NCBI RefSeq assembly: GCF_000026545.1
Contig: NC_011601.1
Reading direction: 5' to 3' (one strand)
Source of the DNA: Escherichia coli O127:H6 str. E2348/69
GTDB taxonomy: Bacteria > Pseudomonadota > Gammaproteobacteria > Enterobacterales > Enterobacteriaceae
Length of the DNA stretch: 64,000 nucleotides
This document shows positions 1 through 64,000 of this stretch, one piece after another. The translations under genes and the position numbers were made by a program. Numbering within the stretch: position 1 is the stretch's first letter; every line of letters begins with the position of its first letter. The notes below the pieces were generated by a model, which saw only the letters and a program-made list of their open reading frames with translations, did not search any database and was not told where the DNA came from.

Positions 1-1787
1 TCGGGATTGCGATGGTGCTTTCGGCGGTATTTGTGCCAATGGCCTTCTTCGGCGGCACCACCGGTGCCATCTATCGCCAGTTCTCTATTACCATTGTTGC
101 GGCGATGGTGCTGTCAGTACTGGTAGCGATGATCCTCACTCCGGCTCTGTGTGCCACGCTACTTAAGCCACTGAAAAAAGGTGAGCATCACGGGCAAAAA
201 GGCTTTTTTGCCTGGTTTAACCAGATGTTTAACCGCAACGCCGAACGCTACGAAAAAGGGGTGGCGAAAATTCTCCACCGTAGCCTGCGCTGGATTGTGA
301 TTTATGTCCTGCTGCTTGGCGGCATGGTGTTCCTGTTCCTGCGTTTGCCGACGTCGTTCTTACCGCTGGAAGACCGTGGCATGTTTACTACCTCGGTACA
401 GTTGCCCAGCGGTTCAACCCAGCAACAGACCCTGAAAGTCGTTGAGCAAATCGAGAAATATTACTTCACCCATGAAAAAGACAACATCATGTCGGTGTTT
501 GCCACCGTGGGTTCTGGCCCTGGGGGTAACGGGCAAAACGTGGCGCGAATGTTTATCCGCCTGAAAGACTGGAGCGAACGCGACAGTAAGACCGGCACCT
601 CGTTTGCCATTATCGAGCGTGCAACGAAGGCGTTTAACAAGATTAAAGAAGCTCGCGTTATCGCCAGCAGCCCGCCAGCAATTAGCGGTCTTGGTAGTTC
701 TGCGGGTTTTGATATGGAGTTGCAGGACCACGCTGGAGCGGGTCACGATGCGCTGATGGCAGCACGAAACCAGTTGCTGGCGCTGGCAGCGGAAAACCCG
801 GAGCTAACCCGTGTGCGCCATAACGGCCTCGACGACAGTCCGCAGTTGCAGATTGATATCGACCAGCGTAAAGCTCAGGCGCTGGGCGTTGCTATCGACG
901 ATATTAACGACACACTGCAAACCGCCTGGGGTTCGAGCTATGTGAATGACTTTATGGATCGCGGTCGCGTGAAGAAAGTCTATGTGCAGGCAGCTGCGCC
1001 GTATCGCATGCTGCCAGATGACATCAATCTCTGGTATGTCCGAAATAAAGATGGCGGCATGGTGCCCTTCTCTGCTTTCGCGACCTCACGCTGGGAGACA
1101 GGCTCGCCGCGTCTGGAACGCTATAACGGTTATTCTGCGGTTGAGATTGTTGGGGAAGCCGCACCGGGGGTCAGTACCGGTACGGCGATGGATATTATGG
1201 AATCGTTAGTGAAGCAGCTGCCAAACGGCTTTGGTCTGGAGTGGACGGCGATGTCGTATCAGGAGCGGCTTTCCGGCGCGCAGGCTCCGGCGCTGTACGC
1301 CATTTCCTTGCTGGTGGTATTCCTGTGTCTGGCGGCATTGTATGAAAGCTGGTCGGTGCCGTTCTCGGTAATGCTGGTCGTGCCGCTGGGGGTTATCGGC
1401 GCGCTGCTGGCAACCTGGATGCGCGGGCTGGAAAACGATGTTTACTTCCAGGTGGGTCTGTTAACGGTCATTGGTTTATCGGCGAAAAACGCTATCCTGA
1501 TCGTCGAGTTTGCTAACGAGATGAACCAAAAAGGCCACGACCTGTTTGAAGCGACGCTCCACGCCTGCCGTCAGCGTTTACGCCCGATTCTGATGACCTC
1601 GCTGGCATTTATCTTCGGCGTATTGCCAATGGCAACCAGCACAGGTGCCGGTTCCGGTGGTCTGCATGCGGTGGGTACTGGCGTAATGGGCGGGATGATT
1701 TCGGCCACTATTCTGGCTATTTACTTCGTGCCGCTGTTCTTTGTGCTGGTGCGCCGCCGCTTCCCGCTGAAGCCGCGCCCGGAATAA
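1..1787 (+). CDS. acrD: RND aminoglycoside/multidrug efflux permease AcrD, C-terminal ~591 codons (N-terminus upstream of window)
   Basis: Frame open from window edge to stop at 1785-1787. RND permease TM/porter sequence. K-12-type neighbours ypfM-yffB-dapE follow. Confidence 0.9.
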
Positions 1788-1798
1788 GCAATAAAAAA

Positions 1799-1825
1799 GG
1801 CGACATGCCAATGTGTCGCCCTTTT
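1799..1825. terminator. Bidirectional intrinsic terminator between convergent acrD and ypfM
   Basis: GGCGACA-8nt-TGTCGCC stem flanked by an A-run upstream and a T-run downstream. Confidence 0.75.
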
Positions 1826-1885
1826 CAACTTTCCGATTAAGAACCTGCTCAGCGGGTTCTTGCTGTTTGTACTTTGTCTCAGGAA

Positions 1886-1945
1886 TTACTTACGAAGCAT
1901 AACTTCGATAAAGTCTTTCCAGTTCCCCAGTTCACGTTCAATCAT
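1886..1945 (-). CDS. ypfM: 19-aa small protein YpfM
   Basis: Minus-strand ATG..TAA encodes MIERELGNWKDFIEVMLRK, matching my recollection of K-12 YpfM. Too short for the ORF track. Confidence 0.7.
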   Translation of the reverse strand: MIERELGNWKDFIEVMLRK

Positions 1946-2307
1946 AACAACCTCTCTTATAATTATGGGTATTCTACGGAAACAATATACCGTGGTGAAG
2001 CTAATTTACTCGATTGCTGTGATGACTACCTCCGGGGGACAAACCTTATGTAAATACTATGGTCCTGCGGTGATGATTTGTATGTGATGCACCGCAACAT
2101 TTCGAGATATTCATACGGCATCTAATACTGATTTAATTCTGGTTAAAATACAGACAGATAACAAGATGAATATTCTTAATGTTTACGTTAAAAATGTTTA
2201 ATGTTATTTAATGGTTGTTAATTTGAATACTTCGATAATGTTATATTTCCTGATAATCATTTGCAGGCAAAATGTTTTCACCTTTAAATGAGTATTTATT
2301 CTCATAA

Positions 2308-2682
<375 letters not shown>

Positions 2683-2685
2683 TCT

Positions 2686-3813
2686 ATGTCGTGCCCGGTT
2701 ATTGAGCTGACACAACAGCTTATTCGCCGCCCTTCCCTGAGTCCTGATGACGCAGGATGCCAGGCTTTGTTGATTGAACGTTTGCAGGCGATCGGTTTTA
2801 CCGTTGAACGCATGGACTTTGCCGACACGCAGAATTTTTGGGCATGGCGTGGGCAGGGTGAAACGTTAGCCTTTGCCGGGCATACCGACGTGGTGCCGCC
2901 TGGCGACGCCGACCGTTGGATCAATCCGCCGTTTGAACCCACCATTCGTGATGGCATGTTATTCGGGCGCGGTGCGGCAGATATGAAAGGCTCGCTGGCG
3001 GCGATGGTGGTAGCGGCAGAACGCTTTGTCGCACAACATCCCAACCATACGGGACGACTGGCATTTCTGATCACCTCTGATGAAGAAGCCAGTGCCCACA
3101 ACGGTACGGTAAAAGTCGTCGAAGCGTTAATGGCGCGTAATGAGCGTCTCGATTACTGCCTGGTCGGCGAACCGTCGAGTATCGAAGTGGTTGGTGATGT
3201 GGTGAAAAATGGTCGTCGCGGATCGTTAACCTGTAACCTTACTATTCATGGCGTGCAGGGGCATGTTGCCTACCCACATCTGGCTGACAATCCGGTACAT
3301 CGCGCAGCACCTTTCCTTAATGAATTAGTGGCTATTGAGTGGGATCAGGGCAATGAATTCTTCCCGGCGACCAGTATGCAGATTGCCAATATTCAGGCGG
3401 GAACGGGCAGTAACAACGTTATTCCGGGTGAACTGTTTGTGCAGTTTAACTTCCGCTTCAGCACCGAACTGACTGATGAGATGATCAAAGCGCAGGTACT
3501 TGCCCTGCTTGAAAAACATCAACTGCGCTATACGGTGGATTGGTGGCTTTCCGGGCAGCCATTTTTGACCGCGCGCGGTAAACTGGTGGATGCGGTCGTT
3601 AACGCGGTTGAGCACTATAATGAAATTAAACCGCAGCTACTGACCACAGGCGGAACGTCCGACGGGCGCTTTATTGCCCGCATGGGGGCGCAGGTGGTGG
3701 AACTCGGGCCGGTCAATGCCACGATTCATAAAATTAATGAATGTGTGAACGCTGCCGACCTGCAGCTACTTGCCCGTATGTATCAACGTATCATGGAACA
3801 GCTCGTCGCCTGA
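2686..3813 (+). CDS. dapE: Succinyl-diaminopimelate desuccinylase
   Basis: 375-aa M20 peptidase family ORF ([15 protein letters not shown] motifs). Conserved synteny. Confidence 0.95.
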
Positions 3814-3840
3814 TGAGTGGTTCTGCAAGAGGAAATAAGC

Positions 3841-4041
3841 ATGGACTGGCTGGCTAAATATTGGTGGATTCTGGTGATTGTCTTTTTGGTAGGCGTCCTG
3901 CTGAACGTGATTAAAGATCTCAAGCGCGTCGACCATAAGAAATTTCTCGCCAACAAGCCGGAGCTTCCCCCGCATCGTGATTTCAACGATAAATGGGACG
4001 ATGACGACGACTGGCCGAAAAAGGATCAACCGAAGAAGTAA
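3841..4041 (+). CDS. ypfN: UPF0370 small membrane protein YpfN (66 aa)
   Basis: Internal ATG of track ORF 3817..4041 gives [18 protein letters not shown]... (one TM helix plus acidic tail). Length matches K-12 YpfN. Confidence 0.8.
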
Positions 4042-4047
4042 GCTAAG

Positions 4048-4110
4048 TGGCCGGATAAGGCGTTAACGCCGCATCCGGCCATGATGCCTGATACGGTCTT
4101 ATCAGGCCTA
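4048..4110. repeat. REP/BIME element (two REP units)
   Basis: GCCGGATAAGGCGTTAACGCCGCATCCGGC and GCCTGATACGGTCTTATCAGGCCTAC imperfect palindromes in the ypfN/ypfH convergent intergenic region. Confidence 0.8.
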
Positions 4111-4121
4111 CCCGGCTATTA

Positions 4122-4820
4122 TTACATCATTTCAATCACATCATCATCGCCAGGCTTACCGCCGCTTAGCGCTTCGTCGAAATAATGTTTCGGAATGGTA
4201 TAACGCAAGTGATCCAGGGCTAATTGCATACTGCGATTGTCGATCGCATGGCCTAAATCCTCCACGATATCCAGCGTCACATCGCCACCGGCACTGATTA
4301 ACGCTTCCTGCGCCGCAACCGCATGCGCCAGATCGATAACCGGATCTTCACCGCCATGAATCAAGTGAATTGTTGTGGCTGTAGACGCGGTTTCCGGCAG
4401 GCTCGCGTAGCGTCCGTTGAAGGCAATGACGCGCGAAGCAAGGCCCGGTTCGGCTTTAATGCTCTCCAGCGCCATAATCGCGCCTTGTGAGAAACCGATT
4501 AGCGCCGTGGCATTAGCCCCTACTCCGCTTTGTTTCTGCCAGTAGCGCACCGTCTCAATAAACGTCGGCATGATAGCATCCACACGCGCCTGGCGATTAT
4601 CTTCCGTAATACCCTGCACCGAAAACCACTGACGCCCCGCCGGATTACCGCTCGGCTCCGCGCCACCGACACTCACCACCAGCGCATCAGGAAACAGCGG
4701 CGCAAACCAGCTGCCTATTTCCCCCATTGCCACCGGGTTATCCCCGACACCGTGGAAAAGCAGTAACAACTGTTGTGCTGGTTTATCCGGGCTTTGAACA
4801 ACAAAATGGTCATGTTTCAT
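4122..4820 (-). CDS. ypfH: Esterase/alpha-beta hydrolase YpfH (232 aa)
   Basis: Start taken at MKHDHFVVQ (9th codon of track ORF). Serine hydrolase GFSQG motif. Confidence 0.9.
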   Translation of the reverse strand: MKHDHFVVQSPDKPAQQLLLLFHGVGDNPVAMGEIGSWFAPLFPDALVVSVGGAEPSGNPAGRQWFSVQGITEDNRQARVDAIMPTFIETVRYWQKQSGVGANATALIGFSQGAIMALESIKAEPGLASRVIAFNGRYASLPETASTATTIHLIHGGEDPVIDLAHAVAAQEALISAGGDVTLDIVEDLGHAIDNRSMQLALDHLRYTIPKHYFDEALSGGKPGDDDVIEMM

Positions 4821-4893
4821 GGCGAACTCCTTAACTGATGTCATTAATTTTACGCCGCTGACTCACAATGACCATGGGAGAAAATTGAAGGAG

Positions 4894-6909
4894 TCAGTGA
4901 AAAAATTGCCATTGCGTTATGCGATCGCGCAGACGCTCAGTGCGAACATCATCAAGTGCGAATAGCGCCTGCGCGGCCTCTTCCCGCTGGCGAACCAGTA
5001 ACAGCTTACGGCCTGAAAGTTTAAGTGTGGTACATAACTGCGCGTCACTGGCGTTTTTCTGTAAACGCCCACGCAGCGCCGGTAATGCCAGTTCGCTGGT
5101 TTGTAACAGACGCATTAAGCAACCTAACGACGTTAATAGCGGACGATGAGCGAAAGCAAAACCGGCCAGTTCAAGCCAGTCGTCGTCAGAAAGGACGGCA
5201 TCGTTTAGTGGATCAACAGGAAGCATTTCGCCATTCCACTGCGCGAGAACTTGCGCATCGCGACGTAAACGGTAATGCTCACGTTCAGCCAGCTGTTTAC
5301 CCGCATCACTCATCGGTAACAGCGCCATCGCCGTATAGCAACCGCTGCTGGCTTCACGATGATTACCCATTCGCACCAGCACAAAACCGCAGCGTTGCCA
5401 GAAACGCCATAATTCCCCGGTGTAACCAAAACTCACCGAAAGATAGTCGAGGTCCTGCGTATATTGCAAAGCACCAGCAATAAGTTGCCGCCCTGTGCCT
5501 TCCCGCTGACGCGCCGGATGAACTGCTATCCGGCTGACCCGCCGTCCACGCAATGTCGCTGCCAGTGGATTGCTGCCGTGCGCCGCCAGCGACTGGGCCA
5601 CCAGATTACCCCGTGGACGACGATAACCCGCCCATACCGCCTGACTGAGTTCTTGAGATAATCCACCCTCATCCACCAGCCACAGCGCTCCGGCAATCTC
5701 GTTTTCGCCAGCCGCCTGTAAAAAATGTTGACCTGGTGCATCCATCATGCGGCGTAAATCCAGCGGCGAAGTCCGGTAGTGCGCACCAGACAATAATTGA
5801 TAAACCTTTAACGGCGTTTCTGGCTCGCTTCGCCATAACGTCTGTTCAAATGCGGAAATAACGATATTGCCTTGTGGTGTATGGGTGAAGTTTTCATCGT
5901 CAAACACCAGTGCCTCACTAACCATTTTTTCCAGCGGGCATCCCTGCGCCCAACGGATCGGCTGTTGTAGTTCAAAACGGTGTAAATGCGGAAAGCGAGC
6001 GCAAAATTTCAGCAAAAAACCACGTCCGGTGCCTTCGTAGCCCTGCACCGTAGTGGTTAACAACGTTCGAGGAAAACGCGATACCAGTTGATGCAACAAC
6101 GGCGCAGGTATAGCTGCGGCTTCATCGACCACCAGCCAATCGGCTTGCTCATCGCTGGCTAACAAGGCATCCGGTGCAATAAAGCGAAACTTCTCGCCCG
6201 CAAATTGTGCCAGTACATCCGTTGCCGCTTTTGCGGGCGCGGTGACAATCGCACTGCCCGCAATACGAGAAATGAGTTGCCCTGCCAACGCCGACTTACC
6301 GCGCCCACGCGCAGCAGTTACCGCTGCCACGCCCGGCGGCATGGTCAGTAGCTGCTGTAAGAGTTGCTGTTGTTCTGGTTGTGGTGCGCCGGTAGCGGGG
6401 TGCCAGTCAGTACGGGGAGTAAAATGCGCCAACGAGAACGGCTGGTTTTGCCGCCAGAGGATGGCGTCGTTATTCGCCGTAAGTACACGTTTGAGGTGCA
6501 GGACAAAATGCGGCGTCGCAATAGGGTCAGGGCAATCACTCCAGCGCAGCGAGTCGGCATCAGGTTGGTTTTCCCACTCATCCCATACAGGGAGTAACAA
6601 CACCAGCCAGCTTCCCGCTTTCAACGTTCCGCTAAGTGCCGCAAAGGCAGCGGCATCAAAGCCGTGGCGGGCGTCGAATACCGCATGCCGGAACTCGCGC
6701 CCAAGTAAAGTTTGTAGTGCCGAGGGAGAACAGTGGTTTTCAGCATCTGGCTGCGGCGAAATCCACAGCCAGTCGCCAGGTAAGGCATCACGCAACTTAA
6801 GCGCATGATCAAAACACCAACGCTCTTCCCCGCTCAACACCAGCAAGCGGCGGATCCCTTCACGTTTCATTTGCGCTGTTAATGTGTGAAGCGCAGTCAG
6901 TTCAGCCAT
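4894..6909 (-). CDS. tmcA: tRNA(Met) cytidine acetyltransferase TmcA
   Basis: 671-aa ORF with Walker A (ARGRGKS) helicase-like domain plus C-terminal GNAT domain. K-12 synteny (ypfI). Confidence 0.93.
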   Translation of the reverse strand: MAELTALHTLTAQMKREGIRRLLVLSGEERWCFDHALKLRDALPGDWLWISPQPDAENHCSPSALQTLLGREFRHAVFDARHGFDAAAFAALSGTLKAGSWLVLLLPVWDEWENQPDADSLRWSDCPDPIATPHFVLHLKRVLTANNDAILWRQNQPFSLAHFTPRTDWHPATGAPQPEQQQLLQQLLTMPPGVAAVTAARGRGKSALAGQLISRIAGSAIVTAPAKAATDVLAQFAGEKFRFIAPDALLASDEQADWLVVDEAAAIPAPLLHQLVSRFPRTLLTTTVQGYEGTGRGFLLKFCARFPHLHRFELQQPIRWAQGCPLEKMVSEALVFDDENFTHTPQGNIVISAFEQTLWRSEPETPLKVYQLLSGAHYRTSPLDLRRMMDAPGQHFLQAAGENEIAGALWLVDEGGLSQELSQAVWAGYRRPRGNLVAQSLAAHGSNPLAATLRGRRVSRIAVHPARQREGTGRQLIAGALQYTQDLDYLSVSFGYTGELWRFWQRCGFVLVRMGNHREASSGCYTAMALLPMSDAGKQLAEREHYRLRRDAQVLAQWNGEMLPVDPLNDAVLSDDDWLELAGFAFAHRPLLTSLGCLMRLLQTSELALPALRGRLQKNASDAQLCTTLKLSGRKLLLVRQREEAAQALFALDDVRTERLRDRITQWQFFH

Positions 6910-6923
6910 CCCTGCCCCGGAAG

Positions 6924-7787
6924 TTAAATGCTTTTACCAAAAGTATTGCATTGTGCCGGATCGCCGCTGTCGAAACCACGTTTAAACCAGCTGTAGCGTT
7001 GCTGAGAAGTGCCATGAGTGAAACTGTCTGGTACTACTCGCCCCTGACTTTGCTGTTGTAAACGGTCATCGCCGATGGCCTGCGCCGCGTTCAGCGCCTC
7101 TTCCAGATCGCCAGTTTCCAGAACACCTTGCTGCTGCATACTATGCCCCCATACACCGGCAAAACAGTCGGCCTGGAGTTCCATACGCACAGATAAGCGG
7201 TTTACTTCCGCCTGCGTCGCGTTTTGTTGCAGTTGACGAACTTTCGGCTCGATGCCTAGCAGTTTCTGCACATGATGACCGACTTCATGAGCGATAACGT
7301 ACCCCTGGGCAAAATCGCCATCCGCGCCAAGTTTGTCTTTCATGTCATCATAGAAGGAGAGATCGATATAAACTGTGCCATCCGCCGGGCAATAGAATGG
7401 CCCCATAATGGACTGTCCCGCCCCGCAGCCGGTACGCGTCATTCCACGGTACATGACCAGCTTCGGTTGCTGATAGGTTTTACCCATCTTCTCGAATTGC
7501 TGTCCCCAGGTGTCTTCCGTGGTTGCCAGAATCACCGAGGTGAATTTTGCGGCTTCGTCTTCATTAGGGCTAATTGACCGCGTTGATTGCTGTTGGGAAA
7601 CCGGCTGTCCGGTCATCAACCCGGTTAAATCAACGCCATAGTAGCCTGCAACCAGCACGACTATCAGTAAAATCAGCCCGCCTTTACCGCTTGGCAGGCG
7701 AAAACCGGGACCGCCCATAGACGGACCACCAGAGCTGTTGCGCCTGTCTTCAACATTGTCACTTTCACGTCGCCCTTGCCAACGCAT
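6924..7787 (-). CDS. ypfJ: Putative zinc metalloprotease YpfJ
   Basis: 287-aa ORF with N-terminal TM helix and HEVGHH zinc-binding motif. Confidence 0.9.
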
Positions 7788-7954
7788 AGATACCTCAACA
7801 TTATATTCATTATAGAAATGATCGTAGGTGGTTCAGAGGAAGATTACCACAGGAAAGCGGGATGAAATGGCGGAGGAATGAGCGTTCAATGCACATCTTA
7901 TGAGAGCGGTTGTCTTGCCGTGCCAGCAGCACGGCAAGATGATGAACAGAAAAA

Positions 7955-8668
7955 TCAGTCCAGCTGTACACCCAGGCGGCGGGCAACGGCTTCATAGGCT
8001 TCGATCAGGCCACCGAGGCTCTGTCGGAAACGGTCTTTGTCCATTTTCTCCAGCGTTTCTTTGTCCCACAGGCGGCTGCCGTCCGGGGAGAACTCATCGC
8101 CCAGAACCACTTCGCCTTTGTACAGACCAAACTCCAGCTTGAAGTCGACCAGAATCAGACCTGCATCATCGAACAGTTTTTTCAGCACGTCGTTCGCTTT
8201 GTAGGTCAGCTCTTTCATACGCGCCAGATTCTCTTTGCTCACCCAGCCAAAGGTTTCGCAGTAAGATTCGTTGACCATCGGATCGTGCATGGCGTCGTTT
8301 TTCAGGAACAGATCGAACAGTGGCGGGTTCAGCTCAATACCTTCTTCGATTCCAAGACGTTTCACCAGAGAGCCAGCAGCACGGTTACGCACGACACACT
8401 CAACCGGCACCATATCCAGCTTTTTCACCAGACATTCGGTATCGGAGAGCAGACGCTCCATTTGAGTCGGGATACCCGCTTCAGCCAGTTTGCTCATAAT
8501 GAAGTAGTTGAACTTGTTGTTCACCATACCTTTGCGATCAAACTGCTCAATGCGCGCGCCATCCCCTGCTGACGTATCATTGCGGAATTCGAGCACCAAC
8601 AGGTCCGGGTTTTCCGTGCTGTATACGGTTTTCGCTTTACCACGATACAACTCAGCTTGCTTTTGCAT
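7955..8668 (-). CDS. purC: SAICAR synthetase
   Basis: 237 aa from [18 protein letters not shown] (4th codon of track ORF). PurR box upstream. Confidence 0.96.
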
Positions 8669-8720
8669 CTTTATCACTCCTGGGTGTGAATTAACGTTTT
8701 AAAATCTTTTGCTGTCTGGT

Positions 8721-8770
<50 letters not shown>

Positions 8771-8821
8771 CCGACAAACAAATTTCGTGCGAATTACCGC
8801 TAAAATCGCGTTTTTCTGTCG

Positions 8822-8837
8822 ACGCACACGTTTGCGT
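8822..8837. promoter_or_regulatory. PurR operator (PUR box) of purC
   Basis: ACGCACACGTTTGCGT matches the palindromic PUR box consensus ACGCAAACGTTTGCGT at 15 of 16 positions. Lies upstream of purC. Confidence 0.7.
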
Positions 8838-8880
8838 ATCATATCAGAAAAAAGGGCCGGATGACTCCAGCCCTGTATTT

Positions 8881-9915
8881 TTACTTGCTAAACGCAGCCT
8901 GGAAGACAGCTACCAGCGCGTCGTTCTGACTCTGAGTCAGAGTATGACCTTTCGGATCGATGAACTGTAGGCTGCTGCGGTTATCTAAATCGCCAACCTG
9001 CAGTTTATAGTCACCGGATGCCAGACCTGGATCGCTCGCGCCCAGTTCGTGCCATTCGCTGTCAGACAGCGGCTTATAAGTTACGGCCATGTTGCCCTGC
9101 GAACGGGTGCTGTCGGTCACTTTCATGCCCACTTTTTCCAGCGCAGCTGGCAGACGTTGCCAAACCACATTGAACGGCCCGCGTACGACCAGCATTGGTA
9201 AACCGGTGTCATCAGCTGCACTTTGTACGTCCATAGTGGTGGAGGCACGATTTTGCGCAGCGTTCGCGGCGTCAGTGGCAGATTTATCCAGACCGGCGGA
9301 AATAACGTTCATCATCTCCGTGCTGTAACGCTGCATAGAAGCCGCGTCTGCAACCGGTTTGCCCGCCTGTTCCAGGTTCAGCAGTTTAACCGTAACCGCC
9401 TGCTGATAACCCTGCGGCTTAACAGAGATTTGATAACGACCACGATACTGCTCGTCTTCGTCCAGACGGTTCCATTGTACCCAATCGGTGGTCAGTGTCT
9501 GACCAGCATCATCACGTTGGGTGATGGTGTAGTTTTTCGCCTGCAGCACGCTAACCACCTGCGGCCACAGAGTATTACCACGACCATTTTCCACCAGCAA
9601 TGAAGCGGTATCGCCCGTGAACTGGGTGCGCGCGCCAGAAACCAGTGCCAGCGGCTGGGCTGGTGGACGAATGTCCAGCGCCTTACCGACGGCACCACTA
9701 CCGTTGGTCACCGGGATTGCATAATCGCCGGAGGTCACCGGCAAGATCATTCCAGCCGGGGCATGAAGCTCCGCAAGCGGTGCCGCTTCCAGGTAGGCTT
9801 CATCACCACTGACCTGACGCTTATAGCGTGAGTCAGAACTACAGGCAGCGAGTAATAAAACAAGCGAAACACCCGCAACCTTTGCCAGGCGCGACTTTTG
9901 AACAGAGTAAGCCAT
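8881..9915 (-). CDS. bamC: Outer membrane protein assembly lipoprotein BamC (NlpB)
   Basis: 344 aa from [12 protein letters not shown].. with lipobox LLAAC. Downstream of dapA as in K-12. Confidence 0.95.
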
Positions 9916-9931
9916 CAAATCTCCCTAAACT

Positions 9932-10810
9932 TTACAGCAAACCGGCATGCTTAAGCGCCGCTCTGACCGTCTCACGACCACTGTCGGTGATTGGTGTCAT
10001 TGGCAGGCGCAGCGTATCGGTCGCCACAAGACCCAGTTCCTTACATGCCCATTTCACCGGGATTGGATTGGGTTCGACAAATAGTTTGTTGTGTAATGGC
10101 ATCAGACGCTGATTAATAACGCGTGCCTCGGCAAAATGCCCTTCTGCTGCCAGTTTGCACATCTGGGCCATATCACGCGCTGCGACGTTAGCCGTAACGG
10201 AAATAACCCCATGACCGCCTAATTGCATGAAGTCCAGCGCGCTCGCATCATCGCCGCTCAGCAGAACAAAATCATCTGAAACCAGCTCTTTGATCTGGTT
10301 TACACGCGTTAAGTTCCCTGTTGCCTCTTTGATTCCGATAATATTTTTTACTTTCGCCAGACGGCCCACCGTTTCCGGGAGCAGATCGCAGCCAGTACGG
10401 GACGGCACATTATACAGAATTTGCGGCAGGTCAGTATGTTCAGCGATGGCTTTGAAATGCTGATACAAACCTTCTTGCGACGGACGATTGTAGTAAGGGG
10501 TTACCGTCAGGCAGCCGACGATACCGCTGTCATTGAAGCGCTGCGTCAGGCTAATGGCTTCCGCAGTAGCGTTAGCACCGGTCCCGGCAATCACCGGAAT
10601 GCGCCCGTCAGCCAGCTCCAGCGTCATCATCACCACATCAGCATGTTCGTCATGATTTAAGGTAGCGGACTCGCCAGTGGTGCCAACAGAAACGATCGCC
10701 GAAGTACCGCTGGCGACATGATAATCAATCAGTTTTTTCAAGCTAGCCCGACAGACATTACCTTTTTCATCCATCGGAGTAACAATCGCGACAATACTTC
10801 CCGTGAACAT
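9932..10810 (-). CDS. dapA: 4-hydroxy-tetrahydrodipicolinate synthase
   Basis: 292 aa from [13 protein letters not shown] (7th codon of track ORF). Class I aldolase family. Confidence 0.96.
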
Positions 10811-10955
10811 GGGCCATCCTCTGTGCAAACAAGTGTCTCAATGGTACGTTTGGTATGGCATTAAAAGCAAGCAGACAGAACCGTTCTGATTGTTGTATGC
10901 ATGTTTTTTTTATGCTTTCCTTAAGAACAACTCACCCCTTGAAGGAATAACCAGT

Positions 10956-11528
10956 TTGACACTGTCATCGCAACATTATCTGGTGATCACTGCGTTGGGT
11001 GCCGATCGCCCTGGAATAGTGAACACCATCACCCGTCATGTCAGTAGTTGCGGCTGTAATATTGAAGACAGTCGCCTGGCGATGCTGGGAGAAGAGTTCA
11101 CGTTTATCATGCTGCTTTCCGGTTCATGGAATGCCATTACTCTGATTGAATCAACGTTACCGTTGAAAGGTGCCGAATTGGATCTTTTAATCGTGATGAA
11201 ACGGACAACAGCCCGTCCGCGTCCGCCCATGCCAGCATCGGTCTGGGTTCAGGTCGATGTGGCCGACTCTCCGCATTTGATTGAACGCTTCACAGCACTT
11301 TTCGACGCGCATCATATGAACATTGCGGAGCTGGTGTCGCGCACGCAACCTGCTGAAAATGAACGGGCTGCGCAGTTGCATATTCAGATAACTGCCCACA
11401 GCCCCGCATCTGCGGACGCAGCAAATATTGAGCAAGCGTTCAAAGCCCTATGTACAGAACTCAATGCACAAGGCAGTATTAACGTCGTCAATTATTCCCA
11501 ACATGATGAACAGGATGGAGTTAAGTAA
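10956..11528 (+). CDS. gcvR: Glycine cleavage system transcriptional repressor GcvR (TTG start)
   Basis: 190 codons from TTG at 10956 (LTLSSQHYLVITALGADRPGIV, tandem ACT-like domains). Stop overlaps the bcp start. Confidence 0.88.
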   Translation: MTLSSQHYLVITALGADRPGIVNTITRHVSSCGCNIEDSRLAMLGEEFTFIMLLSGSWNAITLIESTLPLKGAELDLLIVMKRTTARPRPPMPASVWVQVDVADSPHLIERFTALFDAHHMNIAELVSRTQPAENERAAQLHIQITAHSPASADAANIEQAFKALCTELNAQGSINVVNYSQHDEQDGVK

Positions 11529-11998
11529 TGAATCCACTGAAAGCCGGTGATATCGCACCGAAATTTAGCTTGCCGGATCAAGACGGAGAACAAGTTAATT
11601 TGACCGACTTCCAGGGACAGCGTGTTCTGGTTTATTTCTACCCGAAAGCCATGACCCCCGGCTGTACCGTACAGGCCTGCGGCTTACGCGATAACATGGA
11701 TGAGTTGAAAAAAGCGGGCGTTGATGTGCTGGGTATCAGCACCGATAAACCCGAAAAACTCTCCCGTTTTGCGGAAAAAGAGCTGCTTAACTTTACGCTC
11801 CTGTCTGATGAGGACCACCAGGTGTGCGAACAATTCGGCGTCTGGGGTGAAAAGTCCTTCATGGGCAAAACCTACGATGGTATTCATCGCATCAGCTTCC
11901 TGATTGACGCTGATGGCAAAATCGAACATGTCTTTGACGATTTCAAAACCAGCAATCACCACGACGTTGTGCTGAACTGGCTGAAAGAACACGCCTGA
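11528..11998 (+). CDS. bcp: Thiol peroxidase / peroxiredoxin Bcp
   Basis: 156-aa AhpC/TSA family ORF with the peroxidatic Cys motif PGCT. Confidence 0.95.
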   Translation: MNPLKAGDIAPKFSLPDQDGEQVNLTDFQGQRVLVYFYPKAMTPGCTVQACGLRDNMDELKKAGVDVLGISTDKPEKLSRFAEKELLNFTLLSDEDHQVCEQFGVWGEKSFMGKTYDGIHRISFLIDADGKIEHVFDDFKTSNHHDVVLNWLKEHA

Positions 11999-12096
11999 TT
12001 ACTTTGCTCCATTCCGTGCTGGCTGCGCTTGCGGCCAGCACATCTCACATCTTCTCACTGCCCTGCAACACTCGTTTCAAATTTTTTCGCTGAAGG

Positions 12097-13158
12097 TCAG
12101 TCTTGCGCGATTTGCCCATCAGGCCAGGCGTGAATCACGGCTTTGATCAGCGTCGCCAATGGAATAGCGAAGAATACGCCCCAGAATCCCCACAAACCAC
12201 CGAAGATCACCACCGATAAAATAATCACCAGAGGATGCAGGTTAACCGCTTCGGAGAACAACACCGGTACTAACAGGTTGCCGTCCAGCGCCTGAATAAT
12301 CAGATACACCGCGAAACAGCTCCAGAATTCCGTGCCAGCACCAAACTGGAATAGCGCCACGCCAATCACCGGAATGGTCACCACAAATGCGCCAATGTAC
12401 GGAATAAGTACCGAGAAGCCGACCAGCACCGCCAGCAGCAGCGAATAGTTCAGCCCGAAGAGTAAGAACCCCAGCCAGGTGGCGATCCCTACCACGATCA
12501 TCTCCAGCACTTTGCCGCGGATATAGTTGGTGATTTGTTGATTCATCTCCTTCCACACCTGTCCTGCCAGTCCACGGTTGCGCGGCAGCACCCGGCGAAC
12601 GGCGTTCAGCATCTGCTCTTTGTCTTTCAGCAGGAAGAAGACCATCAATGGCACCAGCACCAGATAGACGGCAATGGTCAGCAAACCGACCAACGAGGCG
12701 AGGGAAATTTTCACCACCGAATCGCCCATGGTCAGCATCCGACTGCGCATATTTTCGGCCATTGCATCAATAATGCCCGCATCCATTAACGCCGGATAGC
12801 GGCGCGGCAACGTGGCGGCAAAGTCAGAAAGCTTATTGAGCATCCCCGGCATATCGCGGATTAAGTAGATGCCCTGCTGCCAGGCAATAGGCAGAACCAC
12901 GAACGCCATCAGTAGCAGGATGCCCACAAACAGGATCAGCACGATAGATGTCGCCCAAGGGCGGGAACAGCCAATAGACTGCAGGCGGACAGTCGGCCAT
13001 TCCAGTAAATAGGCCAGAACAATAGCCACCAGCAACGGAGCAAGCAGTCCACTAAAGAAAAAGATAATGCCAAATCCGGCAACTAAAATAACCAGCAAGG
13101 CAATCGCTTCCGGATCGCTAAAACGGCGGCGATACCATTGCATCAACATTTCGAGCAT
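12097..13158 (-). CDS. perM: AI-2E/PerM family permease (YfgO)
   Basis: 353-aa polytopic membrane ORF matching my recollection of K-12 PerM. Confidence 0.9.
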   Translation of the reverse strand: MLEMLMQWYRRRFSDPEAIALLVILVAGFGIIFFFSGLLAPLLVAIVLAYLLEWPTVRLQSIGCSRPWATSIVLILFVGILLLMAFVVLPIAWQQGIYLIRDMPGMLNKLSDFAATLPRRYPALMDAGIIDAMAENMRSRMLTMGDSVVKISLASLVGLLTIAVYLVLVPLMVFFLLKDKEQMLNAVRRVLPRNRGLAGQVWKEMNQQITNYIRGKVLEMIVVGIATWLGFLLFGLNYSLLLAVLVGFSVLIPYIGAFVVTIPVIGVALFQFGAGTEFWSCFAVYLIIQALDGNLLVPVLFSEAVNLHPLVIILSVVIFGGLWGFWGVFFAIPLATLIKAVIHAWPDGQIAQD

Positions 13159-13370
13159 ACAGACCTTCCCTGAACCTCAAGAGCGGGATTGCGATCCGCA
13201 ATTGTATCGAAATGTCACAAAAAAGACTTCGCTTTTTATGACGGATTCAGGAAACTGAAAAGTCATTTGAGTGGGCTAATCTTCGCCGTTACACTCAAAG
13301 GCGGCGCGGTGGGAACGATATTTCACAGTATCGGTCAAATGACTATCTCCAGAAATACAGGATAGAGGTT

Positions 13371-14834
13371 ATGTTCAGGCAGTTGAAAAAAAACCTGGTT
13401 GCAACCCTCATTGCTGCTATGACCATTGGTCAGGTAGCCCCGGCGTTTGCCGACAGCGCAGACACCTTGCCGGATATGGGAACCTCCGCAGGAAGCACAC
13501 TTTCCATTGGTCAGGAAATGCAGATGGGCGACTATTATGTCCGCCAGTTACGCGGCAGCGCGCCGTTAATTAATGATCCGCTGTTAACGCAATACATTAA
13601 TTTGCTAGGAATGCGTCTGGTTTCGCATGCCAATTCGGTTAAGACACCGTTTCATTTCTTTCTGATCAACAACGATGAAATTAACGCCTTTGCTTTCTTT
13701 GGCGGCAACGTGGTGCTGCACTCTGCCCTGTTCCGTTATTCCGATAACGAAAGTCAACTGGCTTCAGTTATGGCGCACGAAATCTCCCACGTCACCCAAC
13801 GTCACCTGGCGCGAGCGATGGAAGATCAGCAGCGCAGCGCGCCGCTGACCTGGGTCGGCGCGTTAGGTTCTATTTTACTGGCGATGGCCAGTCCGCAGGC
13901 GGGGATGGCGGCGCTGACCGGTACACTGGCGGGAACGCGCCAGGGGATGATCAGTTTCACCCAGCAAAATGAACAGGAAGCGGACCGCATTGGTATTCAG
14001 GTGCTGCAACGCTCGGGATTCGATCCGCAGGCGATGCCGACCTTCCTCGAAAAATTACTCGATCAGGCGCGTTACTCTTCGCGCCCACCAGAAATTCTGC
14101 TCACTCACCCACTACCGGAAAGCCGTCTGGCTGATGCCCGTAACCGTGCCAATCAGATGCGCCCGATAGTGGTGCAATCGTCAGAAGATTTCTATCTGGC
14201 AAAAGTGCGCACACTGGGGATGTACAATTCAGGGCGTAACCAACTCACCAGTGATTTGCTGGATGAATGGGCGAAAGGAAACGTTCGTCAGCAACGAGCG
14301 GCGCAATATGGTCGTGCTTTACAGGCGATGGAAGCCAATAAATACGACGAGGCACGTAAAACGCTGCAACCGTTACTGGTGGCAGAACCTGGCAACGCAT
14401 GGTATCTCGATCTGGCTACCGATATTGATCTTGGGCAAAACAAAGCCAATGACGCTATCAATCGCCTGAAAAATGCCCGCGATTTGCGCACCAATCCGGT
14501 GTTGCAGCTCAACCTGGCGAACGCTTATCTGCAAGGGGGGCAACCACAGGAAGCGGCCAATATTCTGAATCGCTACACTTTTAACAATAAAGATGACAGC
14601 AACGGCTGGGATTTACTGGCACAGGCGGAAGCCGCACTAAATAACCGCGATCAGGAACTGGCTGCGCGAGCAGAAGGTTATGCGCTCGCCGGGCGACTCG
14701 ATCAGGCTATTTCCTTGTTGAGTAGCGCCAGTTCGCAGGTGAAATTAGGCAGCCTGCAACAAGCGCGTTACGATGCGCGCATCGACCAGTTGCGCCAGCT
14801 GCAGGAACGCTTTAAGCCTTATACCAAGATGTAA
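13371..14834 (+). CDS. bepA: Periplasmic beta-barrel assembly-enhancing protease BepA (YfgC)
   Basis: 487 aa with signal peptide, M48 HEISH zinc motif and C-terminal TPR region. Confidence 0.95.
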
Positions 14835-14854
14835 TTCGCATTAAAGGAAGAACA

Positions 14855-15214
14855 ATGACCAAACAGGTAAAAATCTACCATAACCCACGCTGTTCAAAGA
14901 GCCGGGAAACGCTGAACCTGCTGAAAGAAAACGGCGTGGAGCCAGAAGTGGTGCTCTACCTTGAGACACCCGCCGATGCGGCAACGCTGCGCGATTTGCT
15001 GAAAATGCTGGGGATGAATAGCGCTCGTGAATTGATGCGCCAAAAAGAGGATCTTTATAAAGAACTGAACCTGGCTGACAGTTCGCTTAGCGAAGAGGTG
15101 CTGATTCAGGCGATGGTAGAGAATCCGAAGCTAATGGAACGCCCGATTGTGGTCGCGAATGGCAAAGCGCGGATTGGTCGTCCACCGGAGCAGGTACTGG
15201 AAATCGTGGGTTAA
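14855..15214 (+). CDS. yfgD: ArsC-family arsenate reductase-like protein YfgD
   Basis: 119-aa ORF with N-terminal HNPRCSKSR motif. Confidence 0.9.
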   Translation: MTKQVKIYHNPRCSKSRETLNLLKENGVEPEVVLYLETPADAATLRDLLKMLGMNSARELMRQKEDLYKELNLADSSLSEEVLIQAMVENPKLMERPIVVANGKARIGRPPEQVLEIVG

Positions 15215-15243
15215 GATGTGCTCCATCGCTAGTTGAAGCACAT

Positions 15244-15337
15244 TGCCGGATGCGACGCTTGCCGCGTCTTATCCGGCCTACGAATACTATGGATTAACTT
15301 CGCGTAGGTCGGATAAGGCGTTCGCGCCGCATCCGAC
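15244..15337. repeat. REP/BIME element (two inverted REP units)
   Basis: TGCCGGATGCGACGCTTGCCGCGTCTTATCCGGCCTAC and GTAGGTCGGATAAGGCGTTCGCGCCGCATCCGAC. Confidence 0.8.
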
Positions 15338-15351
15338 AATAAACACCTTAT

Positions 15352-16053
15352 CTACAACTTCAGAATTTCTTTCACAAACGGAATGGTCAGCTTGCGTTGC
15401 GCGGTAATCGACGCACGATCCAGCTGATCCAGCGTCATAAACAACGTGCGCATTTCTCTGTCGAGCCGCTTCAGCAAGAAACGCCCCACATCTTCCGGCA
15501 GTTCAAAACCACGCAAACGCGCGCGTAACTGTAGCGCCTGCAACTTATCTTCATCAGAAAGTGGCTGCAATTTGTAGATCTGCCCCCAGTCGAGACGCGA
15601 CGCGAGATCCGGTAATCCAAGATTCAACTGCCGCGGTGGACGATCGCCGGTGATCAACAACCGTGTTTTGCCCGATTCCAGAATTCGATTGTAAAGATCG
15701 AAAATCGCCATCTCCCACAACTCATCGCCGGCAATACACTCAATGTTGTCAATACAGACCAGCGACAAATGCTCCATACCGTCGAGCACTTCCGGAACAA
15801 ACCAGGTGCGTTTATCCAGCGGGACATAGCCCACCGCATCGCCACGCTGTGACAATTCCGCGCAAGCCGCGTGCAGCAGATGGCTGCGCCCCGCGCCTTC
15901 GCGTGCCCAGAGATAGATGTAACCGCTATGTTCCTGACGCAGCACGTTTTGCAGCGCGGCCAGTAAAGAGGAGTTATCCCCCGGCCAGAAACTTGCAAAG
16001 GTTTCGTCGTCAGGAAGATAAAGTGGCAAAGAGAGCTGTGCCGGTGTGTTCAG
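15352..16053 (-). CDS. hda: DnaA-inactivating (RIDA) protein Hda, 233 aa from CTG start
   Basis: AAA+ protein with N-terminal clamp-binding QLSLPL. Start set at the CTG giving (M)[10 protein letters not shown], the experimentally revised K-12 start as I recall it. Track ORF extends to 16098. Confidence 0.88.
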
Positions 16054-16147
16054 AGATACCTCAACCAGGATTTCACAAAATCGCGAGAAGTTTACCACAG
16101 AATCCCATGATGTTTGAACCGGGCAGCAACACTGCCCGGTCGGTACA

Positions 16148-17437
16148 TTATTTGTCTGTTATATCCGCGTCTTCTGCGTCCAGCACCACTTCTTCAGGGC
16201 GCAGCATACTAATCAGTTTGAAGATCAAACTTAAGCCGATACCGACGATGGTCGCCAGCGCCATACCTTTCAGCTCCGCCGCGCCAATGTTTACCTTCGC
16301 GCCACTGACGCCGATGATCAAAATAACGGAAGTCAGGATCAGGTTCTGTGCTTTGTTGTAATCCACTTTCGATTCGATCAACACACGAATACCGGAAGCA
16401 CCGATGACACCGTAAAGCAGCAGCGAAACGCCGCCCATCACCGGCAATGGAATCATCTGGATAGCAGCAGCCAGTTTACCGACGCAGGAAAGCAGGATAG
16501 CGAAAATCGCCGCACCGCCGATAACCCAGGTACTGTAAACACGGGTGATCGCCATCACGCCAATGTTTTCCCCGTAGGTGGTGTTTGGTGTGGAACCAAA
16601 GAAACCGGAGATCACGGTCGACAAGCCGTTAGCAAACATCGAACGGTGCAGACCTGGATCGCGCAGCAGATCTTTTTTGACGATATTAGCCGTTACCACC
16701 AGGTGCCCTACGTGTTCGGCAATAACCACTAACGCCGCTGGCAGAATAGTCAGAATGGCAAACCACTCGAAGCGCGGCGTATAGAGGGTTGGCAGCGCAA
16801 ACCAGTGAGCATTAATAATCGGCGTGGTATCGACAATTCCCATTGCGAAAGAGAGCGCGTAGCCCACCAGCACGCCAATTAAAATCGGGATAATTGCCAG
16901 GAAACCACGAAACAGCACGGAACCTAAAACCGTAACCGCCAGCGTGGTAATGGAGATGATGATGGTTTTGGAGTCTGGAGTTTGCCCTTCAGCCGGGAGT
17001 AAACCTGCCATACCGGCAGCTACGCCCGCCAGCTCCAGACCGATGACGGCAACGATTGCGCCCATTGCCGCAGGTGGAAACAGCACGTCCAGCCAGCCGG
17101 TCCCCGCTTTCTTCACGATAAAAGAAACCAGGCAGAACAGCACGCCGCACATAATAAAGCCGCCCAGCGCGACTTCATACCCCAACGGCAACAGTAACAA
17201 TACCGGTGAAATAAAGGCAAAGCTGGAACCAAGATAAGCCGGAATTTTCCCTTTACAGATGAAGAGATACAGCAGTGTTCCTATACCGTTAAATAACAGT
17301 ACAGTCGCCGGGTTAATATGAAATAAGACGGGCACCAGGACGGTTGCACCAAACATGGCGAACAAATGTTGCAAACTAAGCGGGATTGTCTGTAAAAGTG
17401 GCGGTCTTTCACTCACCCCGATAGCACGGCGCGTCAT
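16148..17437 (-). CDS. uraA: Uracil:proton symporter
   Basis: 429 aa from [16 protein letters not shown] (15th codon of track ORF). NCS2 family. Confidence 0.95.
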
Positions 17438-17477
17438 AGTATTATCCTCTGTATTATGTGTTATAGGCGCTTTACTC

Positions 17478-17505
17478 AAAAAAAAGCCGACTCTTAAAGT
17501 CGGCT
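17478..17505 (-). terminator. Intrinsic terminator/attenuator downstream of upp, upstream of uraA
   Basis: Minus strand reads AGCCGACT-TTAAG-AGTCGGCT followed by T8. Confidence 0.75.
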
Positions 17506-17522
17506 TTAATTATTTTTATTCT

Positions 17523-18149
17523 TTATTTCGTACCAAAGATTTTGTCACCGGCATCGCCGAGGCCCGGAATAATGTATCCGTGCTCGTTCAGTCCCTGGTC
17601 AATCGATGCAGTATACAGTTCGACGTCCGGGTGCGCTTTTTCCAGCGCAGCGATACCTTCTGGTGCAGCTACCAGCACCAGAACTTTGATGCTGCTGCAG
17701 CCCGCTTTTTTCAGCAGGTCGATGGTCGCGATAACGGAACCACCGGTTGCCAGCATTGGGTCAACGATCAGCGCCATACGCTCATCGATGTTAGAAACCA
17801 GTTTCTGGAAGTACGGTACCGGCTCCAGCGTTTCTTCATTACGGTACATACCGACGACACTGATGCGCGCACTCGGAACGTTTTCCAGCACACCGTCCAT
17901 CATCCCAAGACCCGCACGCAGAATTGGCACAACGGTAATTTTCTTACCTTTGATCTGGTCGATTTCTACCGGGCCGTTCCAGCCTTCGATAGTGACTTTT
18001 TCCGTTTCGAGGTCGGCGGTCGCTTCGTAAGTCAGCAGGCTACCCACTTCGGAAGCGAGTTCGCGAAAGCGCTTGGTGCTGATATCTTGCTCACGCATCA
18101 GTCCCAGCTTGTGTTTGACGAGTGGGTGTTTGACTTCCACGATCTTCAT
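17523..18149 (-). CDS. upp: Uracil phosphoribosyltransferase
   Basis: 208 aa from [15 protein letters not shown] (10th codon of track ORF). Confidence 0.96.
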
Positions 18150-18393
18150 ACTCTTTCTCCTTTGAGGGGCAGCCACAAAAAAAATCGATGGATTATACCT
18201 CCTTTCTTCAAGGCGGCAATATTATTTTCGTTGACTTTAGTCAAAATGATAACGGTTTGAGATAAAGTTATTTTATATTCAAATGGTTATGGAAGAAGAT
18301 TATTCCATCCGAAAACGATCCTTTGCCCTGGTACAAGTATTCTTTCGCCGCGCGCCTGGGGAAAAGACGTGCAAAAAGGTTGTGTAAAGCAGT

Positions 18394-18409
18394 CTCGCAA
18401 ACGTTTGCT
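18394..18409. promoter_or_regulatory. PurR operator (PUR box) of purMN
   Basis: CGCAAACGTTTGC core palindrome about 65 bp upstream of the purM start. Confidence 0.75.
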
Positions 18410-18455
18410 TTCCCTGTTAGAATTGCGCCGAATTTTATTTTTCTACCGCAAGTAA

Positions 18456-19510
<1,055 letters not shown>

Positions 19511-19511
<1 letters not shown>

Positions 19512-20149
19512 TGAATATTGTGGTGCTTATTTCCGGCAACGGAAGTAATTTGCAGGCAATTATTGACGCCTGCAAAACCAACAAAATTAAAGGCACCGTA
19601 CGGGCAGTTTTCAGCAATAAGGCCGACGCGTTCGGCCTTGAACGAGCCCGCCAGGCGGGTATTGCAACGCATACGCTCATCACCAGCGCGTTTGACAGTC
19701 GTGAAGCCTATGACCGGGAGTTGATTCATGAAATCGACATGTACGCACCCGATGTGGTCGTGCTGGCTGGTTTTATGCGCATTCTCAGCCCGGCGTTTGT
19801 CTCCCACTATGCCGGGCGTTTGCTGAACATTCACCCTTCTCTGCTGCCGAAATATCCCGGATTACACACCCATCGTCAGGCGCTGGAAAATGGCGATGAG
19901 GAGCACGGTACATCGGTGCATTTCGTCACCGATGAACTGGACGGTGGCCCGGTTATTTTACAGGCGAAAGTCCCGGTATTTGCTGGTGATACGGAAGATG
20001 ACATCACCGCCCGCGTGCAAACCCAGGAACACGCTATTTATCCACTGGTGATTAGCTGGTTTGCCGATGGTCGTCTGAAAATGCACGAAAACGCCGCGTG
20101 GCTGGATGGTCAACGTCTGCCGCCGCAGGTCTACGCTGCCGACGAGTAA
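19511..20149 (+). CDS. purN: GAR transformylase
   Basis: 212-aa formyltransferase ORF, translationally coupled to purM. Confidence 0.96.
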
Positions 20150-20320
20150 TGCCCCCGTAGTTAAAGCGCCAGCTCTGCCGCTGGCGTTTTTCAATTCACC
20201 TGTAAATCGCAAGCTCCAGCAGTTTTTTTCCCCCTTTTCTGGCATAGTTGGACATCTGCCAATATTGCTCGCCATAATATCCAGGCAGTGTCCCGTGAAT
20301 AAAACGGAGTAAAAGTGGTA

Positions 20321-23933
<3,613 letters not shown>

Positions 23934-23939
23934 TGCTTT

Positions 23940-23966
23940 GCGGGCCGACGAGAAATGTCGGCCCGC
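23940..23966. terminator. GC-rich hairpin between convergent ppx and pdeF (weak T-tract)
   Basis: GCGGGCCGAC-7nt-GTCGGCCCGC 10-bp stem followed by ATTATT. Confidence 0.5.
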
Positions 23967-23971
23967 ATTAT

Positions 23972-26215
23972 TCAGGCACTTTCGCGAATGGGTTCGATTT
24001 CATTCAGCGTATCAATTAACGGTTGCGGCTTACCAATAAGATAACCCTGCATATAATCGATCCCCAAAGAGAGCACCGCCTCGCGGATCTCTTCGTTTTC
24101 AACGTACTCCGCCACTACCCGCATTTTCTTCATTCGCGCCAGGTGGCAAATCGACGCCACTATCTGATAATCCAGACTATTTGACACAATATTGCGGATA
24201 AAACTGCCGTCAATTTTAAGCAGATCGGCATTCACATTTTTAAGCCGCGCATAGCTGGCGTAGCCGGTGTCGAAATCATCAATCGCAATCTGGCAGCCTA
24301 ATTCCTGAAGATGCTGCAAGGTGATTTGCGCCTGCTTAACATTGGTCAGAGCATTACTTTCGGTGACTTCAAAAATAAGTTGCCACGCTTCAATCTGATA
24401 TTTAGCCAGCAGCTGACTGACTTCAACAGGAAAACGAGCCTGACATACCGAGGTTGGAGACAGATTAATAGCAAAACGGTGAGCGGGCATCTTCGCTCTG
24501 TTTTCAGCCATAAATTGCAGCGTATGCTCAAGGACCCACATGTCGATACTCGACGATAAACCAAATTCGTGCGCGACCGGTAAGAAGCTATCGGGGCTGA
24601 TCAGCTCATCATTCTCACCCTTCATGCGCAGAAGAATTTCATGGTAAACATCACCACGCATACCGGTAATCGGCTGGGCCATCAGGAAAAAATGGTTGTG
24701 TTCCAGCGCCTGCTGTAGTCGATTCATCATCACGACTTTATCTTTCAATTCGCGTTGCAAATACATTGCTCCGCGACGCTGCATATTTTCCGGGGTGTTG
24801 GTCACGATGGAAAGTTCGGCCACCGTATTTAGCTCTCCCAGCAGCAGGTAGATATGATTCACCGGCGAGCGCACATAGCAGTAACTGACGCCAATCTGCG
24901 GTTGCATCGGCATTCCATCCCAAAAGAAACGAAATTGCTTGAGATGGCTATCCAGTGCGGTAATGCGCTCCTGGTGCGATTCTGTATTCAGCCGCAGCGC
25001 GAGATCGTTACCCGAAAGCTGATAAACATCTTCACCCGGTTCCAGCAAGGGTGACAGCCAGTGAGAAAGTTTTTGCTTATATTGAATCCGCAGCATGATG
25101 CCATAATTCTTAACCAGCATTTCCATGCCAGGGATGCGTAAATAACAAAGCGCAGACCAGGGGGCATCACGTAACGCGCGATTCAGGGCGCGAACATTTG
25201 GCAGATGAACCACCGGGTCCACATACGCAAGCCGCTGAATGCGTCTGACTACCGCTCGCTGACGGGTTGCCAGTACAGCCATATAATTGACAATAAAAGA
25301 GAATACCAGATAACTGGAGGAGGTTATGGTCAGCTGCGTGGTATAGCCAGGATAAATGGGAATGTAATTTTGATAGCTGTGGATGCTGATCATCAACACG
25401 ACCGCCCAGAGCAATGAAATCAGCTTATAACCATAGCGCATCGCTCCCCACATCATCAGGGGCAGCAATAATGACAAGGTGTAATTGGTGCTAAAAATCG
25501 TGCTTTTTTCATTTAACGGCATGCATAACAGCAACAATAAAGCACCTAATGCCAGTAGCCAGATTGCGAACTCTTTTTGGGTAACTTTGGCATCAACCTG
25601 CTGTTTTAATTGCGAATAATAGCTACGTAAATAAAACGGATTTCGCACCACCCGAATGATGAAGTAGCACAGCGGGACACCAATCAGATTACCCACCAGC
25701 AAGGCCTGATAATTGATTAAGGTCCCGAGGTTAAAGGGCATGACGCCGACCAGATTTTCTCTGCTCGCCAGTAATCCAACAAACGCAGCAAACTGGAAAA
25801 GTATCAGAAACAGCGTTGCAGGAAACACAATCTGCCAGAATAGTCGCTGGGAAATTAAACGGCTATCACCATGTGAAACGTTGTTACGCCGGGGAGTAAA
25901 AACCCTGTAACCGCCCCAACAGAGAATGATAATGATAATAAAATTAGCCGTTAATGAGAGCGTTTCGTAAAAACCCAGCTCTGCATATTTGCGGACAAAA
26001 ATCCCTAAGGCGATCCCTGGCAATGCCGCCCAGTTGAAAAACATCATCATGCTGATCATCAGTGCCAGTGGCAGATAAAAGAGAAAAACTTCACCGGAAG
26101 AAATATGAGCGAAAGTATTAATGTGGGCGAAAATGGGCAAGATTAAAGAAGGCAGGAACAGCGGAAGCCCCCACCATTTATCACGTATTTTTATATAAGT
26201 TGCATTCAGTTTCAT
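23972..26215 (-). CDS. pdeF: Membrane-bound cyclic-di-GMP phosphodiesterase PdeF (YfgF): MASE1 + degenerate GGDEF + EAL
   Basis: 747-aa ORF with polytopic N-terminus and a C-terminal EAL domain (EVTE ... DDFDTGYAS ... KIDGSF). Confidence 0.9.
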   Translation of the reverse strand: MKLNATYIKIRDKWWGLPLFLPSLILPIFAHINTFAHISSGEVFLFYLPLALMISMMMFFNWAALPGIALGIFVRKYAELGFYETLSLTANFIIIIILCWGGYRVFTPRRNNVSHGDSRLISQRLFWQIVFPATLFLILFQFAAFVGLLASRENLVGVMPFNLGTLINYQALLVGNLIGVPLCYFIIRVVRNPFYLRSYYSQLKQQVDAKVTQKEFAIWLLALGALLLLLCMPLNEKSTIFSTNYTLSLLLPLMMWGAMRYGYKLISLLWAVVLMISIHSYQNYIPIYPGYTTQLTITSSSYLVFSFIVNYMAVLATRQRAVVRRIQRLAYVDPVVHLPNVRALNRALRDAPWSALCYLRIPGMEMLVKNYGIMLRIQYKQKLSHWLSPLLEPGEDVYQLSGNDLALRLNTESHQERITALDSHLKQFRFFWDGMPMQPQIGVSYCYVRSPVNHIYLLLGELNTVAELSIVTNTPENMQRRGAMYLQRELKDKVVMMNRLQQALEHNHFFLMAQPITGMRGDVYHEILLRMKGENDELISPDSFLPVAHEFGLSSSIDMWVLEHTLQFMAENRAKMPAHRFAINLSPTSVCQARFPVEVSQLLAKYQIEAWQLIFEVTESNALTNVKQAQITLQHLQELGCQIAIDDFDTGYASYARLKNVNADLLKIDGSFIRNIVSNSLDYQIVASICHLARMKKMRVVAEYVENEEIREAVLSLGIDYMQGYLIGKPQPLIDTLNEIEPIRESA

Positions 26216-26566
26216 AGATGCTCAGCAGAATCCCCCACATCCTGAAGGAGGTGTATTCAGACAGGCATCCCACCTGACTTCGAATGATGATTATTCATCA
26301 CTATAGAGAGCAATGATTCTAAGTGTCATATGAAAGTTCCAATTGATATATATCAAACAAAATAACCCTGATTAATGAATTATTACGTTTATCATGTTAA
26401 CTCATCATTATTACATCATCATTGTAAATAATTAAATTAACTTCCATAACATTAAAATATGTATCAACTGACGCTTTTTTACATAACGAAGAATTGACCA
26501 TTTTGTCCTGTTGTGCCTTAATGTAAGTACCGTCCACGGCGTGGGACATACTTCAAGGAACCTTTT

Positions 26567-26758
26567 GTGAGTCAGGCAACCAGTATGCGAAAACGACACC
26601 GATTTAACAGTCGCATGACCCGTATCGTACTGCTCATCAGCTTTATCTTCTTCTTTGGCCGTTTTATCTACTCGTCCGTCGGTGCCTGGCAGCACCATCA
26701 GAGCAAAAAAGAAGCTCAGCAATCCACACTCTCCGTCGAATCACCGGTACAACGTTAG
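26567..26758 (+). CDS. yfgG: Small membrane protein YfgG (63 aa, GTG start)
   Basis: Track ORF with one TM helix (IVLLISFIFFFGRFIY). K-12 position between yfgF and yfgH. Confidence 0.75.
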   Translation: MSQATSMRKRHRFNSRMTRIVLLISFIFFFGRFIYSSVGAWQHHQSKKEAQQSTLSVESPVQR

Positions 26759-27068
26759 CGGTTACCTTCTCCACTCTCACAGAACATAACGGCACCTCGC
26801 TGTCGGATGCTTTTGCTCTTTGAGATTATCAAAGCGGCAGATATTCTTTCATCTTAAATTTTACGTCTTTGTTCTGACTGAAGTTCATCCTGTTCGGCTG
26901 CGAAATAAATACATCATTAATACATATGTTGTGATGATGTATTTTTATAAATTATTTCCCACATGAATTTTAATAAATTTAATCTATTCCTTTATACGCA
27001 ATACATTTACTTTCCTCTTTTGATGATCTTAAATGTCTTATTTTTCGTAATGTGTATAACAAGGAATA

Positions 27069-27587
27069 GTGATGAAATTTAAAAAATGTCTTCTGCCTGT
27101 GGCAATGTTAGCGTCATTCACTCTGGCAGGATGCCAGTCAAATGCTGATGATCATGCCGCCGATGTTTATCAAACCGATCAACTGAATACCAAACAAGAA
27201 ACTAAAACCGTTAATATTATTTCCATTCTTCCCGCAAAAGTTGCCGTAGACAACGCCCAAAATAAACGGAACGCACAAGCCTTCGGCGCGCTTATTGGCG
27301 CTGTCGCTGGCGGTGTTATCGGCCACAACGTCGGGTCTGGCAGCAATTCCGGAACGACAGCAGGTGCAGTTGGCGGCGGAGCTGTTGGCGCAGCAGCGGG
27401 TTCTATGGTGAATGATAAAACCTTAGTGGAAGGTGTTTCTTTAACATATAAGGAAGGCACCAAAGTGTATACCTCCACCCAGGTGGGTAAAGAGTGCCAG
27501 TTTACGACAGGTTTAGCCGTTGTTATTACCACGACGTATAACGAAACGCGTATTCAGCCAAATACCAAATGTCCTGAAAAGAGCTAA
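27069..27587 (+). CDS. yfgH: Outer-membrane glycine-zipper lipoprotein YfgH
   Basis: 172 aa with lipobox LAGC and a Gly-rich GxxxG segment. Confidence 0.85.
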   Translation: MMKFKKCLLPVAMLASFTLAGCQSNADDHAADVYQTDQLNTKQETKTVNIISILPAKVAVDNAQNKRNAQAFGALIGAVAGGVIGHNVGSGSNSGTTAGAVGGGAVGAAAGSMVNDKTLVEGVSLTYKEGTKVYTSTQVGKECQFTTGLAVVITTTYNETRIQPNTKCPEKS

Positions 27588-27602
27588 TAATCAGGAGGAG
27601 TC

Positions 27603-28142
27603 ATGAAGAAAGTTTTTCTTTGCGCCATCTTAGCCTCCTTAAGCTATCCGGCTATCGCCTCATCATTGCAGGATCAACTCTCGGCTGTCGCAGAAGCGGA
27701 ACAGCAAGGTAAAAATGAAGAGCAAAGGCAGCATGACGAATGGGTCGCGGAGCGCAACAGGGAAATCCAGCAAGAGAAGCAACGTCGCGCAAACGCCCAG
27801 GCCGCGGCTAATAAAAGAGCGGCAACGGCAGCAGCGAATAAGAAAGCTCGTCAGGATAAACTGGACGCCGAAGCCACTGCGGACAAAAAACGCGATCAAA
27901 GTTATGAAGATGAGCTACGCAGCTTAGAGATTCAGAAACAAAAACTGGCGCTGGCGAAAGAAGAAGCCCGCGTTAAGCGCGAAAACGAATTTATCGATCA
28001 GGAACTGAAGCACAAAGCTGCGCAAACCGATGTGGTGCAATCTGAAGCTGACGCAAACAGGAATATGACTGAAGGCGGTCGCGATCTGATGAAAAGCGTG
28101 GGCAAAGCAGAAGAGAATAAATCAGATAGCTGGTTTAACTAA
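27603..28142 (+). CDS. yfgI: Periplasmic coiled-coil protein YfgI
   Basis: 179 aa with a signal peptide, highly charged and helical. K-12 synteny. Confidence 0.85.
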   Translation: MKKVFLCAILASLSYPAIASSLQDQLSAVAEAEQQGKNEEQRQHDEWVAERNREIQQEKQRRANAQAAANKRAATAAANKKARQDKLDAEATADKKRDQSYEDELRSLEIQKQKLALAKEEARVKRENEFIDQELKHKAAQTDVVQSEADANRNMTEGGRDLMKSVGKAEENKSDSWFN

Positions 28143-28186
28143 ACGATGTTAGTAACTTCAAGTCTATAATTCTTTAGGATAAAAAA

Positions 28187-28210
28187 CCCTCTGTAGTAAC
28201 AGAGGGTTTT
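28187..28210 (+). terminator. Intrinsic terminator of yfgI
   Basis: CCCTCTG-6nt-CAGAGGG stem followed by TTTT. Confidence 0.8.
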
Positions 28211-28234
28211 GTTCATTCATAGTGCAGGGTCAAA

Positions 28235-28249
28235 TCATTCCCACTCAAT
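28235..28249 (-). other. guaA: Detached 3' terminus of guaA (last 4 codons + stop) = prophage/host junction (att core region)
   Basis: TCATTCCCACTCAAT is the reverse complement of ATTGAGTGGGAATGA (..IEWE*), which I recall as the K-12 guaA C-terminus. Sequence turns AT-rich and phage-like immediately after 28249. Confidence 0.6.
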
Positions 28250-28359
28250 TATTTACTAAACTCATAACTAATTGACTGAAAACAACTTTTAAAACAATGA
28301 AATTTTTCATACCGTTTTATATACCGTCACCGGAAATCAGTACCATGAAAAATGCCATG

Positions 28360-28842
28360 TCACCGGGTCAGCGAATCGTACTGCTTTTCACAGACTCGTC
28401 CGGCTTCTGCGGCCCGGTCAGCGTACTCTGCCAGCTGTCGGTTTCGCTCGAGAGATTTGCTGAGCACGTCGGCAAGCAAAACTCCGGTATCTGCGGCTGA
28501 CGCCCCAGTGCCGACAGTGGAGTTATACTGCCTGAGCTGCTCACGGATGGCAACGAGCTGTTGCTGCAACCTGCCAGCGCGAGCGGCAGCATCAAGAGCA
28601 TCATTGCGCGCCTTGTCGATCCTCTGCTGCGCTTCACGTTCATTGGTAGCTTTCTCCTGTTCATCGTGATTACGGGCTTTATCATCAGCCTGTTTCTGGT
28701 CTTCCTGCGCCTGCGCATACCCGGCATAGTACTGGCGGTCACCGTGGACATTCCAGGCAGCCACGCCGCTGATGACAAGAGCAGCAAGCATCGACACTAT
28801 AAGCAACTGTTTCCAGTACGCTTTGATGAATGCCCAGATCAT
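28360..28842 (-). CDS. i-spanin (Rz-like)
   Basis: 160 aa with an N-terminal TM helix and a charged coiled-coil periplasmic domain. Last gene of the lysis cassette, with an embedded lipoprotein ORF. Confidence 0.85.
28368..28604 (-). CDS. o-spanin (Rz1-like), fully embedded in +1 frame of Rz
   Basis: Internal ATG of track ORF 28368..28787 gives [12 protein letters not shown]|CSNSS.. (lipobox). 78 aa, Pro/Ser-rich mature part. Confidence 0.7.
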   Translation of the reverse strand: MMLLMLPLALAGCSNSSLPSVSSSGSITPLSALGRQPQIPEFCLPTCSANLSSETDSWQSTLTGPQKPDESVKSSTIR

Positions 28843-29465
28843 AACAGTGCCTTACGGGCAGCGGCGTAACGTGCTCGCCGGTCGTCGATACCGTTCTGGC
28901 CACCGTTGATAATCTGCGTGACGCGCACCAGGTCTCCCGTGTACTTCATGCAGCCTTTACTGGCGAAAAACCACGCCGCGCTGCGGGCCGCGTATTCATC
29001 CTGCGACAGCAGTTCAGGCTGAGCGACCAGATCAACCTTCAGACCATTACCGCAATCCCGGTAGTTGTTCAGACCAGTGATCTGGATAAGTCCACGACCG
29101 CGATAATTCCATCCATCACCCGGGCCGTTGTTACCCATGCGCTTGCTGTACACCAGATTGGCGATCGCGCGCTGGCGCTCCAGAGGAAGAGACTTCTCAT
29201 ATGTTTTCCTGCCGAGTGCGTTGGCCTGGTCTGGAGTGATGCGCCCGGCACGGATAAACCCAGACAGCCCGTTAACGCTGTAGTTGAAGTTTTCCTGTAA
29301 CCTGGTAAATCCTCCGGACTCATGCCCGACCTGCGCGATAAACATCGCCTGGTCATCTGGCTTGGTAATGCCAAACTCATTCATAGCAGCAGTGATATGT
29401 TGGTACCAGCGTGCGGCCAGTTGCTCAGTGATACCGGCTGCACGCCGGAACTGGTTAATGTCCAT
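28839..29465 (-). CDS. Endolysin, glycoside hydrolase family 19 (chitinase-like) type
   Basis: 208 aa with [10 protein letters not shown] and [12 protein letters not shown] motifs characteristic of GH19 lysins. ATGA overlap with Rz. Confidence 0.85.
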
Positions 29466-29763
29466 GTTGAGACCTCGATATTTTGAATATCTGCACGACG
29501 TTACCGCGCGTCTTCAGGACGGCGGCAAGCATGACAGCATTGATGATGACCTCTGATAAATCAGCGGCCATTGGTGTGTGATACCAGATTGCATATGCGG
29601 CGCGGACGGGGATGCTGGCTGACGCCACGATAAGGAAGTAGGCTATCCACCCACCCCACCGGCGGTGTTGCGATCCATTACGCCGGAAGGTTCCGACGCG
29701 GATTGCTATCGCAGAACAGATAACCGCATTGGCGACGAGTAAAATCAGCTCATGAGTTGTCAT
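29455..29763 (-). CDS. Holin/antiholin-like membrane protein
   Basis: 102 aa with about 3 TM helices, directly upstream of the endolysin. Confidence 0.6.
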
Positions 29764-30163
29764 CGTCTTTTCTCCCCGGGATTAAATCGCGTGGATTGTC
29801 GGAGCGGTGATAGAGCCAGATACCAATACGTACTGCGACGATTGCCGACACGAACGCGCCAGCAGAGAAGACGATCCCTTTCTCAAAAGAGTCCTGCGTG
29901 ATAGTTGGGATCAGGCTTGCTACGCCGATAAGAATTGAGGCAGTTGGTTTGTAGAATAGAAGCCCGCAGAGGAAGCTGAGCATCGACAGGAGAACCCGGC
30001 GGCGAATTGGATACTCAACGGCCGAGGTAATAAATATTACCGCGCCTGATAAAGCACCAAGCGCCACCTCTGGTGGAACTCCTGCGATCACTGCAGCCAG
30101 AGAACCCATACTAAGCCACTGATTTAAAGACTCACTGGTTAGCTGGGCTGACATGGTGACCAC
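29750..30163 (-). CDS. Holin-like membrane protein
   Basis: 137 aa with about 4 TM helices and a charged C-terminal tail. First gene of the lysis cassette. Confidence 0.6.
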   Translation of the reverse strand: MVTMSAQLTSESLNQWLSMGSLAAVIAGVPPEVALGALSGAVIFITSAVEYPIRRRVLLSMLSFLCGLLFYKPTASILIGVASLIPTITQDSFEKGIVFSAGAFVSAIVAVRIGIWLYHRSDNPRDLIPGRKDDDNS

Positions 30164-30214
30164 CGTTTACTGTGCATAAAGACCCCCATTAGTTGGTGAT
30201 CACATCATACACAA

Positions 30215-30232
30215 TAAACCATATATGGTTTA
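30215..30232. promoter_or_regulatory. 18-bp perfect palindrome TAAACCATATATGGTTTA upstream of the lysis cassette
   Basis: Lies 53 bp upstream of the holin ATG in the divergent holin/cargo intergenic region. Related copies at 60350 and 35309. Confidence 0.45.
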
Positions 30233-30350
30233 AATAAACTATGACACTCTTGGCGAGTTTCTACACATTATTTGTGGATAAATCTAACAAAATGAAAAAA
30301 ATGCACAGAAAAGTTATGATTACTACAAGATTGTTTTCGGGTAAATTGGC

Positions 30351-31358
30351 ATGAAAAAAACGATATCAATTTCTTTGTTTATCATCATAGCTTGCACGTT
30401 AGCAGGAACAGCGTCTGAGGATGTTGCAAAAGAAAAACAGTACGTTAGTGTTAATGTCCAGAAAGCAGACATAAAAATTCAGTACAAATATTCACTACTT
30501 GAAGACCGGGTAATTGAGCTTAATAGAACTGGTCTTAACAAAATATTTTCATTTTCAAGGCTTTACAAAAATTTTTCTTGGAAGTATACAGATTTTCCCA
30601 GTGGCAGACTGGATGGGTTAACGACAGTTCAAACATTCGACACGGACATCATTGGACCAATTATGGTCAGCGCAGAAAGTAATGAAGATGGTGATGATCC
30701 AATAGCTGAGTTCACAGGTGGCTGGCATGGGTTTAATGGGAACCAGAGTGGCTCTCCTACAGCCAGGCATGTTTCTCTTCAGGTATGGGTAGATGGGAAG
30801 ATGGTCAATGATACATTTAAGGGGTATACAAATGATTTAGTGATAGAAACCACGTCTAACATACAGGGCTTTAACACCAAAAAGAAAGATGGTTCTGGTA
30901 GAGAGATTATTCAACAGAAAGTAAAAATGAAATTTAATGAAGGACGTGCAGATGTGCATATCAAAATGGTTCCCCTTGAAAAGGTGAGGATACACACTTA
31001 CTACGGACTACAAACTGCACTTTCCCAACTGTATGCTAATAGTTCAATTCGTTATGAATCAGGTGACTCTCAAGAATGGAAAGACACCTCCAGCGGACCA
31101 AATGATAGTGGCCCTAAGGGTAAATATCCAAATGTTTACCGCATGACTGCAAAGAACAAACATAATGATGAAGTTGTGGTATGGTTAGACACTAAATACG
31201 GATTAGGGAAAAGATTAAATGTGAGTGATAAGTATCCTTCTGCTTTCTTTGTTGGATATAAAAGTTACTTCAATTTAATAAATGGTATTCCTTTAATTAT
31301 TTCTACAGGACAATCGGCGGAAGTTCACGGAGGCTTAGAGTGGATAAGATCAAATTAA
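30351..31358 (+). CDS. Cargo lipoprotein of unknown function (335 aa)
   Basis: MKKTISISLFIIIA|C signal/lipobox. Very AT-rich codons. Opposite strand to the phage structural genes. Confidence 0.6.
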   Translation: MKKTISISLFIIIACTLAGTASEDVAKEKQYVSVNVQKADIKIQYKYSLLEDRVIELNRTGLNKIFSFSRLYKNFSWKYTDFPSGRLDGLTTVQTFDTDIIGPIMVSAESNEDGDDPIAEFTGGWHGFNGNQSGSPTARHVSLQVWVDGKMVNDTFKGYTNDLVIETTSNIQGFNTKKKDGSGREIIQQKVKMKFNEGRADVHIKMVPLEKVRIHTYYGLQTALSQLYANSSIRYESGDSQEWKDTSSGPNDSGPKGKYPNVYRMTAKNKHNDEVVVWLDTKYGLGKRLNVSDKYPSAFFVGYKSYFNLINGIPLIISTGQSAEVHGGLEWIRSN

Positions 31359-31451
31359 ACTACAGTGCACTTAATGGAATATAGTTGAACTATTTATAGA
31401 CCAGCCATATCAATTAAATTTTAACAAACTGAGAATTAATAAGATTAAAAT

Positions 31452-32525
31452 ATGATATTGTCATTACAGTATTTAAGAGGGATAGCGGCGATACTGGTAG
31501 TTCTTTACCATTATCGCGGTGAGTTAAATGCATCATATGCACAAAAAGGACTTGGGGATCTTCTTTTTAGCAATGGGTATATAGGTGTAGATTTATTTTT
31601 TATGGTTAGCGGGTTTGTTATCATGCTATCAACAGAAAAAGATAAATCATCTTTATCGTTTGCCATTAAAAGAATCTTTAGGCTATATCCAGTATATATA
31701 GTTTGTCTTATTTTATGCACATATCTCCTATCAAAGCCAATAGATTTAAGCTTCTATAAGTCGTTGTTTTTTATACCATTATACATGAACTCACAAGCGC
31801 CATGGTTTGGGTATTCACTGATATATACTGCATGGACTTTAATGTATGAGATTATATTTTACTTTATTTTTTCATTTTCAATGATGGCATCATGGAGATA
31901 TCGCGGGTTAATTTGCTCGGCTGTTCTTGTGGCGCTACCTTTTTTAATCGGATATTATTATAATAATAGCATTTCATTAAGTGGATATGACGCTGTAATA
32001 GCGCATACAGGTATTTATTTTTTTGACAGCGCTATCCGATTGTTGTCTTCACCTATGTTTATTGAGTTTGCAGTTGGCATATTAATTTATGAAATATACA
32101 AGAGATCACGCAATAGATTTTTTCAGTTAGTATCAACAGGAATGGTAATAATTTCTTTGTCATTGTTTATTCTATATTACATTACTGGTGTAAATGGTGG
32201 GCATGGAATAAATTCAAGCGGTATGTTTGCAGCTTTATTACTATTATCTCTTACAGTTTATGAAAAAAACCATCCAATAAAACCAATTAAATCATTAAAC
32301 TTTTTAGGTGATATTTCATATTCTCTATACCTCCCCCATCCAATAATAATACAATCAATAACAACATTGTTTTTCGTTTCAAGCATATATTCCCCAAATG
32401 GTGGGTTTGGAAATGTTTATATAATGTTGATAATTGCGTTTGCTTTATCTTCCATCCTATTCTATACAGTAGAAAAGCCTTTTGTTAATCTAGGAAGAAA
32501 GATAATTAATAAGATTCGAAGATAG
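31452..32525 (+). CDS. Acyltransferase-3 (OafA/Oac-like) integral membrane O-acyltransferase, probable O-antigen acetylase
   Basis: 357 aa with about 10 TM helices. N-terminal LRGIAAILVVLYH motif typical of the AT3 family. Position next to the tailspike as in serotype-converting phages. Confidence 0.8.
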   Translation: MILSLQYLRGIAAILVVLYHYRGELNASYAQKGLGDLLFSNGYIGVDLFFMVSGFVIMLSTEKDKSSLSFAIKRIFRLYPVYIVCLILCTYLLSKPIDLSFYKSLFFIPLYMNSQAPWFGYSLIYTAWTLMYEIIFYFIFSFSMMASWRYRGLICSAVLVALPFLIGYYYNNSISLSGYDAVIAHTGIYFFDSAIRLLSSPMFIEFAVGILIYEIYKRSRNRFFQLVSTGMVIISLSLFILYYITGVNGGHGINSSGMFAALLLLSLTVYEKNHPIKPIKSLNFLGDISYSLYLPHPIIIQSITTLFFVSSIYSPNGGFGNVYIMLIIAFALSSILFYTVEKPFVNLGRKIINKIRR

Positions 32526-32532
32526 TTTAGCT

Positions 32533-32560
32533 GCGGGGTCAATGCCCCGCTTTTTTATTT
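32533..32560 (+). terminator. Intrinsic terminator of cargo operon (overlaps tailspike stop)
   Basis: GCGGGG-6nt-CCCCGC followed by TTTTTTATTTT. Confidence 0.85.
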
Positions 32561-35242
32561 TATCCTGTAATAAGTAGATCCTACACTAAGGAACTCATAT
32601 ATTCCTTGTGATGACAATGTAGTTATAAGTGTAGGTCCATTATAAATACCGATAGTCTGACCATTGAAATTTACTGATGAAAGATCTAGTAAAACCATGC
32701 TCCTAAGAAGCGTCCCATTCAATATAGTTAGCTCTGGAAGCATTAGAGTTTTACCAGGAGATAAAGTACCGCCAAATTTTATTATATTTCTAGAATCATC
32801 AGGCCATGGTGAAGCCGAGTTAATATCAGGTATTATTAAAATCTTACCTGAGTCACGATAGTCTGATGTAGAATAGAATGTTCCTTTACCTGAAGTATGT
32901 TCGTTATCATAAATGCCAGCAGGGGCATTTGTGAGAACAGGCTGATTAAATCTAGTACCTGCGAATCTTGCAATATCAGGTGCAGAAGTAGACATCGTTA
33001 GTGTTGGTTGCCCATTACCATTAAACCCAATTGCGTTTTCGCCAATACTTGATCTAGAAAATTCATTTACATCAAAGAAACCAATATCAGTGAATCCACC
33101 TTCGCTCACTGATTCATGGCTGTTTCCGGTAAATGAAAAATTAGTAAAACGAGATGAGCATTTAAAAGCCGGTCCTGATTCTGTAGTGTGGTGCCTACCA
33201 AACTTAACACCGGTGAATGTAATGTTATCACCATTTACACAATCCATAACATTGCTGATGTACCCAGAACCTGAGTTCCAACCAATAGAACCGCCTACCC
33301 ATGAAAAACCATCAAACTCCAGAATGTCAAATATTTTACCGCCTGTAAAAGCATAGTGTGTGCAGTTTGATAACATACATGACTTCATTCTTCGGCCACG
33401 AAAACCATACTTAGTACCAAACAGATGGATATTAACAAACTGTCCGCCTTCAATTCCTTGAATGCTGCCGCCACTCAAATCTGTACCGCCTACAAATTCT
33501 TTGGTCCCATCGACTATGATGTCATTCCACAATCCGTAATGACCCAGACCTGAACCTTCTCCGCCTCCATTTCCATCTTTGAATGAGAAAGTTCGATATG
33601 TTTGCAGAACCCATAAGTTGCTTATAGTAGGGTTCTCTATGACATCTAAACTGATGCATGCTGCTGTGCGCGGATAGGTGTCATCTGGTAACTGATGCGC
33701 TCTTGATGTAAATCTGACAACTTTTGTGACGTTCGATATCTCTGACGAAGGGGTTCCATTGCATCCAGTAACTCCGGTTAATGTACAACTCCCATCAGAG
33801 TTATTAACAAGTCCTGTAGCAAAGAAAGCCCCAGAGTTAGTGCTGAATTGACAGAAGTTACTTACTGGAACACCTGCGGTGTTGTTGTCAGTCAAAGGCC
33901 ATGTAATTATATTTCCACCATTAGCCTGAAATGGATTTGATACCAGAGTAATGGTGTTGGATGTTTTGCTTATCACATCTGTATTTTCTGATCCTACATA
34001 TTGTGATAACACCAGGCGGTCTAATGAATAGCAAACATTACCAAACACAATCCCCCTTGAGTTAAGTCCAAACCTTATCTCTGGGACATTCCCCAGAGAG
34101 TTTATTACACCTTCACCTCTTATTCCTATGGATACAGGGATTCCATCAATGGCAAATGGTATTGCAACCTCTGTGATTATGTTTACTTTTGAGTTAGCTG
34201 TAACAATCAACTCTCCGTAGCCAAGACGCACTAACGAGTAAATAGCAAGTTTAATTGCTGGTGAATCATTTGTGATGCCGGGTTTCTCAATGAAATTTTT
34301 TACTTCATTGATTCGGTAGCCATTCAGAAGTCCAACGCATGCCCATTTAGTTGTTTCGACATCCGGAAATTCACCAGACGAGATGGTGTGAGGTAATGCT
34401 CCAGTCCATACGTACCATAGCCCATCAGCATAAAGACAAGCATCATTCTTAGATGAAATGGTTAAACCTGAAGAAAATTCTGCCTTTTTGACAAAAATTG
34501 ATTGTTGGTAGTCGCTATAAACTGTGCCTCCATATGAGCTACCAATTTTTTTATCACCGTTATTTGCCAGCTCAATTAAAACATCTGAAGCAGAACCAGA
34601 TTCAGGTAAAACAGCAATAGGTTTACCGCCAGAATCAAAAGCAAGTATTTTATTTGATCTATCAGCATTTGATGGTATCTGGTCAACATAATCCTCAGGA
34701 ACTCTTAAGGTTCTTTTAAATAGAGAATCTGCATAAGAAATGTTACCTTCAGCAACTCCGTCAACGTAATTTTTTGTAGCTGCATCCTGTGGTCGTGACG
34801 GGTCACGAAGATTTCGTATGTAGTTACCCAAGGCATCATAATAATTTGCAATAAAAGATGGCTTACGTAAAGAAAGGCGCAGCCAACTAATTGCCTGCTG
34901 TATCAGCATGGTCAACTTATCAAAAGCATCCTCATGCACTTCTGCGAAAAACTTACCCTGATTTCTGAGATCAGTTTCCTGGGTAACCGGTAACTCTCTG
35001 GATATCGAAATCTGATAACCATTGGCAAGAGGCGACGATAAAACAACATTCCCGCCAGTATATCCGCCAGCCCCTGTCACCGTGTAATCAGTGTCCAGTG
35101 TTAAGTCAGTGATGTTTTCGCTCAGGTCAACAACCTGCACCACCAGATCAGACTTATGAAAAATTCGGAAGGTATAAGGGAATGATGTCGTGACCCCGTT
35201 ACCTGTGTAGTCATTGTGGTCAACTTCGGTTGAAACCGTCAT
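32555..35242 (-). CDS. Tailspike (conserved N-terminal particle-binding domain + divergent beta-helix-type receptor-binding/depolymerase body)
   Basis: Start set at ATG 35242 (MTVSTEVDHNDYTGNGVTTSFPYTF) behind GGAG. 895 aa. Gly/Asn/Ser/Thr-rich repetitive body. Last structural gene. Confidence 0.85.
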   Translation of the reverse strand: MTVSTEVDHNDYTGNGVTTSFPYTFRIFHKSDLVVQVVDLSENITDLTLDTDYTVTGAGGYTGGNVVLSSPLANGYQISISRELPVTQETDLRNQGKFFAEVHEDAFDKLTMLIQQAISWLRLSLRKPSFIANYYDALGNYIRNLRDPSRPQDAATKNYVDGVAEGNISYADSLFKRTLRVPEDYVDQIPSNADRSNKILAFDSGGKPIAVLPESGSASDVLIELANNGDKKIGSSYGGTVYSDYQQSIFVKKAEFSSGLTISSKNDACLYADGLWYVWTGALPHTISSGEFPDVETTKWACVGLLNGYRINEVKNFIEKPGITNDSPAIKLAIYSLVRLGYGELIVTANSKVNIITEVAIPFAIDGIPVSIGIRGEGVINSLGNVPEIRFGLNSRGIVFGNVCYSLDRLVLSQYVGSENTDVISKTSNTITLVSNPFQANGGNIITWPLTDNNTAGVPVSNFCQFSTNSGAFFATGLVNNSDGSCTLTGVTGCNGTPSSEISNVTKVVRFTSRAHQLPDDTYPRTAACISLDVIENPTISNLWVLQTYRTFSFKDGNGGGEGSGLGHYGLWNDIIVDGTKEFVGGTDLSGGSIQGIEGGQFVNIHLFGTKYGFRGRRMKSCMLSNCTHYAFTGGKIFDILEFDGFSWVGGSIGWNSGSGYISNVMDCVNGDNITFTGVKFGRHHTTESGPAFKCSSRFTNFSFTGNSHESVSEGGFTDIGFFDVNEFSRSSIGENAIGFNGNGQPTLTMSTSAPDIARFAGTRFNQPVLTNAPAGIYDNEHTSGKGTFYSTSDYRDSGKILIIPDINSASPWPDDSRNIIKFGGTLSPGKTLMLPELTILNGTLLRSMVLLDLSSVNFNGQTIGIYNGPTLITTLSSQGIYEFLSVGSTYYRIK

Positions 35243-35308
35243 GTCATTTTCTCCAGATTGCTTTTGCGCCCGGCGCGCATGCACTCTGGATCATTCTATT
35301 ACCCAATA

Positions 35309-35322
35309 AACCTTATATGAAT
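35309..35322. promoter_or_regulatory. Half-conserved copy of the AACC-TATAT-GG motif upstream of tailspike
   Basis: AACCTTATATGAAT lies 67 bp upstream of the tailspike ATG. Compare 30216 and 60350. Confidence 0.3.
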
Positions 35323-35347
35323 CGTTTAGGTATTAATCAGTTGCTTT

Positions 35348-35364
35348 ATTACCTTACAGGTAAT
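35348..35364. promoter_or_regulatory. Repressor operator, perfect ATTACC-TTACA-GGTAAT
   Basis: Exact match to the 17-bp palindrome that clusters at the cro/cI region. Confidence 0.7.
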
Positions 35365-35401
35365 TTACATTTCATGCTGGATAGTCCTGATATCTTCTGC
35401 T

Positions 35402-35421
35402 ACTGTATGTTTTATACAGTG
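35402..35421. promoter_or_regulatory. 7-5-7 palindrome ACTGTAT-GTTTT-ATACAGT (LexA-box-like but with 9-nt CTGT/ACAG spacing)
   Basis: TACTGTATGTTTTATACAGT directly upstream of the 86-aa rightward ORF. Confidence 0.4.
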
Positions 35422-35440
35422 ATTGCATGGAGAAGAAGAG

Positions 35441-35701
35441 ATGCAACGGCAGTATCACCATCCGCTGGAAGAAGGATTTGAGGAAAGAATACACACGCCG
35501 GTAGGCGTTAGATCCCTGGTGGAGGAATCGCACCTGATGAAGTTGCTGCGGGAACTCGATAAAGATGGCTTCAATGTTGATGGGCCACTTGCTGAACTGG
35601 TTGCTCTTGTGAACTACGTCACAAGTTCTCAAATGACCATGCAGGATCTGCAAACTCATCTCGATTACTGTGCGGAACAGTTACGTAAGCAAACCACTTA
35701 A
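35441..35701 (+). CDS. Acidic 86-aa protein of unknown function, opposite strand to structural genes
   Basis: ATG at 35441 behind GGAGAAGAAGAG. Flanked by an operator upstream and hairpin + GTGACATGTCAC downstream. Confidence 0.5.
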   Translation: MQRQYHHPLEEGFEERIHTPVGVRSLVEESHLMKLLRELDKDGFNVDGPLAELVALVNYVTSSQMTMQDLQTHLDYCAEQLRKQTT

Positions 35702-35702
35702 T

Positions 35703-35730
35703 GAAAAATAAAAGGCCGCTATTGCGGCCT
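35703..35730 (-). terminator. Intrinsic terminator ending the ejection-protein operon
   Basis: Minus strand reads AGGCCGC-AATA-GCGGCCT followed by TTTTATTTTTC. Confidence 0.75.
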
Positions 35731-35731
35731 A

Positions 35732-35743
35732 GTGACATGTCAC
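35732..35743. promoter_or_regulatory. Palindrome GTGACATGTCAC (copy 1 of 3)
   Basis: Perfect 12-bp palindrome. The 15-mer GTGACATGTCACACT is identical to the copy at 56018. Confidence 0.5.
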
Positions 35744-35750
35744 ACTCATG

Positions 35751-35891
35751 CTATGACAAACCTATGTACCCTGCTATACCAGATAATATTAAAACAACTG
35801 CGACGGCAAATTCCCCATCTTCAATGATACATTTACGGTTCATTACGACAAGCGCGACAAGTGCCAACACAACAAGAATTATAACAATCAT
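35751..35891 (-). CDS. 46-aa two-helix hydrophobic peptide (unannotated small ORF)
   Basis: MIVIILVVLALVALVVMNRKCIIEDGEFAVAVVLILSGIAGYIGLS. Starts 11 nt after the 824-aa gene stop and is followed by a terminator. Confidence 0.4.
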   Translation of the reverse strand: MIVIILVVLALVALVVMNRKCIIEDGEFAVAVVLILSGIAGYIGLS

Positions 35892-35901
35892 TTTCGCATC
35901 C

Positions 35902-38376
35902 TTATTGCGGAGTAACATCCTGAGGTCGCCACCAGTATGTCTGGTTAAATTCTTTCTTCGAACGCTGCTCCATCTTACGCAGATAGCCAGGGGAAAAATA
36001 TTCTTGCATCTGATTAAAGATCATATGATCAAGCGCAGCCTTCAGGTACCAGATGTTGGCACCAGGTGTCAGACCTTTTCCAAGCTTAACCAGATCACCA
36101 CCAGTTTGCTCGCTCTTACCTTCTACCGCATTCAGTGGAATACCCTGGCCTATTTTGATAACGTCATCGACCAGGCCAGCCACCGGTCCGAGCATTGAAG
36201 CCAGTGCGCCGCTTCCGTACCGGGTGTGATCAGACAACAGGAAATCACCGTACAGGCCAAGACCGCCGCCTTTCAGCAGAGCACCAAGCCAGAATTTAGC
36301 AGCATCTTCACCGACCATATCCCGCGGATTACGGCCTGATGCCATGTCATTTAGTTGCTGAGAAAGCGCGCCAAGTATTGTCGTGCTGGCTATAAACGTC
36401 GCGATATAAGCAGCCCGCCCACCAGCAGAAGGCATACCCATAGCCCGCGACCAGTGGCGCATCACGACAGAGATCGGGAATGACTTGAACAAGAATACGC
36501 TGCGGGTTAATTCACCTTTCCATGTTCCGCGCTGAATACCTGAACCGGTAACCATCTGCTCACGCGCGCCCGGAGTTATCACAGCCATGTCAACTTCTTC
36601 GGTAACCGCTCCGAGTAACTTACGCATTGCTTCAAACTTCACGCGCTCCGGTGATCCGAGGTGCTCTACAGCAGCATCGGGTATACGCATGATGCTTTCC
36701 GGAGTCAGCATCGTATCGTTGCCTTTCCCCCAGTCCTCCTGTTGCGCCAGTTTCCACACGCTCCAGTCGGTATCGGTGATTCCTTTGCTTTTCAGTATGC
36801 GGAAATCGTCATTAGACAGGCTTTTCAGATCCGGCGTTCTGGTGACAACATCACCAAGACTGCCCATCATAGTGACACCGTAGGCACGCTTGTGCGCGTC
36901 TGACCACGCAGTTAATCCACTGGCGCGCATAACCGCAGTTGCAGCCCACCGGGAGACAGACGGTCCCATATTATCCATCGCCCAGCGGTTAACGCTGCCG
37001 AGCAGTGATTCCATAGCCAAGCCAGCACGACGAGCCCTGGCCAATTCAGTGCGATTCGTTGGGTCCATAGCTTCAAGCTGGTTACGGAATAGCTGATTCA
37101 TCGGAAGGTTGGTAACCTTCGCTGACAGGTACATGGTTCCAAGATCAGAGAACGATGACAACAGAGCAGAACCGAGACGACTGGCAACCATCCAGTTGCG
37201 GATGTTATCCGACCAGCGCGCAATATGCGGGTTTGCAACAGGCTGAGTTTTACCAGAAATAAAGTTATACAGGTTCTCAGTATTGTTTGCCTGGCGCTCT
37301 ATACTACCGGTATCCTGCGGGTTAGCCGTAGCTGTCTCTGATTTCGTCTGATCCAGCAGTGAGCGGAACACATGATCCGGGTTTGGTCCGTAGGTTTCCA
37401 CCAGCGCAATGTCTTTACTGATACCTTCCAGGTGCCCTACCATGATTTCCCAGAGTGACCGGTCGCCGTACATCTGCTGGTACTGAAGGTATGAATCAGC
37501 GTCTTTAAAGTGGATTTGGCGTGAGGCGTTGCCACGGTTTGCCCGCGCACCGGAAATACGCATACCGGTATCAGTGAGTTTATTCAGGCCACCTGTGGCA
37601 ATCGTGTTATAGGCTTCACCGAGAAAAGCTGATAACTCAGTATCATTCATCAACTGGCCGTCGGCGCGTGTGTAATATTTGCGATCGAGTTTACCAATCA
37701 CATCACTTACCCACTTATCCTTCGATACCGCCCCAACCTTTTCCATAGAGTGGTGCTGTGGTATACCCCAGTTTTCCAGATATCCGATATCACCACCAGC
37801 ATCATTAAACCTGCGGCGCAGTAGCTCAGTAACTTCGCCCCAGGCTTTAGCCCCTTTCATGGCTTTCGCATTGCCAGTTTTCTGGCCGCGCATCTCAAAC
37901 ACCAGATCACGGACTCCGGCTTCATCTTCAAACAGACCGAAGAAACGAGGATCAACAGCCTCGAATACCTCCTGTAACTGGCTTAATGCGTAATCACGGG
38001 TCGCTTTCGTGCGTGACTCAACAGACAGAAAGTTTGATTTACCGTCAGCGCTGAAGGCGATCGTGCGGTTGAGTGCGCCTAGCTTTCCGTCAGCACCCTG
38101 ATAACTGTTAATGAAGTTGTCCAGGCGCTGACGCGCTGCGATGGTAAGCGCGACACGGCGTTTTTTCAGTGCCACCTCTCGCTGCAACTCTTCAGCCGCC
38201 AGTTGCCCGGCTCGGCGCAGGCGTTCAGCGTCGTTAAGTTGACGCCATGACATCGGATCGTCACGGGCAATAGATCGCATATTGCGGTAAATGCGGTCTT
38301 CGATATTCTGTATTTCTCGGGCTGTAAGAGTGCGCTGTGCTGCCTGTTGCACGGCCTGAATACATTCCTGTCTCAT
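35902..38376 (-). CDS. Ejection/internal core protein (824 aa)
   Basis: Third of three giant genes between the tail tube and the tailspike. Position equals T7 gp16 / epsilon15 core proteins. No enzymatic motif recognised. Confidence 0.6.
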   Translation of the reverse strand: MRQECIQAVQQAAQRTLTAREIQNIEDRIYRNMRSIARDDPMSWRQLNDAERLRRAGQLAAEELQREVALKKRRVALTIAARQRLDNFINSYQGADGKLGALNRTIAFSADGKSNFLSVESRTKATRDYALSQLQEVFEAVDPRFFGLFEDEAGVRDLVFEMRGQKTGNAKAMKGAKAWGEVTELLRRRFNDAGGDIGYLENWGIPQHHSMEKVGAVSKDKWVSDVIGKLDRKYYTRADGQLMNDTELSAFLGEAYNTIATGGLNKLTDTGMRISGARANRGNASRQIHFKDADSYLQYQQMYGDRSLWEIMVGHLEGISKDIALVETYGPNPDHVFRSLLDQTKSETATANPQDTGSIERQANNTENLYNFISGKTQPVANPHIARWSDNIRNWMVASRLGSALLSSFSDLGTMYLSAKVTNLPMNQLFRNQLEAMDPTNRTELARARRAGLAMESLLGSVNRWAMDNMGPSVSRWAATAVMRASGLTAWSDAHKRAYGVTMMGSLGDVVTRTPDLKSLSNDDFRILKSKGITDTDWSVWKLAQQEDWGKGNDTMLTPESIMRIPDAAVEHLGSPERVKFEAMRKLLGAVTEEVDMAVITPGAREQMVTGSGIQRGTWKGELTRSVFLFKSFPISVVMRHWSRAMGMPSAGGRAAYIATFIASTTILGALSQQLNDMASGRNPRDMVGEDAAKFWLGALLKGGGLGLYGDFLLSDHTRYGSGALASMLGPVAGLVDDVIKIGQGIPLNAVEGKSEQTGGDLVKLGKGLTPGANIWYLKAALDHMIFNQMQEYFSPGYLRKMEQRSKKEFNQTYWWRPQDVTPQ

Positions 38377-38380
38377 TCAA

Positions 38381-40183
38381 TTATCCTCTCAAGAAACACG
38401 CTACAGCCACGTCAAAAAGGCTGGAATCCTGTACTGCCTGCTCATTCTCTCTGCTCACTTCGTCCAGCACTTCCCGAGCGCTGCGCGACTGTGGGTTTCC
38501 GTCATCATCGAGAATGGTGATCATCATGTCAGGTGACTCAACAAGCGAGTCTTCAGCGATACGCAGATCCATATCTCCGGCCTGTTCAGCCGTTGGCCTT
38601 TGCTCTGCATGTCGCAATACAGCACCAGGTTCAAAAGGTGCAGCCTCGTCAGGAGTCCGCACTTCTGCTGTTTTATAGAATGACATGGCCTGTGCGTTAA
38701 GATCGCTTTCTGCCTGCTGGCGTCTGGCTAATTCAGCCCGCGCTTCAAAGTTAACCCCTCCCTCAACATTCGCCGCCAGATTATCCTTTGCCGTCTGTAG
38801 TCTGACCGACTCGTCATTGATACGCTGGTCAATATCACGCAGCCTTTCCTGACGCGCTGCACGTGAACGTGATAATTCACGTCCGCTGCCTGAAGGTTGT
38901 TCGTTCAGGACTCCTGAGCGTTCCTGGTTGAGTGTTTCAATGGATCTCTCGATGCCAGCGATATCAGTCTGCAACTGATTAACCTGCTCAACGTCTAAAG
39001 CCTGAGCCGCTTGCTGTTCCAGCGCTCTGGTATCAACAGCTATCTGAGTGCTTCCTTCTTCAGAGCGATACAGGGTTTCATCTATGGCCTGAGAAATAAG
39101 GTTTCTCCTCCCAGGAATATCGCTAAATGATGCTGGTTCGGCAATGCTGGCCACATCAACTGCACGACCCTGGCTTACATCGTTCATTGCTTTCTGTAGC
39201 GCCTGTATATGCGCATCACGTGACAGAACATTAACCGGAACACCAGGAGCAACATCGATCTCAGCGTGATGTGAGGCATTTGCTGCCAGCGCTGCATCCA
39301 CCTCCGCTGGGGAAAATTCAGGAGTTGCAGCGCTCTCACCGCGGGCGTTCAGGAACCTACCTACACCACCAAATGCCACACCAAGAACCGCATCGATGGC
39401 GATAGACTGGCGATCAAACACATCGTACTGAGCCGCCATTTCGTTATAACCACCATCACGCAGCGTCTTTGCAGTCAGCCCACGCTGGGCCATCCCAAAG
39501 GCAATGTTAGTTCCGGCTGCGTATGCGATATCTGGAGCAGCGCGAACAGCAGTAGCTGCAACATTACGCACAGCACTTTCACCTGTCCTCGCTAGTTGTG
39601 CGCCAACACTTTCTGCCAGCGCACCACCAGCGCGCAGACCGAGGCTCATAGGGATCAATGTACCAGCGCCAGCAGTGACACCCTGCACCAGACCAGCTTC
39701 CTGAGCGGTCCTGAAATCTACGCCCTGAGCAGTCAATTTCTCAAACTCAGAGAAGCCCTGCAGTGCAGTGACGGCAGCAGCACCACCGGCTGGACCGGCC
39801 AGCAGCGTACCAACGACAGCCTGCCCGCCCATATCGAACAGACCATTCAGTACCTGACCAGCAGTTCCTGTTGTGGCGGCGTCAGGAGTCAGGCGCTTAA
39901 CTTGCTGCTCTGCGAGTTTTCGCTGTTCGCCGATGTATTCAGCCGATGTATCATTGATGGAAGTGTTTTCGTTAACAAACTTAGCGATGGGTGAAACGAT
40001 CTTATCCATTCCAGCCCAAAGAAGCTGGTCTGGTTTGGCAACCAGTCCAGAGTAAAGGCCCGAAACAGCAGCAGTACCTGAGTTATCGAAGAAACCGACA
40101 TCGGTATTAAACCCTGCTGGGTTAGATGCCGCTTCATCCAGTTGCTGATTCTGGTTAACTGCGTTGAGACCAAAGTAACTCAT
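38381..40183 (-). CDS. Ejection/internal core protein (600 aa), Ala/Gly-rich N-half, coiled-coil C-half
   Basis: Large ORF overlapping the upstream gene stop by 4 nt. Composition typical of internal virion proteins. Confidence 0.6.
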   Translation of the reverse strand: MSYFGLNAVNQNQQLDEAASNPAGFNTDVGFFDNSGTAAVSGLYSGLVAKPDQLLWAGMDKIVSPIAKFVNENTSINDTSAEYIGEQRKLAEQQVKRLTPDAATTGTAGQVLNGLFDMGGQAVVGTLLAGPAGGAAAVTALQGFSEFEKLTAQGVDFRTAQEAGLVQGVTAGAGTLIPMSLGLRAGGALAESVGAQLARTGESAVRNVAATAVRAAPDIAYAAGTNIAFGMAQRGLTAKTLRDGGYNEMAAQYDVFDRQSIAIDAVLGVAFGGVGRFLNARGESAATPEFSPAEVDAALAANASHHAEIDVAPGVPVNVLSRDAHIQALQKAMNDVSQGRAVDVASIAEPASFSDIPGRRNLISQAIDETLYRSEEGSTQIAVDTRALEQQAAQALDVEQVNQLQTDIAGIERSIETLNQERSGVLNEQPSGSGRELSRSRAARQERLRDIDQRINDESVRLQTAKDNLAANVEGGVNFEARAELARRQQAESDLNAQAMSFYKTAEVRTPDEAAPFEPGAVLRHAEQRPTAEQAGDMDLRIAEDSLVESPDMMITILDDDGNPQSRSAREVLDEVSRENEQAVQDSSLFDVAVACFLRG

Positions 40184-42690
40184 TGCGGGATCCCCTCTGA
40201 GAATCTCTGGCGCTGTTGGGTAAGGTCGATGACGACAGGAGTTCCATCATCTTTCAGCAAATACCCAGTGCCGAGTTTCACCAGATACTGGCTATCTCCA
40301 TAGCTTTGCAGACCGTACTGGCCTGGCGGTGCTTTAATTCCTGCGCCAGTCACCTGAGTTTTCCATGCCTGATCAACTTGTTTATCAAATTGTTCGGCAG
40401 ACATCCCCCAAGGCAAAAGAACACTTCCCATGCCGTTATAATCGTGCACGCCACCAGTAGCTACGTTAACAGCCTGCTTCCATGTGTCACTGTCAACTTC
40501 ACCCGAAACCACACCCTTCTTCGCCATCACCCCAGCGTAATAGTCCTTTGCTATCTCATAGGCCATTGATGCACCCTGCGCGTCACCGGCAAACGCATCC
40601 TTCACCATGTCAGAAAACTCTAGTCGCAGATCGTTATCCTTCGGCATTGGTATGCCCTTAGCATCATCAGTTCCTTTACGAGCCGCGGCACCGGACAGGA
40701 TGGTTTGCGCTGCTGTTTCTGGTGATACAGAAACATCAGGGTTAAACCAGTTTTTCTCAGCTACCACTCCTCCTGGCTTATCCATCAGGATCCCAGCTAC
40801 TGCTGCTGATGGCGCATTGGTGCTTATCTGCTGAAGCGCTGACATATATACCTGACCGCCCCCGGTGCTCTGCCGAATGGTGTCGAGATATGCAGTCTGC
40901 TGAGAAACTGGTGCATCGCGGAAGAAAGCCCCGATCTGATTCGCCTCTTCTTTGGAAAAGAACGTCAGCGGCGTACCGTATGACTTAGCCAGATCTACAG
41001 CCTGAGAAGCCCGAAGGGAAATCGTCTGGCCGAAATTGTTCTGGTTGGTCATATCAATAGGCTTTGTTTGACCGGAAGAAAGTGAAAACTGAATTGGGTC
41101 TGCTTTACGTTGCGCAAGAACAGTACTGGCAGCAGAGACAACGGCGTCATAGGTTTGGGCGCGCGCTGCATATCCTTCGCCAGTTTCACCAGTATCTGGC
41201 TTCAGATTTTCTACTGCTGCCTGAATGCTGCTGGTCGGCATGTTGCGAAACGATCCTATGTACTGCCCTGCGATCTGCGTGTTGCGAAACTCGGTATAGC
41301 GTAGATTTCCCTCCCGCACGCCGTAGGCGGCGAGGAAGTCGTTCTGCGTAGGCGCGTTCGGGAAATCAACTCCGCGCATGTATGCCGCGCTGGCATCGCG
41401 TACGCGGCTGTCGATATTGGTGCGGTATTCAGCCTGCTGCTGTTTACGGATCTGGTCAGCCTGGCGAAGGAATGTCGCCTGGGCCTCCGGAGATGCTGCA
41501 TCGAATGCCGCATTGCCGGTATAGCGCTTTGTGCTGGTTGGAAGTTGAGAGAGGCCAATTGCCGCGCTAACACCGGTAGCAAGTTGCTGATCGCTGTACG
41601 GCTGACTGCCGTTCTCATGTTGGATAATGGAGGCACACAAAGCCTTTAGCGTATCAGGGTTTGAGGCATCAAGCGGCTGGTCAGGCGTCACACCGAGTTG
41701 AGCACATACTGCCTGAATATAGGCGTCAGTGTTGTTATTGTCAGACGGCGGTGCCCAGCGATTAATGATGTCGTTTACAGTATCAATACCCTGTCTCTGG
41801 TATGACAGCAGGTTGCGTCCAAGCGCCCGAATGCCGTGTTCTGGCGTTTCGAATTTTGCAAATCGACCATCATCACCGGTCTGGCCCACCCACGGATTGG
41901 TTTTGCTGTATTCGAGGTTTCCTGGGTTGTTGTTGCGAATGCCACGGGCGCTATCACCAGAACCACCTTCTGATACTGCACGGCGGGAACCAGTAACTGT
42001 ATCGCTTAACTCGCCATTGCTCTGGATGAACTCGATCGAATTATTTGCCGACCACTGAGAAAGGGAAGCATCGGCGACCTTCTCTTTGAACTCAATCTTT
42101 TTGGCCTGAATCTGTTCAGAACTCCAGCCATGAGCGGAGCCATAATCTTCGATCTGCTGGAAAGTCTGCTGGTTGTAGAGAACATAATTGGCATTATCAC
42201 CATAGGCGGCAGCAGCCAGTTTTCCGTTGTTCGCCAGAGTCGCCTGGAACTGACCTTCTTCATAGGCATTGAGTTGGCTTATCTCATGCCTGCCAGCCTG
42301 GGTGGTGAACTGAATGCGCTGCTGCTGAGCCTGCTGTATAAATCCAGCCCGGGCACCTTCCGGCAATGTCATCGCGATCTGCTCTGCCTGAGCATCGAAT
42401 TGCTGGGTATAAACCTGCCCCTTGCCAAGAGCGTTCTTACCCTGCATGTTTAGAAGCCCGGTATCCGGGTTGGTTAGCAGATCACTGGAAATCTGGCTGA
42501 GTTGCAATGATGCATCCTGAGCCTGAGCAACATCCGCGCGCTGTTTTGCCTGAGCAAAAACATCAAGTGCTTTACCACCAACCTGCGTCAGGGCATCTCC
42601 GATATTTGGCTGATCGAATGCCTGAAAACCAGGAGACTGAAACCCTCTGCTTTCGACCTGACGACCGGTGACTGTTGGTACTGTTGGCAT
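40180..42690 (-). CDS. Ejection/internal core protein (836 aa) with possible muralytic segment
   Basis: Contains ARGIRNNNPGNLEY...HGIRALGRNLLSY. I recall this motif from phage virion-associated cell-wall-active proteins (uncertain). Confidence 0.55.
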   Translation of the reverse strand: MPTVPTVTGRQVESRGFQSPGFQAFDQPNIGDALTQVGGKALDVFAQAKQRADVAQAQDASLQLSQISSDLLTNPDTGLLNMQGKNALGKGQVYTQQFDAQAEQIAMTLPEGARAGFIQQAQQQRIQFTTQAGRHEISQLNAYEEGQFQATLANNGKLAAAAYGDNANYVLYNQQTFQQIEDYGSAHGWSSEQIQAKKIEFKEKVADASLSQWSANNSIEFIQSNGELSDTVTGSRRAVSEGGSGDSARGIRNNNPGNLEYSKTNPWVGQTGDDGRFAKFETPEHGIRALGRNLLSYQRQGIDTVNDIINRWAPPSDNNNTDAYIQAVCAQLGVTPDQPLDASNPDTLKALCASIIQHENGSQPYSDQQLATGVSAAIGLSQLPTSTKRYTGNAAFDAASPEAQATFLRQADQIRKQQQAEYRTNIDSRVRDASAAYMRGVDFPNAPTQNDFLAAYGVREGNLRYTEFRNTQIAGQYIGSFRNMPTSSIQAAVENLKPDTGETGEGYAARAQTYDAVVSAASTVLAQRKADPIQFSLSSGQTKPIDMTNQNNFGQTISLRASQAVDLAKSYGTPLTFFSKEEANQIGAFFRDAPVSQQTAYLDTIRQSTGGGQVYMSALQQISTNAPSAAVAGILMDKPGGVVAEKNWFNPDVSVSPETAAQTILSGAAARKGTDDAKGIPMPKDNDLRLEFSDMVKDAFAGDAQGASMAYEIAKDYYAGVMAKKGVVSGEVDSDTWKQAVNVATGGVHDYNGMGSVLLPWGMSAEQFDKQVDQAWKTQVTGAGIKAPPGQYGLQSYGDSQYLVKLGTGYLLKDDGTPVVIDLTQQRQRFSEGIPQ

Positions 42691-42702
42691 TTCTATGTCT
42701 CC

Positions 42703-43245
42703 TTATCGACCGGTTGGTGTGCCGATGGCAGCGCTGATCGGTGCCGCTTTGCTTTGAGTGAATGGTGACCACGTTCCGCCGCCCATCTGGTAAGCGCCGT
42801 ATGCCTGAAGTGGAGCAGTCAGCAGTGTGGTAAATGCGCCCATATTCCCCTGCTTGCGTGCTGAGCTGGCCTGAGCTTTGTAGTTTTCAGCCTGAACCTG
42901 AAAGCCATATGCTTCACGCTGAGCGTTATTAACCGTAGTCAGCGCATCAAGCGCGCCAAACTGAGCTGTATCGCCAAAGATATCAAGCGCTCCACCAGTG
43001 GAAAGATCTGCGCCAGTTGCGCCCATGGTTGCCGCCTGGGTGCCAGCAGCCTGGCGGTTACGACGACGAACCTCATCAGCCTGAGCATTACCACGGTTGA
43101 TAGAATCCTGTGCCTGTGCCGTGGCCACTTCTGCATTTTGCTCGGCTACAGCAGACGAATACTTACCTTGCTGGTACTGGTTGTATGCTGAAACGCCACT
43201 TAATGCGACACTGGCGCCAGCGAGAGCGATAGCCGGGCTGCACAT
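42703..43245 (-). CDS. Internal virion protein (180 aa, Ala/Gln/Gly-rich)
   Basis: Position equals T7 gp14. Low-complexity helical sequence. Confidence 0.5.
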   Translation of the reverse strand: MCSPAIALAGASVALSGVSAYNQYQQGKYSSAVAEQNAEVATAQAQDSINRGNAQADEVRRRNRQAAGTQAATMGATGADLSTGGALDIFGDTAQFGALDALTTVNNAQREAYGFQVQAENYKAQASSARKQGNMGAFTTLLTAPLQAYGAYQMGGGTWSPFTQSKAAPISAAIGTPTGR

Positions 43246-43709
43246 TATTTTCTCTCCATGTGGAAACGGTGAAACGGTAGGTTTTTAATGCCGTATGGCT
43301 GAGGTTCATCGATGGTGAATCCCAGCCAGTGAAGCCAGATGCGCGCTGTGTGGTTGCGTGCATCAACATAATTTTCAAGATACGGGTAAACAGTCAGCAT
43401 TGCATTGACCACTTTTCCGCACCGACGCAGGAAAGTACGCTGGTATTTCTCCAGCGCGTCAGTGCCCACCAGCCATGGGATACCACTGCCGCCGATCATC
43501 GATGCCGGTGCTACGCCAAAGACAGTCACTACTTCACCGTTAATCAATCCGGCACAGCAAAATGTTGACGTGCGTAGACCGGTCTCCAGCACGCGGCGCG
43601 GACTCCAACCGTTGGTTGCCAGAAACTCATCGATATCAGCCTGGCGAACAAGCGGAATAATGGCTTCGATATGCTCTGCTGTAGCGGGTACGATCTGAGC
43701 TTTAATCAT
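43245..43709 (-). CDS. Virion assembly/internal protein (154 aa), function unknown
   Basis: Position equals T7 gp13. ATGA-type coupling on both sides. Confidence 0.45.
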   Translation of the reverse strand: MIKAQIVPATAEHIEAIIPLVRQADIDEFLATNGWSPRRVLETGLRTSTFCCAGLINGEVVTVFGVAPASMIGGSGIPWLVGTDALEKYQRTFLRRCGKVVNAMLTVYPYLENYVDARNHTARIWLHWLGFTIDEPQPYGIKNLPFHRFHMERK

Positions 43710-46186
43710 CAGAAGCCTCCGACGGTGAGGCGAGGCAATACAGCAAGAACAGAAAGCGGGAGTGGGTCAAGCTGGCGAACCTTAACGCGTCCGTTTTTAT
43801 CCCAGTTGCTGTCGAGTTTCACTTCAACCTTGCCTGTAGCATCATCAACAGGATCGTCGTAGAACTCAAATTCACGCTGCGGATATTCATACCAGGTTCC
43901 GCCAGGAGTTGTTGCCCAGATTCCACGGCTTGCGTTGACCACCATCGTGACAGTAGGAATGACCTGCTTTTTATCCAGCAGTGTTTCCTGCCCGTTGATG
44001 TTGATATCCAGTGTTTCGAATTCAGCGGTGATAGGCAATCCAATATGCACAACTGCACCTGGTGACTCCAGCGTGACTGAGCCACCAGTGACAACCTTCT
44101 GAGGCTCAACGCTCGCGTCTGAAAGAATGTTGACTGTCTGGCCTTCGAGATGCGACAGTCCGCTGAATGTCTGGCGCGCCATTTGCCAGTTAGTTGTGGC
44201 CACATTGCGAAGCGCAGGTGGCACGTTTCGATTGAATCGGACGGTAACCGCGGTATTGCTGGTTACAGAGATGATATCGCCTCGCAGCTCTTTAGCCACC
44301 GGTTCGTTGGTGTCTGGATCTGTTCCGGTATATGGGAACTGAATCTGAGCGCCTACATCAGTATTAACGAAATACGCACCACCGCTTACTGTAACCGGGT
44401 AATCAACCTGATAGTTCCAGTCACCGGTGCCTCCACTGATGGTCATTGTGCGTGATGATGTATTGCGCCCGTCGTAGCTCAGTCCGCAGTCTACAAAGAA
44501 TGCGTCTTCATCATTGGTGAACAGGCGACTGGAAAGGCGTTCGATGTAACGTACGGTCTGCCCATTGATATTACGGTTAACCACGAAGTAAACAGCATCC
44601 TCGCTGCCTTCACTGATTGAGCATGTGCTTTCGTACTTCCCGGAGCTGGATTGTGGTGCCCATGCGAAAACCTGCTGATCGCGCAGATAGGTGAGCACCA
44701 GCAACTTGCCGTCATCCCGAATGCAGAAAGCGCTGCTGTACGGCACAATGCAGAATGACCAGTCGACAATGCTATGCTTCTGGAACAGGTGGTTTGCCAG
44801 TATGGTCAGGTCAGTTCCCTGATATCCGTCAACGTCGAAAGAGTAGGCCAGATCGCGCACAACGCTGCCTTTCTCCTGGATGAACAACGCGATATTGGCC
44901 ACGGCGATAGGTGGTACGTTACTTGATCCGTTATTCCCCTGAGAGCTGAACGAGAACGCCGATGGCGTGAGGACCTTATTCTGGTCCCCGGATATCGTAT
45001 ATTCCCCGCCAGATGTCAGAGCGACCAGGTTACCAACATCAATAAGGTGACGGATCTCATTCACCTGACGCCCTGCGTAGGTGTAGATGATGCGATCGTC
45101 ATCCTGAATAGGGTTGTTCTTACCGAAGTCTTTATAGTCTCCGGTGCGGCTTGCCCAGATGGTTTGTGGATATGCGGTAGACGCGGCAAAGTACAGGCGC
45201 TGCTGGTAGTAAACAACGGTACTAGGGTAGCCGTTAACGCTGTTCCACGCATATTTCGCCCACTTATAACTGGCGTTAGCGGATCCAACAACCTGAGATG
45301 GAATGAACGAAACCACATCGGCAGTTGCTGTGAGGCCATCGCCAGACACTGCTGTTATTTTTGCAATGCCGAAACCGCTGTGCAGGTACTCCCACTGGAT
45401 CCCGGTATCATCTGATCCGGTACCGCCCCATCCATCCCAAGACATACCTTCAGTGTGAGACGGGCGAAGGGTCCCGGTCTTACCTGCAGTATTCGCGCGG
45501 TAGTAGTTGCTGTCTGCACGACGAACGTCGTTTATTGCTGTGGTTTTACTGGTTTCCCATACTGGGACGGAATCAACCGCGGGCTGCTCGAGATAGAACA
45601 GTTTTCCTACCTGTTCAGCACCGAAGATTGCAGAACTGGCCGTTAGTGTAATTGTTCCGGTGCTGGCGCTGGCGTAGACCTTCACAGTATCGTCAACGTT
45701 GATATCTTCGAACGGCCCGTTTTTGGTGGTGACATCGACGATCTGCCAGTTGTCGTGCGCATAGCGGCGCAGTTCTTTCGGAGGGTATGCGGGATGCACC
45801 AGCGTCAGAACGTCGGCGCTCTGCGTGAATTTAATACGGAAAAGGTCAGTGTCAGCATACGGCATCGCCAGCTCATAAATCACATTGCTGGTCGTCAGAA
45901 CATACTCGCCGTCTTTGATAACGCGCATATAGTTGTGCCCGAACTCCAGAGCATAGGTCTGTACGGTCGAGAACTGGAACGGGATTAACCGGCACTTGCG
46001 ATCAGGGTATTTAGCAGGACCAACAAAGCGCGTACCTGGCCTGTTCTCTACACCGCCATATTGGCGAACAATGAAGTTATCGCACTTGCGCAGTGCCACC
46101 TGATACTTTGACATATCAATGCGGCCATACAGTGACGGACCAATTTCACCACCGGCAAAGCTCGGTTGAATCCAGCTAAAAGCCAT
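43709..46186 (-). CDS. Tail tube/nozzle protein (T7 gp12-like position, 825 aa)
   Basis: Size and order (201-aa then 825-aa genes after the head genes) parallel T7 tail tubular proteins A/B. Confidence 0.65.
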   Translation of the reverse strand: MAFSWIQPSFAGGEIGPSLYGRIDMSKYQVALRKCDNFIVRQYGGVENRPGTRFVGPAKYPDRKCRLIPFQFSTVQTYALEFGHNYMRVIKDGEYVLTTSNVIYELAMPYADTDLFRIKFTQSADVLTLVHPAYPPKELRRYAHDNWQIVDVTTKNGPFEDINVDDTVKVYASASTGTITLTASSAIFGAEQVGKLFYLEQPAVDSVPVWETSKTTAINDVRRADSNYYRANTAGKTGTLRPSHTEGMSWDGWGGTGSDDTGIQWEYLHSGFGIAKITAVSGDGLTATADVVSFIPSQVVGSANASYKWAKYAWNSVNGYPSTVVYYQQRLYFAASTAYPQTIWASRTGDYKDFGKNNPIQDDDRIIYTYAGRQVNEIRHLIDVGNLVALTSGGEYTISGDQNKVLTPSAFSFSSQGNNGSSNVPPIAVANIALFIQEKGSVVRDLAYSFDVDGYQGTDLTILANHLFQKHSIVDWSFCIVPYSSAFCIRDDGKLLVLTYLRDQQVFAWAPQSSSGKYESTCSISEGSEDAVYFVVNRNINGQTVRYIERLSSRLFTNDEDAFFVDCGLSYDGRNTSSRTMTISGGTGDWNYQVDYPVTVSGGAYFVNTDVGAQIQFPYTGTDPDTNEPVAKELRGDIISVTSNTAVTVRFNRNVPPALRNVATTNWQMARQTFSGLSHLEGQTVNILSDASVEPQKVVTGGSVTLESPGAVVHIGLPITAEFETLDININGQETLLDKKQVIPTVTMVVNASRGIWATTPGGTWYEYPQREFEFYDDPVDDATGKVEVKLDSNWDKNGRVKVRQLDPLPLSVLAVLPRLTVGGF

Positions 46187-46791
46187 TATGACAACCTCGC
46201 TGCTGTGAACTCATCTACCGGCGGTTGTGGCTCCTGTGATTCGTTCTGGCTATGTGAGCCAGCGCTCAGGATCACACGGTTGTACATCGTCAGTGCATTG
46301 TTACCGAGATCTGCGCTACCGGTCAGCGCCATATTAATTGCAGCAGCCAGACGCCAGGAAAGCGCCTCCATAAAAATGGCATCATACATATTGACGTCAG
46401 TAACCCGCGCCACGTACTTCAACCACGCTTTCGGCTGATCGGTGTAAATGAGCTTACCTGTCAGTTCCTCATTGGAACCGACAACATATTCAATGCGCTG
46501 CGCAGCGGTAGGATTACGTATGCCGGTCGGCATGATCTCAGTTATACGGACGCAATCAGATGGGTACTGGTAAGCGTACTGCCAGTCAGGAGGCGGGTTA
46601 TTGGTATCAGCCAGCGCCACGCGTTTGGTAGCAAAGTTCCAGTCGAAGTCAGCCAGAGCAGCATCACGACATGCATCAAAATGCAGGGAGCACTGCCCGG
46701 CCTCTTTGCTGGCTTCATTCAGGCTGTTAATGCTACGACTGTTGCCGATATTGCTCAGCGCGCGGTTGCAGATCTCGATAACAGAAGCCAT
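46186..46791 (-). CDS. Tail adaptor/tubular protein A (T7 gp11-like position, 201 aa)
   Basis: Order and size. Coupled to the downstream 825-aa gene. Confidence 0.6.
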   Translation of the reverse strand: MASVIEICNRALSNIGNSRSINSLNEASKEAGQCSLHFDACRDAALADFDWNFATKRVALADTNNPPPDWQYAYQYPSDCVRITEIMPTGIRNPTAAQRIEYVVGSNEELTGKLIYTDQPKAWLKYVARVTDVNMYDAIFMEALSWRLAAAINMALTGSADLGNNALTMYNRVILSAGSHSQNESQEPQPPVDEFTAARLS

Positions 46792-47114
46792 TAATCATCC
46801 TCCCCACCGTAGAGAGTTTGCGCTGCTGACTTCGGTTGCTCGCCTGATACTGGACTGAGCGCCATATCAGTGATCTGCAGACTGGCGTTATGCTGCATTC
46901 CACCTTCCGCTTCGCGGGTAGAAGTTGAGCGAATAGTTGCCTTTGCGGTGATCATTACTTCAGTGCCAGCAGATTGAGGTGCTGCCTTTAGCTTGGCTAA
47001 CGTCTCGTTGTTCAATTCAATGCAAAGGCCCCACGGATAATCATCACGAGTCTGGGTTTTACCCTCCTCATCCTGATAGGTGTCGGTGCCGGTTTTGAGG
47101 TTTACCAGATCCAT
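46791..47114 (-). CDS. Small head/neck protein (107 aa), possibly capsid decoration
   Basis: ATG 47114 behind AGGAG. Sits after a terminator-like hairpin that follows the capsid cluster. Confidence 0.45.
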   Translation of the reverse strand: MDLVNLKTGTDTYQDEEGKTQTRDDYPWGLCIELNNETLAKLKAAPQSAGTEVMITAKATIRSTSTREAEGGMQHNASLQITDMALSPVSGEQPKSAAQTLYGGEDD

Positions 47115-47127
47115 AACGGACTCCTGC

Positions 47128-47149
47128 AATAAAGGGGCCGAAGCCCCTT
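47128..47149 (-). terminator. Hairpin attenuator/terminator after the capsid gene cluster
   Basis: GGGGC-4nt-GCCCC stem extended by A:T pairs, with T-rich tracts on both strands. Confidence 0.6.
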
Positions 47150-47165
47150 GTTTGATTAGCGAGGC

Positions 47166-47546
47166 TTAGACGCCCAGTTCGGCACGCTTTTCGGCGATCT
47201 CTTTTGCCAGAGTTTCAGCCGTTTTATTGCCCGGCTTCTTGCCTAGTAAATCCTCATACTGCTGTCGAAGCAGAGTAAGGTCTTCACTTACCGCGCCAGT
47301 GCCATCAGATTTCACTTCCTCCACTACTTGATGAACCGCAGCTGGAGATGGAACATTGATAACTACAGAAGCCGATCTTCCTTTACGCTTTTCGGCGATC
47401 TCTTTTGCCAATTTCGCCGCATCGTTCAGTGGCTCCAGCGCCGTACCTGGTTCGCCGTCATACTCAACTTCAGAGCCTTCTGGCCAGAGGTTGTTATGAA
47501 TGTGAGATAAACGCAGGACGCGGTATCTTGCTTTTTCACCTGACAT
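47166..47546 (-). CDS. 126-aa head-associated protein with internal LAKEIAEKR duplication
   Basis: Carries a 26-bp perfect direct repeat (47184-47209 and 47385-47410), in frame. Confidence 0.5.
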   Translation of the reverse strand: MSGEKARYRVLRLSHIHNNLWPEGSEVEYDGEPGTALEPLNDAAKLAKEIAEKRKGRSASVVINVPSPAAVHQVVEEVKSDGTGAVSEDLTLLRQQYEDLLGKKPGNKTAETLAKEIAEKRAELGV

Positions 47547-47556
47547 CGCTATCCCC

Positions 47557-47997
47557 TTAGCCAGTCACTTTTGAACGAATCGGGTAGTACGGGCTGTTGT
47601 TATCAACATCCAGGTTAATTCCCGAGGTGAAAGCACCGGCCGTCAGCGGACCAGTACCGACCACATAGTTAACACGCAGATAACGCTGGACACCTGCCGG
47701 AACTTTCGCGGAAAACAGGCGCTTTCCAGCAGTCAACGCCGCTAGCGCCAACGTGCCGCTATCGTACAGCGTGGTCCAGGTGGAGTTATCCGGGCTGGTC
47801 TGCAACTGAACGTTCAGGGTTGCAGCACCTCCTGCGGTTGCAGTGGTATTCACGTTTGCCCAGAACTCCAGCGGGTAACCAACTCCGATATCACGACGGG
47901 TACCGTCAATTGGACCGAGATCGATTACATCAGTAGAAGCTGCGGAAGCCGTAACCGCCTGCGCTTCGGAGAACATCAACAGTTTGTCGAGGATCAT
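47557..47997 (-). CDS. 146-aa beta-rich head protein (possible cement/decoration protein)
   Basis: Immediately downstream of the major capsid gene. Thr/Ala/Gly-rich. Confidence 0.45.
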   Translation of the reverse strand: MILDKLLMFSEAQAVTASAASTDVIDLGPIDGTRRDIGVGYPLEFWANVNTTATAGGAATLNVQLQTSPDNSTWTTLYDSGTLALAALTAGKRLFSAKVPAGVQRYLRVNYVVGTGPLTAGAFTSGINLDVDNNSPYYPIRSKVTG

Positions 47998-48048
47998 TTT
48001 CTTTCTCCATTCATGGGCCGGTTAAGGCCCATCAGTTAATAACAGGCG

Positions 48049-49035
48049 TTAAACAACTCGCGCTTCTGTTTCCAGAATCGCATCGGTTTCACGGATAGGA
48101 ATGCCACGGAAAGTGGTCCACCATTCGCCTTCTGTCTCTTTGACGGACAGAGCCAGAGAAGCTTTATCCAGAGATTGCAGGTCGAGAGCCTGGGCAACGG
48201 TACGGTTCATGTAGAAAGCCGCACGGCCCATCTTCAGGTTAGGAACGCGGTGCAGCGCTTTAACCATCTGCGTGACGATGTTTGCAGCAGAGGCAGGAAC
48301 AGACAGATCGCTTACATCGATGTTGGCGATACGTACTACATAGCGCCAGTCACGAAGAGTCAGGCCGTTATCCCATTTATAATGAGTGCGATAGCCCTGA
48401 TATTGACCACCAGCAGCATCACGCAGAGTCTGCTCACCGAGATCTTGCATTTGCAGACCAGCTTTCTGTCCTTTAGGGAAGATGCCGTGAACGGTGTTTT
48501 CACCCCACACAACCAGCCAGATAGAAGTGTTATCGGTGCCAGTGCCGCCAGCGTCGATAATGTTCTGACCGTTACCTGCTGATTTGCTGGAATAACGAGA
48601 CGCCAGCCCCATAAACTGCTGTGGGTTAACGCTGGTATCACCATAGAACAGGGTCTGAGCCATCTTCTGGTTCATCGCCTCAAGGAATGCCCGGTCTTCA
48701 GACAGGCGGAATTCAGCGGTGTTACCGTTCAGGTCGGCCAGAGACTTATCGATTTCGGCATAGGTTTCCAGCATACCCATGGTATCAGTCACCTGAGCAG
48801 TGGTACTTTTGCTGTTAGGTACGCCATAGTTCAGAAGACGCCACGTCGCATCTGGAAGCCCGGTGCGTACAGTGGTTTTATGACCTGTTGGAGAGTTACT
48901 CTCCATGATCATCATGTCCAGAAGAATTGGGTTGGTCTGGGAAAGCAGCTCGATAATCTTATCGACTTTCCCGTTCGGGTCGATGCGCTTGCCCCAGTCT
49001 GCCAGCGTCAGCGCAGTTAAGCCTTTAACAGCCAT
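48049..49035 (-). CDS. Major capsid protein (HK97-fold type, 328 aa)
   Basis: Size, position after the scaffold, strong RBS and high-expression codon usage. Confidence 0.8.
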   Translation of the reverse strand: MAVKGLTALTLADWGKRIDPNGKVDKIIELLSQTNPILLDMMIMESNSPTGHKTTVRTGLPDATWRLLNYGVPNSKSTTAQVTDTMGMLETYAEIDKSLADLNGNTAEFRLSEDRAFLEAMNQKMAQTLFYGDTSVNPQQFMGLASRYSSKSAGNGQNIIDAGGTGTDNTSIWLVVWGENTVHGIFPKGQKAGLQMQDLGEQTLRDAAGGQYQGYRTHYKWDNGLTLRDWRYVVRIANIDVSDLSVPASAANIVTQMVKALHRVPNLKMGRAAFYMNRTVAQALDLQSLDKASLALSVKETEGEWWTTFRGIPIRETDAILETEARVV

Positions 49036-49049
49036 GGTTATTTCCTCTC

Positions 49050-49760
49050 TTATTTGCCATAGAGCACTTCGGCAGCACTACGCTGACCGCTTTCTTTCCC
49101 GGTTACCATGCCGTCTTCTGACATGGCCTTACCGACTTTTATGAAGGCTTTAACCAGCTCAGGGTGATTACCCAGGCCGGTGCCTTCCAGATATTCTTTC
49201 AGTTCAGGTGTACCGAACTGAGCAAGAGCACGCTGTGCCGCGCTCAGGTTACCGGTGAGATTGTCTCCGCCGATTTCCTTGTCCGCCTTAACGTCAGCAG
49301 CCCACTGTTCGGTGGTTTTCTGCCAGGCTTCCGCCTGCTGCTGCTGGACCATTGGCATAATCTTGGTGCCGTACAGATCGACCATCTTCTGCGCCTGCTC
49401 ATTAGTCAGGTTCAGTTCGCGGGCGATAGGCTCGAACTGATCCAGAGCGGCAGCATCAAGTTCCTGACCTTCAGCTGGTTTGAACTCGTATTTCTCCGGA
49501 GCGCCTTCCGGCTTCTTATCCTTGTCTTCACCAGGCTTTTCCTCTTTTGGCTTATCGCCATCGATAGGCTTGTCGTCCTGAGGCTTGTCGCTTTCAGTGC
49601 CAGGCTGTGACTTATCGCCTTCTGGTTTAGCCGGATCGCCAGCTGGTGCCGGATTATCGCTAGTTGATGCTGCGGGTTCAGATGCAGCAGGAGCTGCGCC
49701 ACCATCAGCAGGTTGCTCATTGCAAAGACGGCGATGCAGCAAACGATCAAATAAATTCAT
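49050..49760 (-). CDS. Scaffolding protein (236 aa)
   Basis: Acidic Pro/Lys/Glu/Asp-rich N-half and a helical C-half, directly upstream of the capsid gene. Confidence 0.7.
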   Translation of the reverse strand: MNLFDRLLHRRLCNEQPADGGAAPAASEPAASTSDNPAPAGDPAKPEGDKSQPGTESDKPQDDKPIDGDKPKEEKPGEDKDKKPEGAPEKYEFKPAEGQELDAAALDQFEPIARELNLTNEQAQKMVDLYGTKIMPMVQQQQAEAWQKTTEQWAADVKADKEIGGDNLTGNLSAAQRALAQFGTPELKEYLEGTGLGNHPELVKAFIKVGKAMSEDGMVTGKESGQRSAAEVLYGK

Positions 49761-49774
49761 ACGTTACCTTCTTG

Positions 49775-50320
49775 TTAATCAATGCTGATGACGCGTTGAA
49801 CCCTGACAGATACAGAGGTCAACGTGATGGTCTGGCCTGATTCATTTGAAAGGCCGACCTGAATTCCGCTGACGGTGAACGGATCAAGTTCATTCATGGT
49901 GAAACTGGCAAGTACATCGTCACGGTTACTGATGCTGGTTCCGTTCACCTTCACGCTTGACTCGGATCCGACGATGTCGCCATTTGGGCGCCTGGTCTGA
50001 ATCATCCATTCCCTTGCCGTTCCTGACGCACCACCAACGGTACCGTTAATACGGGTACTGAAAAGAACCTGGCTCGGCGCTTCCTGAGCAGGGAATATAA
50101 GATTTCCCGAATTGATGCTGAGATTCGCGTTACCGTCAGCAGCTTTAACGATCCCGGAAAGTGAAAAGAAGTTCTGAAAAGCGGCATCAGCCACAACCTG
50201 AGATCCAGTCCAGTTAAATATGTCCATCTGAAATGTCTGCGGCTCTTCATCCACTGCATAAAAGTCTGCAATGGTCGAGTTACCATCGTTTCTCAGCCTG
50301 ATCATGCGTTTACGGATCAT
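49775..50320 (-). CDS. 181-aa beta-rich protein of unknown function in head module
   Basis: Coupled (ATGA) to the upstream 99-aa gene. No recognisable motif. Confidence 0.5.
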   Translation of the reverse strand: MIRKRMIRLRNDGNSTIADFYAVDEEPQTFQMDIFNWTGSQVVADAAFQNFFSLSGIVKAADGNANLSINSGNLIFPAQEAPSQVLFSTRINGTVGGASGTAREWMIQTRRPNGDIVGSESSVKVNGTSISNRDDVLASFTMNELDPFTVSGIQVGLSNESGQTITLTSVSVRVQRVISID

Positions 50321-50616
50321 TTGTCTTTCTCCTGAGACTCAGCGGCCATTTTCAGATACTGTTCAGGACAGTGCGCCATGACGCGCTGAAACAATGCCAG
50401 TGCCAGGTTGCGCTGCCCTTCGTTGAATGCAGTTAAGTGCGAATCACCAGCGAAGCATGGTGAGAACACCTTTCCCCTCTCCAGCATCGACCAGATAACG
50501 CGGCGGCCTTGCTCGCTACCCATAACGAACTTGATGTCGTCGATATCACGCTGAGCCAGAAGTTGCTGTTTGGCGTCAAGCTCTGCTTTGCGTCCTTCGT
50601 CGTCGATATCCATCAT
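50317..50616 (-). CDS. 99-aa protein of unknown function downstream of portal
   Basis: ATGA overlap with the portal stop. Confidence 0.5.
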   Translation of the reverse strand: MMDIDDEGRKAELDAKQQLLAQRDIDDIKFVMGSEQGRRVIWSMLERGKVFSPCFAGDSHLTAFNEGQRNLALALFQRVMAHCPEQYLKMAAESQEKDK

Positions 50617-52283
50617 TGCTGCGGTGCTCCTGCTGCATTAGCGATAGCAGTTAATGCGCTCGGGTCGCTGGTCTGCGTTTCGCTGAGAGTCTTGGCCCCC
50701 TGCGCTGCCGCCTGACCCATAGCCATTGCCTGTGCCGCCTGAGCCTGTTTAGCTCGCTCTTCACGAATACCCTGTACCTGCTCCTGCGGAACGATGACGG
50801 TTGGCGATACGCCTGACATTTCAGAGAACGCGTCGATAGCCTGATCCACATCAAGCTTGTCGAGCGCTTCAGGTTTGAACTGCGCCAGTTGCCCGATAAA
50901 TCCAACTGTCTGCGACAGGCTGGTGAGGCCGATAGATTTCTGAGCCTGAGCCATCACAGAGATGTACTCGATACGCAGCGGCATACCCTGAAGAACGTCA
51001 GGAGGTTCGGGCAACATGTTCTTGCGGGCCATGATTGAGAACACGCGATCGATAAGCGGGTTAAGCGCTTCGTCATTCAGGCGCTCAAGCACCGGGCCAA
51101 GCATCAGCAGTTTCTCTTCCTTCATCTCGATCACCGCTTCCACCGGCATAGATCGGGTGTTGATTTTTTGCAGCATCATGAAGAGGTCAACGAAGTAGGC
51201 GCTGTTGATGGTCTGCCTAGTGTCCTGAATGTCAGCCAGCAGGTCGGCGGTATTCGGGTTTACCAGGTATGCAGGTTTGAAACCATCCTGACCGGTCAAC
51301 ACGTCGAGATATGTCACATCGCCAGGCAACAGGGAAACACGCTGATTCTTGAGCGATGTTGGGGCAACCATCGGCGGGTTAGTGGCTTTATCGATCAGCT
51401 GAGCTTTGCGCTTCTGCTCAACCTGAAGTGCTTTAACCTGACCGAGTGCCAGCATACCAGGGCAAGATGAGGCGTAAACGTCTTCGCCATTCACTTCCCA
51501 GCGCGGCGCCAGAATAGGGAATTCATCAAATCCGGATTCACGCAGCAGCTTGTCGGAGTCGCCGCCAGACTCGAAATAGACAGAGCGGTAAGGCTTGTTC
51601 TTGCTGTCCATCTTCCCGCTGTCGCGGTTGACGTTAGGTGTGATGCAGTGGTTAACCTTCACCCACGTTTCATACGTGCCGTTTTCCCACATGCCTTTTA
51701 CGGATGTGCTGACGTTATCCAGACCGAATTCCTGCACCATCTGGCGCACGGTCATGGAGAACTGGCGAATGCAGGTGTCTACGCTACCGCGCGGACTGTT
51801 AGCCAGGTAGTAACTGCCAATAGGGAAAGGCATTGTGCGGATCACGTCCTGGTCATCTTCCAGAACAGCCATAGCGCCGGTGCCGAAAGTACCCAGACTT
51901 GCGTACATAACAGGCAGTGACTGATACAAATTCGATTTGTTGAACACTTCGTTCATGCGGCGCTGCACGACTTCCAGCCAGATTTTCACCGGGCCATAGT
52001 CCATCATGTCAGGGTCAGGCGTTGCCAGTTTGAACCACGGTCGTGCCGGACTGGTGATGCCTGACATCATGCCGCTGGACAGAATTCGCTGAGCCATTGA
52101 GCCAGTGGGATCAACAATCTTGGTGTTACGGCGATCATCACGGTTTACATCAGATGTCAGAAAGCGGGAGCCACGCGGATTGATGAAGTCACTAAGATCA
52201 CGCCAATGCGATTCGAACGATGTGCGCTCATTCTTCAGCTGTGCGAGCTGCTTCAGCAGGCGCTCTTTTTCGGTTTCCGCCAT
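50613..52283 (-). CDS. Portal protein (556 aa)
   Basis: Size, acidic/Gln-Ala-rich C-terminal tail, and position between the terminase and scaffold genes. Confidence 0.8.
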   Translation of the reverse strand: MAETEKERLLKQLAQLKNERTSFESHWRDLSDFINPRGSRFLTSDVNRDDRRNTKIVDPTGSMAQRILSSGMMSGITSPARPWFKLATPDPDMMDYGPVKIWLEVVQRRMNEVFNKSNLYQSLPVMYASLGTFGTGAMAVLEDDQDVIRTMPFPIGSYYLANSPRGSVDTCIRQFSMTVRQMVQEFGLDNVSTSVKGMWENGTYETWVKVNHCITPNVNRDSGKMDSKNKPYRSVYFESGGDSDKLLRESGFDEFPILAPRWEVNGEDVYASSCPGMLALGQVKALQVEQKRKAQLIDKATNPPMVAPTSLKNQRVSLLPGDVTYLDVLTGQDGFKPAYLVNPNTADLLADIQDTRQTINSAYFVDLFMMLQKINTRSMPVEAVIEMKEEKLLMLGPVLERLNDEALNPLIDRVFSIMARKNMLPEPPDVLQGMPLRIEYISVMAQAQKSIGLTSLSQTVGFIGQLAQFKPEALDKLDVDQAIDAFSEMSGVSPTVIVPQEQVQGIREERAKQAQAAQAMAMGQAAAQGAKTLSETQTSDPSALTAIANAAGAPQQ

Positions 52284-52297
52284 CTCTGCCTACTCCG

Positions 52298-52504
52298 TTA
52301 CTGACCAAGCAGCGTTTTACCGCTGGTGTTTGCGGTTGAAGTGTCACCCTGCGCACCAGTCAGCAGAGTAGAGCTGCGCCCTGCTGCTGCGCGGCGGCGG
52401 CGCTCTTCGTCGTCACGAGAACTGACAACTGCTGCATCCTGCTCCTGTGGCGCAGCCTGTACTTCTGGCGCTGCTGGCACTGATGGCTTGCTGCCGATAC
52501 ACAT
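52298..52504 (-). CDS. 68-aa Pro/Ala/Arg-rich protein preceding portal
   Basis: ATG behind GGAG (8-nt spacing). MCIGSKPSVPAAPEVQAAP... Confidence 0.5.
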   Translation of the reverse strand: MCIGSKPSVPAAPEVQAAPQEQDAAVVSSRDDEERRRRAAAGRSSTLLTGAQGDTSTANTSGKTLLGQ

Positions 52505-52593
52505 AGCAATAGCTCCGTACGCAATTAAATTATTACCAATTTAACCACATATGATTTATTTAGCGTAGGATATTGACACTTATAACATCAGAT

Positions 52594-52610
52594 ATTACCT
52601 TTTAGGTAAT
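52594..52610. promoter_or_regulatory. Repressor operator, perfect ATTACC-TTTTA-GGTAAT, at 5' edge of the RNA island
   Basis: Exact 17-bp operator palindrome. TTGACA at 52573-52578 lies upstream but no good -10 is visible. Confidence 0.7.
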
Positions 52611-52855
52611 TGGTTCGTGTGTTGAATTGATGAATTGCGGAGGTGGTTATGTAACCGCTTGTGCAGTAGCCCGGAGTACCGCAGCAATAAATTGGGCTTA
52701 AAAGTAAAGGCGGTGGATAAGCGGAGCATCATCTCCGCACATAACTAAAAGCGCGCTTCAGTGAATGACCTTTGAGCCTGGTCGTTAAATCCAAACGGTG
52801 GAGTGCGCTTTCAGGTGTGTAGCAGTACGGCATATGGCACATGTGCCGCAGCGGT

Positions 52856-52891
52856 CCGGATGGGTTCCCTTGATGCTACTTCCCCAGCCGG
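52856..52891 (+). repeat. Hairpin 1 presenting loop motif TTCCCTTGATGCT (52865-52877)
   Basis: CCGGATGGG / CCCAGCCGG stem (one mismatch) with an 18-nt loop. Confidence 0.55.
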
Positions 52892-53055
52892 GTAGCCGGA
52901 ATGTGCAAGCCAGTGTTAGGTAAGCACGGACAGACGATTCACCATCGTGGCGATACGGTGTGACACCTCGGAAGAGACGAGGATGCAACGATGATAGCAT
53001 TGGGGTGACCGGTTAATCCCATGACGATAACCGATACAGGCGCAGTGCTCTCTTC

Positions 53056-53169
53056 GTTGTGGTTAGCTCAGATAGGTTAGAGCTCCATCCATGCTTGCCA
53101 TTGCTGCATGGGCGGGGAATGGGTTCCGAAAGGATCGCCGCGCAGGTTCGAATCCTGCACCACAACCCA
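53056..53169 (+). ncRNA. tRNA-like module (114 nt) with encoded CCA; canonical acceptor, D and T arms but no canonical anticodon loop
   Basis: G-1 + TTGTGGT pairs with ACCACAA + C73, then CCA. D arm is GCTC-AGATAGGTTA-GAGC. T arm is GCAGG-TTCGAAT-CCTGC. 57 nt lie between D and T stems, where a class I tRNA has about 23. Confidence 0.6.
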
Positions 53170-53224
53170 ATCACGCCTTAGGACCGTGATGAAGCGCCCA
53201 TAAGAACAATGCTGTGTAGCCTTT

Positions 53225-53259
53225 GGCGGTGGCAGTTTCCCTTGATGCTGACCACCGTC
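53225..53259 (+). repeat. Hairpin 2 presenting loop motif TTCCCTTGATGCT (53237-53249)
   Basis: GGCGGTGG / CCACCGTC stem with a 19-nt loop. Confidence 0.55.
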
Positions 53260-53338
53260 ACTTTTACACCAGAACGCCATTGCGATGACGTTGCGCTGTA
53301 AACCCGTAAGCCATGGAAGGCACCCTTGCTTCCATTTC

Positions 53339-53363
53339 GCCCGGTTCGTCCGGGCATTTTTTT
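53339..53363 (+). terminator. Intrinsic terminator between structured RNA and the 143-aa ORF
   Basis: GCCCGG-TTCGT-CCGGGC followed by A and T7. The RBS of the next ORF starts 1 nt later. Confidence 0.85.
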
Positions 53364-53375
53364 AAGGTGATTAGA

Positions 53376-53807
53376 ATGAGTAAAGACCTGTTCGACATGA
53401 AGCGCCTTCCGGTTGACCGGGTTGCTGCGAGAGTTGTTGGTAAGGGCGTTGATTGGACGCCAAATAAAGTTATTCAAACTGGTGACAGCGATCTTCCGTT
53501 GCCAGTATTTCCTGCATATAACATTAAAAACCCGCAACAACGACGCGAAGTGCAAGCAATGATCGGAAGAAAGAGCGGGAGATTGACAATAATTGGTCTC
53601 GCGGTCACACAGGGAGCAAAAAATAAAGGGGCTCGCTATGTTGCTCGTTGTGTTTGCGGGATTTATACGTATCGCAGAGCAAAAAATTTCAAGAATAATT
53701 CTGATGATTTTGACGGATGCGAGCGCTGCAGAGAACTGTTGTTTCTCAAAAGGGAAGAAGTTAAACGCAGAACGGGAAAATGGGTTGACTGGAAAGAGCT
53801 GATGTAA
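53376..53807 (+). CDS. 143-aa basic zinc-ribbon protein of unknown function
   Basis: ATG 53376 behind AAGGTGA; the track start 53313 lies inside a hairpin. C-terminal GRLTIIG..ARYVARCVCG(23)CERC pattern resembles a widespread uncharacterised phage zinc-ribbon family (recollection). Confidence 0.6.
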   Translation: MSKDLFDMKRLPVDRVAARVVGKGVDWTPNKVIQTGDSDLPLPVFPAYNIKNPQQRREVQAMIGRKSGRLTIIGLAVTQGAKNKGARYVARCVCGIYTYRRAKNFKNNSDDFDGCERCRELLFLKREEVKRRTGKWVDWKELM

Positions 53808-53810
53808 GAC

Positions 53811-53824
53811 TGTGACACGTCACA
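53811..53824. promoter_or_regulatory. Palindrome TGTGACACGTCACA (copy 2 of 3 of GTGACAYGTCAC)
   Basis: Perfect 14-bp palindrome between the 143-aa ORF stop and its terminator. Confidence 0.5.
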
Positions 53825-53827
53825 ACT

Positions 53828-53851
53828 AGCCCGCCGATGCGCGGGCTTTTT
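53828..53851 (+). terminator. Intrinsic terminator of the island (abuts terL stop)
   Basis: AGCCCGC-6nt-GCGGGCT followed by TTTTT on the + strand. No T-tract on the minus strand. Confidence 0.8.
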
Positions 53852-55332
53852 CATGCATAGGGATCGTACTCTGTGAGAGCCTTGCCCTGTTGGCTCTGTT
53901 GCTGCCCATAGTTAAACTGTTTTTTGGTGACCGGCGCGGCATATGTCAGCACGTAGGCGTCGGCATCGTTCGGGGATCTGCCAAGCAACTCTTTGACTTC
54001 TTCCTTGTCCTGCAAAATCTTCCTGCTGTCCTTCAGCCTGACCTTGTACTCCGGCGCACTCAGCTCATCGGCAAGGTTCTGGCTATCCAGTTGCGCCCCA
54101 AGCTTCAGTGCGTCGCGGGCTGATTTGTACATCTCCCCGCGCTTATTGCCCATCTCGGGATCCGCGGTACCGCTTCCGAACTGAATCAGCGTCCAGTTTC
54201 GCCCCCAGTTATCGCCAACTGATTTAAGCCCGGTCCCGTACCCGTAATCGATAAACACAGCATCGGCCTGGTACTGGTCCTCGAAGTCGGCAATTATTTT
54301 GGCAAACAATACGTCGTCAGTGGTGCGTTGCCACTCCCCGAGTTTCTTACAGTGCAGTCCCTGCCGAAGATAGATAACCGCCGGGTCTTTACCCTGGTGA
54401 GACGGGTCGACGCCAAGAACTACAGCAGCGTGCTGAACCTGTGCCGGAGTAATAACCCTGCCAACAGCTGGCTGAGTCAGGCCAGACGGAATGAACTGGT
54501 TTTCAGACGCATCAGGGAAGATCCCGCGCACGCGAACCTTCACGAAGTCGCTGTCTTCGCCGTAGTCGTCCACCCACTTTTGCAGTTGCTGCTTGTTGGT
54601 GCCTTCCACGGTGCGGCTGTCAATCTGCGCGCACTTCCAGCGGTGTTTGTACTTGCGGAAACATTCACGGAAACGCCCGGTGTTACGCGTCGGGTTACCG
54701 AACGCCACCCAGATGATTTCGGTGTCTTCGTCCGTCAGCGCCCCTTCAGCTACCTCCCACACCAGATCGGCAATGTTGGATGCTTCGTCGAATACCACGA
54801 TGATGCGCTTGCGCTCGTTGTGCAGCCCTGCGAACGCCTCGGTGTTGTGTTCAGACCATGGGATTGCGTCAGCGCGCCAGCGTTTATCGTGACCGGGATC
54901 GTTGCTGTACATCGCTGTGGCGGTGCAGGTGAACCACTCTTTCGTAATAGCCAGGTTCGACCATTTGATGATTTCCGGCCATGTCTTGGTACGCAACTGA
55001 TTGTCGGTGTTGGCGGTCACCACCACCTTGCAGTCCTCGCAGGTGGACATGCCCCAGTTAATCAGCATCGAGATGAAAGCAGATTTGCCGATACCATGGC
55101 CGGATGCGCGCGCCAGCATCAAAGGCTGGTGACGCGTCGCTGGGTTCTGGAGGTGATCGCGTATCTCGCGGAAGGCGTCAGCCTGCCACTTTCTGGGACC
55201 TGTGGCGTGCGCCAGCTCTGTGCCATCCTCTCCCCACGGAAACGCGTACAGCGCATAGCCCAGCGGGTCATACGTGAACGAGGCGATATCCTCAACGAGC
55301 TGCTCTTCCGGCGACATGGCTTCGGCTGTCAT
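53851..55332 (-). CDS. Terminase large subunit (493 aa)
   Basis: Walker A-like ARASGHGIGKSAF, Walker B VVFDEAS, and a C-terminal nuclease-like region. Overlaps the terS stop by 4 nt. Confidence 0.88.
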   Translation of the reverse strand: MTAEAMSPEEQLVEDIASFTYDPLGYALYAFPWGEDGTELAHATGPRKWQADAFREIRDHLQNPATRHQPLMLARASGHGIGKSAFISMLINWGMSTCEDCKVVVTANTDNQLRTKTWPEIIKWSNLAITKEWFTCTATAMYSNDPGHDKRWRADAIPWSEHNTEAFAGLHNERKRIIVVFDEASNIADLVWEVAEGALTDEDTEIIWVAFGNPTRNTGRFRECFRKYKHRWKCAQIDSRTVEGTNKQQLQKWVDDYGEDSDFVKVRVRGIFPDASENQFIPSGLTQPAVGRVITPAQVQHAAVVLGVDPSHQGKDPAVIYLRQGLHCKKLGEWQRTTDDVLFAKIIADFEDQYQADAVFIDYGYGTGLKSVGDNWGRNWTLIQFGSGTADPEMGNKRGEMYKSARDALKLGAQLDSQNLADELSAPEYKVRLKDSRKILQDKEEVKELLGRSPNDADAYVLTYAAPVTKKQFNYGQQQSQQGKALTEYDPYA

Positions 55333-55922
55333 TCTTCACCACCAGCCCGCTCTTTCACGCGACGGCGGGCCTTAGCCATGCGGTCGGCAATGGTGACGGT
55401 GCCGGAAACTTCCAGGCGCTCTTTGAACGCATTGACGTCGACGTGCTTACCAATCAGCTCGAGGTTCTTCACCTTGTCAGGCCATTTGATTTTCTTGAGG
55501 ATGGTCTCGATTGATGTCTCATCCATGTTCATGATGGTAGAGGACAGGTCGAAACCACTCAGTGTGGTGCGCCATATCTTCGGCCACTCGCGGATAGGCT
55601 TCAGGGTGCCATCATCGTTCAGGATGTCGATCACATCCATCTGGTCGATTTCCACCAGGCGAAGTAGCACGTAATCAGCACTGACGCGCAAACGCTTGTT
55701 GCGTTCCTCCATCAGCTCGGCGATCCGTTTCTGGATGCGCTCATCACGCATCATGACACTGGCTTTAACCGCTGCCGTATTAGGCGAGAACCCTGCGTTA
55801 ATCGCCGCCTGCGTCTGATTCTCAGGGCATTTGGTATATTCCTGCGCATAAGCCTCCTGCATCGCTGTTAGGGGCTTGTACTGAGTTGATTTTCGTTTTG
55901 GTGCTTTTGGTTCTGCGGGCAT
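55329..55922 (-). CDS. Terminase small subunit (197 aa)
   Basis: Start set at ATG 55922 (MPAEPKAPKRK..). Carries an HTH-like AINAGFSPNTAAVKASVMM segment typical of small terminases. Confidence 0.75.
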   Translation of the reverse strand: MPAEPKAPKRKSTQYKPLTAMQEAYAQEYTKCPENQTQAAINAGFSPNTAAVKASVMMRDERIQKRIAELMEERNKRLRVSADYVLLRLVEIDQMDVIDILNDDGTLKPIREWPKIWRTTLSGFDLSSTIMNMDETSIETILKKIKWPDKVKNLELIGKHVDVNAFKERLEVSGTVTIADRMAKARRRVKERAGGEE

Positions 55923-55941
55923 TGTTACCACCGAAGTAATA

Positions 55942-55958
55942 ATTACCGTTTTGGTAAT
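55942..55958. promoter_or_regulatory. Repressor operator, perfect ATTACC-GTTTT-GGTAAT, 20 bp upstream of terS
   Basis: Exact operator palindrome between the early-operon terminator and terS. Confidence 0.7.
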
Positions 55959-55966
55959 AGTAACAC

Positions 55967-55994
55967 GCAAAACAAAGCCGCCATAGTCGGCGGC
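55967..55994 (-). terminator. Intrinsic terminator separating early genes from the late (terS) operon
   Basis: Minus strand reads GCCGCC-GACTAT-GGCGGC followed by TTTGTTTTG. Confidence 0.75.
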
Positions 55995-56017
55995 CATTGC
56001 AATTTATTGTCGATATC

Positions 56018-56029
56018 GTGACATGTCAC
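56018..56029. promoter_or_regulatory. Palindrome GTGACATGTCAC (copy 3 of 3)
   Basis: Overlaps the stop of the 112-aa gene, upstream of the terS leader. Confidence 0.5.
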
Positions 56030-56364
56030 ACTGATAATTTAGTTTCATGCCAGCCACGAGTTACCCAACATGCCGAATCACCATCGCACGGACACGACTT
56101 AACTGGTAATACATCGCCGCATTTTACGCAGCGGTTAGCACTGATTGACTTGATACGAACACGAACGCGGGCATTATCCTGACGGATAAGCAACGCGATG
56201 TACTCGCTCATATCATACGGCGCACGACCAGGGCGACGGGCGGCGCAGTTACGCGCCAGCATTTCCATTTCCTGCTCGTCGAGTTGCAATTCCATCTTGC
56301 GGTTACCGGCTTCAGCCAGACGGGCACGCTGCGCGGCTTTGCGTTCTGCTGTGGATTTAGCCAC
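56026..56364 (-). CDS. 112-aa putative DNA-binding protein (RHH-like N-terminus, Cys-rich C-terminus), GTG start
   Basis: MAKSTAERKAAQRARLAEAG..MELQLDEQEMEMLA resembles ribbon-helix-helix regulators. The C-terminus has CVKCG..CPCDGDSAC. Last early gene before terS. Confidence 0.5.
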   Translation of the reverse strand: MAKSTAERKAAQRARLAEAGNRKMELQLDEQEMEMLARNCAARRPGRAPYDMSEYIALLIRQDNARVRVRIKSISANRCVKCGDVLPVKSCPCDGDSACWVTRGWHETKLSV

Positions 56365-56479
56365 GGATAGCGCTCCATGCCAGATTAATTAATGATTCCC
56401 AGGCGATGTAAACCCTGATTCCTGCAGCCACGCCAAACCCGATTATCATGGAGTAAAGCAGAGCGTCGCACTTGGACAT
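56357..56479 (-). CDS. 40-aa hydrophobic peptide (unannotated small ORF)
   Basis: MSKCDALLYSMIIGFGVAAGIRVYIAWESLINLAWSAIRG. ATGA overlap with the upstream stop and GTGGCTAA overlap with the downstream start. Confidence 0.4.
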   Translation of the reverse strand: MSKCDALLYSMIIGFGVAAGIRVYIAWESLINLAWSAIRG

Positions 56480-56901
56480 CACTTCACCTCCTGCTGTGGT
56501 GCTGCTGCTAAATGCTCGACACCTTTAGCCCAAATAGCTTTGATGGTCGTCCATGTGACAGGAACGGTGATTTCAATTCTTCCGCTGCCGTCGCAGGTTT
56601 CGCAATCATCATCACCAAAACACTCTGGGCAGTTTATAAATTTCGTTTCTGAAAACTCACCGGACAACACACCCTTTGCGCCGTTCTCAGCGGTTAGCTT
56701 CTTCGGCACTAGTACGTAACCATCCGGAGATACCGGAGAGTTGCCAGCCTGAAGCATGGCTGCGCGGAGTTGTTGTAGTTCGGCCAGCGCTAGCATTACA
56801 TCATCAATGACAGGCAACTCCATTTCATACAATTCAAGAGAATCCCTAGCCACACGGATAAGTACGCTCAGACGCTCGTCTGTTAGGTTGTTATTGGTCA
56901 T
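56479..56901 (-). CDS. 140-aa early protein with DnaJ-type CxxCxGxG zinc-finger-like motif
   Basis: CPECFGDDDCETCDGSGRI. N-terminus MTNNNLTDERL is paralogous to the next gene upstream. Confidence 0.55.
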   Translation of the reverse strand: MTNNNLTDERLSVLIRVARDSLELYEMELPVIDDVMLALAELQQLRAAMLQAGNSPVSPDGYVLVPKKLTAENGAKGVLSGEFSETKFINCPECFGDDDCETCDGSGRIEITVPVTWTTIKAIWAKGVEHLAAAPQQEVK

Positions 56902-57194
56902 TTTTCATCTCCTTTAAGCATGGCGGCGCGGCAGTCACATTCGATGAGTATCGGCTCTCCCCATGGCTGAACGCCGCCACTATCAGCCATTCCGGTGTCG
57001 TTACATTTAGGACAAGGTACTGGCTCCGCACTAAACGATGCAATCACTCCATCAATCACCTTCACAGCATCAGCCATTGCGTAGCCGAGATTGCCTCCGT
57101 CACTTTGTGCTGCTGCTTTGCTGAGTATTTCGCTTATCTGGTGCAGGCGATCGAGTGATACAGGACCGTTCGCCGGGTGGTTGTTAGTTGTCAT
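56898..57194 (-). CDS. 98-aa early protein, paralogue of the 140-aa protein
   Basis: MTTNNHP..LDRLHQISEIL and CPKCNDTGM..CDC motifs. Confidence 0.55.
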   Translation of the reverse strand: MTTNNHPANGPVSLDRLHQISEILSKAAAQSDGGNLGYAMADAVKVIDGVIASFSAEPVPCPKCNDTGMADSGGVQPWGEPILIECDCRAAMLKGDEK

Positions 57195-57204
57195 GGGTTA
57201 GTCC

Positions 57205-57411
57205 TCAGTTGTAACCAATCGGATTAACTGCAACCAGAACGCCGTCTGCGAACAGGTCTTTAATAATGTGCTCACACGGCTCGCCTGTTTCGTACTCTTC
57301 AACCAGGTACGTGTCGCCATCTTCATTGAGATAAACAGGAAAGATGGAACCATTGATAAAGTAGGTGCCGTTGTTATCAAGAATCTTTGCTTCTGCAATT
57401 TGTGTTTTCAT
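57205..57411 (-). CDS. 68-aa early protein of unknown function
   Basis: ATG 57411 behind GGGAGG (MKTQIAEAKILDNNG..). The track start 57438 would overlap the upstream gene. Confidence 0.5.
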   Translation of the reverse strand: MKTQIAEAKILDNNGTYFINGSIFPVYLNEDGDTYLVEEYETGEPCEHIIKDLFADGVLVAVNPIGYN

Positions 57412-57413
57412 TG

Positions 57414-57665
57414 TTAGTCCTCCCACTCTGTATCCCATTCAACCCAAGCGCCTTCACCATCAGCCTCGATAACACCCTGATTGCCACACTGCGGACACTT
57501 AACCAGGTCACCGCCGTAAAGGTATGTCCCTGCCAATGAGCGACTGATAACTTCAATCCCCTTGCTGCACTGGCAGTGTTCGCACGAATTAAGCCAGTCA
57601 ACGCGATATAACACTGGCTCCCACAACATGGTTTTGCTCTCACTTTGGAACAGCAATCTGCTCAT
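57414..57665 (-). CDS. 83-aa zinc-ribbon early protein
   Basis: CEHCQC(23)CPQCG four-Cys pattern. Confidence 0.5.
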   Translation of the reverse strand: MSRLLFQSESKTMLWEPVLYRVDWLNSCEHCQCSKGIEVISRSLAGTYLYGGDLVKCPQCGNQGVIEADGEGAWVEWDTEWED

Positions 57666-57964
57666 ATCTCCCCCTTCACGCCAATGCCAGCGGCGCTTTC
57701 TAACAAGTCGTCAGCGGCCTGAATATCAGCGCCATCCAGCGATGCGCCATCAGCCGCAGCACGGAAACAGGTTTTGACAAATTCCTTCAGCCCCGCATTC
57801 TCCGCAGCCAGAGCATTACTACGAGCAAGTTGCACATCCAACTGCGTTGCCAGATCGCTAATCAGTTGTGCCACGTCTCGCACATCGACGGCGCCGCATG
57901 ATGCCTTCAGCTCTGCGGACTGATCATGTCCGCGCTTTACCAGATCACTCACTTTGCATTCCAT
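57662..57964 (-). CDS. 100-aa acidic helical early protein
   Basis: ATGA overlap with the downstream gene. Confidence 0.45.
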   Translation of the reverse strand: MECKVSDLVKRGHDQSAELKASCGAVDVRDVAQLISDLATQLDVQLARSNALAAENAGLKEFVKTCFRAAADGASLDGADIQAADDLLESAAGIGVKGEI

Positions 57965-58025
57965 CTTTACCCCCGCTTACCCGTATAAGTTATTGATTAC
58001 GTTGATATCCAAAAGGATCATCGTT

Positions 58026-58367
58026 TCAGAACGTTTCGCAGTTCCAGCCACCACCTTTGCTTTTCGGTATTGGCTTTAGCGCTCTAAACGTGAATGGGTA
58101 CATGTCTGCGGCTACCTTGATTTTCACCCTGGCGTCATCAGTCCAGAACCCTTTCACCTCGTGCAATTCCATCTCTCCGGTGGTTAGCATCACCGCGAAG
58201 TCCGGCGTGTAGAACGTGTTATCAGCCAGCCTCAGCTTGATGCCCTCAAATTTGTACCAGGCTACGACAGTGCCGGTTATGCGCTTTAGGTGTGCCGCAT
58301 AAGCCTCTTCCGTCTTGTTCATCTGGCCTGTCTTGAGCCTTCCGAGCGCCTGCAACTGCCTTTTCAT
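58026..58367 (-). CDS. PD-(D/E)XK-type small nuclease (DUF1064-like, possible Holliday junction resolvase)
   Basis: 113 aa with YTPDF..ELHEVKG (D..E.K) motif. Position after the replication genes. Confidence 0.55.
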   Translation of the reverse strand: MKRQLQALGRLKTGQMNKTEEAYAAHLKRITGTVVAWYKFEGIKLRLADNTFYTPDFAVMLTTGEMELHEVKGFWTDDARVKIKVAADMYPFTFRALKPIPKSKGGGWNCETF

Positions 58368-58431
58368 GATTTACCTCTCAGGTAATTTAAAACCACAAAC
58401 GAGTTAATTTCAATAGCAATGCGCATATTTT

Positions 58432-58448
58432 ATTACCTTTTTGGTAAT
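58432..58448. promoter_or_regulatory. Repressor operator, perfect ATTACC-TTTTT-GGTAAT, inside the early operon
   Basis: Lies between the P-like gene stop (58485) and the nuclease gene start (58367). Confidence 0.7.
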
Positions 58449-58484
58449 TCACCAGATGTAAAAAAATGCGCTACTGCGCCGGTA

Positions 58485-59270
58485 TTACTTGATGAGTCCC
58501 GCTGCCTTCCCTCGTCTGTATTCCTCCATAAGCCACTGTGCCGGTGTTATCCCTCCCAGGGTGGCTGCGTTCGGCATGCATCCGAAACTTCGCCCTGGTG
58601 GATGATAGGCGTTACCTGAGCCTGTTGGTGGTGTGCTCATTGGTTCTGGCTTGGCCTGTATGCTGAGTATTGGATCTGGAATCTGGTGACCGGATGCCAC
58701 TTTTGCCGACCATTCATCCAGCAGCTTTCGCGCATGCTTCTCGACTTCAGCCTCACTCAGTTGTCGCTGATACATCGCCCTGCGGGTATCACACACAATC
58801 CAGTACATGACCGGGTGGCGCCACGGGAATCTCTCGGGTCCACCAGGCTGGAGGCTTTTCTCTTTGGCGTAACGGTGAAACTCACCCATCACGTCTTCGA
58901 TGCTGATTCCCAGCACCATCTTGCTGTCTTTGCACCACTTGATGAATTGCCCAGGCGAAGGCCAGAACGGTGATTCACTGGCGCGGGCATGGCGCATTCC
59001 TGCCGATACCTGCTCACGGGTACGAACACCACCTTCAGCGAATGCAGCGATCCACTGCTGTTTTGCCGCTGTCTCCTGTGCCGGAGTCTTCAGGTTGGTC
59101 TGTTCTGCTGCCGGGAATAGCTGCTTAAGCTGTTTAAACAGGGCATCCACAAGTCGCTCTGCCGTAATGTTCACAACGTTGTCGCTACCTGCATACTGAC
59201 GGTCTGATCCGGTTAATTGGGCCATAGCCTCAGCGTCTCGGTTCTGGATGGCGGTAAATACGTTATTCAC
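58485..59270 (-). CDS. Lambda P-like replicative helicase loader (GTG start)
   Basis: Central ..QQWIAAFAEGGVRTREQVSAGMRHARASESPFWPSPGQFIKWC aligns by eye with lambda P ..RRQWVLAFRENGITTMEQVNAGMRVARRQNRPFLPSPGQFVAWC. GTGA overlap with the O-like stop behind GGAGG. Confidence 0.8.
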   Translation of the reverse strand: MNNVFTAIQNRDAEAMAQLTGSDRQYAGSDNVVNITAERLVDALFKQLKQLFPAAEQTNLKTPAQETAAKQQWIAAFAEGGVRTREQVSAGMRHARASESPFWPSPGQFIKWCKDSKMVLGISIEDVMGEFHRYAKEKSLQPGGPERFPWRHPVMYWIVCDTRRAMYQRQLSEAEVEKHARKLLDEWSAKVASGHQIPDPILSIQAKPEPMSTPPTGSGNAYHPPGRSFGCMPNAATLGGITPAQWLMEEYRRGKAAGLIK

Positions 59271-60073
59271 AGGAAATCCTCCCACGCCTCTGGACTGTTC
59301 CAGTGCGGTACGTTGTTTTCAGGTGAGGTCAGTTTGTTCTGTCTGCTGATCTGCAGACGTCTGGCAAGTTTTTGCTCCCATTGCGCATGGTGGAAAGCCT
59401 TACCCTCGGCCATCCAGTAAACCCTGAACTCTGCAAGCTCCTGCGGTGTTGGCTGGCAATCCAGGTTAATACCCTGCAGAGATGACACCCGGAGAAAATC
59501 ATCCGATGGTGACCAGAGCTCATGCATGACAAATTTCCCGAATTGCCCAAGTCCACCAGGAGGGACAAAGTTGTTAATTACGGCGTTGTTGGCGTCAGGT
59601 TCAGGCGGTACTAAACCACCAGTTTTATCGCCCCTCTCCTTCTCTTGGTTATATGACTGGTTAACTGATAGGTTCTGCATCCCGTTTTTGGGATCATTCA
59701 ACTTCCCGTTTTTGGGATCATTCAACTTCCCGTTTTTGGGTATACTCCCAATTTTGGTAACATTACCGTTTTTGGGTATACTCCCAATTTTGGTAACATT
59801 ACCGTTTTTGGGTATGTTTAAAGAGAAAACCCGGACCCTTCTTGTTGCCCCTTTTCTTTCTCCTGTATCTGAAATTAACCCCATACCGATGAGCGAAATC
59901 AGCCCTGCCTGAACCGTTTTTTTATTCAGGCTTGTGTCGGTAACCAGGCGTTCGATGCTTGGATAACACAGGTTATATTCATCGGCTCGATCAGCCATCG
60001 AGAGCAGGATGAGTTTCAGTGATGAGCTGCCCGGATTTGTTTTCCATGCCCACTCTGTTGCGTGTCTGCTCAT
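59267..60073 (-). CDS. Replication initiator (O-like; N-terminal winged-HTH, internal iteron-encoded repeats, DnaT-like C-terminus)
   Basis: 268 aa. The peptide repeats PKNGNVTKIGSI x2 and PKNGKLND x2 are encoded by the ori iterons. Sits upstream of the P-like gene. Confidence 0.75.
   Translation of the reverse strand: MSRHATEWAWKTNPGSSSLKLILLSMADRADEYNLCYPSIERLVTDTSLNKKTVQAGLISLIGMGLISDTGERKGATRRVRVFSLNIPKNGNVTKIGSIPKNGNVTKIGSIPKNGKLNDPKNGKLNDPKNGMQNLSVNQSYNQEKERGDKTGGLVPPEPDANNAVINNFVPPGGLGQFGKFVMHELWSPSDDFLRVSSLQGINLDCQPTPQELAEFRVYWMAEGKAFHHAQWEQKLARRLQISRQNKLTSPENNVPHWNSPEAWEDFL
59681..59813. repeat. Origin of replication iterons inside the O-like gene
   Basis: CCCGTTTTTGGG(A/T) at 59681, 59705 and 59729 (24-bp period). 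Then CCCAATTTTGGTA / ACCGTTTTTGGGT alternating at 59747, 59765, 59783 and 59801 (18-bp period). Confidence 0.75.
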
Positions 60074-60088
60074 GGTAAATACCTGTCG

Positions 60089-60289
60089 TCAGCTTGAATG
60101 TTGCAGGCTGGCTTCGGCCATGAGCTGCTTTATTTCTGCCTGGCGGCGCAGGCTTGTGTTGATGGCGCACGTAACGCAGTGCCCGTTATAAACATAACGT
60201 TCACTGTCATGACCATGCTTACACTGCTTGCCGGTGTAATAACGCTTAAGACCTGCCTTTGCAGCGTCAATACGAGTAATAATCTCCAT
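60089..60289 (-). CDS. 66-aa zinc-ribbon protein (CxH..CxxC), possible regulator
   Basis: YYTGKQCKHGHDSERYVYNGHCVTC pattern seen in small phage regulators. Lies between the cro-like and O-like genes. Confidence 0.5.
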   Translation of the reverse strand: MEIITRIDAAKAGLKRYYTGKQCKHGHDSERYVYNGHCVTCAINTSLRRQAEIKQLMAEASLQHSS

Positions 60290-60349
60290 TGCACAACCTC
60301 ATTACCGTTTACTATTACGATGATTTTGATGCAGGAAGAAAAAAAGATC

Positions 60350-60364
60350 AACCGTATATGGTTT
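60350..60364. promoter_or_regulatory. AACCGTATATGGTTT motif, 61 bp upstream of the zinc-ribbon gene
   Basis: One mismatch from the palindrome at 30216. Confidence 0.4.
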
Positions 60365-60367
60365 TTT

Positions 60368-60384
60368 ATTACCAGAAAGGTGTT
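60368..60384. promoter_or_regulatory. Degenerate operator ATTACC-AGAAA-GGTGTT
   Basis: Left half perfect; right half matches 4 of 6. Confidence 0.4.
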
Positions 60385-60436
60385 TTATGCAGGAAGGAGC
60401 CGCCATGGTATGACGGCATTGATGGGTTCAGAGGGA

Positions 60437-60670
60437 TTATCGGTCGTAGAAGAAGAGCACTAATTCAGGTTTAGACTTTGTCCATTCGCGGGAGCGACAC
60501 GCTTTAAAAAGACCTTCCATCAGACGCTTACCCGGCATCTTACGGCGACCGGTCAGGTGCGTCTGGATGTAATGACTGGTGGTACCGGCTTCAACTGCAA
60601 ATGCTTCACGCTCATCAGGAGACAGCCCCAGCCAGTGCTTTTTGAAATCAAATTTTTTTTCGTCACTCAT
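60437..60670 (-). CDS. Cro-like HTH regulator (77 aa)
   Basis: First leftward gene from the operator cluster. HTH segment FAVEAGTTSHYIQTHLTG. Confidence 0.65.
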   Translation of the reverse strand: MSDEKKFDFKKHWLGLSPDEREAFAVEAGTTSHYIQTHLTGRRKMPGKRLMEGLFKACRSREWTKSKPELVLFFYDR

Positions 60671-60708
60671 ATTTTGCTTATCTCAGCCTGTCTATTCATA
60701 TCTGAATT

Positions 60709-60772
60709 ATTACCTTTCTGGTGAAAAAATCAATGATTATTACCATTATGGTAACTTTACCTTTATGGTAAT
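60709..60772. promoter_or_regulatory. Right operator cluster (three sites) with divergent cro and cI promoters
   Basis: ATTACC-TTTCT-GGTGAA (60709-25), ATTACC-ATTAT-GGTAAC (60739-55), TTTACC-TTTAT-GGTAAT (60756-72). Leftward promoter candidate: -35 TTGATT (60728-33), -10 AATAAT (60706-11), 16-nt spacer. Confidence 0.7.
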
Positions 60773-60825
60773 ATTCATTTAAATTTAGAAGGTTAGGTAA
60801 TAATAAATGGGCAAATACAATAGCT

Positions 60826-61422
60826 ATGAAAAGTATTTATGACATAAGACGCAAAAACCTTAACGAAATCATTCGCCGGGATTTCGATGACACCCAGTTA
60901 CGCTTTGCAGAACGGGTGAAGCGTTCGCAGAACCTGGTCAACAGGTGGTGTACTGGTATCAAAAATATCGGACCTAATGCCGCGCGTATCATCGAAGAAG
61001 CAGCCCGCAAAGAAAAGTTCTGGCTTGATGTCGATCACGAACTGGACGCAGTACAGGATGATATCTTTATTCCGGCCACTGAAGATGGAGAATGGACTGT
61101 AGAGAAGCAGGCCGCCGCCACGCTCAATGCCTGGATGAGAAAGAACAGTGAAATGACATCCGAAAAGAAAGTTGCTGTTGCAGCTGGCATTGGACCTGCC
61201 ACCGTTAACCGCATCATGAAAGCGGAAGTCAGCACAACCATCGGCGTTCTTTCCTCCCTGGCGCGCGCGTTCGGGCATGAAGCATACGAGATGATTATTC
61301 CCGTCGGCTCACCTGGTGTTATCGACTATGACCACCGGATGTATGCAGCCCTGCCACAGGAAGAGAAAAACAAGATCACCTCATTCATCAACTTCGTGTT
61401 TGAGCAGAACAAAAGCAAGTAA
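60826..61422 (+). CDS. Prophage maintenance repressor (CI-like) with two HTH_3/XRE-type domains and no S24 peptidase domain
   Basis: 198 aa. HTH 1 is TQLRFAERVKRSQNLVNRWCTG. HTH 2 is SEKKVAVAAGIGPATVNRIMKAE. Divergent from cro across the operators. No Ala-Gly/Ser-Lys autocleavage module. Confidence 0.7.
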   Translation: MKSIYDIRRKNLNEIIRRDFDDTQLRFAERVKRSQNLVNRWCTGIKNIGPNAARIIEEAARKEKFWLDVDHELDAVQDDIFIPATEDGEWTVEKQAAATLNAWMRKNSEMTSEKKVAVAAGIGPATVNRIMKAEVSTTIGVLSSLARAFGHEAYEMIIPVGSPGVIDYDHRMYAALPQEEKNKITSFINFVFEQNKSK

Positions 61423-61479
61423 TCCCCCGCCATTCTGACGCTTTACCTGCCCAATGGCGGTAGGCTCACGCCTCACTCA

Positions 61480-61634
61480 ATTACCAAAATGGTAATTTTT
61501 TCTCGTCATACCTATTGACACAATCACTTTTTGATCTGATTATTACCTAAAAGGTAATACAAGAGCGCATTGCTCAGGCAGAAACCACCACTTCGTGGCT
61601 TTCCTGTATCTACTAGTATTACCAAAATGGTAAT
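61480..61634. promoter_or_regulatory. Left operator cluster (three perfect sites) with rightward PL-like promoter
   Basis: ATTACC-AAAAT-GGTAAT (61480-96), ATTACC-TAAAA-GGTAAT (61542-58), ATTACC-AAAAT-GGTAAT (61618-34). -35 TTGACA at 61515-20, -10 GATTAT at 61538-43. Confidence 0.7.
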
Positions 61635-61646
61635 AGCGAGGTTTGT

Positions 61647-61796
61647 ATGCAGTGGAAAATCATCAACGGTTGGTACTGCGTTACAGCTTGCGGGCTGATG
61701 AGCTGGAAGTTCCGCACGCTGGGTGAAGCAATGAACTGGGTATTCGTCAGCAAGCTGGCGGTAAAAACAGAAATGGATATGGGGGTGAGCAAGTGA
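61647..61796 (+). CDS. 49-aa first gene of the PL-like operon (unannotated small ORF)
   Basis: ATG behind GAGG. MQWKIINGWYCVTACGLMSWKFRTLGEAMNWVFVSKLAVKTEMDMGVSK. GTGA overlap with the next gene. Confidence 0.4.
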   Translation: MQWKIINGWYCVTACGLMSWKFRTLGEAMNWVFVSKLAVKTEMDMGVSK

Positions 61797-62752
61797 GCGA
61801 ATTAGCAATTATCGAAATTGCGCCGGACATGGCGCCAAGTATTTACGTAGAAAACGGTCTGGAAAAGTTCCTCGAACAGATCCGCGAAAGCGTTAAGGAA
61901 GTTCCTGACCTGAGTACTGCCAAAGGTCGTGCCCGCATTGCATCTCTGGCAGCACAGGTTTCTCGCAGTAAAACAGCAGTTGAAAAGCCTGGCCGCGATT
62001 ACCTTCGTCATCTGAAAGAAGCCGTCAAACCTGCTGAGGCTGAACTTCGTCGATTTGTATCAGCTTGCGATGAGATGCGCGATGAAGTTCGCCGCCCGCT
62101 TACCGAATGGGAAGCAGAACAAGAACGCATCAAGGCAGAAGAAGCCATGAACGCGATGCACGTCGAAGCGCTGGAGATGAACATTAAGTTCGACCAGGAG
62201 CTGGCGGCCAAGTTCGAAGCAGATCACGAAATGGCATTGCTGATGAATGACGCATTCGACCGCGAAGCGAAGGCGAAAGCAGAAGAAGCAGAACGCCAGC
62301 GCATTGCTCATGAAGAAGAGTTGAAGCGCCAGTCAGAAGAAAAGGCCAAGCGTGAAGCTGAAGAGAAAATCGAACGCGAACGCGCTGAATCTGCACGTCG
62401 CGAGGCTGAATTAAAGTTCAAGGCTGAGCAAGCAGAGCGTGACCGTATTGCCGCAGAGCAAAAAGCTGAAGCAGAGAAGAAGGAAGCCGCTGATCGTGCC
62501 GAGCGCGAAAAGCAGGAAGCTATCGCAGCCGAACAACGCAAAGCCGAAGCAAAAGATGCTGCTCGCCTGGCTGAAGAGAAGCGAATCGCTGATGAAGCTG
62601 CAGCGCGCGCCGCTGATGTAGAGCATCGTCGCGCTATTAATGCCTCTGCTGTTCAGGCTCTGATCGAGCAGGGCATTCCAGAAGACTGGGCCAAAGCCTG
62701 CGTAGTCGCTATCGCTCGCGGGAAAGTTCCGGCAACAACCATCAACTACTGA
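61793..62752 (+). CDS. 319-aa protein with long Glu/Ala/Lys/Arg coiled coil (recombination-module accessory, function unknown)
   Basis: GTG start. Low-complexity AEEKAKREAEEKIERERAE.. central region explains the many antisense ORFs in the track. Confidence 0.6.
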   Translation: MSELAIIEIAPDMAPSIYVENGLEKFLEQIRESVKEVPDLSTAKGRARIASLAAQVSRSKTAVEKPGRDYLRHLKEAVKPAEAELRRFVSACDEMRDEVRRPLTEWEAEQERIKAEEAMNAMHVEALEMNIKFDQELAAKFEADHEMALLMNDAFDREAKAKAEEAERQRIAHEEELKRQSEEKAKREAEEKIERERAESARREAELKFKAEQAERDRIAAEQKAEAEKKEAADRAEREKQEAIAAEQRKAEAKDAARLAEEKRIADEAAARAADVEHRRAINASAVQALIEQGIPEDWAKACVVAIARGKVPATTINY

Positions 62753-62753
62753 G

Positions 62754-63062
62754 GTGGCTATGCACATTCAGCAATTCAATAACCTGAAAAAAATAGCCGC
62801 TCAGTTCAGCAGCGACTACCAGCTGTCATCAGAACTGTATGACCGCCACGTTGAGCTGATCGAAGCAGTCGCTGGTTGCGAAATGGAAGAGTCATTCAAA
62901 CGCGCCATTCTCCGTGCCGGTGTTCGCTATGAAGTTCTGGAGGCGGCATTTGAAAGTGATGATTTCGAAGAGCTGATGTCGTCATTCAAACGTGAATTGA
63001 CTGGCGTCATCGCACGTCTTGACCTTGCTGACCAGATCGACAGCAAAAGGAATGCAGCATGA
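62754..63062 (+). CDS. 102-aa acidic protein of unknown function
   Basis: Tightly packed between the coiled-coil gene and the exonuclease gene. Confidence 0.5.
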   Translation: MAMHIQQFNNLKKIAAQFSSDYQLSSELYDRHVELIEAVAGCEMEESFKRAILRAGVRYEVLEAAFESDDFEELMSSFKRELTGVIARLDLADQIDSKRNAA

Positions 63063-63880
63063 ATACCGGTATCTATTTCGACATCAGCAATGAGGACTAC
63101 CACGACGGTGACGGAGTGAGTAAGTCACAACTGGATATGGTAGCCAAGAACCCTGCCCTTCTGAAATGGGTCAAGGCAGCGCCGGAAGATGAAGAGAAAA
63201 AATCGGCACTGGACATGGGTACCGCCCTGCACTGCCTGCTACTGGAGCCGAAGGAATTCGATAAGCGTTTCATCGTGGCGCCACAGTTCAACCGCCGCAC
63301 AAATCAGGGAAAAGCAGACGAAGAAGCATTCCTGAAAGACGTTGCCGACATGGGTATGACGGTGATGGATGCCGAGCAGGGCCGGAAGCTGAAACTGATG
63401 CGCGACAGCGCAATGGCTCACCCGGCGGCGCGCTGGATGCTGGAAGCGCCAGGACACTGTGAAGCATCGATGTACTGGAATGACGAAGATACTGGCGAAC
63501 TGTGCCGAATCCGTCCGGATAAATGGCTGAACGAGCACAACGTGATCGTCGATGTGAAAAAGGTTGCAGACATGGATCGCTTTGCCCGTCACATCGAGGA
63601 ATTCCGCTACCACGTCCAGGACGCCATGTACCGCGAAGGCGCACTGAAAGTAACCGGGCAGCCACACGGATTCTTCTTTCTGGCTGTGAGCGAAACCATC
63701 GACTGCGGTCGATACCCTGTCCGCGTGTTCGAGCTGGATGCGCCAGATGTTGACGCCGGGCATCAGTTATTCCGCCGGGATCTGAACACCTATCACGAAT
63801 GCCGCATCAGCGATGAATGGGGCGGCGTGGAAATTATTAAACGCCCTGAATGGGCACGAAAACAGGATATGTACGTATGA
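63059..63880 (+). CDS. PD-(D/E)XK recombination exonuclease (RecE C-terminal domain-like)
   Basis: 273 aa. N-terminal GIYFDISNEDYH..GVSKSQL and D..DVKK motifs typical of this family. Followed by a RecT-like gene. Confidence 0.7.
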   Translation: MNTGIYFDISNEDYHDGDGVSKSQLDMVAKNPALLKWVKAAPEDEEKKSALDMGTALHCLLLEPKEFDKRFIVAPQFNRRTNQGKADEEAFLKDVADMGMTVMDAEQGRKLKLMRDSAMAHPAARWMLEAPGHCEASMYWNDEDTGELCRIRPDKWLNEHNVIVDVKKVADMDRFARHIEEFRYHVQDAMYREGALKVTGQPHGFFFLAVSETIDCGRYPVRVFELDAPDVDAGHQLFRRDLNTYHECRISDEWGGVEIIKRPEWARKQDMYV

Positions 63881-64000
63881 GCAACGATATCGCAATCACA
63901 TCACAGCCAGGCGCTACCGTAGGGACAGCGGCTGCAATATTCAGTCCTGAGGGTATGGACCGCCTGGTACGTTTCGCAACCCTGATGGCAGACAGTAAAG
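63877..64000 (+). CDS. RecT-like single-strand annealing protein, N-terminal 41 codons (truncated by window end)
   Basis: ATGA overlap with the exonuclease stop. ..MDRLVRFATLMADSK resembles the N-terminal FAELMA motif of phage RecT proteins (recollection). Confidence 0.45.
   Translation, partial: MSNDIAITSQPGATVGTAAAIFSPEGMDRLVRFATLMADSK

Follow-up and report, generated by a model that had tools for sequence, protein, structure and literature searches.

The described systems closest to the locus analysed here are the ribbon-helix-helix (RHH) regulators (P22 Arc, Mnt, CopG, TraM and the ParD/TacA antitoxins), the lambda regulator Q with its terminator tR', the LacI repressor at operator O3, and the host protein MatP with its site matS. 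There are 23 matS sites in the 800-kb Ter region, and prophages are known to avoid disturbing the host Ter system. LacI bound at O3, at the 3' end of lacI, reportedly (Abo et al. 2000, EMBO J) stalls RNA polymerase, giving a message that lacks its stop codon and LacI that is tagged by tmRNA, in a feedback loop. Literature searches gave nothing relevant on the palindrome described below, on late regulation of epsilon15, on N15 gp46 or on a phage system resembling MatP and matS, and we found no publication on the pairing of gene and site.

The window, a stretch of 64,000 nucleotides from Escherichia coli O127:H6 strain E2348/69, contains an epsilon15-like prophage, and the features discussed here are collected in Table 1. 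Three palindromes had been noticed in it by a sequence-only reading; all were exact matches where that reading had placed them, and 100 dinucleotide-preserving shuffles of the window gave no match to the palindrome. The 15-mer GTGACATGTCACACT, said to be common to copies 1 and 3, was checked and is correct, copy 2 lies inside the 14-mer TGTGACACGTCACA at 53811-53824, and the overlap claimed between copy 3 and the stop codon of the 112-aa gene is real. When GTGAC-N(k)-GTCAC was counted for k from 0 to 7, k = 2 alone occurred in the window, four times against about 0.06 expected. The fourth match, which had not been listed before, is a possible further copy of the motif within the tailspike gene; the tailspike gene of epsilon15 has no copy inside. 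The full consensus of the motif reads TGTGAC-NN-GTCACA.

Table 1. Coordinates, in the window, of the palindromes and of the genes, operator and terminators around them.
Feature	Coordinates	Strand	Remarks
Possible fourth copy, GTGACGGGTCAC	34795..34806	no strand	inside tailspike gene
86-aa Ant antirepressor homologue	35441..35701	+	phrog_450; epsilon15 gp19; convergent with late operon
Intrinsic terminator hairpin, then TTTATTTTT	35713..35730	-	ends leftward late transcript; 1 nt after copy 1
Palindrome copy 1, GTGACATGTCAC	35732..35743	no strand	7 nt past stop of last small late-operon ORF
48-aa membrane-protein ORF	35751..35897	-	phrog_7892; last gene of late unit ending at copy 1
143-aa cargo ORF of island	53376..53807	+	phrog_18493; weak similarity to HNH-endonuclease family
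Palindrome copy 2, GTGACACGTCAC	53812..53823	no strand	4 nt past stop of 143-aa cargo ORF
Intrinsic terminator hairpin	53828..53847	+	ends rightward island; 4 nt after copy 2
Rep-repressor operator, ATTACCGTTTTGGTAAT	55942..55958	no strand	upstream of terS; outside the motif family
Intrinsic terminator hairpin, then TTTGTTTT	55976..55995	-	22 nt downstream of copy 3
Palindrome copy 3, GTGACATGTCAC	56018..56029	no strand	overlaps TGA stop of 112-aa gene
112-aa gene (epsilon15 gp49 / N15 gp46 / phrog_536 family)	56026..56364	-	candidate binder of palindrome

Each of the three copies stands beside a predicted intrinsic terminator hairpin. The 'mirror-image order' of hairpin and palindrome reflects only that the terminators lie on opposite strands; read along the terminated strand, all three sites have the order stop codon, palindrome, hairpin and T-run. 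A grammar common to the two rightward islands had also been suggested, and this holds at 53.8 kb, where the terminator serves the island, and fails at 35.7 kb, where it serves the leftward late operon and not the 86-aa Ant gene. The terminator beside copy 1 is annotated in epsilon15 (19531-19556), as is, at the homologous place, the one at 55976..55995, which ends the early-right operon before terS. Of the neighbouring genes, the 86-aa ORF has a homologue annotated 'ant' in SPC32H, and the 48-aa ORF corresponds to phiV10 p21; the cargo at the place of the 143-aa ORF differs among relatives, and epsilon15 has p50 there, of the N4 gp49 / Sf6 gp66 family. The motif offers a practical marker for annotating operon ends and moron junctions in epsilon15-like prophages.

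Several known elements were tried as identities for the palindrome and rejected. No match to a LexA box (CTGT-N8-ACAG) was found in the window. The palindrome of the Rep-repressor operator is another one, ATTACC-N5-GGTAAT, which occurs 10 times in the window, and epsilon15 carries an annotated 'repressor' protein_bind site at the position homologous to the one in Table 1. CRP recognises TGTGA-N6-TCACA and FNR recognises TTGAT-N4-ATCAA; the phage site is TGTGA-N4-TCACA, with its TGA and TCA cores 4 nt apart and not 6. As the -35 element of a short leader promoter, GTGACA takes part in a 9/12 match in the window that is not conserved elsewhere. A pac or packaging site is contradicted by relatives in which genes are inserted between gp49 and terS and the motif stays with gp49. 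Finally, epsilon15 gp48, considered as a binder because of a bZIP note by Kropinski, has weak coiled-coil Pfam matches only and is not among the proteins shared by ZF40.

The motif is positionally conserved in relatives. In epsilon15 its copies are at 2142, 19517 and 39612, and the homologues of copy 1 are at 19517 in epsilon15, 19493 in phiV10, 32282 in TL-2011b and 19634 in SPC32H. These four phages have the motif at the same relative places, with all three copies in epsilon15 and SPC32H. In the epsilon15-likes every copy comes after a stop codon and, read along the strand that is terminated, precedes an intrinsic terminator by 1-22 nt. A homologue of copy 2 is present in 67 of 74 epsilon15-like loci. 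Among these 67, an island-strand terminator follows the motif by 2-6 nt in about 60, with hairpin sequences that differ, and the cargo stop codon ends 4 nt ahead of it in 47; the island-end copy is missing in the relative L071, which also lacks the cargo ORF. Scarcity of non-coding space at operon ends could suffice to place the motif near stops and terminators, and some copies in ZF40-like, N15 and Mu-like genomes lie within coding regions, away from terminators.

The association of the motif with the gene of the 112-aa protein extends well beyond these phages. GTGAC-N2-GTCAC overlaps the stop codon of the family gene in 72 of 80 epsilon15-like loci, with downstream sequence that is unrelated between lineages, and the motif overlaps or adjoins that stop in all 49 N15-like loci and in about 50 of 57 Yersinia P2-like loci. 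In one Yersinia subgroup it lies 7 nt beyond a different stop codon; thus, its placement is not a coding constraint. The unrelated myovirus ZF40 has the motif starting 3 nt past the stop, with two more exact 14-mers (three copies in total); in Vibrio phages the copies lie at +226 to +235 and at about +2.8 to 2.9 kb, and there are 2-3 copies within 10 kb in Mu-like and lambdoid phages and in one further lineage, where chance would give 0.02. Altogether, the motif is at or near the stop codon of the family gene in at least eight phage lineages, and in both epsilon15 and ZF40 it is the most recurrent palindrome genome-wide. Across family-bearing loci the spacer of two was counted 147, 105, 58, 7, 10 and 4 times (331 copies), the remaining spacers in the range 0 to 7, that of matS (3) among them, totalled 6, and the 3-bp spacer was seen once in about 3.4 Mb. 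The arms of the motif are invariant over lineages whose proteins share only 31-40% identity.

A search in the reverse direction agrees: the bare 14-mer retrieved 119 stretches from IMG/VR, 31 of which carry a family member. Some 300 chance matches are expected in a collection of that size, so the unclassified matches are uninformative; one of their contexts gave no hit to any phage record, and another led to a Klebsiella phage that lacks a family member and has only one copy of the motif, located where a small, unrelated ORF stops. The homologue in Aeromonas phage 32 (31% identical) is accompanied neither by such sites nor by a convincing alternative palindrome. We consider it highly probable that the motif is functionally tied to the gp49/gp46/phrog_536 family, and most likely gene and site form a cassette that moves among unrelated phages, with one site on or beside the gene's own stop. 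The sequence-only reading had pointed to the adjacent RHH-like, Cys-rich protein as the binder, and this is the right candidate, since the gp49 family is the sole substantial protein shared between the epsilon15-likes and ZF40. On the strength of these genome comparisons, direct binding of the motif by the family protein is probable.

We analysed the 112-aa protein by structure modeling and profile searches. A first AlphaFold2 model made with close homologues only was poor (pLDDT 63), and Foldseek found no match to it in the PDB. The better model (pLDDT 76; core 83-92) suggests an N-terminal basic helix, an RHH-like core and a C-terminal Cys cluster, and a BFVD search with it returned nothing informative. 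The protein models as a putative RHH DNA binder with a cysteine cluster; its predicted RHH core should form a dimer, and the cluster probably binds zinc. Residues R8, R13, Y50, E54, C79, C82 and C99 are invariant across the family, as are K9 and Q12 in alignment A3. No Pfam match above threshold was obtained for eight diverse members, the best score being PF10723 (RepB-RCR_reg; E 0.034, 14.5 bits with a cut-off of 21) for one Vibrio-clade member, and a PDB sequence search gave no match. PHROG assigns the protein to phrog_536, 'transcriptional regulator', and neither Pfam nor PHROG detects similarity to Q families. Within the epsilon15-likes, the predicted β-strand does not covary with the central dinucleotide of the site: the centre varies and the protein is unchanged.

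The family comprises about 150 clusters at 50% identity and ranges over podo-, myo-, P2-like, Mu-like, lambdoid and telomere phages of enterobacteria and vibrios. In SPC32H and the SPN1S group its member has lost the basic helix and the β-strand, and all three sites are kept, which reflects either a recent deletion or another reader of the sites; since the SPN1S group keeps growing, phage growth does not need the intact protein. No evidence marks the protein as the late regulator, a role that had been raised for the reader of these sites. It occupies accessory early positions in ZF40, N15 and the P2-like phages; ZF40 and N15 have annotated Q-type or late-activator genes beside it, and the late regulators of P2-like phages are of the Ogr type.

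The whole reading that we prefer, with a probability of roughly 40%, is that the palindrome is the cognate operator of the protein encoded at 56026-56364 and acts as a boundary or roadblock element. The protein would be produced from the distal end of the early operon, would recognise two GTGAC half-sites exactly 2 bp apart, and would then occupy its own sites. Bound at the 3' ends of transcription units, it may be a roadblock or insulator for RNA polymerase during elongation; this role of the site is, taken singly, tentative and somewhat doubtful. At the gene's own stop codon, stalling would cut the message before the stop and so give negative feedback of the LacI-O3 / tmRNA kind, and the same site may curb read-through from the early operon, into terS here and, in relatives, into genes under LexA control. 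The sites in the convergent junctions of 53.8 and 35.7 kb would each reinforce a one-directional intrinsic terminator and so prevent antisense transcription of the island, the packaging genes, the late operon and ant. A block at 53.8 kb would also stop read-through from terL to the portal gene, which would seem counter-productive for a roadblock unless the portal operon has its own promoter.

The same protein and site could have the opposite effect, with the protein serving as a DNA-loaded antiterminator in the manner of lambda Q or of RfaH at ops. Bound just upstream of a terminator, it would contact polymerase pausing at the U-tract and cause read-through, so that early transcription enters terS-terL and late transcription passes ant into the tailspike gene; the latter read-through, at 35.7 kb, would usefully link the late operon to that gene. 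This version accounts for the succession of regulator gene, site, terminator and packaging genes, which mirrors that of lambda Q, qut, tR' and late genes, and for the motif being invariably 5' of the hairpin on the terminated strand. The centres of sites 1 and 2 lie about 35-40 bp upstream of the release point, which resembles the distance from the Q binding element to the pause that Q modifies. However, the site has no conserved promoter (the 9/12 sigma-70 match of the window is absent from other lineages), the protein has no likeness to Q families, and the spacing to the terminator is uneven, 22-45 nt at the gene-proximal site and 2-6 nt at the others. In many relatives the terminator after the site is missing altogether, and at 53.8 kb island transcripts would run antisense into terL. 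Together with the late activators already present in ZF40, N15 and the P2-like phages, and the growth of the SPN1S group with a truncated protein, these observations make antitermination unlikely.

The half-sites of the motif equal those of matS (GTGACRNYGTCAC) and are set one base closer, and the identity extends to the inner A/T of the consensus GTGACATTGTCAC. This raises the idea that a host protein, above all MatP, reads the sites and that the phage exploits or perturbs the functions of MatP on its own DNA (MukBEF unloading, ZapB anchoring and bridging), with the phage protein as competitor or modulator. Consistent with this, MatP binds DNA via an RHH domain, the hosts of family-bearing phages all belong, as far as is known, to the MatP/MukBEF group of γ-proteobacteria, and the sites survive in SPC32H, where the phage protein is truncated. 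Against it, the strict 2-bp spacer shifts and rotates the half-sites relative to matS, a host site has no need to be tied, in at least eight lineages, to the stop of a single phage gene, and true matS is avoided by prophages; we give this idea little credence. Similarly improbable is that the family is a phage counterpart of MatP, whose 'matS-minus-one' sites would be read only by its own RHH protein for a chromosome-level purpose. An hhalign comparison of the family alignment with E. coli MatP (sequence checked against PDB 4d8j) showed no significant similarity, with a probability of 0.14 and an E-value of 0.42 over 31 columns. Such a system might keep MukBEF or host MatP off replicating phage DNA, bridge distant parts of the phage genome or position phage DNA in the cell, and the one-base shift would keep it orthogonal to the host Ter system.

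A further proposal treats the palindrome mainly as a non-regulatory recombination boundary, a short conserved stretch where microhomology or some site-specific activity would let modules swap. In each of the three cases the motif does lie exactly at the border of conserved and variable sequence (gp49 against the variable downstream region, terminator and terL against cargo, and terminator and ant against the end of the late operon), and L071 is without both cargo and motif. Any strongly conserved site of 12-14 bp would, however, resemble a mosaic junction, and there are copies in conserved coding regions, in ZF40 gp08 homologues, N15 repA and the Mu-like transposase, that are not module edges. 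No recombinase is linked to the motif, the protein has no catalytic domain, and strict palindromy and spacing point to a symmetric protein as the reader; we regard a recombination boundary as very improbable.

As the sequence-only reading had proposed, the palindrome suits a dimeric protein that binds DNA better than it suits an RNA hairpin: the hairpin is weak and does not surpass shuffled sequences (12-mer, -1.2 kcal/mol, z-score -0.03; 14-mer, -2.8 kcal/mol, z-score -0.85), it forms in only one of four native contexts, and the arms show no compensatory changes because they are invariant. An RNA element at the 3' end of messages, be it a processing site, a stability element, a boxB-like site or a terminator accessory, would suit a motif always transcribed right before a terminator hairpin on the terminated strand, a phiV10 variant (GTGACATGTTAC) that would still pair through G-U wobble, and a Cys cluster that, as in Mu Com, might in principle be able to bind RNA, but with the folding results above, no Rfam family match and a modeled fold like that of DNA-binding RHH proteins, it is the least probable of the explanations.

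In the preferred reading, a widespread, uncharacterised small phage protein is paired with a precise candidate DNA target, so that a 'hypothetical protein' becomes directly testable. Its layout as a regulator would be unusual, with one site on its own stop codon and others where transcription units have their 3' ends. Should the roadblock be true, it would be a general phage device that insulates convergent and consecutive operons and adds feedback via truncated messages. The near-identity of the sites to matS also suggests that the phage protein may interfere with, or purposely avoid, host MatP/MukBEF, and if that tie holds it would join phage biology to chromosome organisation.

Unlike the described RHH regulators of phages and plasmids, which have palindromic operators, the phage protein has no Pfam RHH match, with PF10723 below threshold; its family has in addition an invariant basic helix ahead of the strand and, at the C terminus, a CxxC...C...C cluster, and its sites are not at its own promoter but on its own stop, at other 3' ends or within genes. 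In MatP/matS, the site is 13 bp, whereas the phage site is strictly 12 bp; the phage protein lacks both the four-helix bundle and the C-terminal coiled coil of MatP, its phages have 2-3 sites per 40-kb genome, and true matS was not found in family-bearing phages. As in lambda Q/tR', the gene of the regulator directly precedes its own DNA site, the two move together as one cassette, and the epsilon15-like site is followed by a terminator and then virion genes. Unlike that of Q, however, the phage site has no conserved embedded promoter, the protein has no Q homology, further sites fall within genes and where other units end, and in ZF40 and N15 the family occurs alongside annotated Q-like or late-activator genes. 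With LacI at O3 it shares an operator that overlaps the 3' end of the regulator's gene, which for the phage protein is an analogy of position only.

The palindrome GTGAC-N2-GTCAC is present in the window as three exact copies at the places named in the sequence-only reading, with 0 matches in 100 shuffles and a chance expectation of ~0.06 matches for the whole window. That reading had also described terminators in mirror-image order beside the copies at 35.7 and 53.8 kb. A terminator scan places one next to each of the three copies, and the order is in fact uniform: read along the terminated strand, all three copies show stop codon, palindrome, hairpin and T-run. The motif starts 7 nt after the stop codon at copy 1 and 4 nt after it at copy 2, and overlaps it at copy 3; the hairpin follows the motif by 1, 4 and 22 nt, respectively. 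A fourth match, GTGACGGGTCAC, lies within the tailspike gene; the epsilon15 tailspike gene holds no copy.

Positions of palindromes, terminators, genes and associated elements in the window and in compared phage records (L numbers)
Feature	Record	Position	Strand	Remark
Palindrome, copy 1	window	35732-35743
Palindrome, copy 2	window	53812-53823
Palindrome, copy 3	window	56018-56029
Fourth match	window	34795-34806		in tailspike gene
Intrinsic terminator, copy 1	window	35730-35713	minus	terminator scan
Intrinsic terminator, copy 2	window	53828-53847	plus	terminator scan
Intrinsic terminator, copy 3	window	55995-55976	minus	terminator scan
86-aa ORF	window	35441-35701	plus	epsilon15 gp19 / SPC32H Ant antirepressor homologue
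143-aa island ORF	window	53376-53807		preceded by long untranslated leader
112-aa RHH-like/Cys-rich gene	window	56026-56364	minus	last of early-right operon; epsilon15 gp49 homologue
Gene fragments	window	56480-57195		just 5' of 112-aa gene
"Pseudogenic tRNA-Gly"	window	53057-53169		113 nt, within 52640-53360
LexA box	window	35403-35419		upstream of ant
Rep operators	window	35348, 52594, 55942, 58370, 58432, 60739, 60756, 61480, 61542, 61618
Palindrome	epsilon15	39612		on gp49 stop codon
Palindrome	epsilon15	19517		on gp18 stop codon, just before annotated terminator facing gp19/ant
Palindrome	epsilon15	2142		between terL stop and stop of opposite-strand gene p50
Palindrome	ZF40 (L004)	5124-5137		inside early-left ORF
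ZF40 early-left ORF homologues with 14-mer	L215, L217, L222, L226 and others
umuD-like inserts	L030-L035, L052, L057, L062-L082 and others	~10-90 nt after gp49 stop
Deletion junction	SPN1S/SPC32H group (L320)	38179-38632
Palindrome	Klebsiella phage ST16-OXA48phi5.3 (L318)	7537-7548

The copies belong to an epsilon15-like (Uetakevirus-type) prophage that runs from ~28.3 kb onward, next to yfgI, with its virion genes on the minus strand; 35000-37000 is 100% identical to the E. coli O127:H6 E2348/69 chromosome. The Rep-repressor operator ATTACC-N5-GGTAAT is found 10 times in the window against 0.13 expected. Each virion unit (terS, the portal operon/island and the tailspike/ant region) has one operator upstream, so the repressor appears to control the late units directly, in line with Kropinski's annotation of epsilon15. 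The LexA box upstream of ant, CTGTATGTTTTATACAG (CTGT-N9-ACAG), has one extra T relative to the canonical CTGTATGTTTATACAG of epsilon15 in the same-strand reading, CTGT-N8-ACAG has no match anywhere in the window, and the antirepressor of this prophage may be under impaired SOS control. Just 5' of the 112-aa gene, the genes carry a fragment annotation ("incomplete; partial in the middle of a contig"), which indicates that the early-right region has partly decayed. The RNA/zinc-ribbon island of the sequence-only reading separates the large terminase gene from the portal operon, and its long untranslated leader contains the RefSeq "pseudogenic tRNA-Gly". This element looks like a tRNA-like sequence carrying an insertion; ARAGORN and Rfam gave no match to this region of the window. 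An intact tRNA-Arg occupies the same place in SPC32H, SPN9TCW and several E. coli phages, and the epsilon15 leader is without the tRNA-like insert and is annotated as an RNase III site.

The expectation that the motif would keep its positions in relatives was confirmed in epsilon15, phiV10, TL-2011b and SPC32H: epsilon15 carries GTGACATGTCAC at three places matching the relative positions in the window, and the other three follow the same pattern. At the terL junction the palindrome and terminator are kept in both epsilon15 and the window despite differing cargo, p50 being of the N4 gp49 / Sf6 gp66 family and the 143-aa protein of another. Among 80 IMG/VR loci with a gp49 homologue (74-99% identity), the TGA stop lies inside GTGAC-NN-GTCAC in 72; two further loci have a one-base variant, and in another two the motif is displaced by 191 nt. 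The arms are invariant in these loci, while the central two bases are AT, AG, GG, CT, CC, AC or GT. The copy at the junction of terL and cargo is found in 67/74 loci, 26-923 nt from the terL stop, and in ~60 of the 67 a terminator on the island strand starts 2-6 nt after it, with hairpins that differ. One locus without a cargo ORF (L071) also lacks motif and terminator, in keeping with covariation of motif and insert. By comparison of these genomes, then, three transcription units of epsilon15-like phages carry a copy at their 3' end, with a terminator directly after it.

What follows the gp49 motif is of several types: a terminator, then the Rep operator, then terS; a TTGACT -35 box (usually 6 bp off), then a LexA box, then a umuD-like gene; a LexA-box promoter of another kind; or a different terminator. 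The LexA-box promoter with its umuD-like gene (MGFPSPA...) is inserted between gp49 and terS in many epsilon15-like relatives, and in these loci the -35 box is near-constant at 6 bp after the palindrome with a spacer of variable sequence, the LexA box being flanked by the 8-bp inverted repeat CCTCACAT...ATGTGAGG. Likewise, LexA-box-tum lies downstream of the family gene in Yersinia P2-like phages.

A tblastn search with the 112-aa protein returned 144 phage records, including Pectobacterium myovirus ZF40, Yersinia P2-like phages, N15 and its Klebsiella relatives, Aeromonas phage 32 and a large Vibrio phage group. ZF40 shares no substantial protein with epsilon15, phiV10, TL-2011b or the window prophage besides the gp49 family, and it has three exact 14-mers TGTGACATGTCACA, one of which begins 3 nt after the stop of the family member gp22. 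Another ZF40 copy lies inside the early-left ORF, where it codes for C-D-M-S-Q. The exact 14-mer, with widely differing flanks, occurs 21 times inside homologues of this ORF or at most 400 nt away, in a sample that was picked by motif and in which DNA constraint is not separable from a conserved peptide. In N15, gp46 ends in GCG TGA C followed by TGGTCAC, which gives GTGACTGGTCAC, and further copies lie within repA (33237) and between gene 33 and an annotated terminator (28550); the stop-codon copy is present in 49/49 N15-like IMG/VR loci, with a second copy 4.3-7.1 kb upstream wherever the upstream flank is long enough. TGTGACGCGTCAC sits on the stop codon in ~50 of 57 Yersinia P2-like loci, and in a subgroup with a different C-terminus the motif is found 7 nt further on, a displacement that rules out coding constraint as its cause. 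The Vibrio phages carry copies 226-235 nt and ~2.8-2.9 kb downstream of the family gene. Three more distant members, from a Mu-like transposable phage (beside gemA and mor), a lambdoid prophage and a third element, have two or three copies each within 10 kb against 0.02 expected.

When all family loci were pooled as a spacer control, spacer 2 accounted for 331 matches and all other spacers from 0 to 7 for 6 in total, and across the whole epsilon15 and ZF40 genomes GTGAC-N2-GTCAC is the most recurrent palindrome. Conversely, 31/119 viral-contig stretches fetched by the bare 14-mer contain a family member, to be set beside the rarity of the family, which forms 147 clusters at 50% identity among 1.8 billion representatives. 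The site is a strict 5+2+5 palindrome and has been co-inherited with the gene as a cassette across unrelated phages, which upholds the proposal that the adjacent RHH-like protein is the candidate binder.

The 112-aa protein belongs to no Pfam family and lacks sequence relatives in the PDB, and we found no experiment behind the PHROG label "transcriptional regulator". Its N-terminal basic helix has R8 and R13 invariant in both family alignments, and K9 and Q12 in one of them (A3); by alignment, a short strand, two helices and a CxxC...C...C cluster follow. This arrangement suggests that the family is likely an RHH DNA-binding protein, and we infer that it binds the motif as a symmetric oligomer. 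Literature searches turned up no report of the motif, of this family or of a phage matS-like system. Gene and site would make up a new regulator-operator pair, with the general kind (RHH protein and palindrome) already known; the pair is unusual for the site on the gene's own stop codon, for its matS half-sites and for its spread across many phage types.

More speculatively, the bound protein may act on elongating polymerase as a roadblock or insulator, which would limit read-through into the next unit at each of the three sites. The terminators of the two convergent junctions are one-directional, and the palindrome takes the position that an A-tract would have in a bidirectional terminator; bound protein could therefore halt the opposing transcript. 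Through copies inside early genes, a distal early product could switch off its own operon. If polymerase stalled some 10-20 nt upstream, its transcript would end before the stop codon. LacI at O3 stalls polymerase and leaves such a stop-less message, and the outcome for the phage protein would by analogy be the same. We prefer a roadblock to Q- or RfaH-like antitermination, which is rather unlikely, because a roadblock is sensible at all three sites, where the site abuts a LexA-controlled promoter without an intervening terminator, and for the copies inside early genes of N15, ZF40-like and Mu-like phages, and because it accounts for the conserved stop-codon placement.

Some observations count against this reading of protein and site. 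All three sites persist in SPC32H and its close relatives, although their family member has lost the basic helix and strand to a deletion that, in the SPN1S/SPC32H group, brings a ParB/DGHH-like ORF up against the middle of the gp49 homologue. The remnant of 78 aa, starting MLARNC, amounts to a natural N-terminal knockout and shows the intact protein to be dispensable; in so shallow a lineage there may just have been too little time for the sites to decay. The retained sites also leave room for another reader, and a host factor such as MatP in that part is unlikely. The Aeromonas phage 32 homologue has no motif sites. Klebsiella phage ST16-OXA48phi5.3 has a single GTGACATGTCAC across a TGA stop and the next ATG (TGAcATG), at the stop of a 49-aa "Cro" ORF, a context repeated in several IMG/VR contigs; its 29-kb record holds no family member. 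The closeness of the motif to stop codons and terminators may partly reflect scarce non-coding DNA.

Lineages share no related DNA directly 3' of the gp49-stop motif, which places the motif with the gp49 gene and not with the downstream sequence. We give little credence to the palindrome as a recombination boundary. An RNA element is very unlikely, because the hairpin reaches only -1.2 to -2.8 kcal/mol, no better than shuffles, and the arms are invariant rather than covarying. The DNA site and candidate binder of the sequence-only reading stand, and its specific role and "common grammar" hold only in part.

The phage site GTGACA-TGTCAC equals the consensus of matS, the 13-bp site of the host protein MatP, minus its single central base. 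The 13-bp form is essentially absent from family-bearing phages, in agreement with the published avoidance of matS by prophages. By hhalign, MatP has no significant similarity to the phage family, and its other domains are absent from the phage protein. The phage site is thus composed of matS half-sites at a different spacing, and the protein is not a MatP family member. The likeness is worth a direct test, because all known hosts of family-bearing phages are bacteria of the MatP/MukBEF group.

Follow-up and report, generated by a model that had tools for sequence, protein, structure and literature searches.

The short-tailed temperate phage P22 carries the gene for the inner-membrane protein SieA, a member of a highly diverse family, directly after its last ejection-protein gene and before ant and the tailspike gene (PMC10883804). 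SieA has ~162 aa, three TM segments and a promoter of its own that is active in lysogens. For epsilon15, gp17 has been assigned to the IVP-D family (PMC4819975). In phiV10 and SPC32H, proteins of 46 aa, PhiV10p21 (YP_512275.1) and SPC32H_019 (AGR48757.1, "putative integral membrane protein"), are encoded between the gp17 homologue and a terminator, and the phiV10 record notes two predicted TM helices. Epsilon15 gp37 (NP_848245.1), a protein of 49 aa, is encoded first after three annotated operators and is followed by a recombination module; the ATTACC-N5-GGTAAT sites are annotated in the epsilon15 record as repressor binding sites. Lambda CIII and Kil are likewise small proteins of a repressor-controlled leftward early operon, near exo/bet-type recombination genes. 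In the literature searched, to which the main epsilon15 and SPC32H papers did not belong, epsilon15 gp18, gp37 and gp48 are not mentioned, and no ribosome profiling or proteomics of the E2348/69 prophage was found.

The stretch of DNA analyzed here (64,000 nucleotides, hereafter the window) comes from Escherichia coli O127:H6 E2348/69, with 100% identity of the host flank to that genome, and holds a Uetakevirus (epsilon15/SPN1S/phiV10-like) prophage with yfgI on one side and guaA on the other. Sequence comparison placed it closest to the phages SPN1S, SPC32H, phiV10 and epsilon15. An earlier note, made from the sequence, had described in it three small ORFs of 46, 40 and 49 aa (here ORF1, ORF2 and ORF3), and their coordinates, lengths and sequences proved exact. 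All three match PHROG families over their full length: ORF1 matches phrog_7892 (E = 2.9e-29, residues 1-46 against profile positions 1-46 of 46), ORF2 phrog_5525 (E = 2.8e-28, residues 1-40 of 40) and ORF3 phrog_898 (E = 3.2e-31, residues 1-49 of 50), and homologues occur in many Enterobacteriaceae. The note had called the ORFs unannotated, which is correct for ORF1 in the RefSeq records of E2348/69 (it is annotated in JML285) and wrong for ORF2 (WP_000030836.1) and ORF3 (WP_001198622.1). Its further suggestion that these are genes missed in annotation does not hold, as the records of related phages annotate each of them and each is a full-length PHROG member; they are already known, and GenBank, RefSeq and PHROGs list them as hypothetical proteins. 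Scans of the three proteins against Pfam, NCBIfam and PADLOC gave no significant match, and the ORF profiles matched no PDB sequence. An Rfam scan of the whole window matched no RNA family and so lent nothing to a reading as sRNA or type I toxin-antitoxin system, and a pseudo-tRNA called by PGAP was not confirmed by ARAGORN.

The window contains 112 ATG-started ORFs of 40-59 aa, so the mere existence of ORF1-ORF3 is not above chance; their conservation is. Counting a frame as intact when it has a start codon and the same stop position, we found ORF1 intact at 42 of 49 related loci (44 if two 48-aa forms are counted), ORF2 at 61 of 66 with ATG (63 with GTG included), and ORF3 at all 81, so that the frames, which the earlier note had proposed to look for broken in close relatives, are almost always intact. 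The dN/dS comparison that it had also proposed was run, and the annotated frame gave the lowest value among the six frames for each ORF (ORF1 0.26, ORF2 0.29, ORF3 0.15; pS 0.32-0.43); the two halves of ORF2 are each constrained (dN/dS 0.15-0.26). Because the frames are kept and dN/dS is at its minimum in the annotated one, ORF1-ORF3 are to be regarded as real genes, as the note had claimed, and as being under purifying selection; very probably they are genuine, conserved small genes of Uetakevirus prophages, each belonging to a catalogued phage family without assigned function. Disrupted or chimeric members do occur, namely five ORF2 variants with only the C-terminal 20 aa and two frame-shifted ORF1 loci, which indicates that the ORF1 and ORF2 genes are dispensable. 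The tight coupling to neighboring genes that the note had claimed is supported for all three, with the ribosome-binding sites (RBSs) and overlaps as described; these are included with the features below.

The region of ORF1 has the following features:
35703..35730, minus strand: rho-independent terminator (AGGCCGC-AATA-GCGGCCT at 35730-35713, plus a T-run), closing the gp15-gp17-ORF1 transcript
35732..35743, no strand: invariant palindrome GTGACATGTCAC, 12 bp, right-hand border of the cargo slot
35751..35891, minus strand: ORF1, 46 aa, phrog_7892, predicted two-TM hairpin
35899..35903, minus strand: RBS of ORF1 (AAGGA), overlapping the TAA stop of the gp17-like gene
35902..38376, minus strand: gene for a gp17-like virion/ejection protein (phrog_684; homologue of T7 IVP-D/gp16), the last before the cargo slot

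ORF1 thus lies, as had been noticed, between the last ejection gene and its terminator, and the two hydrophobic helices attributed to it correspond to two hydrophobic segments (GRAVY 1.99; two Kyte-Doolittle windows above 1.8), predicted as TM1 at residues 2-17 and TM2 at residues 28-46, with a conserved loop NRKxIIEDGEF. An in-frame ATG upstream at 35918 would give a 55-aa form, but slot-157 alleles do not have this ATG in frame; the form that is conserved is therefore the 46-aa protein. PhiV10p21 and SPC32H_019 share 83-89% identity with ORF1 and its position, with no substantive difference; ORF1 is an orthologue that was left uncalled in the RefSeq annotation of E2348/69. The protein would be a two-TM hairpin of the inner membrane, made from the late transcript and probably translationally coupled to the gp17-like ejection-protein gene directly ahead of it.

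Comparison of related loci reveals a hypervariable cargo slot with ORF1 as one of its alleles; the slot is bounded by the gp17 stop and by the invariant palindrome with its terminator. Among 80 loci with a gp17 C-terminus at least 96% identical, the slot ranges from 157 to 615 nt, and GTGACATGTCAC is found in 78, the remaining two being cut by contig ends; every complete locus (78 of 78) thus has it, independent of the cargo. This cargo comprises the ORF1 family, a 57-aa protein with 2 TM and a 98-aa protein with 3 TM segments, other TM proteins, and lipoproteins with a lipobox. The same slot, from the gp17 stop to GTGACATGTCAC with the terminator, holds epsilon15 gp18 (64 aa, 2 TM), Tyrion gp19 (103 aa, 2 TM) and phiv142-3 Orf12 (phrog_3075; 98-118 aa), small multi-TM proteins that are unrelated to ORF1 in sequence and so represent alternative cargo, not homologues. 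The gp17 3' end is present in 188 E. coli genomes, only 12 of which have the ORF1 allele.

Among the roles that the note had proposed for the three (exclusion, lysis timing or host modulation), this context suggests, without proving it, an envelope or exclusion role, and does so for ORF1 alone. ORF1 may be an accessory envelope protein that hinders DNA delivery across the inner membrane, a reading we offer tentatively and by analogy with P22 SieA, since both are inner-membrane-type proteins (in ORF1 by prediction) whose genes come directly behind the last ejection-protein gene, ahead of the ant and tailspike region, in a short-tailed temperate phage. The analogy is one of position only: ORF1, unlike SieA, has 46 aa and two TM segments, no detectable promoter and no sequence similarity, and no match to exclusion families, SieA included, was found in PHROG, Pfam or PADLOC at permissive thresholds. 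A weak scan found no sigma-70-like site within 600 nt upstream of ORF1 on its own strand, the sole promoter-like match in 35300-36500 lying inside ORF1 itself; expression from the repressed prophage is therefore unsupported, though classical superinfection exclusion requires it. In a bolder and rather doubtful form of the idea, the whole interval from gp17 to the palindrome in Uetakeviruses would be a diversity hotspot for envelope-targeted immunity, with ORF1 as a minimal two-TM exclusion or ejection-blocking factor; the loop NRKxIIEDGEF would be the part that meets the incoming ejectosome at the inner membrane, and GTGACATGTCAC with the terminator would act as a recombination and expression boundary for swaps of cargo.

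ORF1 and its slot-mates could also be partners of gp17, either virion-packaged factors for membrane insertion or assembly chaperones, and not exclusion proteins. The ORF1 start lies 10 nt past the gp17 stop, epsilon15 gp18 even overlaps that stop (ATGA), and with no independent promoter found and the terminator directly after, late co-expression with gp17 is implied. An obligatory partner would, however, be expected to covary with gp17 or to be conserved beside it, whereas unrelated cargo, including periplasmic lipoproteins, swaps in next to a gp17 C-terminus that keeps 96-99% identity, and ORF1 accompanies this gp17 end in so small a fraction of the E. coli prophages that have it (12 of 188); we consider such a partnership unlikely.

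For the other two ORFs, the possible functions are set by different neighborhoods. ORF2 lies among the following features:
56026..56364, minus strand: gene for a gp49-like "transcriptional regulator" (phrog_536), its GTG start overlapping the ORF2 stop
56357..56479, minus strand: ORF2, 40 aa, phrog_5525, predicted single-TM peptide, WP_000030836.1
56479..56901, minus strand: ORF upstream of ORF2, coupled to it by TGATG; PGAP has 56479-56766 as an N-terminally truncated pseudogene
56487..56491, minus strand: RBS of ORF2 (GGAGG), inside the 3' end of the upstream ORF

The overlaps reported for the ORF2 start and stop are present: the last base of the upstream TGA is also the first of its ATG (TGATG), and its TAA lies inside GTGGCTAA, together with the GTG at which the downstream 112-aa gene starts. 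The peptide (GRAVY 0.95) has one hydrophobic segment of 22 residues, a GFGxxAG motif and a conserved C-terminal WESLINLAWSAIRG. Proteins of 40 aa with 58-88% identity to it are phiv142-3 Orf32 (QGF19637.1), EC.W1-9 WYA78225.1 and gp090 of the Punavirus SJ46 (YP_009293547.1), the last with 58%. Its Uetakevirus relatives share the double overlap with the neighboring genes, whereas in SJ46 and in lambdoid prophages of Klebsiella the neighbors differ from those in the window; in lambdoid relatives a DUF551 gene stands in place of the ORF upstream of ORF2, and in the Klebsiella prophages the same 40-aa gene follows DUF551 genes with a 1-nt overlap. Epsilon15 and PAT1 have an unrelated 84-90-aa gene (gp48) in the ORF2 slot. 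ORF2 would thus encode a single-pass membrane peptide of the delayed-early "ead/nin-like" region, translationally coupled on both sides, which appears to move as a small mobile gene among podoviral, lambdoid and P1-like prophages, and which may oligomerize in the inner membrane and act in lytic growth.

ORF3 stands directly behind the immunity region, with these features:
60826..61422, plus strand: HTH_3 prophage repressor; in every case its gene directly precedes that of the ORF3 family
61480-61496, 61542-61558 and 61618-61634, no strand: three repressor operators, palindromes ATTACC-N5-GGTAAT
61515..61543, plus strand: PL-like sigma-70 promoter (TTGACA-17-GATTAT), upstream of ORF3
61638..61641, plus strand: RBS of ORF3 (GAGG)
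61647..61796, plus strand: ORF3, 49 aa, phrog_898, corresponding to epsilon15 gp37, WP_001198622.1
61793..62752, plus strand: 319-aa gene (phrog_1376), its GTG start overlapping the ORF3 stop (GTGA)

ORF3 is therefore the first ORF after a PL-like promoter, with a GAGG RBS and a GTGA overlap with the next gene, just as had been described. The third operator ends 12 nt ahead of its ATG, and the window holds 10 operator sites against 0.13 expected. The arrangement resembles that of epsilon15 gp37, from which the window differs by the 319-aa gene inserted between ORF3 and the gp36 homologue, and the order of repressor, operators, ORF3, variable genes, DUF3799 exonuclease and RecT is kept down to 29-47% identity. 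The ORF3 family is narrow: a search of 1.84 billion representatives with its profile matched only 19 cluster representatives (50% identity) and did not connect it with any larger family. The membrane nature that the earlier note ascribed to all three proteins is borne out by the hydrophobic segments of ORF1 and ORF2 and does not extend to ORF3, a Trp-rich protein with a GRAVY of 0.22, a top 15-residue Kyte-Doolittle window of 1.2 and no TM segment, predicted to be soluble with a beta-beta-beta-alpha fold (AF2 model, pLDDT 70.6). From its position, ORF3 would be the first gene expressed from a repressor-controlled leftward early promoter, upstream of a RecE-like/RecT recombination module, and its product may be of the immediate-early class and bind a protein partner, as a regulator or a host-takeover factor.

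A combined alternative for these two genes, which we regard as quite improbable, takes ORF2 as a toxic membrane peptide, type-I-toxin-like or Kil-like, that causes depolarization or a division block, and ORF3 as a PL-operon counterpart of lambda CIII or Kil. The size of ORF2, its single TM segment and a GxGxxxG-like motif are typical of small membrane toxins, but it has no Pfam match to the Hok, Ldr, TisB, Ibs or Lambda_CIII families (a scan at E <= 1 returned a chance DUF2109 match alone), and no antisense RNA emerged from the Rfam scan of the window. ORF3 shares with lambda kil and cIII its site in a PL-type operon upstream of exonuclease and RecT genes, and differs from them in being the first gene of the operon, in the absence of detectable homology and in its predicted fold. 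Lambda CIII is an amphipathic helix, whereas ORF3 is predicted to be mostly beta with one helix. An N-terminal likeness of ORF3 to CIII and a positional one to Kil were rejected, with hhalign probabilities of 0.7% and 0.15%.

That ORF1 could be a small membrane protein of lysis timing, of the class II holin, antiholin or pinholin type, would agree with its two TM segments, its late expression and a weak match to the holin family phrog_6384; we judge this highly unlikely, given that the match (E = 0.22) is not significant, that a complete lysis cassette (two holin-like genes, a GH19 endolysin and a DUF2514 gene, at ~28.3-30.2 kb of the window) exists ~6 kb from ORF1, and that the lipoprotein alleles of its slot are unfit for a holin role. 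Finally, that ORF1-ORF3 are chance open frames, or conserved noncoding (regulatory or boundary) DNA that stays open by accident, as the 112 comparable ORFs, the joint movement of the ORF2 3' 60 nt with the downstream gene in chimeric variants and the ORF3 region being open on the antisense strand too in close relatives might suggest, appears already disfavored by the selection analysis and is extremely improbable, because variation in all three falls mainly at third codon positions with dN/dS lowest in the annotated frame, the C-terminal half of ORF2 has a pS of 0.32 and a dN/dS of 0.15, the 40-aa protein is kept in SJ46 in an unrelated context, and stops break the ORF3 antisense frames in distant homologues.

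The one concrete correction that follows is to the genome record, in that ORF1 belongs in the RefSeq annotation of E2348/69. For the Uetakeviruses, the context analysis reveals a sharply bounded hypervariable slot behind the ejection genes, which always encodes envelope-targeted proteins, and within it ORF1 is a small candidate, simple to put to the test, for a new factor of epsilon15-like phages that acts in exclusion or blocks DNA entry. ORF3 would be a conserved immediate-early protein whose gene comes first after the immunity region, and it is of interest for understanding the Uetakevirus lytic switch.

The coordinates, lengths and sequences of three small ORFs, which an earlier note had proposed to be real but overlooked small membrane proteins, all proved to be as described there. 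The ORFs and the neighbours referred to below are:

35751–35891, minus strand, ORF1, 46 aa
35902–38376, minus strand, gp17-like gene (824 aa), the last ejection gene
56026–56364, minus strand, gp49-like gene
56357–56479, minus strand, ORF2, 40 aa
61647–61796, plus strand, ORF3, 49 aa

As the window contains 112 ATG-started ORFs of 40–59 aa, the mere existence of these three is not significant. We compared 49 loci for ORF1, 66 for ORF2, and 81 for ORF3, drawn from IMG/VR and phage records, and calculated pooled pairwise Nei–Gojobori estimates of dN/dS for all six frames. The annotated frame gave the lowest value in each case (0.26, 0.29, and 0.15, respectively), with substantial synonymous divergence (pS 0.32–0.43) and most variable sites at third codon positions; the antisense frame sharing the wobble positions scored similarly, as expected. 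Start codon and stop position are kept in 42/49, 61/66, and 81/81 loci. Since the frames are kept and have the lowest dN/dS, the disruption in relatives that would have spoken against coding function was not observed; they are mostly intact and under purifying selection, and the earlier note was right to infer that ORF1–ORF3 are real genes.

They are not new, and the suggestion that they were missed in phage annotation does not hold: All three are already known as hypothetical proteins. Each matches a family of phage proteins in PHROG from end to end (ORF1, phrog_7892; ORF2, phrog_5525; ORF3, phrog_898), with function unknown in all. The records of phiV10 (PhiV10p21, “two predicted transmembrane helices”) and SPC32H both list ORF1; ORF2 is annotated in phiv142-3, EC.W1-9, SJ46, and vB_EcoM-813R1, and epsilon15 gp37 is ORF3. 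RefSeq calls ORF2 (WP_000030836.1) and ORF3 (WP_001198622.1) in this same genome, and only ORF1 is truly unannotated, in both E2348/69 assemblies; in strain JML285 the orthologous gene has been annotated. Homologues, every one named “hypothetical protein,” occur in Escherichia, Salmonella, Citrobacter, Klebsiella, Raoultella, and other hosts, and searches of the three ORFs against Pfam, NCBIfam, PADLOC, and PDB sequence profiles returned no match. The description as membrane proteins suits ORF1, with two hydrophobic segments, and ORF2, with one, but not ORF3, which is not hydrophobic.

Nucleotide searches assign the window from ~28 kb onward to the genus Uetakevirus; the Salmonella phages SPN1S, SPC32H, and PAT1 are closest (92–94% identity around ORF1), followed by phiV10 of E. 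coli and epsilon15. Two genes on the opposite strand (30351–32525), one for a hypothetical protein of 335 aa and the other for an acyltransferase-family protein of 357 aa, separate the lysis cassette from the tailspike gene (low GC, 0.40); we take them to be cargo for lysogenic conversion by O-antigen modification, comparable to the O-acetyltransferase of phiV10. The flank to the left of the prophage matches E. coli O127:H6 E2348/69 at 100% identity, and the RefSeq record has the order yfgI, prophage, guaA, with the tyrosine integrase adjoining guaA; a related phage, vB_EcoP_ZX5, was reported to integrate at the same site (PMC9782041).

As the earlier note had read the sequence, ORF3 has a GAGG ribosome-binding site, is joined to the next gene by a GTGA overlap, and follows a PL-like promoter. 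The promoter (TTGACA-17-GATTAT) is located within three copies of the operator ATTACC-N5-GGTAAT. An HTH_3 repressor gene lies ~160 nt upstream in fixed position, with the operators between, and ORF3 heads the leftward early operon (in one case it comes second), which runs on to the DUF3799 exonuclease and RecT; placement and operon order hold down to 29–47% identity. This fixed place behind repressor and operators, first in the early operon, marks ORF3 as a predicted immediate-early protein, repressed in the lysogen. Its family is narrow (only 19 representatives at 50% clustering), with 38 strongly conserved N-terminal residues (MQWKIINGWYCVTACGLMSWKFRTL.EA..WAF..K.A) and a variable C-terminus, and across the genus its nucleotide conservation exceeds that of its flanks. 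Homology to lambda CIII or Kil was tested and rejected. An antisense ORF of 94 aa (61524–61808, minus strand), which extends across ORF3 and the operator region, remains open in every close relative. In distant homologues it gains stops, with the forward frame still intact; it is therefore probably a by-product of the ORF3 codon structure.

The window contains 10 copies of the operator (0.13 expected), which the epsilon15 record annotates as repressor sites, and three of a 12-bp perfect palindrome, GTGACATGTCAC, the third of which reads GTGACACGTCAC:

Operator copies: 35348, 52594, 55942, 58370, 58432, 60739, 60756, 61480, 61542, 61618
Palindrome copies: 35732–35743, 56018–56029, 53812–53823
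53376–53807, plus strand, ORF inside the terL–portal insert, with its own palindrome and terminator
~53057–53169, “pseudogenic tRNA-Gly” of 113 nt called by PGAP in the terL–portal insert

Outside OL/OR, there are operator copies ahead of ant and the tailspike gene, ahead of terS, and in the gap separating terL from the portal gene. That gap holds a 1.5-kb insert (52284–53850); neither ARAGORN nor Rfam found a tRNA at ~53057–53169. Palindrome copies stand at or after the stop codons of ORF1, the gp49-like gene, and the plus-strand ORF ending at 53807, each with a rho-independent terminator just past it. The palindrome is unchanged in 78/78 complete related loci regardless of the neighbouring cargo, is accompanied by a GGCCGC hairpin in at least 120 IMG/VR contigs (mostly 38–44 kb), and may serve for protein binding or as a boundary between modules. 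The late-operon leader (55922–56029) comprises, in order, the palindrome, a promoter-like GTGACA-17-TAAATT, a terminator (55995–55976), an operator (55942–55958), and terS. Whether terS starts at 55997 (mechanical call) or at 56003 (PGAP), it would read through this terminator; the 197-aa terS annotated in relatives corresponds to a start at ~55922. The layout resembles a promoter-proximal terminator requiring antitermination.

ORF2 overlaps its neighbours on both sides, as had been noted: Its start and the upstream stop have one base in common (TGATG), and its end falls within GTGGCTAA, where the gp49-like gene downstream begins with GTG. A single hydrophobic stretch of the protein includes the motif GFGxxAG and leads into a tail, WESLINLAWSAIRG, that is conserved; comparison with toxin families and antisense RNA families gave no match. 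ORF2 ends the ead/Ea22/DUF551-type delayed-early region, with the gp49-like regulator and the terminase genes directly downstream. In Klebsiella lambdoid prophages it lies between a preceding DUF551 gene, which it likewise overlaps by 1 nt, and the nin/Q region downstream, and the P1-like phage SJ46 has a 40-aa copy (58% identical) in an unrelated neighbourhood; epsilon15 and PAT1 fill its slot with an unrelated 84–90-aa gene. Its occurrence in the Klebsiella prophages and SJ46 characterizes ORF2 as a small mobile accessory gene common to podoviral, lambdoid, and P1-like prophages. Since its C-terminal 20 residues alone (IRVYI[AT]WESLINLAWSAIRG) are kept in chimeric ORFs, fused to unrelated N-termini, the two halves were assessed separately, and each is under purifying selection (dN/dS 0.15–0.26). 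The chimeras indicate recombination breakpoints inside ORF2, its 3' 60 nt moving with the gp49-like gene. PGAP flags the upstream ORF (56479–56901) as an N-terminally truncated pseudogene (56479–56766); with two further truncated genes after it, the ead-like region of this prophage appears partly decayed.

ORF1 sits between the last ejection gene and its terminator, as the earlier note had seen, starting 10 nt past the gp17-like TAA, which its AAGGA ribosome-binding site overlaps, and followed by a strong terminator (35730–35713). The loop between its hydrophobic segments, NRKxIIEDGEF, is the best-conserved stretch of the family. An in-frame ATG at 35918 would allow a 55-aa form; because the equivalent ATG is out of frame in alleles with a slot 1 nt shorter, the 46-aa protein is the conserved form. 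GC content is 0.38 (GC3 0.34), compared with 0.52 (GC3 0.45–0.53) in the flanking structural genes.

We compared the region behind gp17 in 80 loci that share at least 96% identity with the window in the gp17 C-terminus. The palindrome and then a GGCCGC hairpin terminator follow 157–615 nt past the gp17 stop in 78/80; the remaining two loci are truncated at contig ends. Between these borders the loci encode unrelated small proteins, the gp17 C-terminus meanwhile being 96–99% identical:

35744–35901, cargo slot in the window, between gp17 stop and palindrome
Allele: ORF1 family
Allele: 57-aa two-TM and 98-aa three-TM proteins, commonest in E. coli
Allele: other TM proteins
Allele: proteins with signal peptides and lipoboxes (lipoproteins)

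The same slot is occupied by epsilon15 gp18 (64 aa, two TM) and Tyrion gp19 (103 aa, two TM). This gp17 end is present in 188 of 5,426 complete E. coli genomes, only 12 of which also carry ORF1, and homology breaks at the gp17 stop codon. In phiv142-3 (MN187550.1; minus strand of the compared locus, ~1490–1320 in locus coordinates), a 57-aa two-TM ORF (VFLIILSVIISGVLLFIDRYKYFLNPQTQAICWFIFVVQG...) between the gp17 homologue and Orf12 is absent from the annotation and conserved in dozens of IMG/VR contigs. ORF1 is thus one of the alleles that fill this hypervariable slot, whose cargo is envelope-targeted.

For ORF1, exclusion or blocking of DNA entry is a possible function, by analogy with P22 sieA, the closest precedent, which has ejection gene 16 on one side and the ant/tailspike region on the other (PMC10883804). 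The likeness is in position and compartment only: ORF1 has no sequence similarity to SieA and is far smaller, and no promoter that would allow its expression in the lysogen was found. It is rather doubtful that ORF1 is a partner of gp17, the T7 gp16/IVP-D homologue in epsilon15 (PMC4819975); an obligatory structural partnership is unlikely because gp17 is nearly invariant while the cargo is swapped, and an accessory role seems more likely. A role in lysis is improbable. The delineation of the sharply bounded hypervariable envelope-protein slot around ORF1 is the most useful by-product of this analysis.

Follow-up and report, generated by a model that had tools for sequence, protein, structure and literature searches.

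In the 64,000-nt stretch of DNA from Escherichia coli O127:H6 str. E2348/69 that was analysed (hereafter the window), comparative sequence analysis identified positions 52573-53363 of the plus strand as a predicted non-coding RNA gene whose transcript would measure about 0.66-0.75 kb. Mobile RNA modules make up this RNA as a mosaic; the most conserved of them is a 162-nt core (52824-52985) that represents a previously uncatalogued RNA family. In all lineages having it, the core is placed towards the start of an early transcript under repressor control. We give about equal weight to the following view and to its contrary: the core is a new class of phage RNA, mobile among lambdoid, P1-like and epsilon15-like phages, that acts directly on conserved host machinery, most plausibly on elongating RNA polymerase as a second, structurally unrelated case of protein-free processive antitermination, and otherwise on a host RNA-binding or defence factor.

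The RNA gene lies in a 1.35-kb island on the plus strand between terL (53851-55332, minus strand) and a 68-aa gene (52298-52504, minus strand), and comprises a promoter with operator, about 750 nt of structured RNA including a tRNA-like module, and the terminators T0 and T1. Nearly every sequence feature listed in a preliminary description of this DNA was found where it had been placed. As stated there, 52.6-53.36 kb holds no credible ORF, all ORFs being short and without a Pfam match, and the GC content rises from 0.38 in the AT-rich left flank (52500-52699) to 0.55-0.57 (52700-53300). Moreover, homologous copies carry 1-2-nt indels within the most conserved parts of the RNA region. While the folding z-scores (-3.2 for the plus strand, -3.65 for the minus strand) do not distinguish the strands, the promoter, the terminators, the tRNA orientation and the many G-U pairs assign the RNA to the plus strand, supporting the earlier proposal of a plus-strand structured RNA outside any curated family. 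The idea that the island is a private insertion splitting terL from portal was not sustained, as syntenic islands were recovered in epsilon15-like (Uetakevirus) phages.

The core consists of four helices and two pseudoknots on the plus strand, supported by covariation. Helix P1 (52828-33/52843-48) encloses GCACAU (52837-42), which pairs with AUGUGC (52901-06) as pseudoknot PK1. P2 (52856-59/52887-90) closes a variable hairpin holding the first copy of a 13-nt repeat, and is followed by the invariant 19-mer GGUAGCCGGAAUGUGCAAG (52891-52909) and a variable P3. P4 (52934-38/52944-48) has the loop UCACC, from which CACC (52940-43) pairs with GGUG (52957-60) as PK2, and P5 (52966-70/52978-82) has the loop GAAGAGA. 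Long invariant single-stranded joiners (AGCGGUC, the 19-mer and GGCGAU) connect these elements. The preliminary description had noticed the abundance of stem-loops, which are present, but missed the pseudoknotted core, which is what counts. It had also reported two hairpins displaying the same 13-nt loop; indeed, TTCCCTTGATGCT occurs at 52865-52877 and 53237-53249, each time within a hairpin loop, and no complementary site was found elsewhere in the window.

Homologs were expected to show structure-preserving covariation if the RNA is real, and this was found in the core. In an alignment of 62 distinct sequences, 95.1% of the cells are paired and 13 pairs show both-sided changes. The covariation score is 0.251, compared to 0.115 in shuffles, none of 500 shuffles reached this value, and slid controls of the structure were only 25-47% paired. 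Compensatory changes occur in five helices, one pseudoknot among them, and the covariance model of the core, R1, gives 171.6 bits (E 4e-57). Of 21 loci retrieved via another motif, 20 retain the 19-mer, which is invariant across 10 genera, with a conservation far above that of the flanking coding DNA. Searches with Rfam 15 gave no match in the 64-kb window at gathering score and only terminator look-alikes in 52400-53900 at E<=10, and nothing covered the core in P7, mEp390, Stx2a_WGPS2, PAT1, phiV10 and PM4 at E<=0.1. Thus, in the window and six related loci, no curated family matches the RNA, and no published description of the core sequence was found in a literature search.

The other modules lie on the plus strand as well. 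The 5' leader module A (52611-52738) contains hairpins including AAAAGUAAAGGCGGUGG and GCGGAGCAUCAUCUCCGC; it is present in the window, PAT1, PM4, epsilon15 and the loci L057 and L096, and absent from phiV10 and the SPN1S-type copies. In the window, 16 nt of this module are complementary to 53251-53266, but PM4 does not preserve the match, which was therefore treated as a by-product of shared GGCGGUGG. Module B (52739-52820) is a long hairpin (arms 52739-52760/52799-52820) whose loop carries GUCGUUAAAU (inverted repeat I1); this hairpin precedes the core in phiV10 and PM4, follows it in two copies in mEp390, and is also present in the core-less leader of phage LLS. Downstream of the core, the linker (52986-53055) contains a GCAACGAUGAUAGCAUU hairpin, another hairpin and AGUGCUCUCUUC, the boxA-like 5' flank of the tRNA-like module. 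A CAAC..AGAGCAYU element follows the core in about 25 of the 62 representatives, and CAGTGCTCTTTCCGTTGTG recurs at 19 loci on the plus strand versus one on the minus strand.

The tRNA-like module ending in CCA, recognized in the preliminary description, was located at 53057-53169. Its minimum-free-energy fold is a cloverleaf with intact acceptor, D and T arms, the T loop UUCGAAU and an encoded CCA (53167-53169). The likeness to a tRNA stops there: the anticodon stem has 6 bp, the anticodon loop is expanded to 11 nt instead of the normal 7, the extra arm is long, ARAGORN made no call, and a tRNA match is absent from the Rfam list at E<=10. PGAP annotates the module as a pseudogenic tRNA-Gly. 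Its T arm covaries with PM4 (GCAGG/CCUGC versus GCCGG/CCGGC), and phiV10-type phages carry a normal tRNA-Arg(UCU) in the same slot. Just 3' of the slot, a predicted hairpin, UCACG-CCUUAGGAC-CGUGA (53171-53194), is conserved in the window, PAT1, PM4 and phiV10.

At the 3' end, both terminators described earlier were recovered by a terminator scan, T1 at 53339-53363 (GCCCGG-UUCGU-CCGGGC-A-U7) and T2 at 53828-53851, but a conserved extra terminator-like hairpin, T0 (53225-53265), had been overlooked. In T0, GGCGGUGG (53225-32) pairs with CCACCGUC (53252-59), followed by AC-UUUU-ACA, and the loop carries the second 13-nt repeat. Of 137 loci, 83, both lambdoid and epsilon15-like, have a perfect 8-bp T0 with U4-7-NACA on the downstream side of the core, and the T0 stem covaries (GGCGGUGA/UCACCGCC, GGCGGUCG/CGACCGCC, GGCGGUAC/GUACCGC). 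The distance from core to T0 is about 200 to 550 nt, and the interval holds unrelated modules, tRNA genes included. Between T0 and T1 lies a 3' domain (53266-53338; ACGCCAUUGCGAUGAC, GCUGUAAACC and a GGAAGGCA..UUGCUUCC hairpin), which is nearly invariant in 23 distinct epsilon15-like islands and still kept by epsilon15, which has no core. The T1 stem also covaries (GCCCGG/CCGGGC versus GCCCAC/GUGGGC), and T2, conserved in sister phages, closes the unit against the 3' end of terL.

Transcription of the RNA is predicted to start near 52609 from an early promoter (52573-52610) with a -35 element TTGACA (52573-52578), a 17-bp spacer and a -10 element TACCTT (52596-52601), which a simple promoter scan missed because the -10 fits at only 3 of 6 positions. 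The perfect repressor operator ATTACCTTTTAGGTAAT reported at 52594-52610 was verified and overlaps this promoter; five epsilon15-like phages all share TTGACA and the ATTACC half-site without change. Including this operator, the window has 7 perfect ATTACC-N5-GGTAAT sites, whereas 1.7 matches are expected by chance even with up to 2 mismatches allowed. The other sites are clustered beside an HTH repressor gene (60826-61422), and the homologous operator site is annotated as repressor-binding in the epsilon15 record. Both the operator counts and the repressor gene support the repressor-operator control suggested earlier and indicate, at the sequence level, that the promoter of the RNA gene is occluded by the prophage's own repressor. 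The RNA should therefore be silent in the lysogen and switched on at induction or infection.

Behind T1, a ribosome-binding site AAGGTGA (53364-53370) and, 12 nt after the terminator as noted before, an ATG at 53376 open a 143-aa ORF on the plus strand (53376-53807; WP_000031196.1). In the window there is, as had been argued, no room for a promoter of its own, so the ORF must depend on T1 read-through. It encodes a small, basic zinc-ribbon protein whose Cys92, Cys94, Cys115 and Cys118 are at least nearly invariant in the alignment. The protein belongs to PHROG 18493 (function unknown; 22 homolog clusters), had no match in Pfam, NCBIfam or PADLOC, and its AlphaFold2 model (pLDDT 76) had no fold match in the PDB. 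Its ORF is found behind the RNA in two groups only, the window's own cluster and the PAT1-like phages, and the T1-AAGGTGA-ATG junction is common to at least 8 unrelated ORFs in sister phages; in some epsilon15-like sisters a separate operator-controlled promoter after T1 serves the cargo. Other prophages have homologs of the protein within their early-left operons but no core, and more than 100 loci have the core but not the protein. These data indicate that the ORF is independent, exchangeable cargo behind a conserved T1-RBS junction. The preliminary description had treated RNA and protein as one system, to which the swappable slot and their separate occurrence run counter; of the two signs it named against such a system, the ORF does occur without the upstream RNA, while a promoter of its own was not seen in the window.

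The core family is limited to Enterobacterales, where 10 enterobacterial genera have it. It was found in at least 120 IMG/VR contigs, and of 5426 complete E. coli genomes 2152 (about 40%) carry it. It is always within repressor-controlled early operons: in lambdoid phages it directly follows PL, in the C1-controlled ban operon of P1/P7 it follows tRNA-Ile, and in epsilon15-like islands it follows the operator. In mEp390, a PL promoter (TTGACA-18-TACATT) follows the cI terminator, and xis and int lie at the far end of the operon. In the Stx2a phage, one sequence is read as PL and the inverted repeats flanking it are candidate operators, and in the P7 record Op(ban) is annotated. UTI89, THO-015 and a Stenotrophomonas phage share the early layout; in UTI89, T0 and a long T1-like hairpin stand about 50 nt before yfdP, leaving no room for a promoter. 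Among 62 representative loci, neither a lambda-N homolog nor an arginine-rich-motif protein is encoded within 3.5 kb downstream. The first genes downstream are PHROG unknowns, ParB-like or YfdP/Q/R and have no common metabolic theme. The three core-bearing phage lineages have no protein in common, pointing to a conserved host partner, and the confinement to Enterobacterales is what an RNA adapted to a single type of RNA polymerase would be expected to show. Two relatives retain the layout without the core, epsilon15 with T0, T1, a ribosome-binding site and an ORF, and the N-less phage LLS with T0/T1-yfdP. Therefore, the core is dispensable or replaceable by another module.

Our best guess on function, offered tentatively, is that the core is a put-like, polymerase-modifying antiterminator. 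The nascent core would fold and bind the transcribing host RNA polymerase as the put RNA of phage HK022 does, and the modified polymerase would resist T0 and T1, as well as Rho on the long untranslated leader, and read on, in the window into the cargo ORF and in lambdoid phages through the whole early-left operon with xis and int. A role as a signal for RNase P-type processing and stability may fall to the tRNA or tRNA-like module, and an intact tRNA in the slot would additionally supply tRNA-Arg. Such a role would fit the early repressor-controlled position, the terminators between RNA and genes, the lack of an N-type antiterminator, and the placement of xis and int at the far end of the mEp390 operon. 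The put RNA lies just downstream of PL, works without phage proteins and is restricted in host range (PMC9378689), and for N-less lambdoid phages Casjens and colleagues suggest a "maybe put-like" mechanism (PMC12315714). Several observations speak against it. Each genome has a single core copy and none behind PR, whereas HK022 has both putL and putR; the core is missing in epsilon15 and LLS despite the kept T0/T1 layout; in P1/P7 it lies 2.4 kb from the promoter, with no obvious terminator seen before ban; and where the cargo has its own promoter after T1, as in some epsilon15-like phages, the RNA unit is retained although only T2 would be left for it to antiterminate. In addition, the flanking tRNAs and the conserved hairpin/U-tract 3' end look like those of a released stable RNA, and the core does not resemble put in sequence or size.

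Nearly as likely, though still doubtful on balance, is a trans-acting early RNA. Transcription would stop at T0/T1, RNase P-type processing would cut the transcript back at the tRNA or tRNA-like module, and the core would be set free together with its partner modules (about 200-650 nt). It would bind a conserved host component such as an RNA-binding protein, a nuclease or a defence sensor, acting as a sponge, decoy or inhibitor during the opening minutes of the lytic cycle; as a decoy, the tRNA-like piece might occupy anticodon nucleases, and the cargo ORF would be made only via leaky read-through. The conservation of the T0 hairpin and U-tract in 83 of 137 loci and the strength of T1 are consistent with this reading, and so are the tRNAs directly flanking the core in P1/P7 and epsilon15-like phages and the tRNA-like module that keeps its covarying T arm and its acceptor arm but not a normal anticodon loop. 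The RNA is kept even in units whose cargo has its own promoter, its accessory nature (absent in epsilon15 and LLS) matches counter-defence cargo moving among early operons, and GOLLD and ROOL provide a precedent for large phage-borne RNAs beside tRNAs (PMC12286853). However, in lambdoid phages the RNA stands between PL and the entire early-left operon with no promoter after the terminators, and termination there therefore cannot be the normal outcome. Nor does the loop repeat have a complementary site elsewhere in the window, and the RNA has no Rfam likeness to known sponge or decoy RNAs.

It is improbable that the core is a ligand-sensing aptamer coupling early read-through to a host metabolite or signal, or a self-cleaving ribozyme processing the RNA-tRNA transcript. 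A multi-helix junction, two pseudoknots and long invariant single-stranded joiners are typical of such RNAs, terminators lie downstream of the core, and small self-cleaving ribozymes are common in phage and prophage neighbourhoods (PMC3088659), but no Rfam riboswitch or ribozyme matched at E<=10, an alternative core-T0 pairing is not conserved, and the downstream genes lack a metabolic theme. Furthermore, the distance from core to T0 varies with unrelated filler, making a shared aptamer/terminator switch helix unlikely.

We attach a similarly small probability to an antisense or convergent regulator of the late operon that, expressed early, would hold back late mRNA or cause its processing, with RNase III as one possible agent. 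In epsilon15-like phages the plus-strand RNA could pair over its full length with the intercistronic part of the late transcript between terL and portal, the gene layout in the window fits, an RNase III site is annotated in the epsilon15 record for the homologous stretch, on the other strand, and T0, T1 and T2 halt plus-strand transcription before terL. Yet in the lambdoid early-left and P1 ban operons the core is co-directional and faces no convergent late transcript, and a conserved tertiary fold is unneeded for such action, although the fold covaries. An antisense effect is thus at best secondary and lineage-specific.

Far less probable is a two-component system of RNA and 143-aa protein with a type III toxin-antitoxin or retron layout, in which the protein is made by read-through: the order RNA-terminator-RBS-ORF is real, the ORF lacks its own promoter and a basic zinc-ribbon protein could bind nucleic acid, but RNA and protein are not co-inherited (more than 100 core loci without the protein, and homologs without the core), at least 8 unrelated ORFs fill the same slot, and neither tandem repeats nor a reverse-transcriptase gene nor a match to ToxN, Abi or a defence family was found. 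Finally, we practically dismiss the notion that the stretch is non-functional as RNA, that is, a decayed protein gene (which the preliminary description had named among its refutations), spacer, or a DNA-level recombination or packaging site, given the compensatory changes in five helices including a pseudoknot, the strand-specific G-U pairs, the 1-nt indels in conserved blocks, the ORFs without Pfam match and the 19-mer invariant across 10 genera far above flanking coding DNA, even though the epsilon15 core was deleted by recombination between the two 13-nt repeats and modules are shuffled among phages.

These results would give E. coli and its phages, the most studied set of bacterium and phages, a well-supported structured RNA that is very common; an annotation gap of this kind was unexpected there, the core being unannotated in about 40% of the complete E. 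coli genomes. They offer a candidate answer to how N-less lambdoid phages pass the terminators before the early-left operon with xis and int. Should the core act on RNA polymerase, it would join put as a second natural antiterminator RNA, whereas a core acting in trans would be a new early-expressed phage RNA effector travelling with tRNAs. Natural core-less controls exist in epsilon15 versus SPN1S and PAT1 and in LLS versus its relatives. Annotators should be aware that the PGAP "pseudogenic tRNA-Gly" and the hypothetical ORFs here are by-products of the RNA gene.

Among known systems, type III toxin-antitoxin modules (ToxI-ToxN) share the order of promoter, structured RNA, terminator and protein gene. 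Type III antitoxin RNAs consist of tandem repeats of about 34-36 nt, and Tandem Repeats Finder reported nothing in 52505-53400. A recognisable ToxN/AbiQ-type endoribonuclease was rejected, as the cargo protein has no Pfam match and is not co-inherited with the RNA, and so was a retron, as the sole island ORF has no Pfam match, the neighbours are terL, gp3 and portal, and no reverse-transcriptase gene is present. The type III or retron-like module considered in the preliminary description thus found no backing in repeats, in Pfam, NCBIfam or PADLOC matches, or in a reverse transcriptase. The P1/P7 C4 and P4 CI immunity RNAs are excised from longer transcripts by RNase P-type processing. These are antisense RNAs of about 80 nt with an immunity role, whereas the RNA described here would be made only upon derepression, and the Rfam C4 model had no match over it. 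A C4 family RNA was observed in one related locus, away from the core.

The core resembles lambda nutL/N in its position in the PL leader, and its P5 loop GAAGAGA recalls the GAAGA loop of lambda nutL boxB. A boxA-like UGCUCU(C)UU stands beside the tRNA-like module; the only boxA-like sequence present, UGCUCUCUU, is imperfect. The core has no boxA-spacer-boxB arrangement, is far larger than a nut site, and has no N-like or arginine-rich-motif protein downstream in the 62 loci. GOLLD and ROOL are likewise large (>0.5 kb), highly structured non-coding phage or prophage RNAs that often adjoin or enclose tRNA genes (PMC12286853). Our RNA is about 750 nt in the window and 0.45-1.05 kb in sister phages, with a tRNA-Arg or tRNA-like module inside and tRNA-Ile beside the P1/P7 core, an association that amounts to resemblance only. 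The GOLLD and ROOL Rfam models did not match it at E<=10; they occur in Firmicutes and in rumen and lake metagenomes rather than Enterobacterales, and each is one large conserved fold rather than exchangeable modules around a 162-nt core.

HK022 put suppresses termination through binding the zinc-binding domain of the RNA polymerase beta' subunit. It has about 70 nt in two stem-loops, compared to 162 nt, four helices and two pseudoknots in the core, and is present in two copies per genome rather than one. Model R1 had no match in HK022 22,000-30,000, a stretch presumed to include putL, and the core, unlike put, has tRNAs associated with it and extends to P1-like and epsilon15-like phages. Nevertheless, putL/putR and the core are alike as cis structured RNAs just downstream of a repressor-controlled early promoter in an N-less phage, with terminators and early genes further downstream, and the core thus occupies the put-type location after that promoter and before the terminators.

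The window is a prophage in enteropathogenic E. coli E2348/69 that is epsilon15-like (Uetakevirus-type); in it, terS, terL (53851-55332), a 68-aa gene (52298-52504) and portal run leftward, and the 1.35 kb separating terL from the 68-aa gene are organised on the + strand. This island (52505-53850) is 100% identical to NZ_CP059840.2 1343236-1344581, and its RefSeq annotation consists solely of a "pseudogenic tRNA-Gly" (53057-53169) and a hypothetical protein (53376-53807). The preliminary description, which took the island for an accessory system made of a structured RNA and the 143-aa protein behind it, is borne out in its basic observations. The region 52.6-53.36 kb holds short ORFs only, none with a Pfam match, the GC content rises from 0.38 to ~0.56, and the 13-nt repeat (52865-52877 and 53237-53249), both terminators (T1, 53339-53363; T2, 53828-53851) and the RBS/ATG lie at the positions described. 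The finding is real, more general than was thought and differently composed: the object of interest is the RNA alone, and the most conserved part of the island is a 162-nt core (52824-52985) that had been overlooked. Antisense to the RNA run ORFs at 52785-53000 (-), 53077-53280 (-) and 53178-53555 (-), as does PhiV10p04 (locus L129), and at least this last one has been deposited as a hypothetical protein; their relatives cluster among the ORF calls (clusters c1, c9 and c11). These ORFs are conserved solely through the conservation of the RNA itself, and they are likely annotation artefacts.

The core structure was derived from an alignment of 62 distinct sequences. Helix P1 (CGGCAU/GUGCCG) is accompanied by P2, which closes a variable hairpin, P4 (ACGAU/AUCGU, loop UCACC) and P5 (CCUCG/CGAGG, loop GAAGAGA). 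In pseudoknot PK2 the P4 loop pairs with a downstream GGUG, and a C-G pair switches as a pair to A-U in Stx-type copies. Pseudoknot PK1, between GCACAU in the P1 loop and AUGUGC within an invariant 19-mer, does not vary, so covariation speaks neither for nor against it. For this structure, 95.1% of cells in the 62 sequences are paired, compared to 87.1% in shuffled alignments, none of 500 shuffles reaching the observed value; both sides have changed at 13 pairs (141 cells), and the covariation score is 0.251 versus 0.115 in shuffles. When the partners were slid by 1-3 columns as a control, pairing fell to 25-47%. Furthermore, G-U pairs are frequent (60 of the 62 sequences at one P1 position) and would be A-C mismatches on the opposite strand, indicating that the RNA is the + strand; thermodynamic z-scores and folding energies did not discriminate between strands. 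At gathering or permissive thresholds, the core has no Rfam 15 match, either in the window itself or in six related loci; matches away from it were terminator look-alikes, tRNAs and unrelated C4, isrK and STnc100. The 19-mer, as DNA or RNA, has no match in the searchable literature, and an earlier description may exist elsewhere. The core is a new family, in sequence and in structure.

Pieces of the core were found by blastn in epsilon15-like phages, in the lambdoid phages mEp390, mEp460, Stx2- and Stx2c-converting phages and 2H10, in P1, P7, D6 and SJ46, and in phages of Klebsiella, Enterobacter and Stenotrophomonas, and the exact 19-mer (GGTAGCCGGAATGTGCAAG) is present in at least 120 IMG/VR contigs. 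A further scan of one genome per species, with another part of the core (the P1 hairpin) as the query, gave 21 loci, in Kosakonia, Phytobacter, Citrobacter, Klebsiella, Kluyvera, Enterobacter, Erwinia, Pseudescherichia, Escherichia and Superficieibacter, 20 of which carry the identical 19-mer. Among 5426 complete E. coli genomes, 2152 have a core match, covering at least 80% of the core length in 835 of them, with up to four copies per genome; 533 places are on plasmids, presumably P1-like phage-plasmids. None of the E. coli copies listed is annotated over the core, and the e14 prophage of E. coli K-12 lacks it.

The contexts of the core follow a common pattern. In the window, a perfect and invariant -35 box (TTGACA, 52573-78) is followed by a 17-bp spacer and a -10 box (TACCTT) overlapped by the palindrome at 52594-52610. 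The suggestion that this palindrome is a repressor operator proved correct: ATTACC-N5-GGTAAT occurs in seven perfect copies in the window versus 1.7 expected (<=2 mismatches), and the remaining copies cluster on either side of an HTH repressor gene (60826-61422). Judged from this overlap, the unit should be repressed in the lysogen and expressed upon derepression. In epsilon15-like phages, the core follows the ATTACC-N5-GGTAAT operator. Of the 122 core loci, ~37 are epsilon15-like, ~68 lambdoid and ~17 P1-like. The lambdoid order (mEp390, Stx2a_WGPS2, UTI89, THO-015 and the Stenotrophomonas phage BUCT708) starts with cII and cro (leftward), followed by cI (rightward) with its terminator; PL comes next, and behind it the core, a long non-coding leader and the early-left genes. 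PL of mEp390 is TTGACA-18-TACATT, and its early-left operon extends to xis and int; in the Stx2a phage, inverted repeats that are putative operators flank the sequence taken for PL. In P7, the core is directly 3' of tRNA-Ile, ~70 nt before ban, in an operon annotated in the record as being under the C1 operator Op(ban). These contexts indicate that the RNA belongs to a repressor-silenced transcript in all three lineages, which have no common protein able to partner it.

Several observations were made beside these. The operator palindrome is perfect at 35348, 55942, 58432, 61480, 61542 and 61618 and has one mismatch at 58370, 60739 and 60756. A pair of sites separates the HTH repressor gene from a divergent 77-aa ORF, a triplet lies directly downstream of the repressor gene and another copy within the terS start; together with that at 35348, the scattered sites seem to outline the repressor regulon. 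Between the -35 box and the 68-aa gene, an AT-rich stretch of 68 bp (52505-52572) is almost invariant in five epsilon15-like phages and holds an extra ATTACC half-site. It might serve the island promoter as an UP element or IHF site, or else the leftward gp3-portal genes as their leader or promoter; an IHF site is annotated nearby in the epsilon15 record. In the locus of Stx2a_WGPS2 (L005), 131-332 on the minus strand matches the Rfam C4 antisense RNA (83.6 bits) and isrK (67 bits), together with a sub-threshold match to the c4-a1b1 target model (25.6 bits, gathering threshold 46.7), within or adjoining a gene annotated as antirepressor ~2 kb from the core, which points to an immI module of the P1 type in this lambdoid Stx phage. 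The P7 locus (L003) has a tRNA-Sec-like Rfam match in the ban operon at 1276-1360 (46.6 bits, cut-off 47), called tRNA-Ser(UGA) by ARAGORN, and a sub-threshold STnc100-like match upstream of terB at 1473-1588, both absent from the annotation of the record.

Outside the core, the island RNA is put together, mosaic-fashion, from modules that recur elsewhere. Module B, a long hairpin with the loop GUCGUUAAAU, precedes the core in the window, follows it twice in mEp390 and also occurs in phage LLS, which lacks the core; a circular permutation in mEp390 was ruled out, that phage simply having two copies. The slot behind the core holds a normal tRNA-Arg(UCU) in phiV10-type phages and a tRNA-like element in the window and in the epsilon15-like PM4. 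The reported tRNA-like module ending in CCA is present: it has kept its acceptor, D and T arms and its CCA, and comparison of the window with PM4 shows covariation in the T-arm, but no tRNA finder that was run accepted the element, which has an 11-nt anticodon loop and a long extra arm. This pattern would fit selection for processing or recognition over decoding. Directly 5' of the acceptor stem of the tRNA or tRNA-like element is a boxA-like string (AGUGCUCUCUUC at 53044-53056; CAGUGCUCUUUCCGUUGUG elsewhere), found on the RNA strand only in ~15 of 62 representative loci; it could recruit NusB/NusE, shielding the long untranslated transcript from Rho, or merely pair with its 3' flank. A true boxA/nut after the core in three loci (L028, L041 and L084) was set aside, the hairpin there being the terminator of an inserted opposite-strand gene and the evidence weak. 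Further downstream, the terminator-like hairpin T0 is formed in the window by GGCGGUGG (53225-32) and CCACCGUC (53252-59), followed by UUUU, and its loop holds copy 2 of the 13-nt repeat, for which no targets beyond chance were found within the window. As a perfect 8-bp stem with U4-7-NACA, T0 lies downstream of the core in 83 of 137 loci, lambdoid and epsilon15-like, and its stem covaries. An alternative long-range closing helix (52699-52714/53251-53266) was rejected, as it is the local T0 that covaries and PM4 keeps module A without the complementarity. A conserved 3' domain and the strong T1 come after T0.

Two phages provide natural variants of this arrangement. In epsilon15 (L002, AY150271.2, 2501-2990), a deletion extends from one copy of the 13-nt repeat (TTCCCTTGATGCT) to the other, the phage having recombined between them. 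It lost the core and the tRNA slot and retained the promoter, modules A and B, T0, the 3' domain, T1 and an ORF, and is thus a natural core-less control. In LLS (L162, PQ299149, 11731-12360, minus strand), the 630-nt PL leader of an N-less lambdoid phage has module B, T0, the long T1-like hairpin and the repressor-gap-yfdPQR layout in common with core-bearing leaders, and an unrelated hairpin pair ending in CUUUUU occupies the position of the core. Early leaders are mosaics, the core being one of several possible modules.

Together, these results show a gene for an early RNA under repressor control. The conserved, pseudoknotted core forms its 5' part; a tRNA slot and tandem terminators come behind it, and then promoterless genes. 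What the core does, put-like or otherwise, we infer from genomic context. The reading to which we tentatively give most weight, at less than even chances, is that the core would act as a put-like antitermination RNA in cis, with host polymerase as its partner. The case comes mainly from lambdoid phages, where transcription must pass T0 and a long T1-like hairpin to reach any gene of the early-left operon, with only ~50 nt from that hairpin to yfdP in UTI89. None of 62 representative loci has a lambda-N homolog or arginine-rich-motif protein within 3.5 kb, and the first downstream genes are unknowns, ParB-like or YfdP/Q/R. The same logic led to the put RNA of HK022, which lies just downstream of PL and requires no phage protein (PMC9378689), and for the N-less LLS the authors of a recent lambdoid survey could go no further than suggesting that the mechanism is put-like (PMC12315714). 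With host polymerase as the partner, the spread over unrelated phages and the confinement to Enterobacterales would be explained as well. However, there is a single core copy per genome, with no second, putR-like copy in the window or mEp390; the core is dispensable, being missing in epsilon15 and replaced by another module in LLS; in phage P1 it is distant from the promoter; and the cargo of some islands has its own promoter. Moreover, the flanking tRNAs and the conserved hairpin-U-tract end resemble a released stable RNA. It is possible, if somewhat less probable than antitermination, that the core is instead a trans-acting early RNA, a sponge or decoy perhaps concerned with tRNA-related counter-defence. 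A riboswitch or ribozyme is unlikely, and we give equally little credence to antisense control of the late operon, which would concern the epsilon15 lineage only.

The proposal that RNA and 143-aa protein form one system, of the type III toxin-antitoxin or retron kind, fares far worse. The junction GGGCAUUUUUUU-AAGGTGA-N4-7-ATG is conserved in 30 epsilon15-like islands, and the ORF behind it belongs to any of at least eight unrelated families; some islands have no ORF of >=60 aa before terL. In others (L006, L030, L080, L110 and more), a second operator copy, ATTACCTTAAAGGTAT with TATAAT, overlaps the cargo's own promoter just after T1, the cargo being a ~200-300-aa membrane and coiled-coil protein, so that RNA and cargo are two separately repressed units. 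Only in PAT1-like phages and the window's own cluster does the 143-aa ORF come after the core. Its product has 22 homolog clusters, including genes of Salmonella and Enterobacter prophages that are packed into early-left operons, between repressor and integrase, with no core in these 8-kb loci. Four cysteines are at least nearly invariant, a pattern that fits a zinc ribbon. The protein is PHROG 18493, a function-unknown family, and weakly matches a segment of an HNH-endonuclease PHROG; it has no match in Pfam, NCBIfam or PADLOC, none to a defence family, and its AlphaFold2 model (pLDDT 76) no significant PDB fold match. The island RNA has no tandem repeats. With exchangeable cargo, core-less homologs, no family matches and no tandem repeats, the toxin-antitoxin, retron and RNA-protein readings are unsupported; the 143-aa protein is cargo, and a joint system is very improbable. 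That the core is not a functional RNA is scarcely credible.

Previously described RNAs were also considered. In E2348/69, the Pas sRNAs are encoded in lambdoid prophages, close to Q/lysis genes or inside structural-gene operons, and the window lacks the Rfam families IsrG and IS009 that reportedly flank PasB. EHEC anti-sRNAs are located in the PR' moron site, and different elements are the subject of the Minerva preprint, a 50-genome ncRNA survey and the mEp021 papers. The island RNA is of the broader kind of phage early-leader or ornate RNAs, and its core is neither a nut site, a ToxI array, a retron RNA nor a C4/CI immunity RNA. GOLLD and ROOL possibly work in a similar way, but their models give no match and their architecture differs, so that the core is not a member of either. 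Although it is not a member of put either, with a different architecture and no match to the put model, put is the known RNA whose working mode would be most like that of the core.

Follow-up and report, generated by a model that had tools for sequence, protein, structure and literature searches.

The two hairpins that carry the same 13-nucleotide sequence in prophage PP10 of Escherichia coli E2348/69 are probably separate, vertically inherited elements of one modular non-coding RNA locus, in which the identity of the two copies is probably not maintained and has given rise to a deletion in phage epsilon15. The locus would occupy about 0.76 kb of the plus strand, at approximately positions 52605–53365 of the window, which is the whole 64,000-nucleotide stretch of DNA that was analyzed. 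It appears to be a moron, inserted between a portal-side gene and the large terminase gene. Hairpin 1 is the hypervariable distal arm of a structured core in the upstream part of the locus, and hairpin 2 together with a short U tract forms the 3′ end of an Hfq-bound small RNA (sRNA). Recombination between the two copies removed 372 bp and left the truncated, non-folding hybrid that is present in epsilon15.

Genomic setting of the locus

The host element is the epsilon15-like prophage PP10. The window coordinates are those of NC_011601 minus 2,784,000, an offset derived from the match of E2348C_ncR36 (ncRNA, 2837057–2837169) and E2348C_2757 (CDS, 2837376–2837807), as annotated by Pearl Mizrahi et al. 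2021 (PMC8550237), to the pseudo-tRNA at 53057–53169 and the open reading frame (ORF) at 53376–53807. The hairpins are located in an intergenic region of 876 nt (52505–53380), which matches E. coli O127:H6 E2348/69 with 100% identity and is piecewise 95–98% identical to the Salmonella phages epsilon15, SPN1S, SPN9TCW, and PAT1 from the genus Uetakevirus. The gene order is portal, small gene, hairpin region, plus-strand ORF, large terminase, and small terminase. The ORF E2348C_2757 encodes 143 residues and serves here as context only; it has no Pfam match, and a Pfam search of the three ORFs neighboring the hairpin region gave none.

All features described here are on the plus strand. The putative promoter of the non-coding transcript, TTGACA and TACCTT separated by 17 nt, is positioned at 52574–52604. 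The strict sigma-70 scan did not call this promoter-like site, and the pattern TTGACA-N17-TACCYT is kept in epsilon15, in PM4-type loci, and in locus L029. In the 64-kb window, no Rfam family reached its gathering score and ARAGORN called no tRNA, although the window contains an annotated pseudo-tRNA as well as two sRNAs that have been detected by experiment.

The 13-mer pair and the folding of the hairpins

The 13-mer TTCCCTTGATGCT occurs at positions 52865–52877 and 53237–53249, 372 nt apart, as reported in the initial annotation, and has no further exact copy in the window. Such a repeat is not in itself unusual, since 34 of 100 Markov-shuffled versions of the window contain a 13-mer direct repeat within 500 nt, with a mean of 0.56 per window. 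The sequences flanking the two copies are unrelated, which agrees with the earlier view that the pair is not a simple duplication within a longer degenerate repeat.

Hairpin 1 (52856–52891) contains the first copy of the 13-mer. Its stem, CCGG-A-UGGG/CCCA-G-CCGG, is formed by residues 52856–52864 and 52883–52891, includes one A·G mismatch, and closes an 18-nt loop, just as had been claimed. The predicted stability of hairpin 1, −16.3 kcal/mol, is at the level of shuffled sequences (z +0.48), and the hairpin is not followed by a U tract. The second copy is located in hairpin 2 (53225–53259), the stem of which is formed by GGCGGUGG (53225–53232) and CCACCGUC (53252–53259). Hairpin 2 is very stable, at −23.8 kcal/mol and z −5.06 relative to shuffles. 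In its minimum-energy fold, the stem is extended by CAGU/GCUG and UC/GA, so that CCUU alone remains apical. Seven of the 13 motif bases are thus paired, and the original placement of the motif at the center of a 19-nt loop is just one possible reading.

The third hairpin, GCGGAG-CAUCAU-CUCCGC (52721–52738), folds with an energy of −10.2 kcal/mol (z −2.9). It had been described as exposing AGCATCA; the AG of this segment belongs to the stem, and only CAUCA is in the loop. It was proposed that this hairpin kisses both 13-mer loops through AGCAUCA or, alternatively, that the loops are bound by the 143-residue protein, described as a zinc-ribbon protein. We consider either interaction extremely improbable. 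The 7-nt complementarity does exist and the third hairpin does fold, but 7 nt is also the modal length of a chance complement, and two of the seven AGCAUCA bases are sequestered in the stem. The longest complement to the hairpin 1 loop has a mean length of 7.33 nt at its own locus and 7.46 nt at foreign loci. Furthermore, the sequence of the third hairpin is invariant beside four types of hairpin 1 loop (that of the window and those of loci L005, L057, and L096, which lack UGAUGCU), and five loci with both 13-mers have neither this hairpin nor any AGCATCA. The 143-residue ORF is located directly downstream of the hairpins, but twin 13-mers precede at least four unrelated types of ORF, and the product of the 143-residue ORF has no recognizable RNA-binding domain.

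Loop repeats determine the pairing specificity of the c4 RNAs of phages P1 and P7 and of the CI RNA of phage P4, which are antisense immunity RNAs processed from a phage leader transcript. The repeats of c4 and CI are complementary partners (a′ and b′ against a2 and b2) that covary, whereas the copies in the window are identical and lack a covarying complementary partner. Complementary partners that co-occur and covary in the manner of c4 and CI were not found at the loci with 13-mers, and the Rfam C4 model did not match the window.

Hairpin 1 and the conserved RNA core

Comparative analysis assigns hairpin 1 to a conserved and structured RNA core, so far undescribed, of which it is the hypervariable arm. 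The core (52826–52989) is composed, in order, of a hairpin, GCGGUC, the variable arm, GGUAGCCGGAAUGUGCAAG, a hairpin with a UUCACCA loop, and a hairpin with a GGAAGAG loop. The hairpin at the 5′ edge, CGGCAUAUG-GCA-CAUGUGCCG (52828–52848), is a predicted fold and is conserved. Hairpin 1 is placed between the invariant GCGGUC and GGUAGCCGGAAUGUGCAAG. The 3′ domain of the core (52891–52989), as represented in covariance model R2, is formed by GGUAGCCGGAAUGUGCAAG, a variable hairpin, and the UUCACCA-loop and GGAAGAG-loop hairpins.

IMG/VR contains the 18-mer GTAGCCGGAATGTGCAAG, located directly 3′ of hairpin 1, in at least 120 contigs, and a one-genome-per-species collection has it in 27, which represent 23 distinct organisms. 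The hosts are nearly all Enterobacteriaceae. The surveyed core loci are numbered L005–L125 and L135–L161. At all core loci, hairpin 1 is flanked by the invariant GCGGUC and GGUAGCCGG, and its distal part has dozens of forms, which differ between lineages. The second basal pair of hairpin 1 is U-A in 26 variants and C-G in 36, and is thus paired in 62 of 62. In the first core hairpin (52828–52848), the alignment indicates a double change from A-U to G-C between lineages (CGGCATATG/CATGTGCCG and CGGCGTATG/CATGCGTCG). The two helices of the 3′ domain are 96% paired, with changes on both sides in six of nine pairs. The covariation score of the core helices is 0.48, a value reached by none of 500 shuffles, and slid controls scored at most 0.09.

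Model R2 matches the window with 103 bits. When positions 52450–53450 were searched against Rfam with E-values up to 10, neither hairpin 1 nor the core was matched, and the core 18-mer was absent from the papers covered by a full-text literature search. With covarying helices and no match in Rfam or the literature searched, the core appears to represent an RNA family not described before. K-12 dicBF gave no match to model R2, which places the core outside the classical dicF locus. The survey thus brings to light a conserved, covarying RNA core without an Rfam entry, positioned upstream of many DicF-like sRNAs. Pairing of the GGAAGAG loop with UUCC of hairpin 1 was considered but set aside, because lineages without that loop keep the hairpin 1 motif. 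In L013, a lambdoid-type contig bearing the core, matches to C4 antisense RNA and isrK are located about 2.5 kb away (2538–2726).

Module X and the payload slot

The long hairpin named module X (AGCGCGC…GUCGUUAAAU…GUGCGCU, 52747–52815) recurs at approximately 52990–53056 and upstream of K-12 dicF. An RNase III site is annotated on module X in the epsilon15 record. The module X repeat AAGCGC…GUCGUUAAAU…GUGCGCUUYC-GGUUGUGG frames payloads, and its copy upstream of K-12 dicF is located at approximately 880–960 of L127.

The payload of the window (53057–53169), annotated by PGAP as a pseudogenic tRNA-Gly and elsewhere as E2348C_ncR36, is tRNA-like and was called by neither ARAGORN nor Rfam. It is 113 nt long and has a D arm, T arm, acceptor stem, and encoded CCA, as well as an 11-nt “anticodon” loop and a long extra arm. 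In SPN9TCW, the payload slot holds a true tRNA-Arg (L004, 1914–1987). The slot of PAT1 contains a longer, unrelated insert (L003, approximately 2325–2430), in which only the GUUGUGG/CCACAAC-CCA stem is kept.

The large ornate non-coding RNAs GOLLD and ROOL are borne by prophages and often joined to tRNA genes. The likeness of the window to GOLLD and ROOL is an analogy for the locus as a whole only. Neither has an Rfam match in the window, and their host clade is different. It is conceivable, if rather unlikely, that the locus belongs to a class of prophage non-coding RNAs that has so far gone undescribed, is of modular build, and is widespread in Enterobacteriaceae. Such an RNA would combine a conserved core bearing a hypervariable arm, exchangeable tRNA or tRNA-like payloads between long hairpins of the RNase III type, and a DicF-like sRNA with a hypervariable loop at the end, and loops 1 and 2 would be programmable determinants of specificity. 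If this were true, the identical loops of the epsilon15/E2348 lineage would mean that both loops can be aimed at one target.

A DicF-like sRNA at hairpin 2

Hairpin 2 belongs to the sRNA at 53204–53266, the U tract of which occupies positions 53262–53265. Downstream of the core, 85 of 125 loci contain a hairpin of the form UUGGCGGU-NN-CAG…CUG-NN-ACCGCC followed by UUUU(U)ACA. There are 39 distinct hairpins of this kind; their outer stem is 98% paired, with UA in place of GC in one lineage. K-12 DicF has the same hairpin form. Hairpin 2 conforms to it as well, with a UUUGGCGG…CCGCC hairpin and, at the 3′ terminus of the RNA, a U tract.

Covariance model R1 was built from 19 hairpins located downstream of the core, with the lineage of the window and K-12 left out. 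Model R1 matches the window at 53214–53273 with 52.7 bits (E 4e-10) and K-12 dicF with 20.7 bits (E 0.025), and in 125 kb these two were the only matches. The Rfam DicF model (RF00039) scores 16.1 bits (E 1.4) at 53211–53260, below its gathering threshold of 48 bits, whereas K-12 dicF reaches 76.7 bits. Model R1 and the shared form identify hairpin 2 as DicF-type, although diverged. DicF-type hairpins therefore span a much wider diversity than is represented in the Rfam family. Hairpin 2 was missed by the strict terminator scan, since its loop is longer than 8 nt and it is followed by only four U residues. The 5′ limit of the sRNA at 53204 is taken from read coverage, and no promoter-like site was found directly upstream of it.

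DicF, an inhibitor of division with a 5′ end generated by RNase E from a polycistronic prophage transcript, is encoded in the dicBF operon of prophage Qin; like the window sRNA, it is prophage-encoded and bound by Hfq. Both RNAs have a UUUGGCGGU-NN-CAGUU…CUG-NN-(A)CCGCC hairpin with a U tract as the 3′ end, a pyrimidine-rich seed resembling an anti-Shine-Dalgarno sequence that extends from the 5′ strand of the upper stem into the loop, and an upstream long hairpin, AAGCGC…GUCGUUAAAU…GUGCGCUUCC, in a longer transcript. In contrast, the loop sequences of the window sRNA and DicF differ (UUCCCUUGAUGCU and UUUACUCCGUGACU, respectively). The window sRNA is preceded by the conserved core and the tRNA-like payload, both of which are missing from the K-12 dicF locus, and dicB is absent downstream of the window sRNA.

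Hfq-bound partners and the probable seed

In the RIL-seq data for enteropathogenic E. coli (EPEC), the hairpin 2 sRNA has the coordinates 2837204–2837266, corresponding to 53204–53266 of the window (PMC8550237). It is RNA2 in all listed chimeras, with extents of 53204/53239–53266, and takes part in five interactions (PMC8550237). The yfbQ–lrhA intergenic region is its partner in 59 chimeras from three libraries (p 3e-116) and lpp, from −38 to +43, in 25 chimeras (p 1e-23); bfpP is a further partner (PMC8550237). These published data indicate that the hairpin 2 sRNA shares with DicF the association with Hfq and the action in trans on mRNAs.

The lrhA fragment of the chimeras, mapped through the E2348/69 assembly CP059840.2, extends from −122 to −55. 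It includes GAAACUGCCA at lrhA −95 to −86, which is a perfect 10-nt complement of UGGCAGUUUC in the sRNA (53230–53239); a complement of this length was reached by 5 of 2000 shuffles. The 13-mer contributes only UUC to this best lrhA duplex. RNAduplex of the whole sRNA with lpp gave energies at the level of shuffles, and windowed duplexes of the 13-mer with lpp produced no clear site, the best being −7.4 kcal/mol at the Shine-Dalgarno sequence, compared with −12 to −13 kcal/mol for other segments. The duplex prediction locates AAACUG of lpp at +13 to +18.

The homologous segment of DicF, CAGUUUUACUCCG, pairs with the ribosome-binding site of ftsZ, and the pairing was validated genetically by Balasubramanian et al. 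(PMC5069750). The 5′ strand of the upper stem of hairpin 2 together with the loop (CAGUUUCCCUUG…) matches this segment of DicF position for position, and therefore constitutes the probable seed of the window sRNA. By homology, the first part of the second 13-mer copy would lie in the seed. In E2348/69, the most likely targets of this seed are GAAACUGCCA of the lrhA leader and AAACUG of the lpp initiation region. Unlike those of DicF, the partners of the window sRNA are lrhA, lpp, and bfpP, and its complementarity to ftsZ is at chance level: within ftsZ −45 to +30, no stretch of complementarity exceeds 6 nt in silico, a length that 624 of 1000 shuffles also attain, and no ftsZ chimera is present among the chimeras listed. 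A so far unnamed EPEC sRNA thus gains a probable family identity as DicF-like and a testable seed, with partners among motility, envelope, and pilus genes.

The core-genome sRNA ArcZ has the seed UUUCCCUGGUG, of which about 9 of 12 bases agree with the hairpin 2 loop UUUCCCUUGAUG (53236–53247). ArcZ, too, is chimeric with this lrhA leader fragment in the EPEC RIL-seq data, and UCCCUGG of ArcZ is matched by CCAGGGA at lrhA −88, adjoining the site predicted for the hairpin 2 sRNA; the two adjacent sites are located within −95 to −82 of the lrhA leader (L134). ArcZ is encoded in the chromosomal core genome on a scaffold unrelated to the window sRNA, and the resemblance of its seed to the hairpin 2 loop may be convergent. 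PasA and PasC from the same strain are Hfq-dependent prophage sRNAs that are cleaved from longer transcripts, have a seed overlapping the terminator stem, and commonly have tRNA genes in their flanks. They are encoded in other prophages, PP2 and PP5, and probes for Pas sRNAs did not match the window.

A second Hfq-bound sRNA candidate, E2348C_2757.EST5UTR, is located at 2837269–2837365 (table S6 of PMC8550237), which corresponds to 53269–53365 in the window. Its chimeras include cfa, perC, and the PP10 genes E2348C_2764 and E2348C_2766 (PMC8550237). The candidate ends in a strong terminator, with a stem at 53339–53355 identified by the terminator scan, immediately before the ribosome-binding site of the 143-residue ORF. 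The loop of its internal hairpin again bears CCCUUGCU.

Persistence of the 13-mer among related loci

The initial annotation took the shared loop sequence for a presented recognition element and named a lack of conservation of the 13-mer in related islands as what would refute the idea. The 13-mer is restricted to one close lineage and is not conserved at the level of the family. In E. coli PM4 (approximately 80% identity), both hairpins are at the same places, with compensatory changes in the stems and GUCGGUACCAG/CUGGUACCGAC in hairpin 2, and the 13-mer is absent from both loops, which differ from those of the window and are unrelated to each other. Long words common to both loops occur only in the lineage of the window. 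Both loops are pyrimidine-rich in most lineages and contain UCC(C)UU, which in long types of hairpin 1 is paired within the arm.

The pair of 13-mers is present in eight distinct loci from Escherichia, Salmonella phages, and Citrobacter, including SPN9TCW, PAT1, and several viral and Citrobacter contigs. The copies are separated by six different spacings between 355 and 630 nt (355, 356, 359, 372, 394, and 630), and the content between them differs. The persistence of the twin 13-mers in eight loci could reflect selection rather than linkage. This observation favors the dual presentation of one seed, in which both loops are selected for the same 13 nt in the lineage of the window. The target would be bound twice by a precursor or by two processed RNAs, or hairpin 1 would serve as a competitor or reserve copy. 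We consider such arrangements unlikely. The loops are hypervariable across the family and yet identical here, the pair has been kept in loci from three host genera despite payload swaps, and the UCC(C)UU motif is common to both loops family-wide. However, in L008 and L070 hairpin 1 has changed from C to A (TTCACTTGATGCT) without a matching change in hairpin 2, and in L070 and L103 the TTCACTTGATGCT hairpin 1 is combined with another type of hairpin 2. The similarity of loop 1 to loop 2 is 5.4 within a locus and 5.16 between foreign loci, so there is no excess for the own partner. The lack of a U tract and the shuffle-level stability of hairpin 1 also speak against a dual seed, as do the best lrhA duplex, which takes only 3 nt of the motif, and, as weak evidence, the EPEC RIL-seq data, in which no coordinates from the hairpin 1 region occur among the chimeras listed.

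In our view, the two loops came to share 13 nt by accident, given their similar composition, or through a short patch of gene conversion, and their identity is not a maintained feature of the two separately inherited hairpins. The proposal of a presented recognition element holds insofar as both hairpins are conserved RNA elements, the stems of which change while the pyrimidine-rich loop is kept. It is a fair description of hairpin 2, an Hfq-bound homologue of the DicF seed and terminator, but not in the sense of a protein-binding site or a kissing partner.

The deletion in epsilon15

Epsilon15 has a single 13-mer, which is preceded by the sequence that flanks copy 1 on the left and followed by that on the right of copy 2. 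Global alignment with the window opens only one gap, of 372 nt (window 52865–53236), and the sequences to its left and right are 97–99% identical. In epsilon15, the 5′ core hairpin, GCGGUC, and the 5′ arm of hairpin 1 are retained and joined, by way of the 13-mer, to the 3′ arm of hairpin 2 and its U tract. The hybrid does not fold (z +2.19) and is matched by neither model R1 nor model R2. The same junction is present in three viral contigs, one of which has a different flank background. Exactly 372 bp are missing and orphan half-stems are kept, and the alignment therefore shows the epsilon15 arrangement to be a recombinational deletion between the 13-mers. Furthermore, both complete hairpins are ancient and widespread, which identifies epsilon15 as a deletion derivative rather than an empty insertion site.

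The opposite polarity, in which a mobile or site-specific cassette of 372 bp was inserted into an epsilon15-like empty site with duplication or recombination of a 13-bp core, is very unlikely. A direct repeat is present at both junctions and epsilon15 provides a precise empty site; however, this “empty” site holds half of the covarying core, known from more than 100 contigs, and the non-folding 3′ half of a DicF-like hairpin, and neither an intact ancestral empty site nor ends and a recombinase belonging to the cassette were found. No transposase, integrase, or recombinase gene is adjacent, and in PM4 and classes A, B, and E, both hairpins are present without the repeat. The payload between the copies varies among phages, but the variation is bounded inside the interval (approximately 52990–53170) and not at the 13-mers. 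The inner ends of the interval match as an inverted repeat at 9 of 12 bases, which is a weak match between two GC-rich stem arms. Deletion between the 13-nt repeats explains the truncated and previously puzzling intergenic region of epsilon15, and the demonstrable consequence of the 13-nt identity is thus genetic, as the substrate of this deletion. Terminal inverted repeats of the 359-nt interval were rejected as a candidate feature, because the match of 9 of the first 12 positions does not increase when 20 are compared, and was judged to reflect the composition of GC-rich stems.

Other repeats in the window

Dense tandem direct repeats with periods of approximately 24 and 36 nt (CCGTTTTTGGG…) occupy positions 59680–59803 and have an iteron- or operator-like appearance. 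The window also contains an exact 26-nt direct repeat at 47184–47209 and 47385–47410, with the copies 201 nt apart, and an exact 17-nt direct repeat at 61480–61496 and 61618–61634, 138 nt apart.
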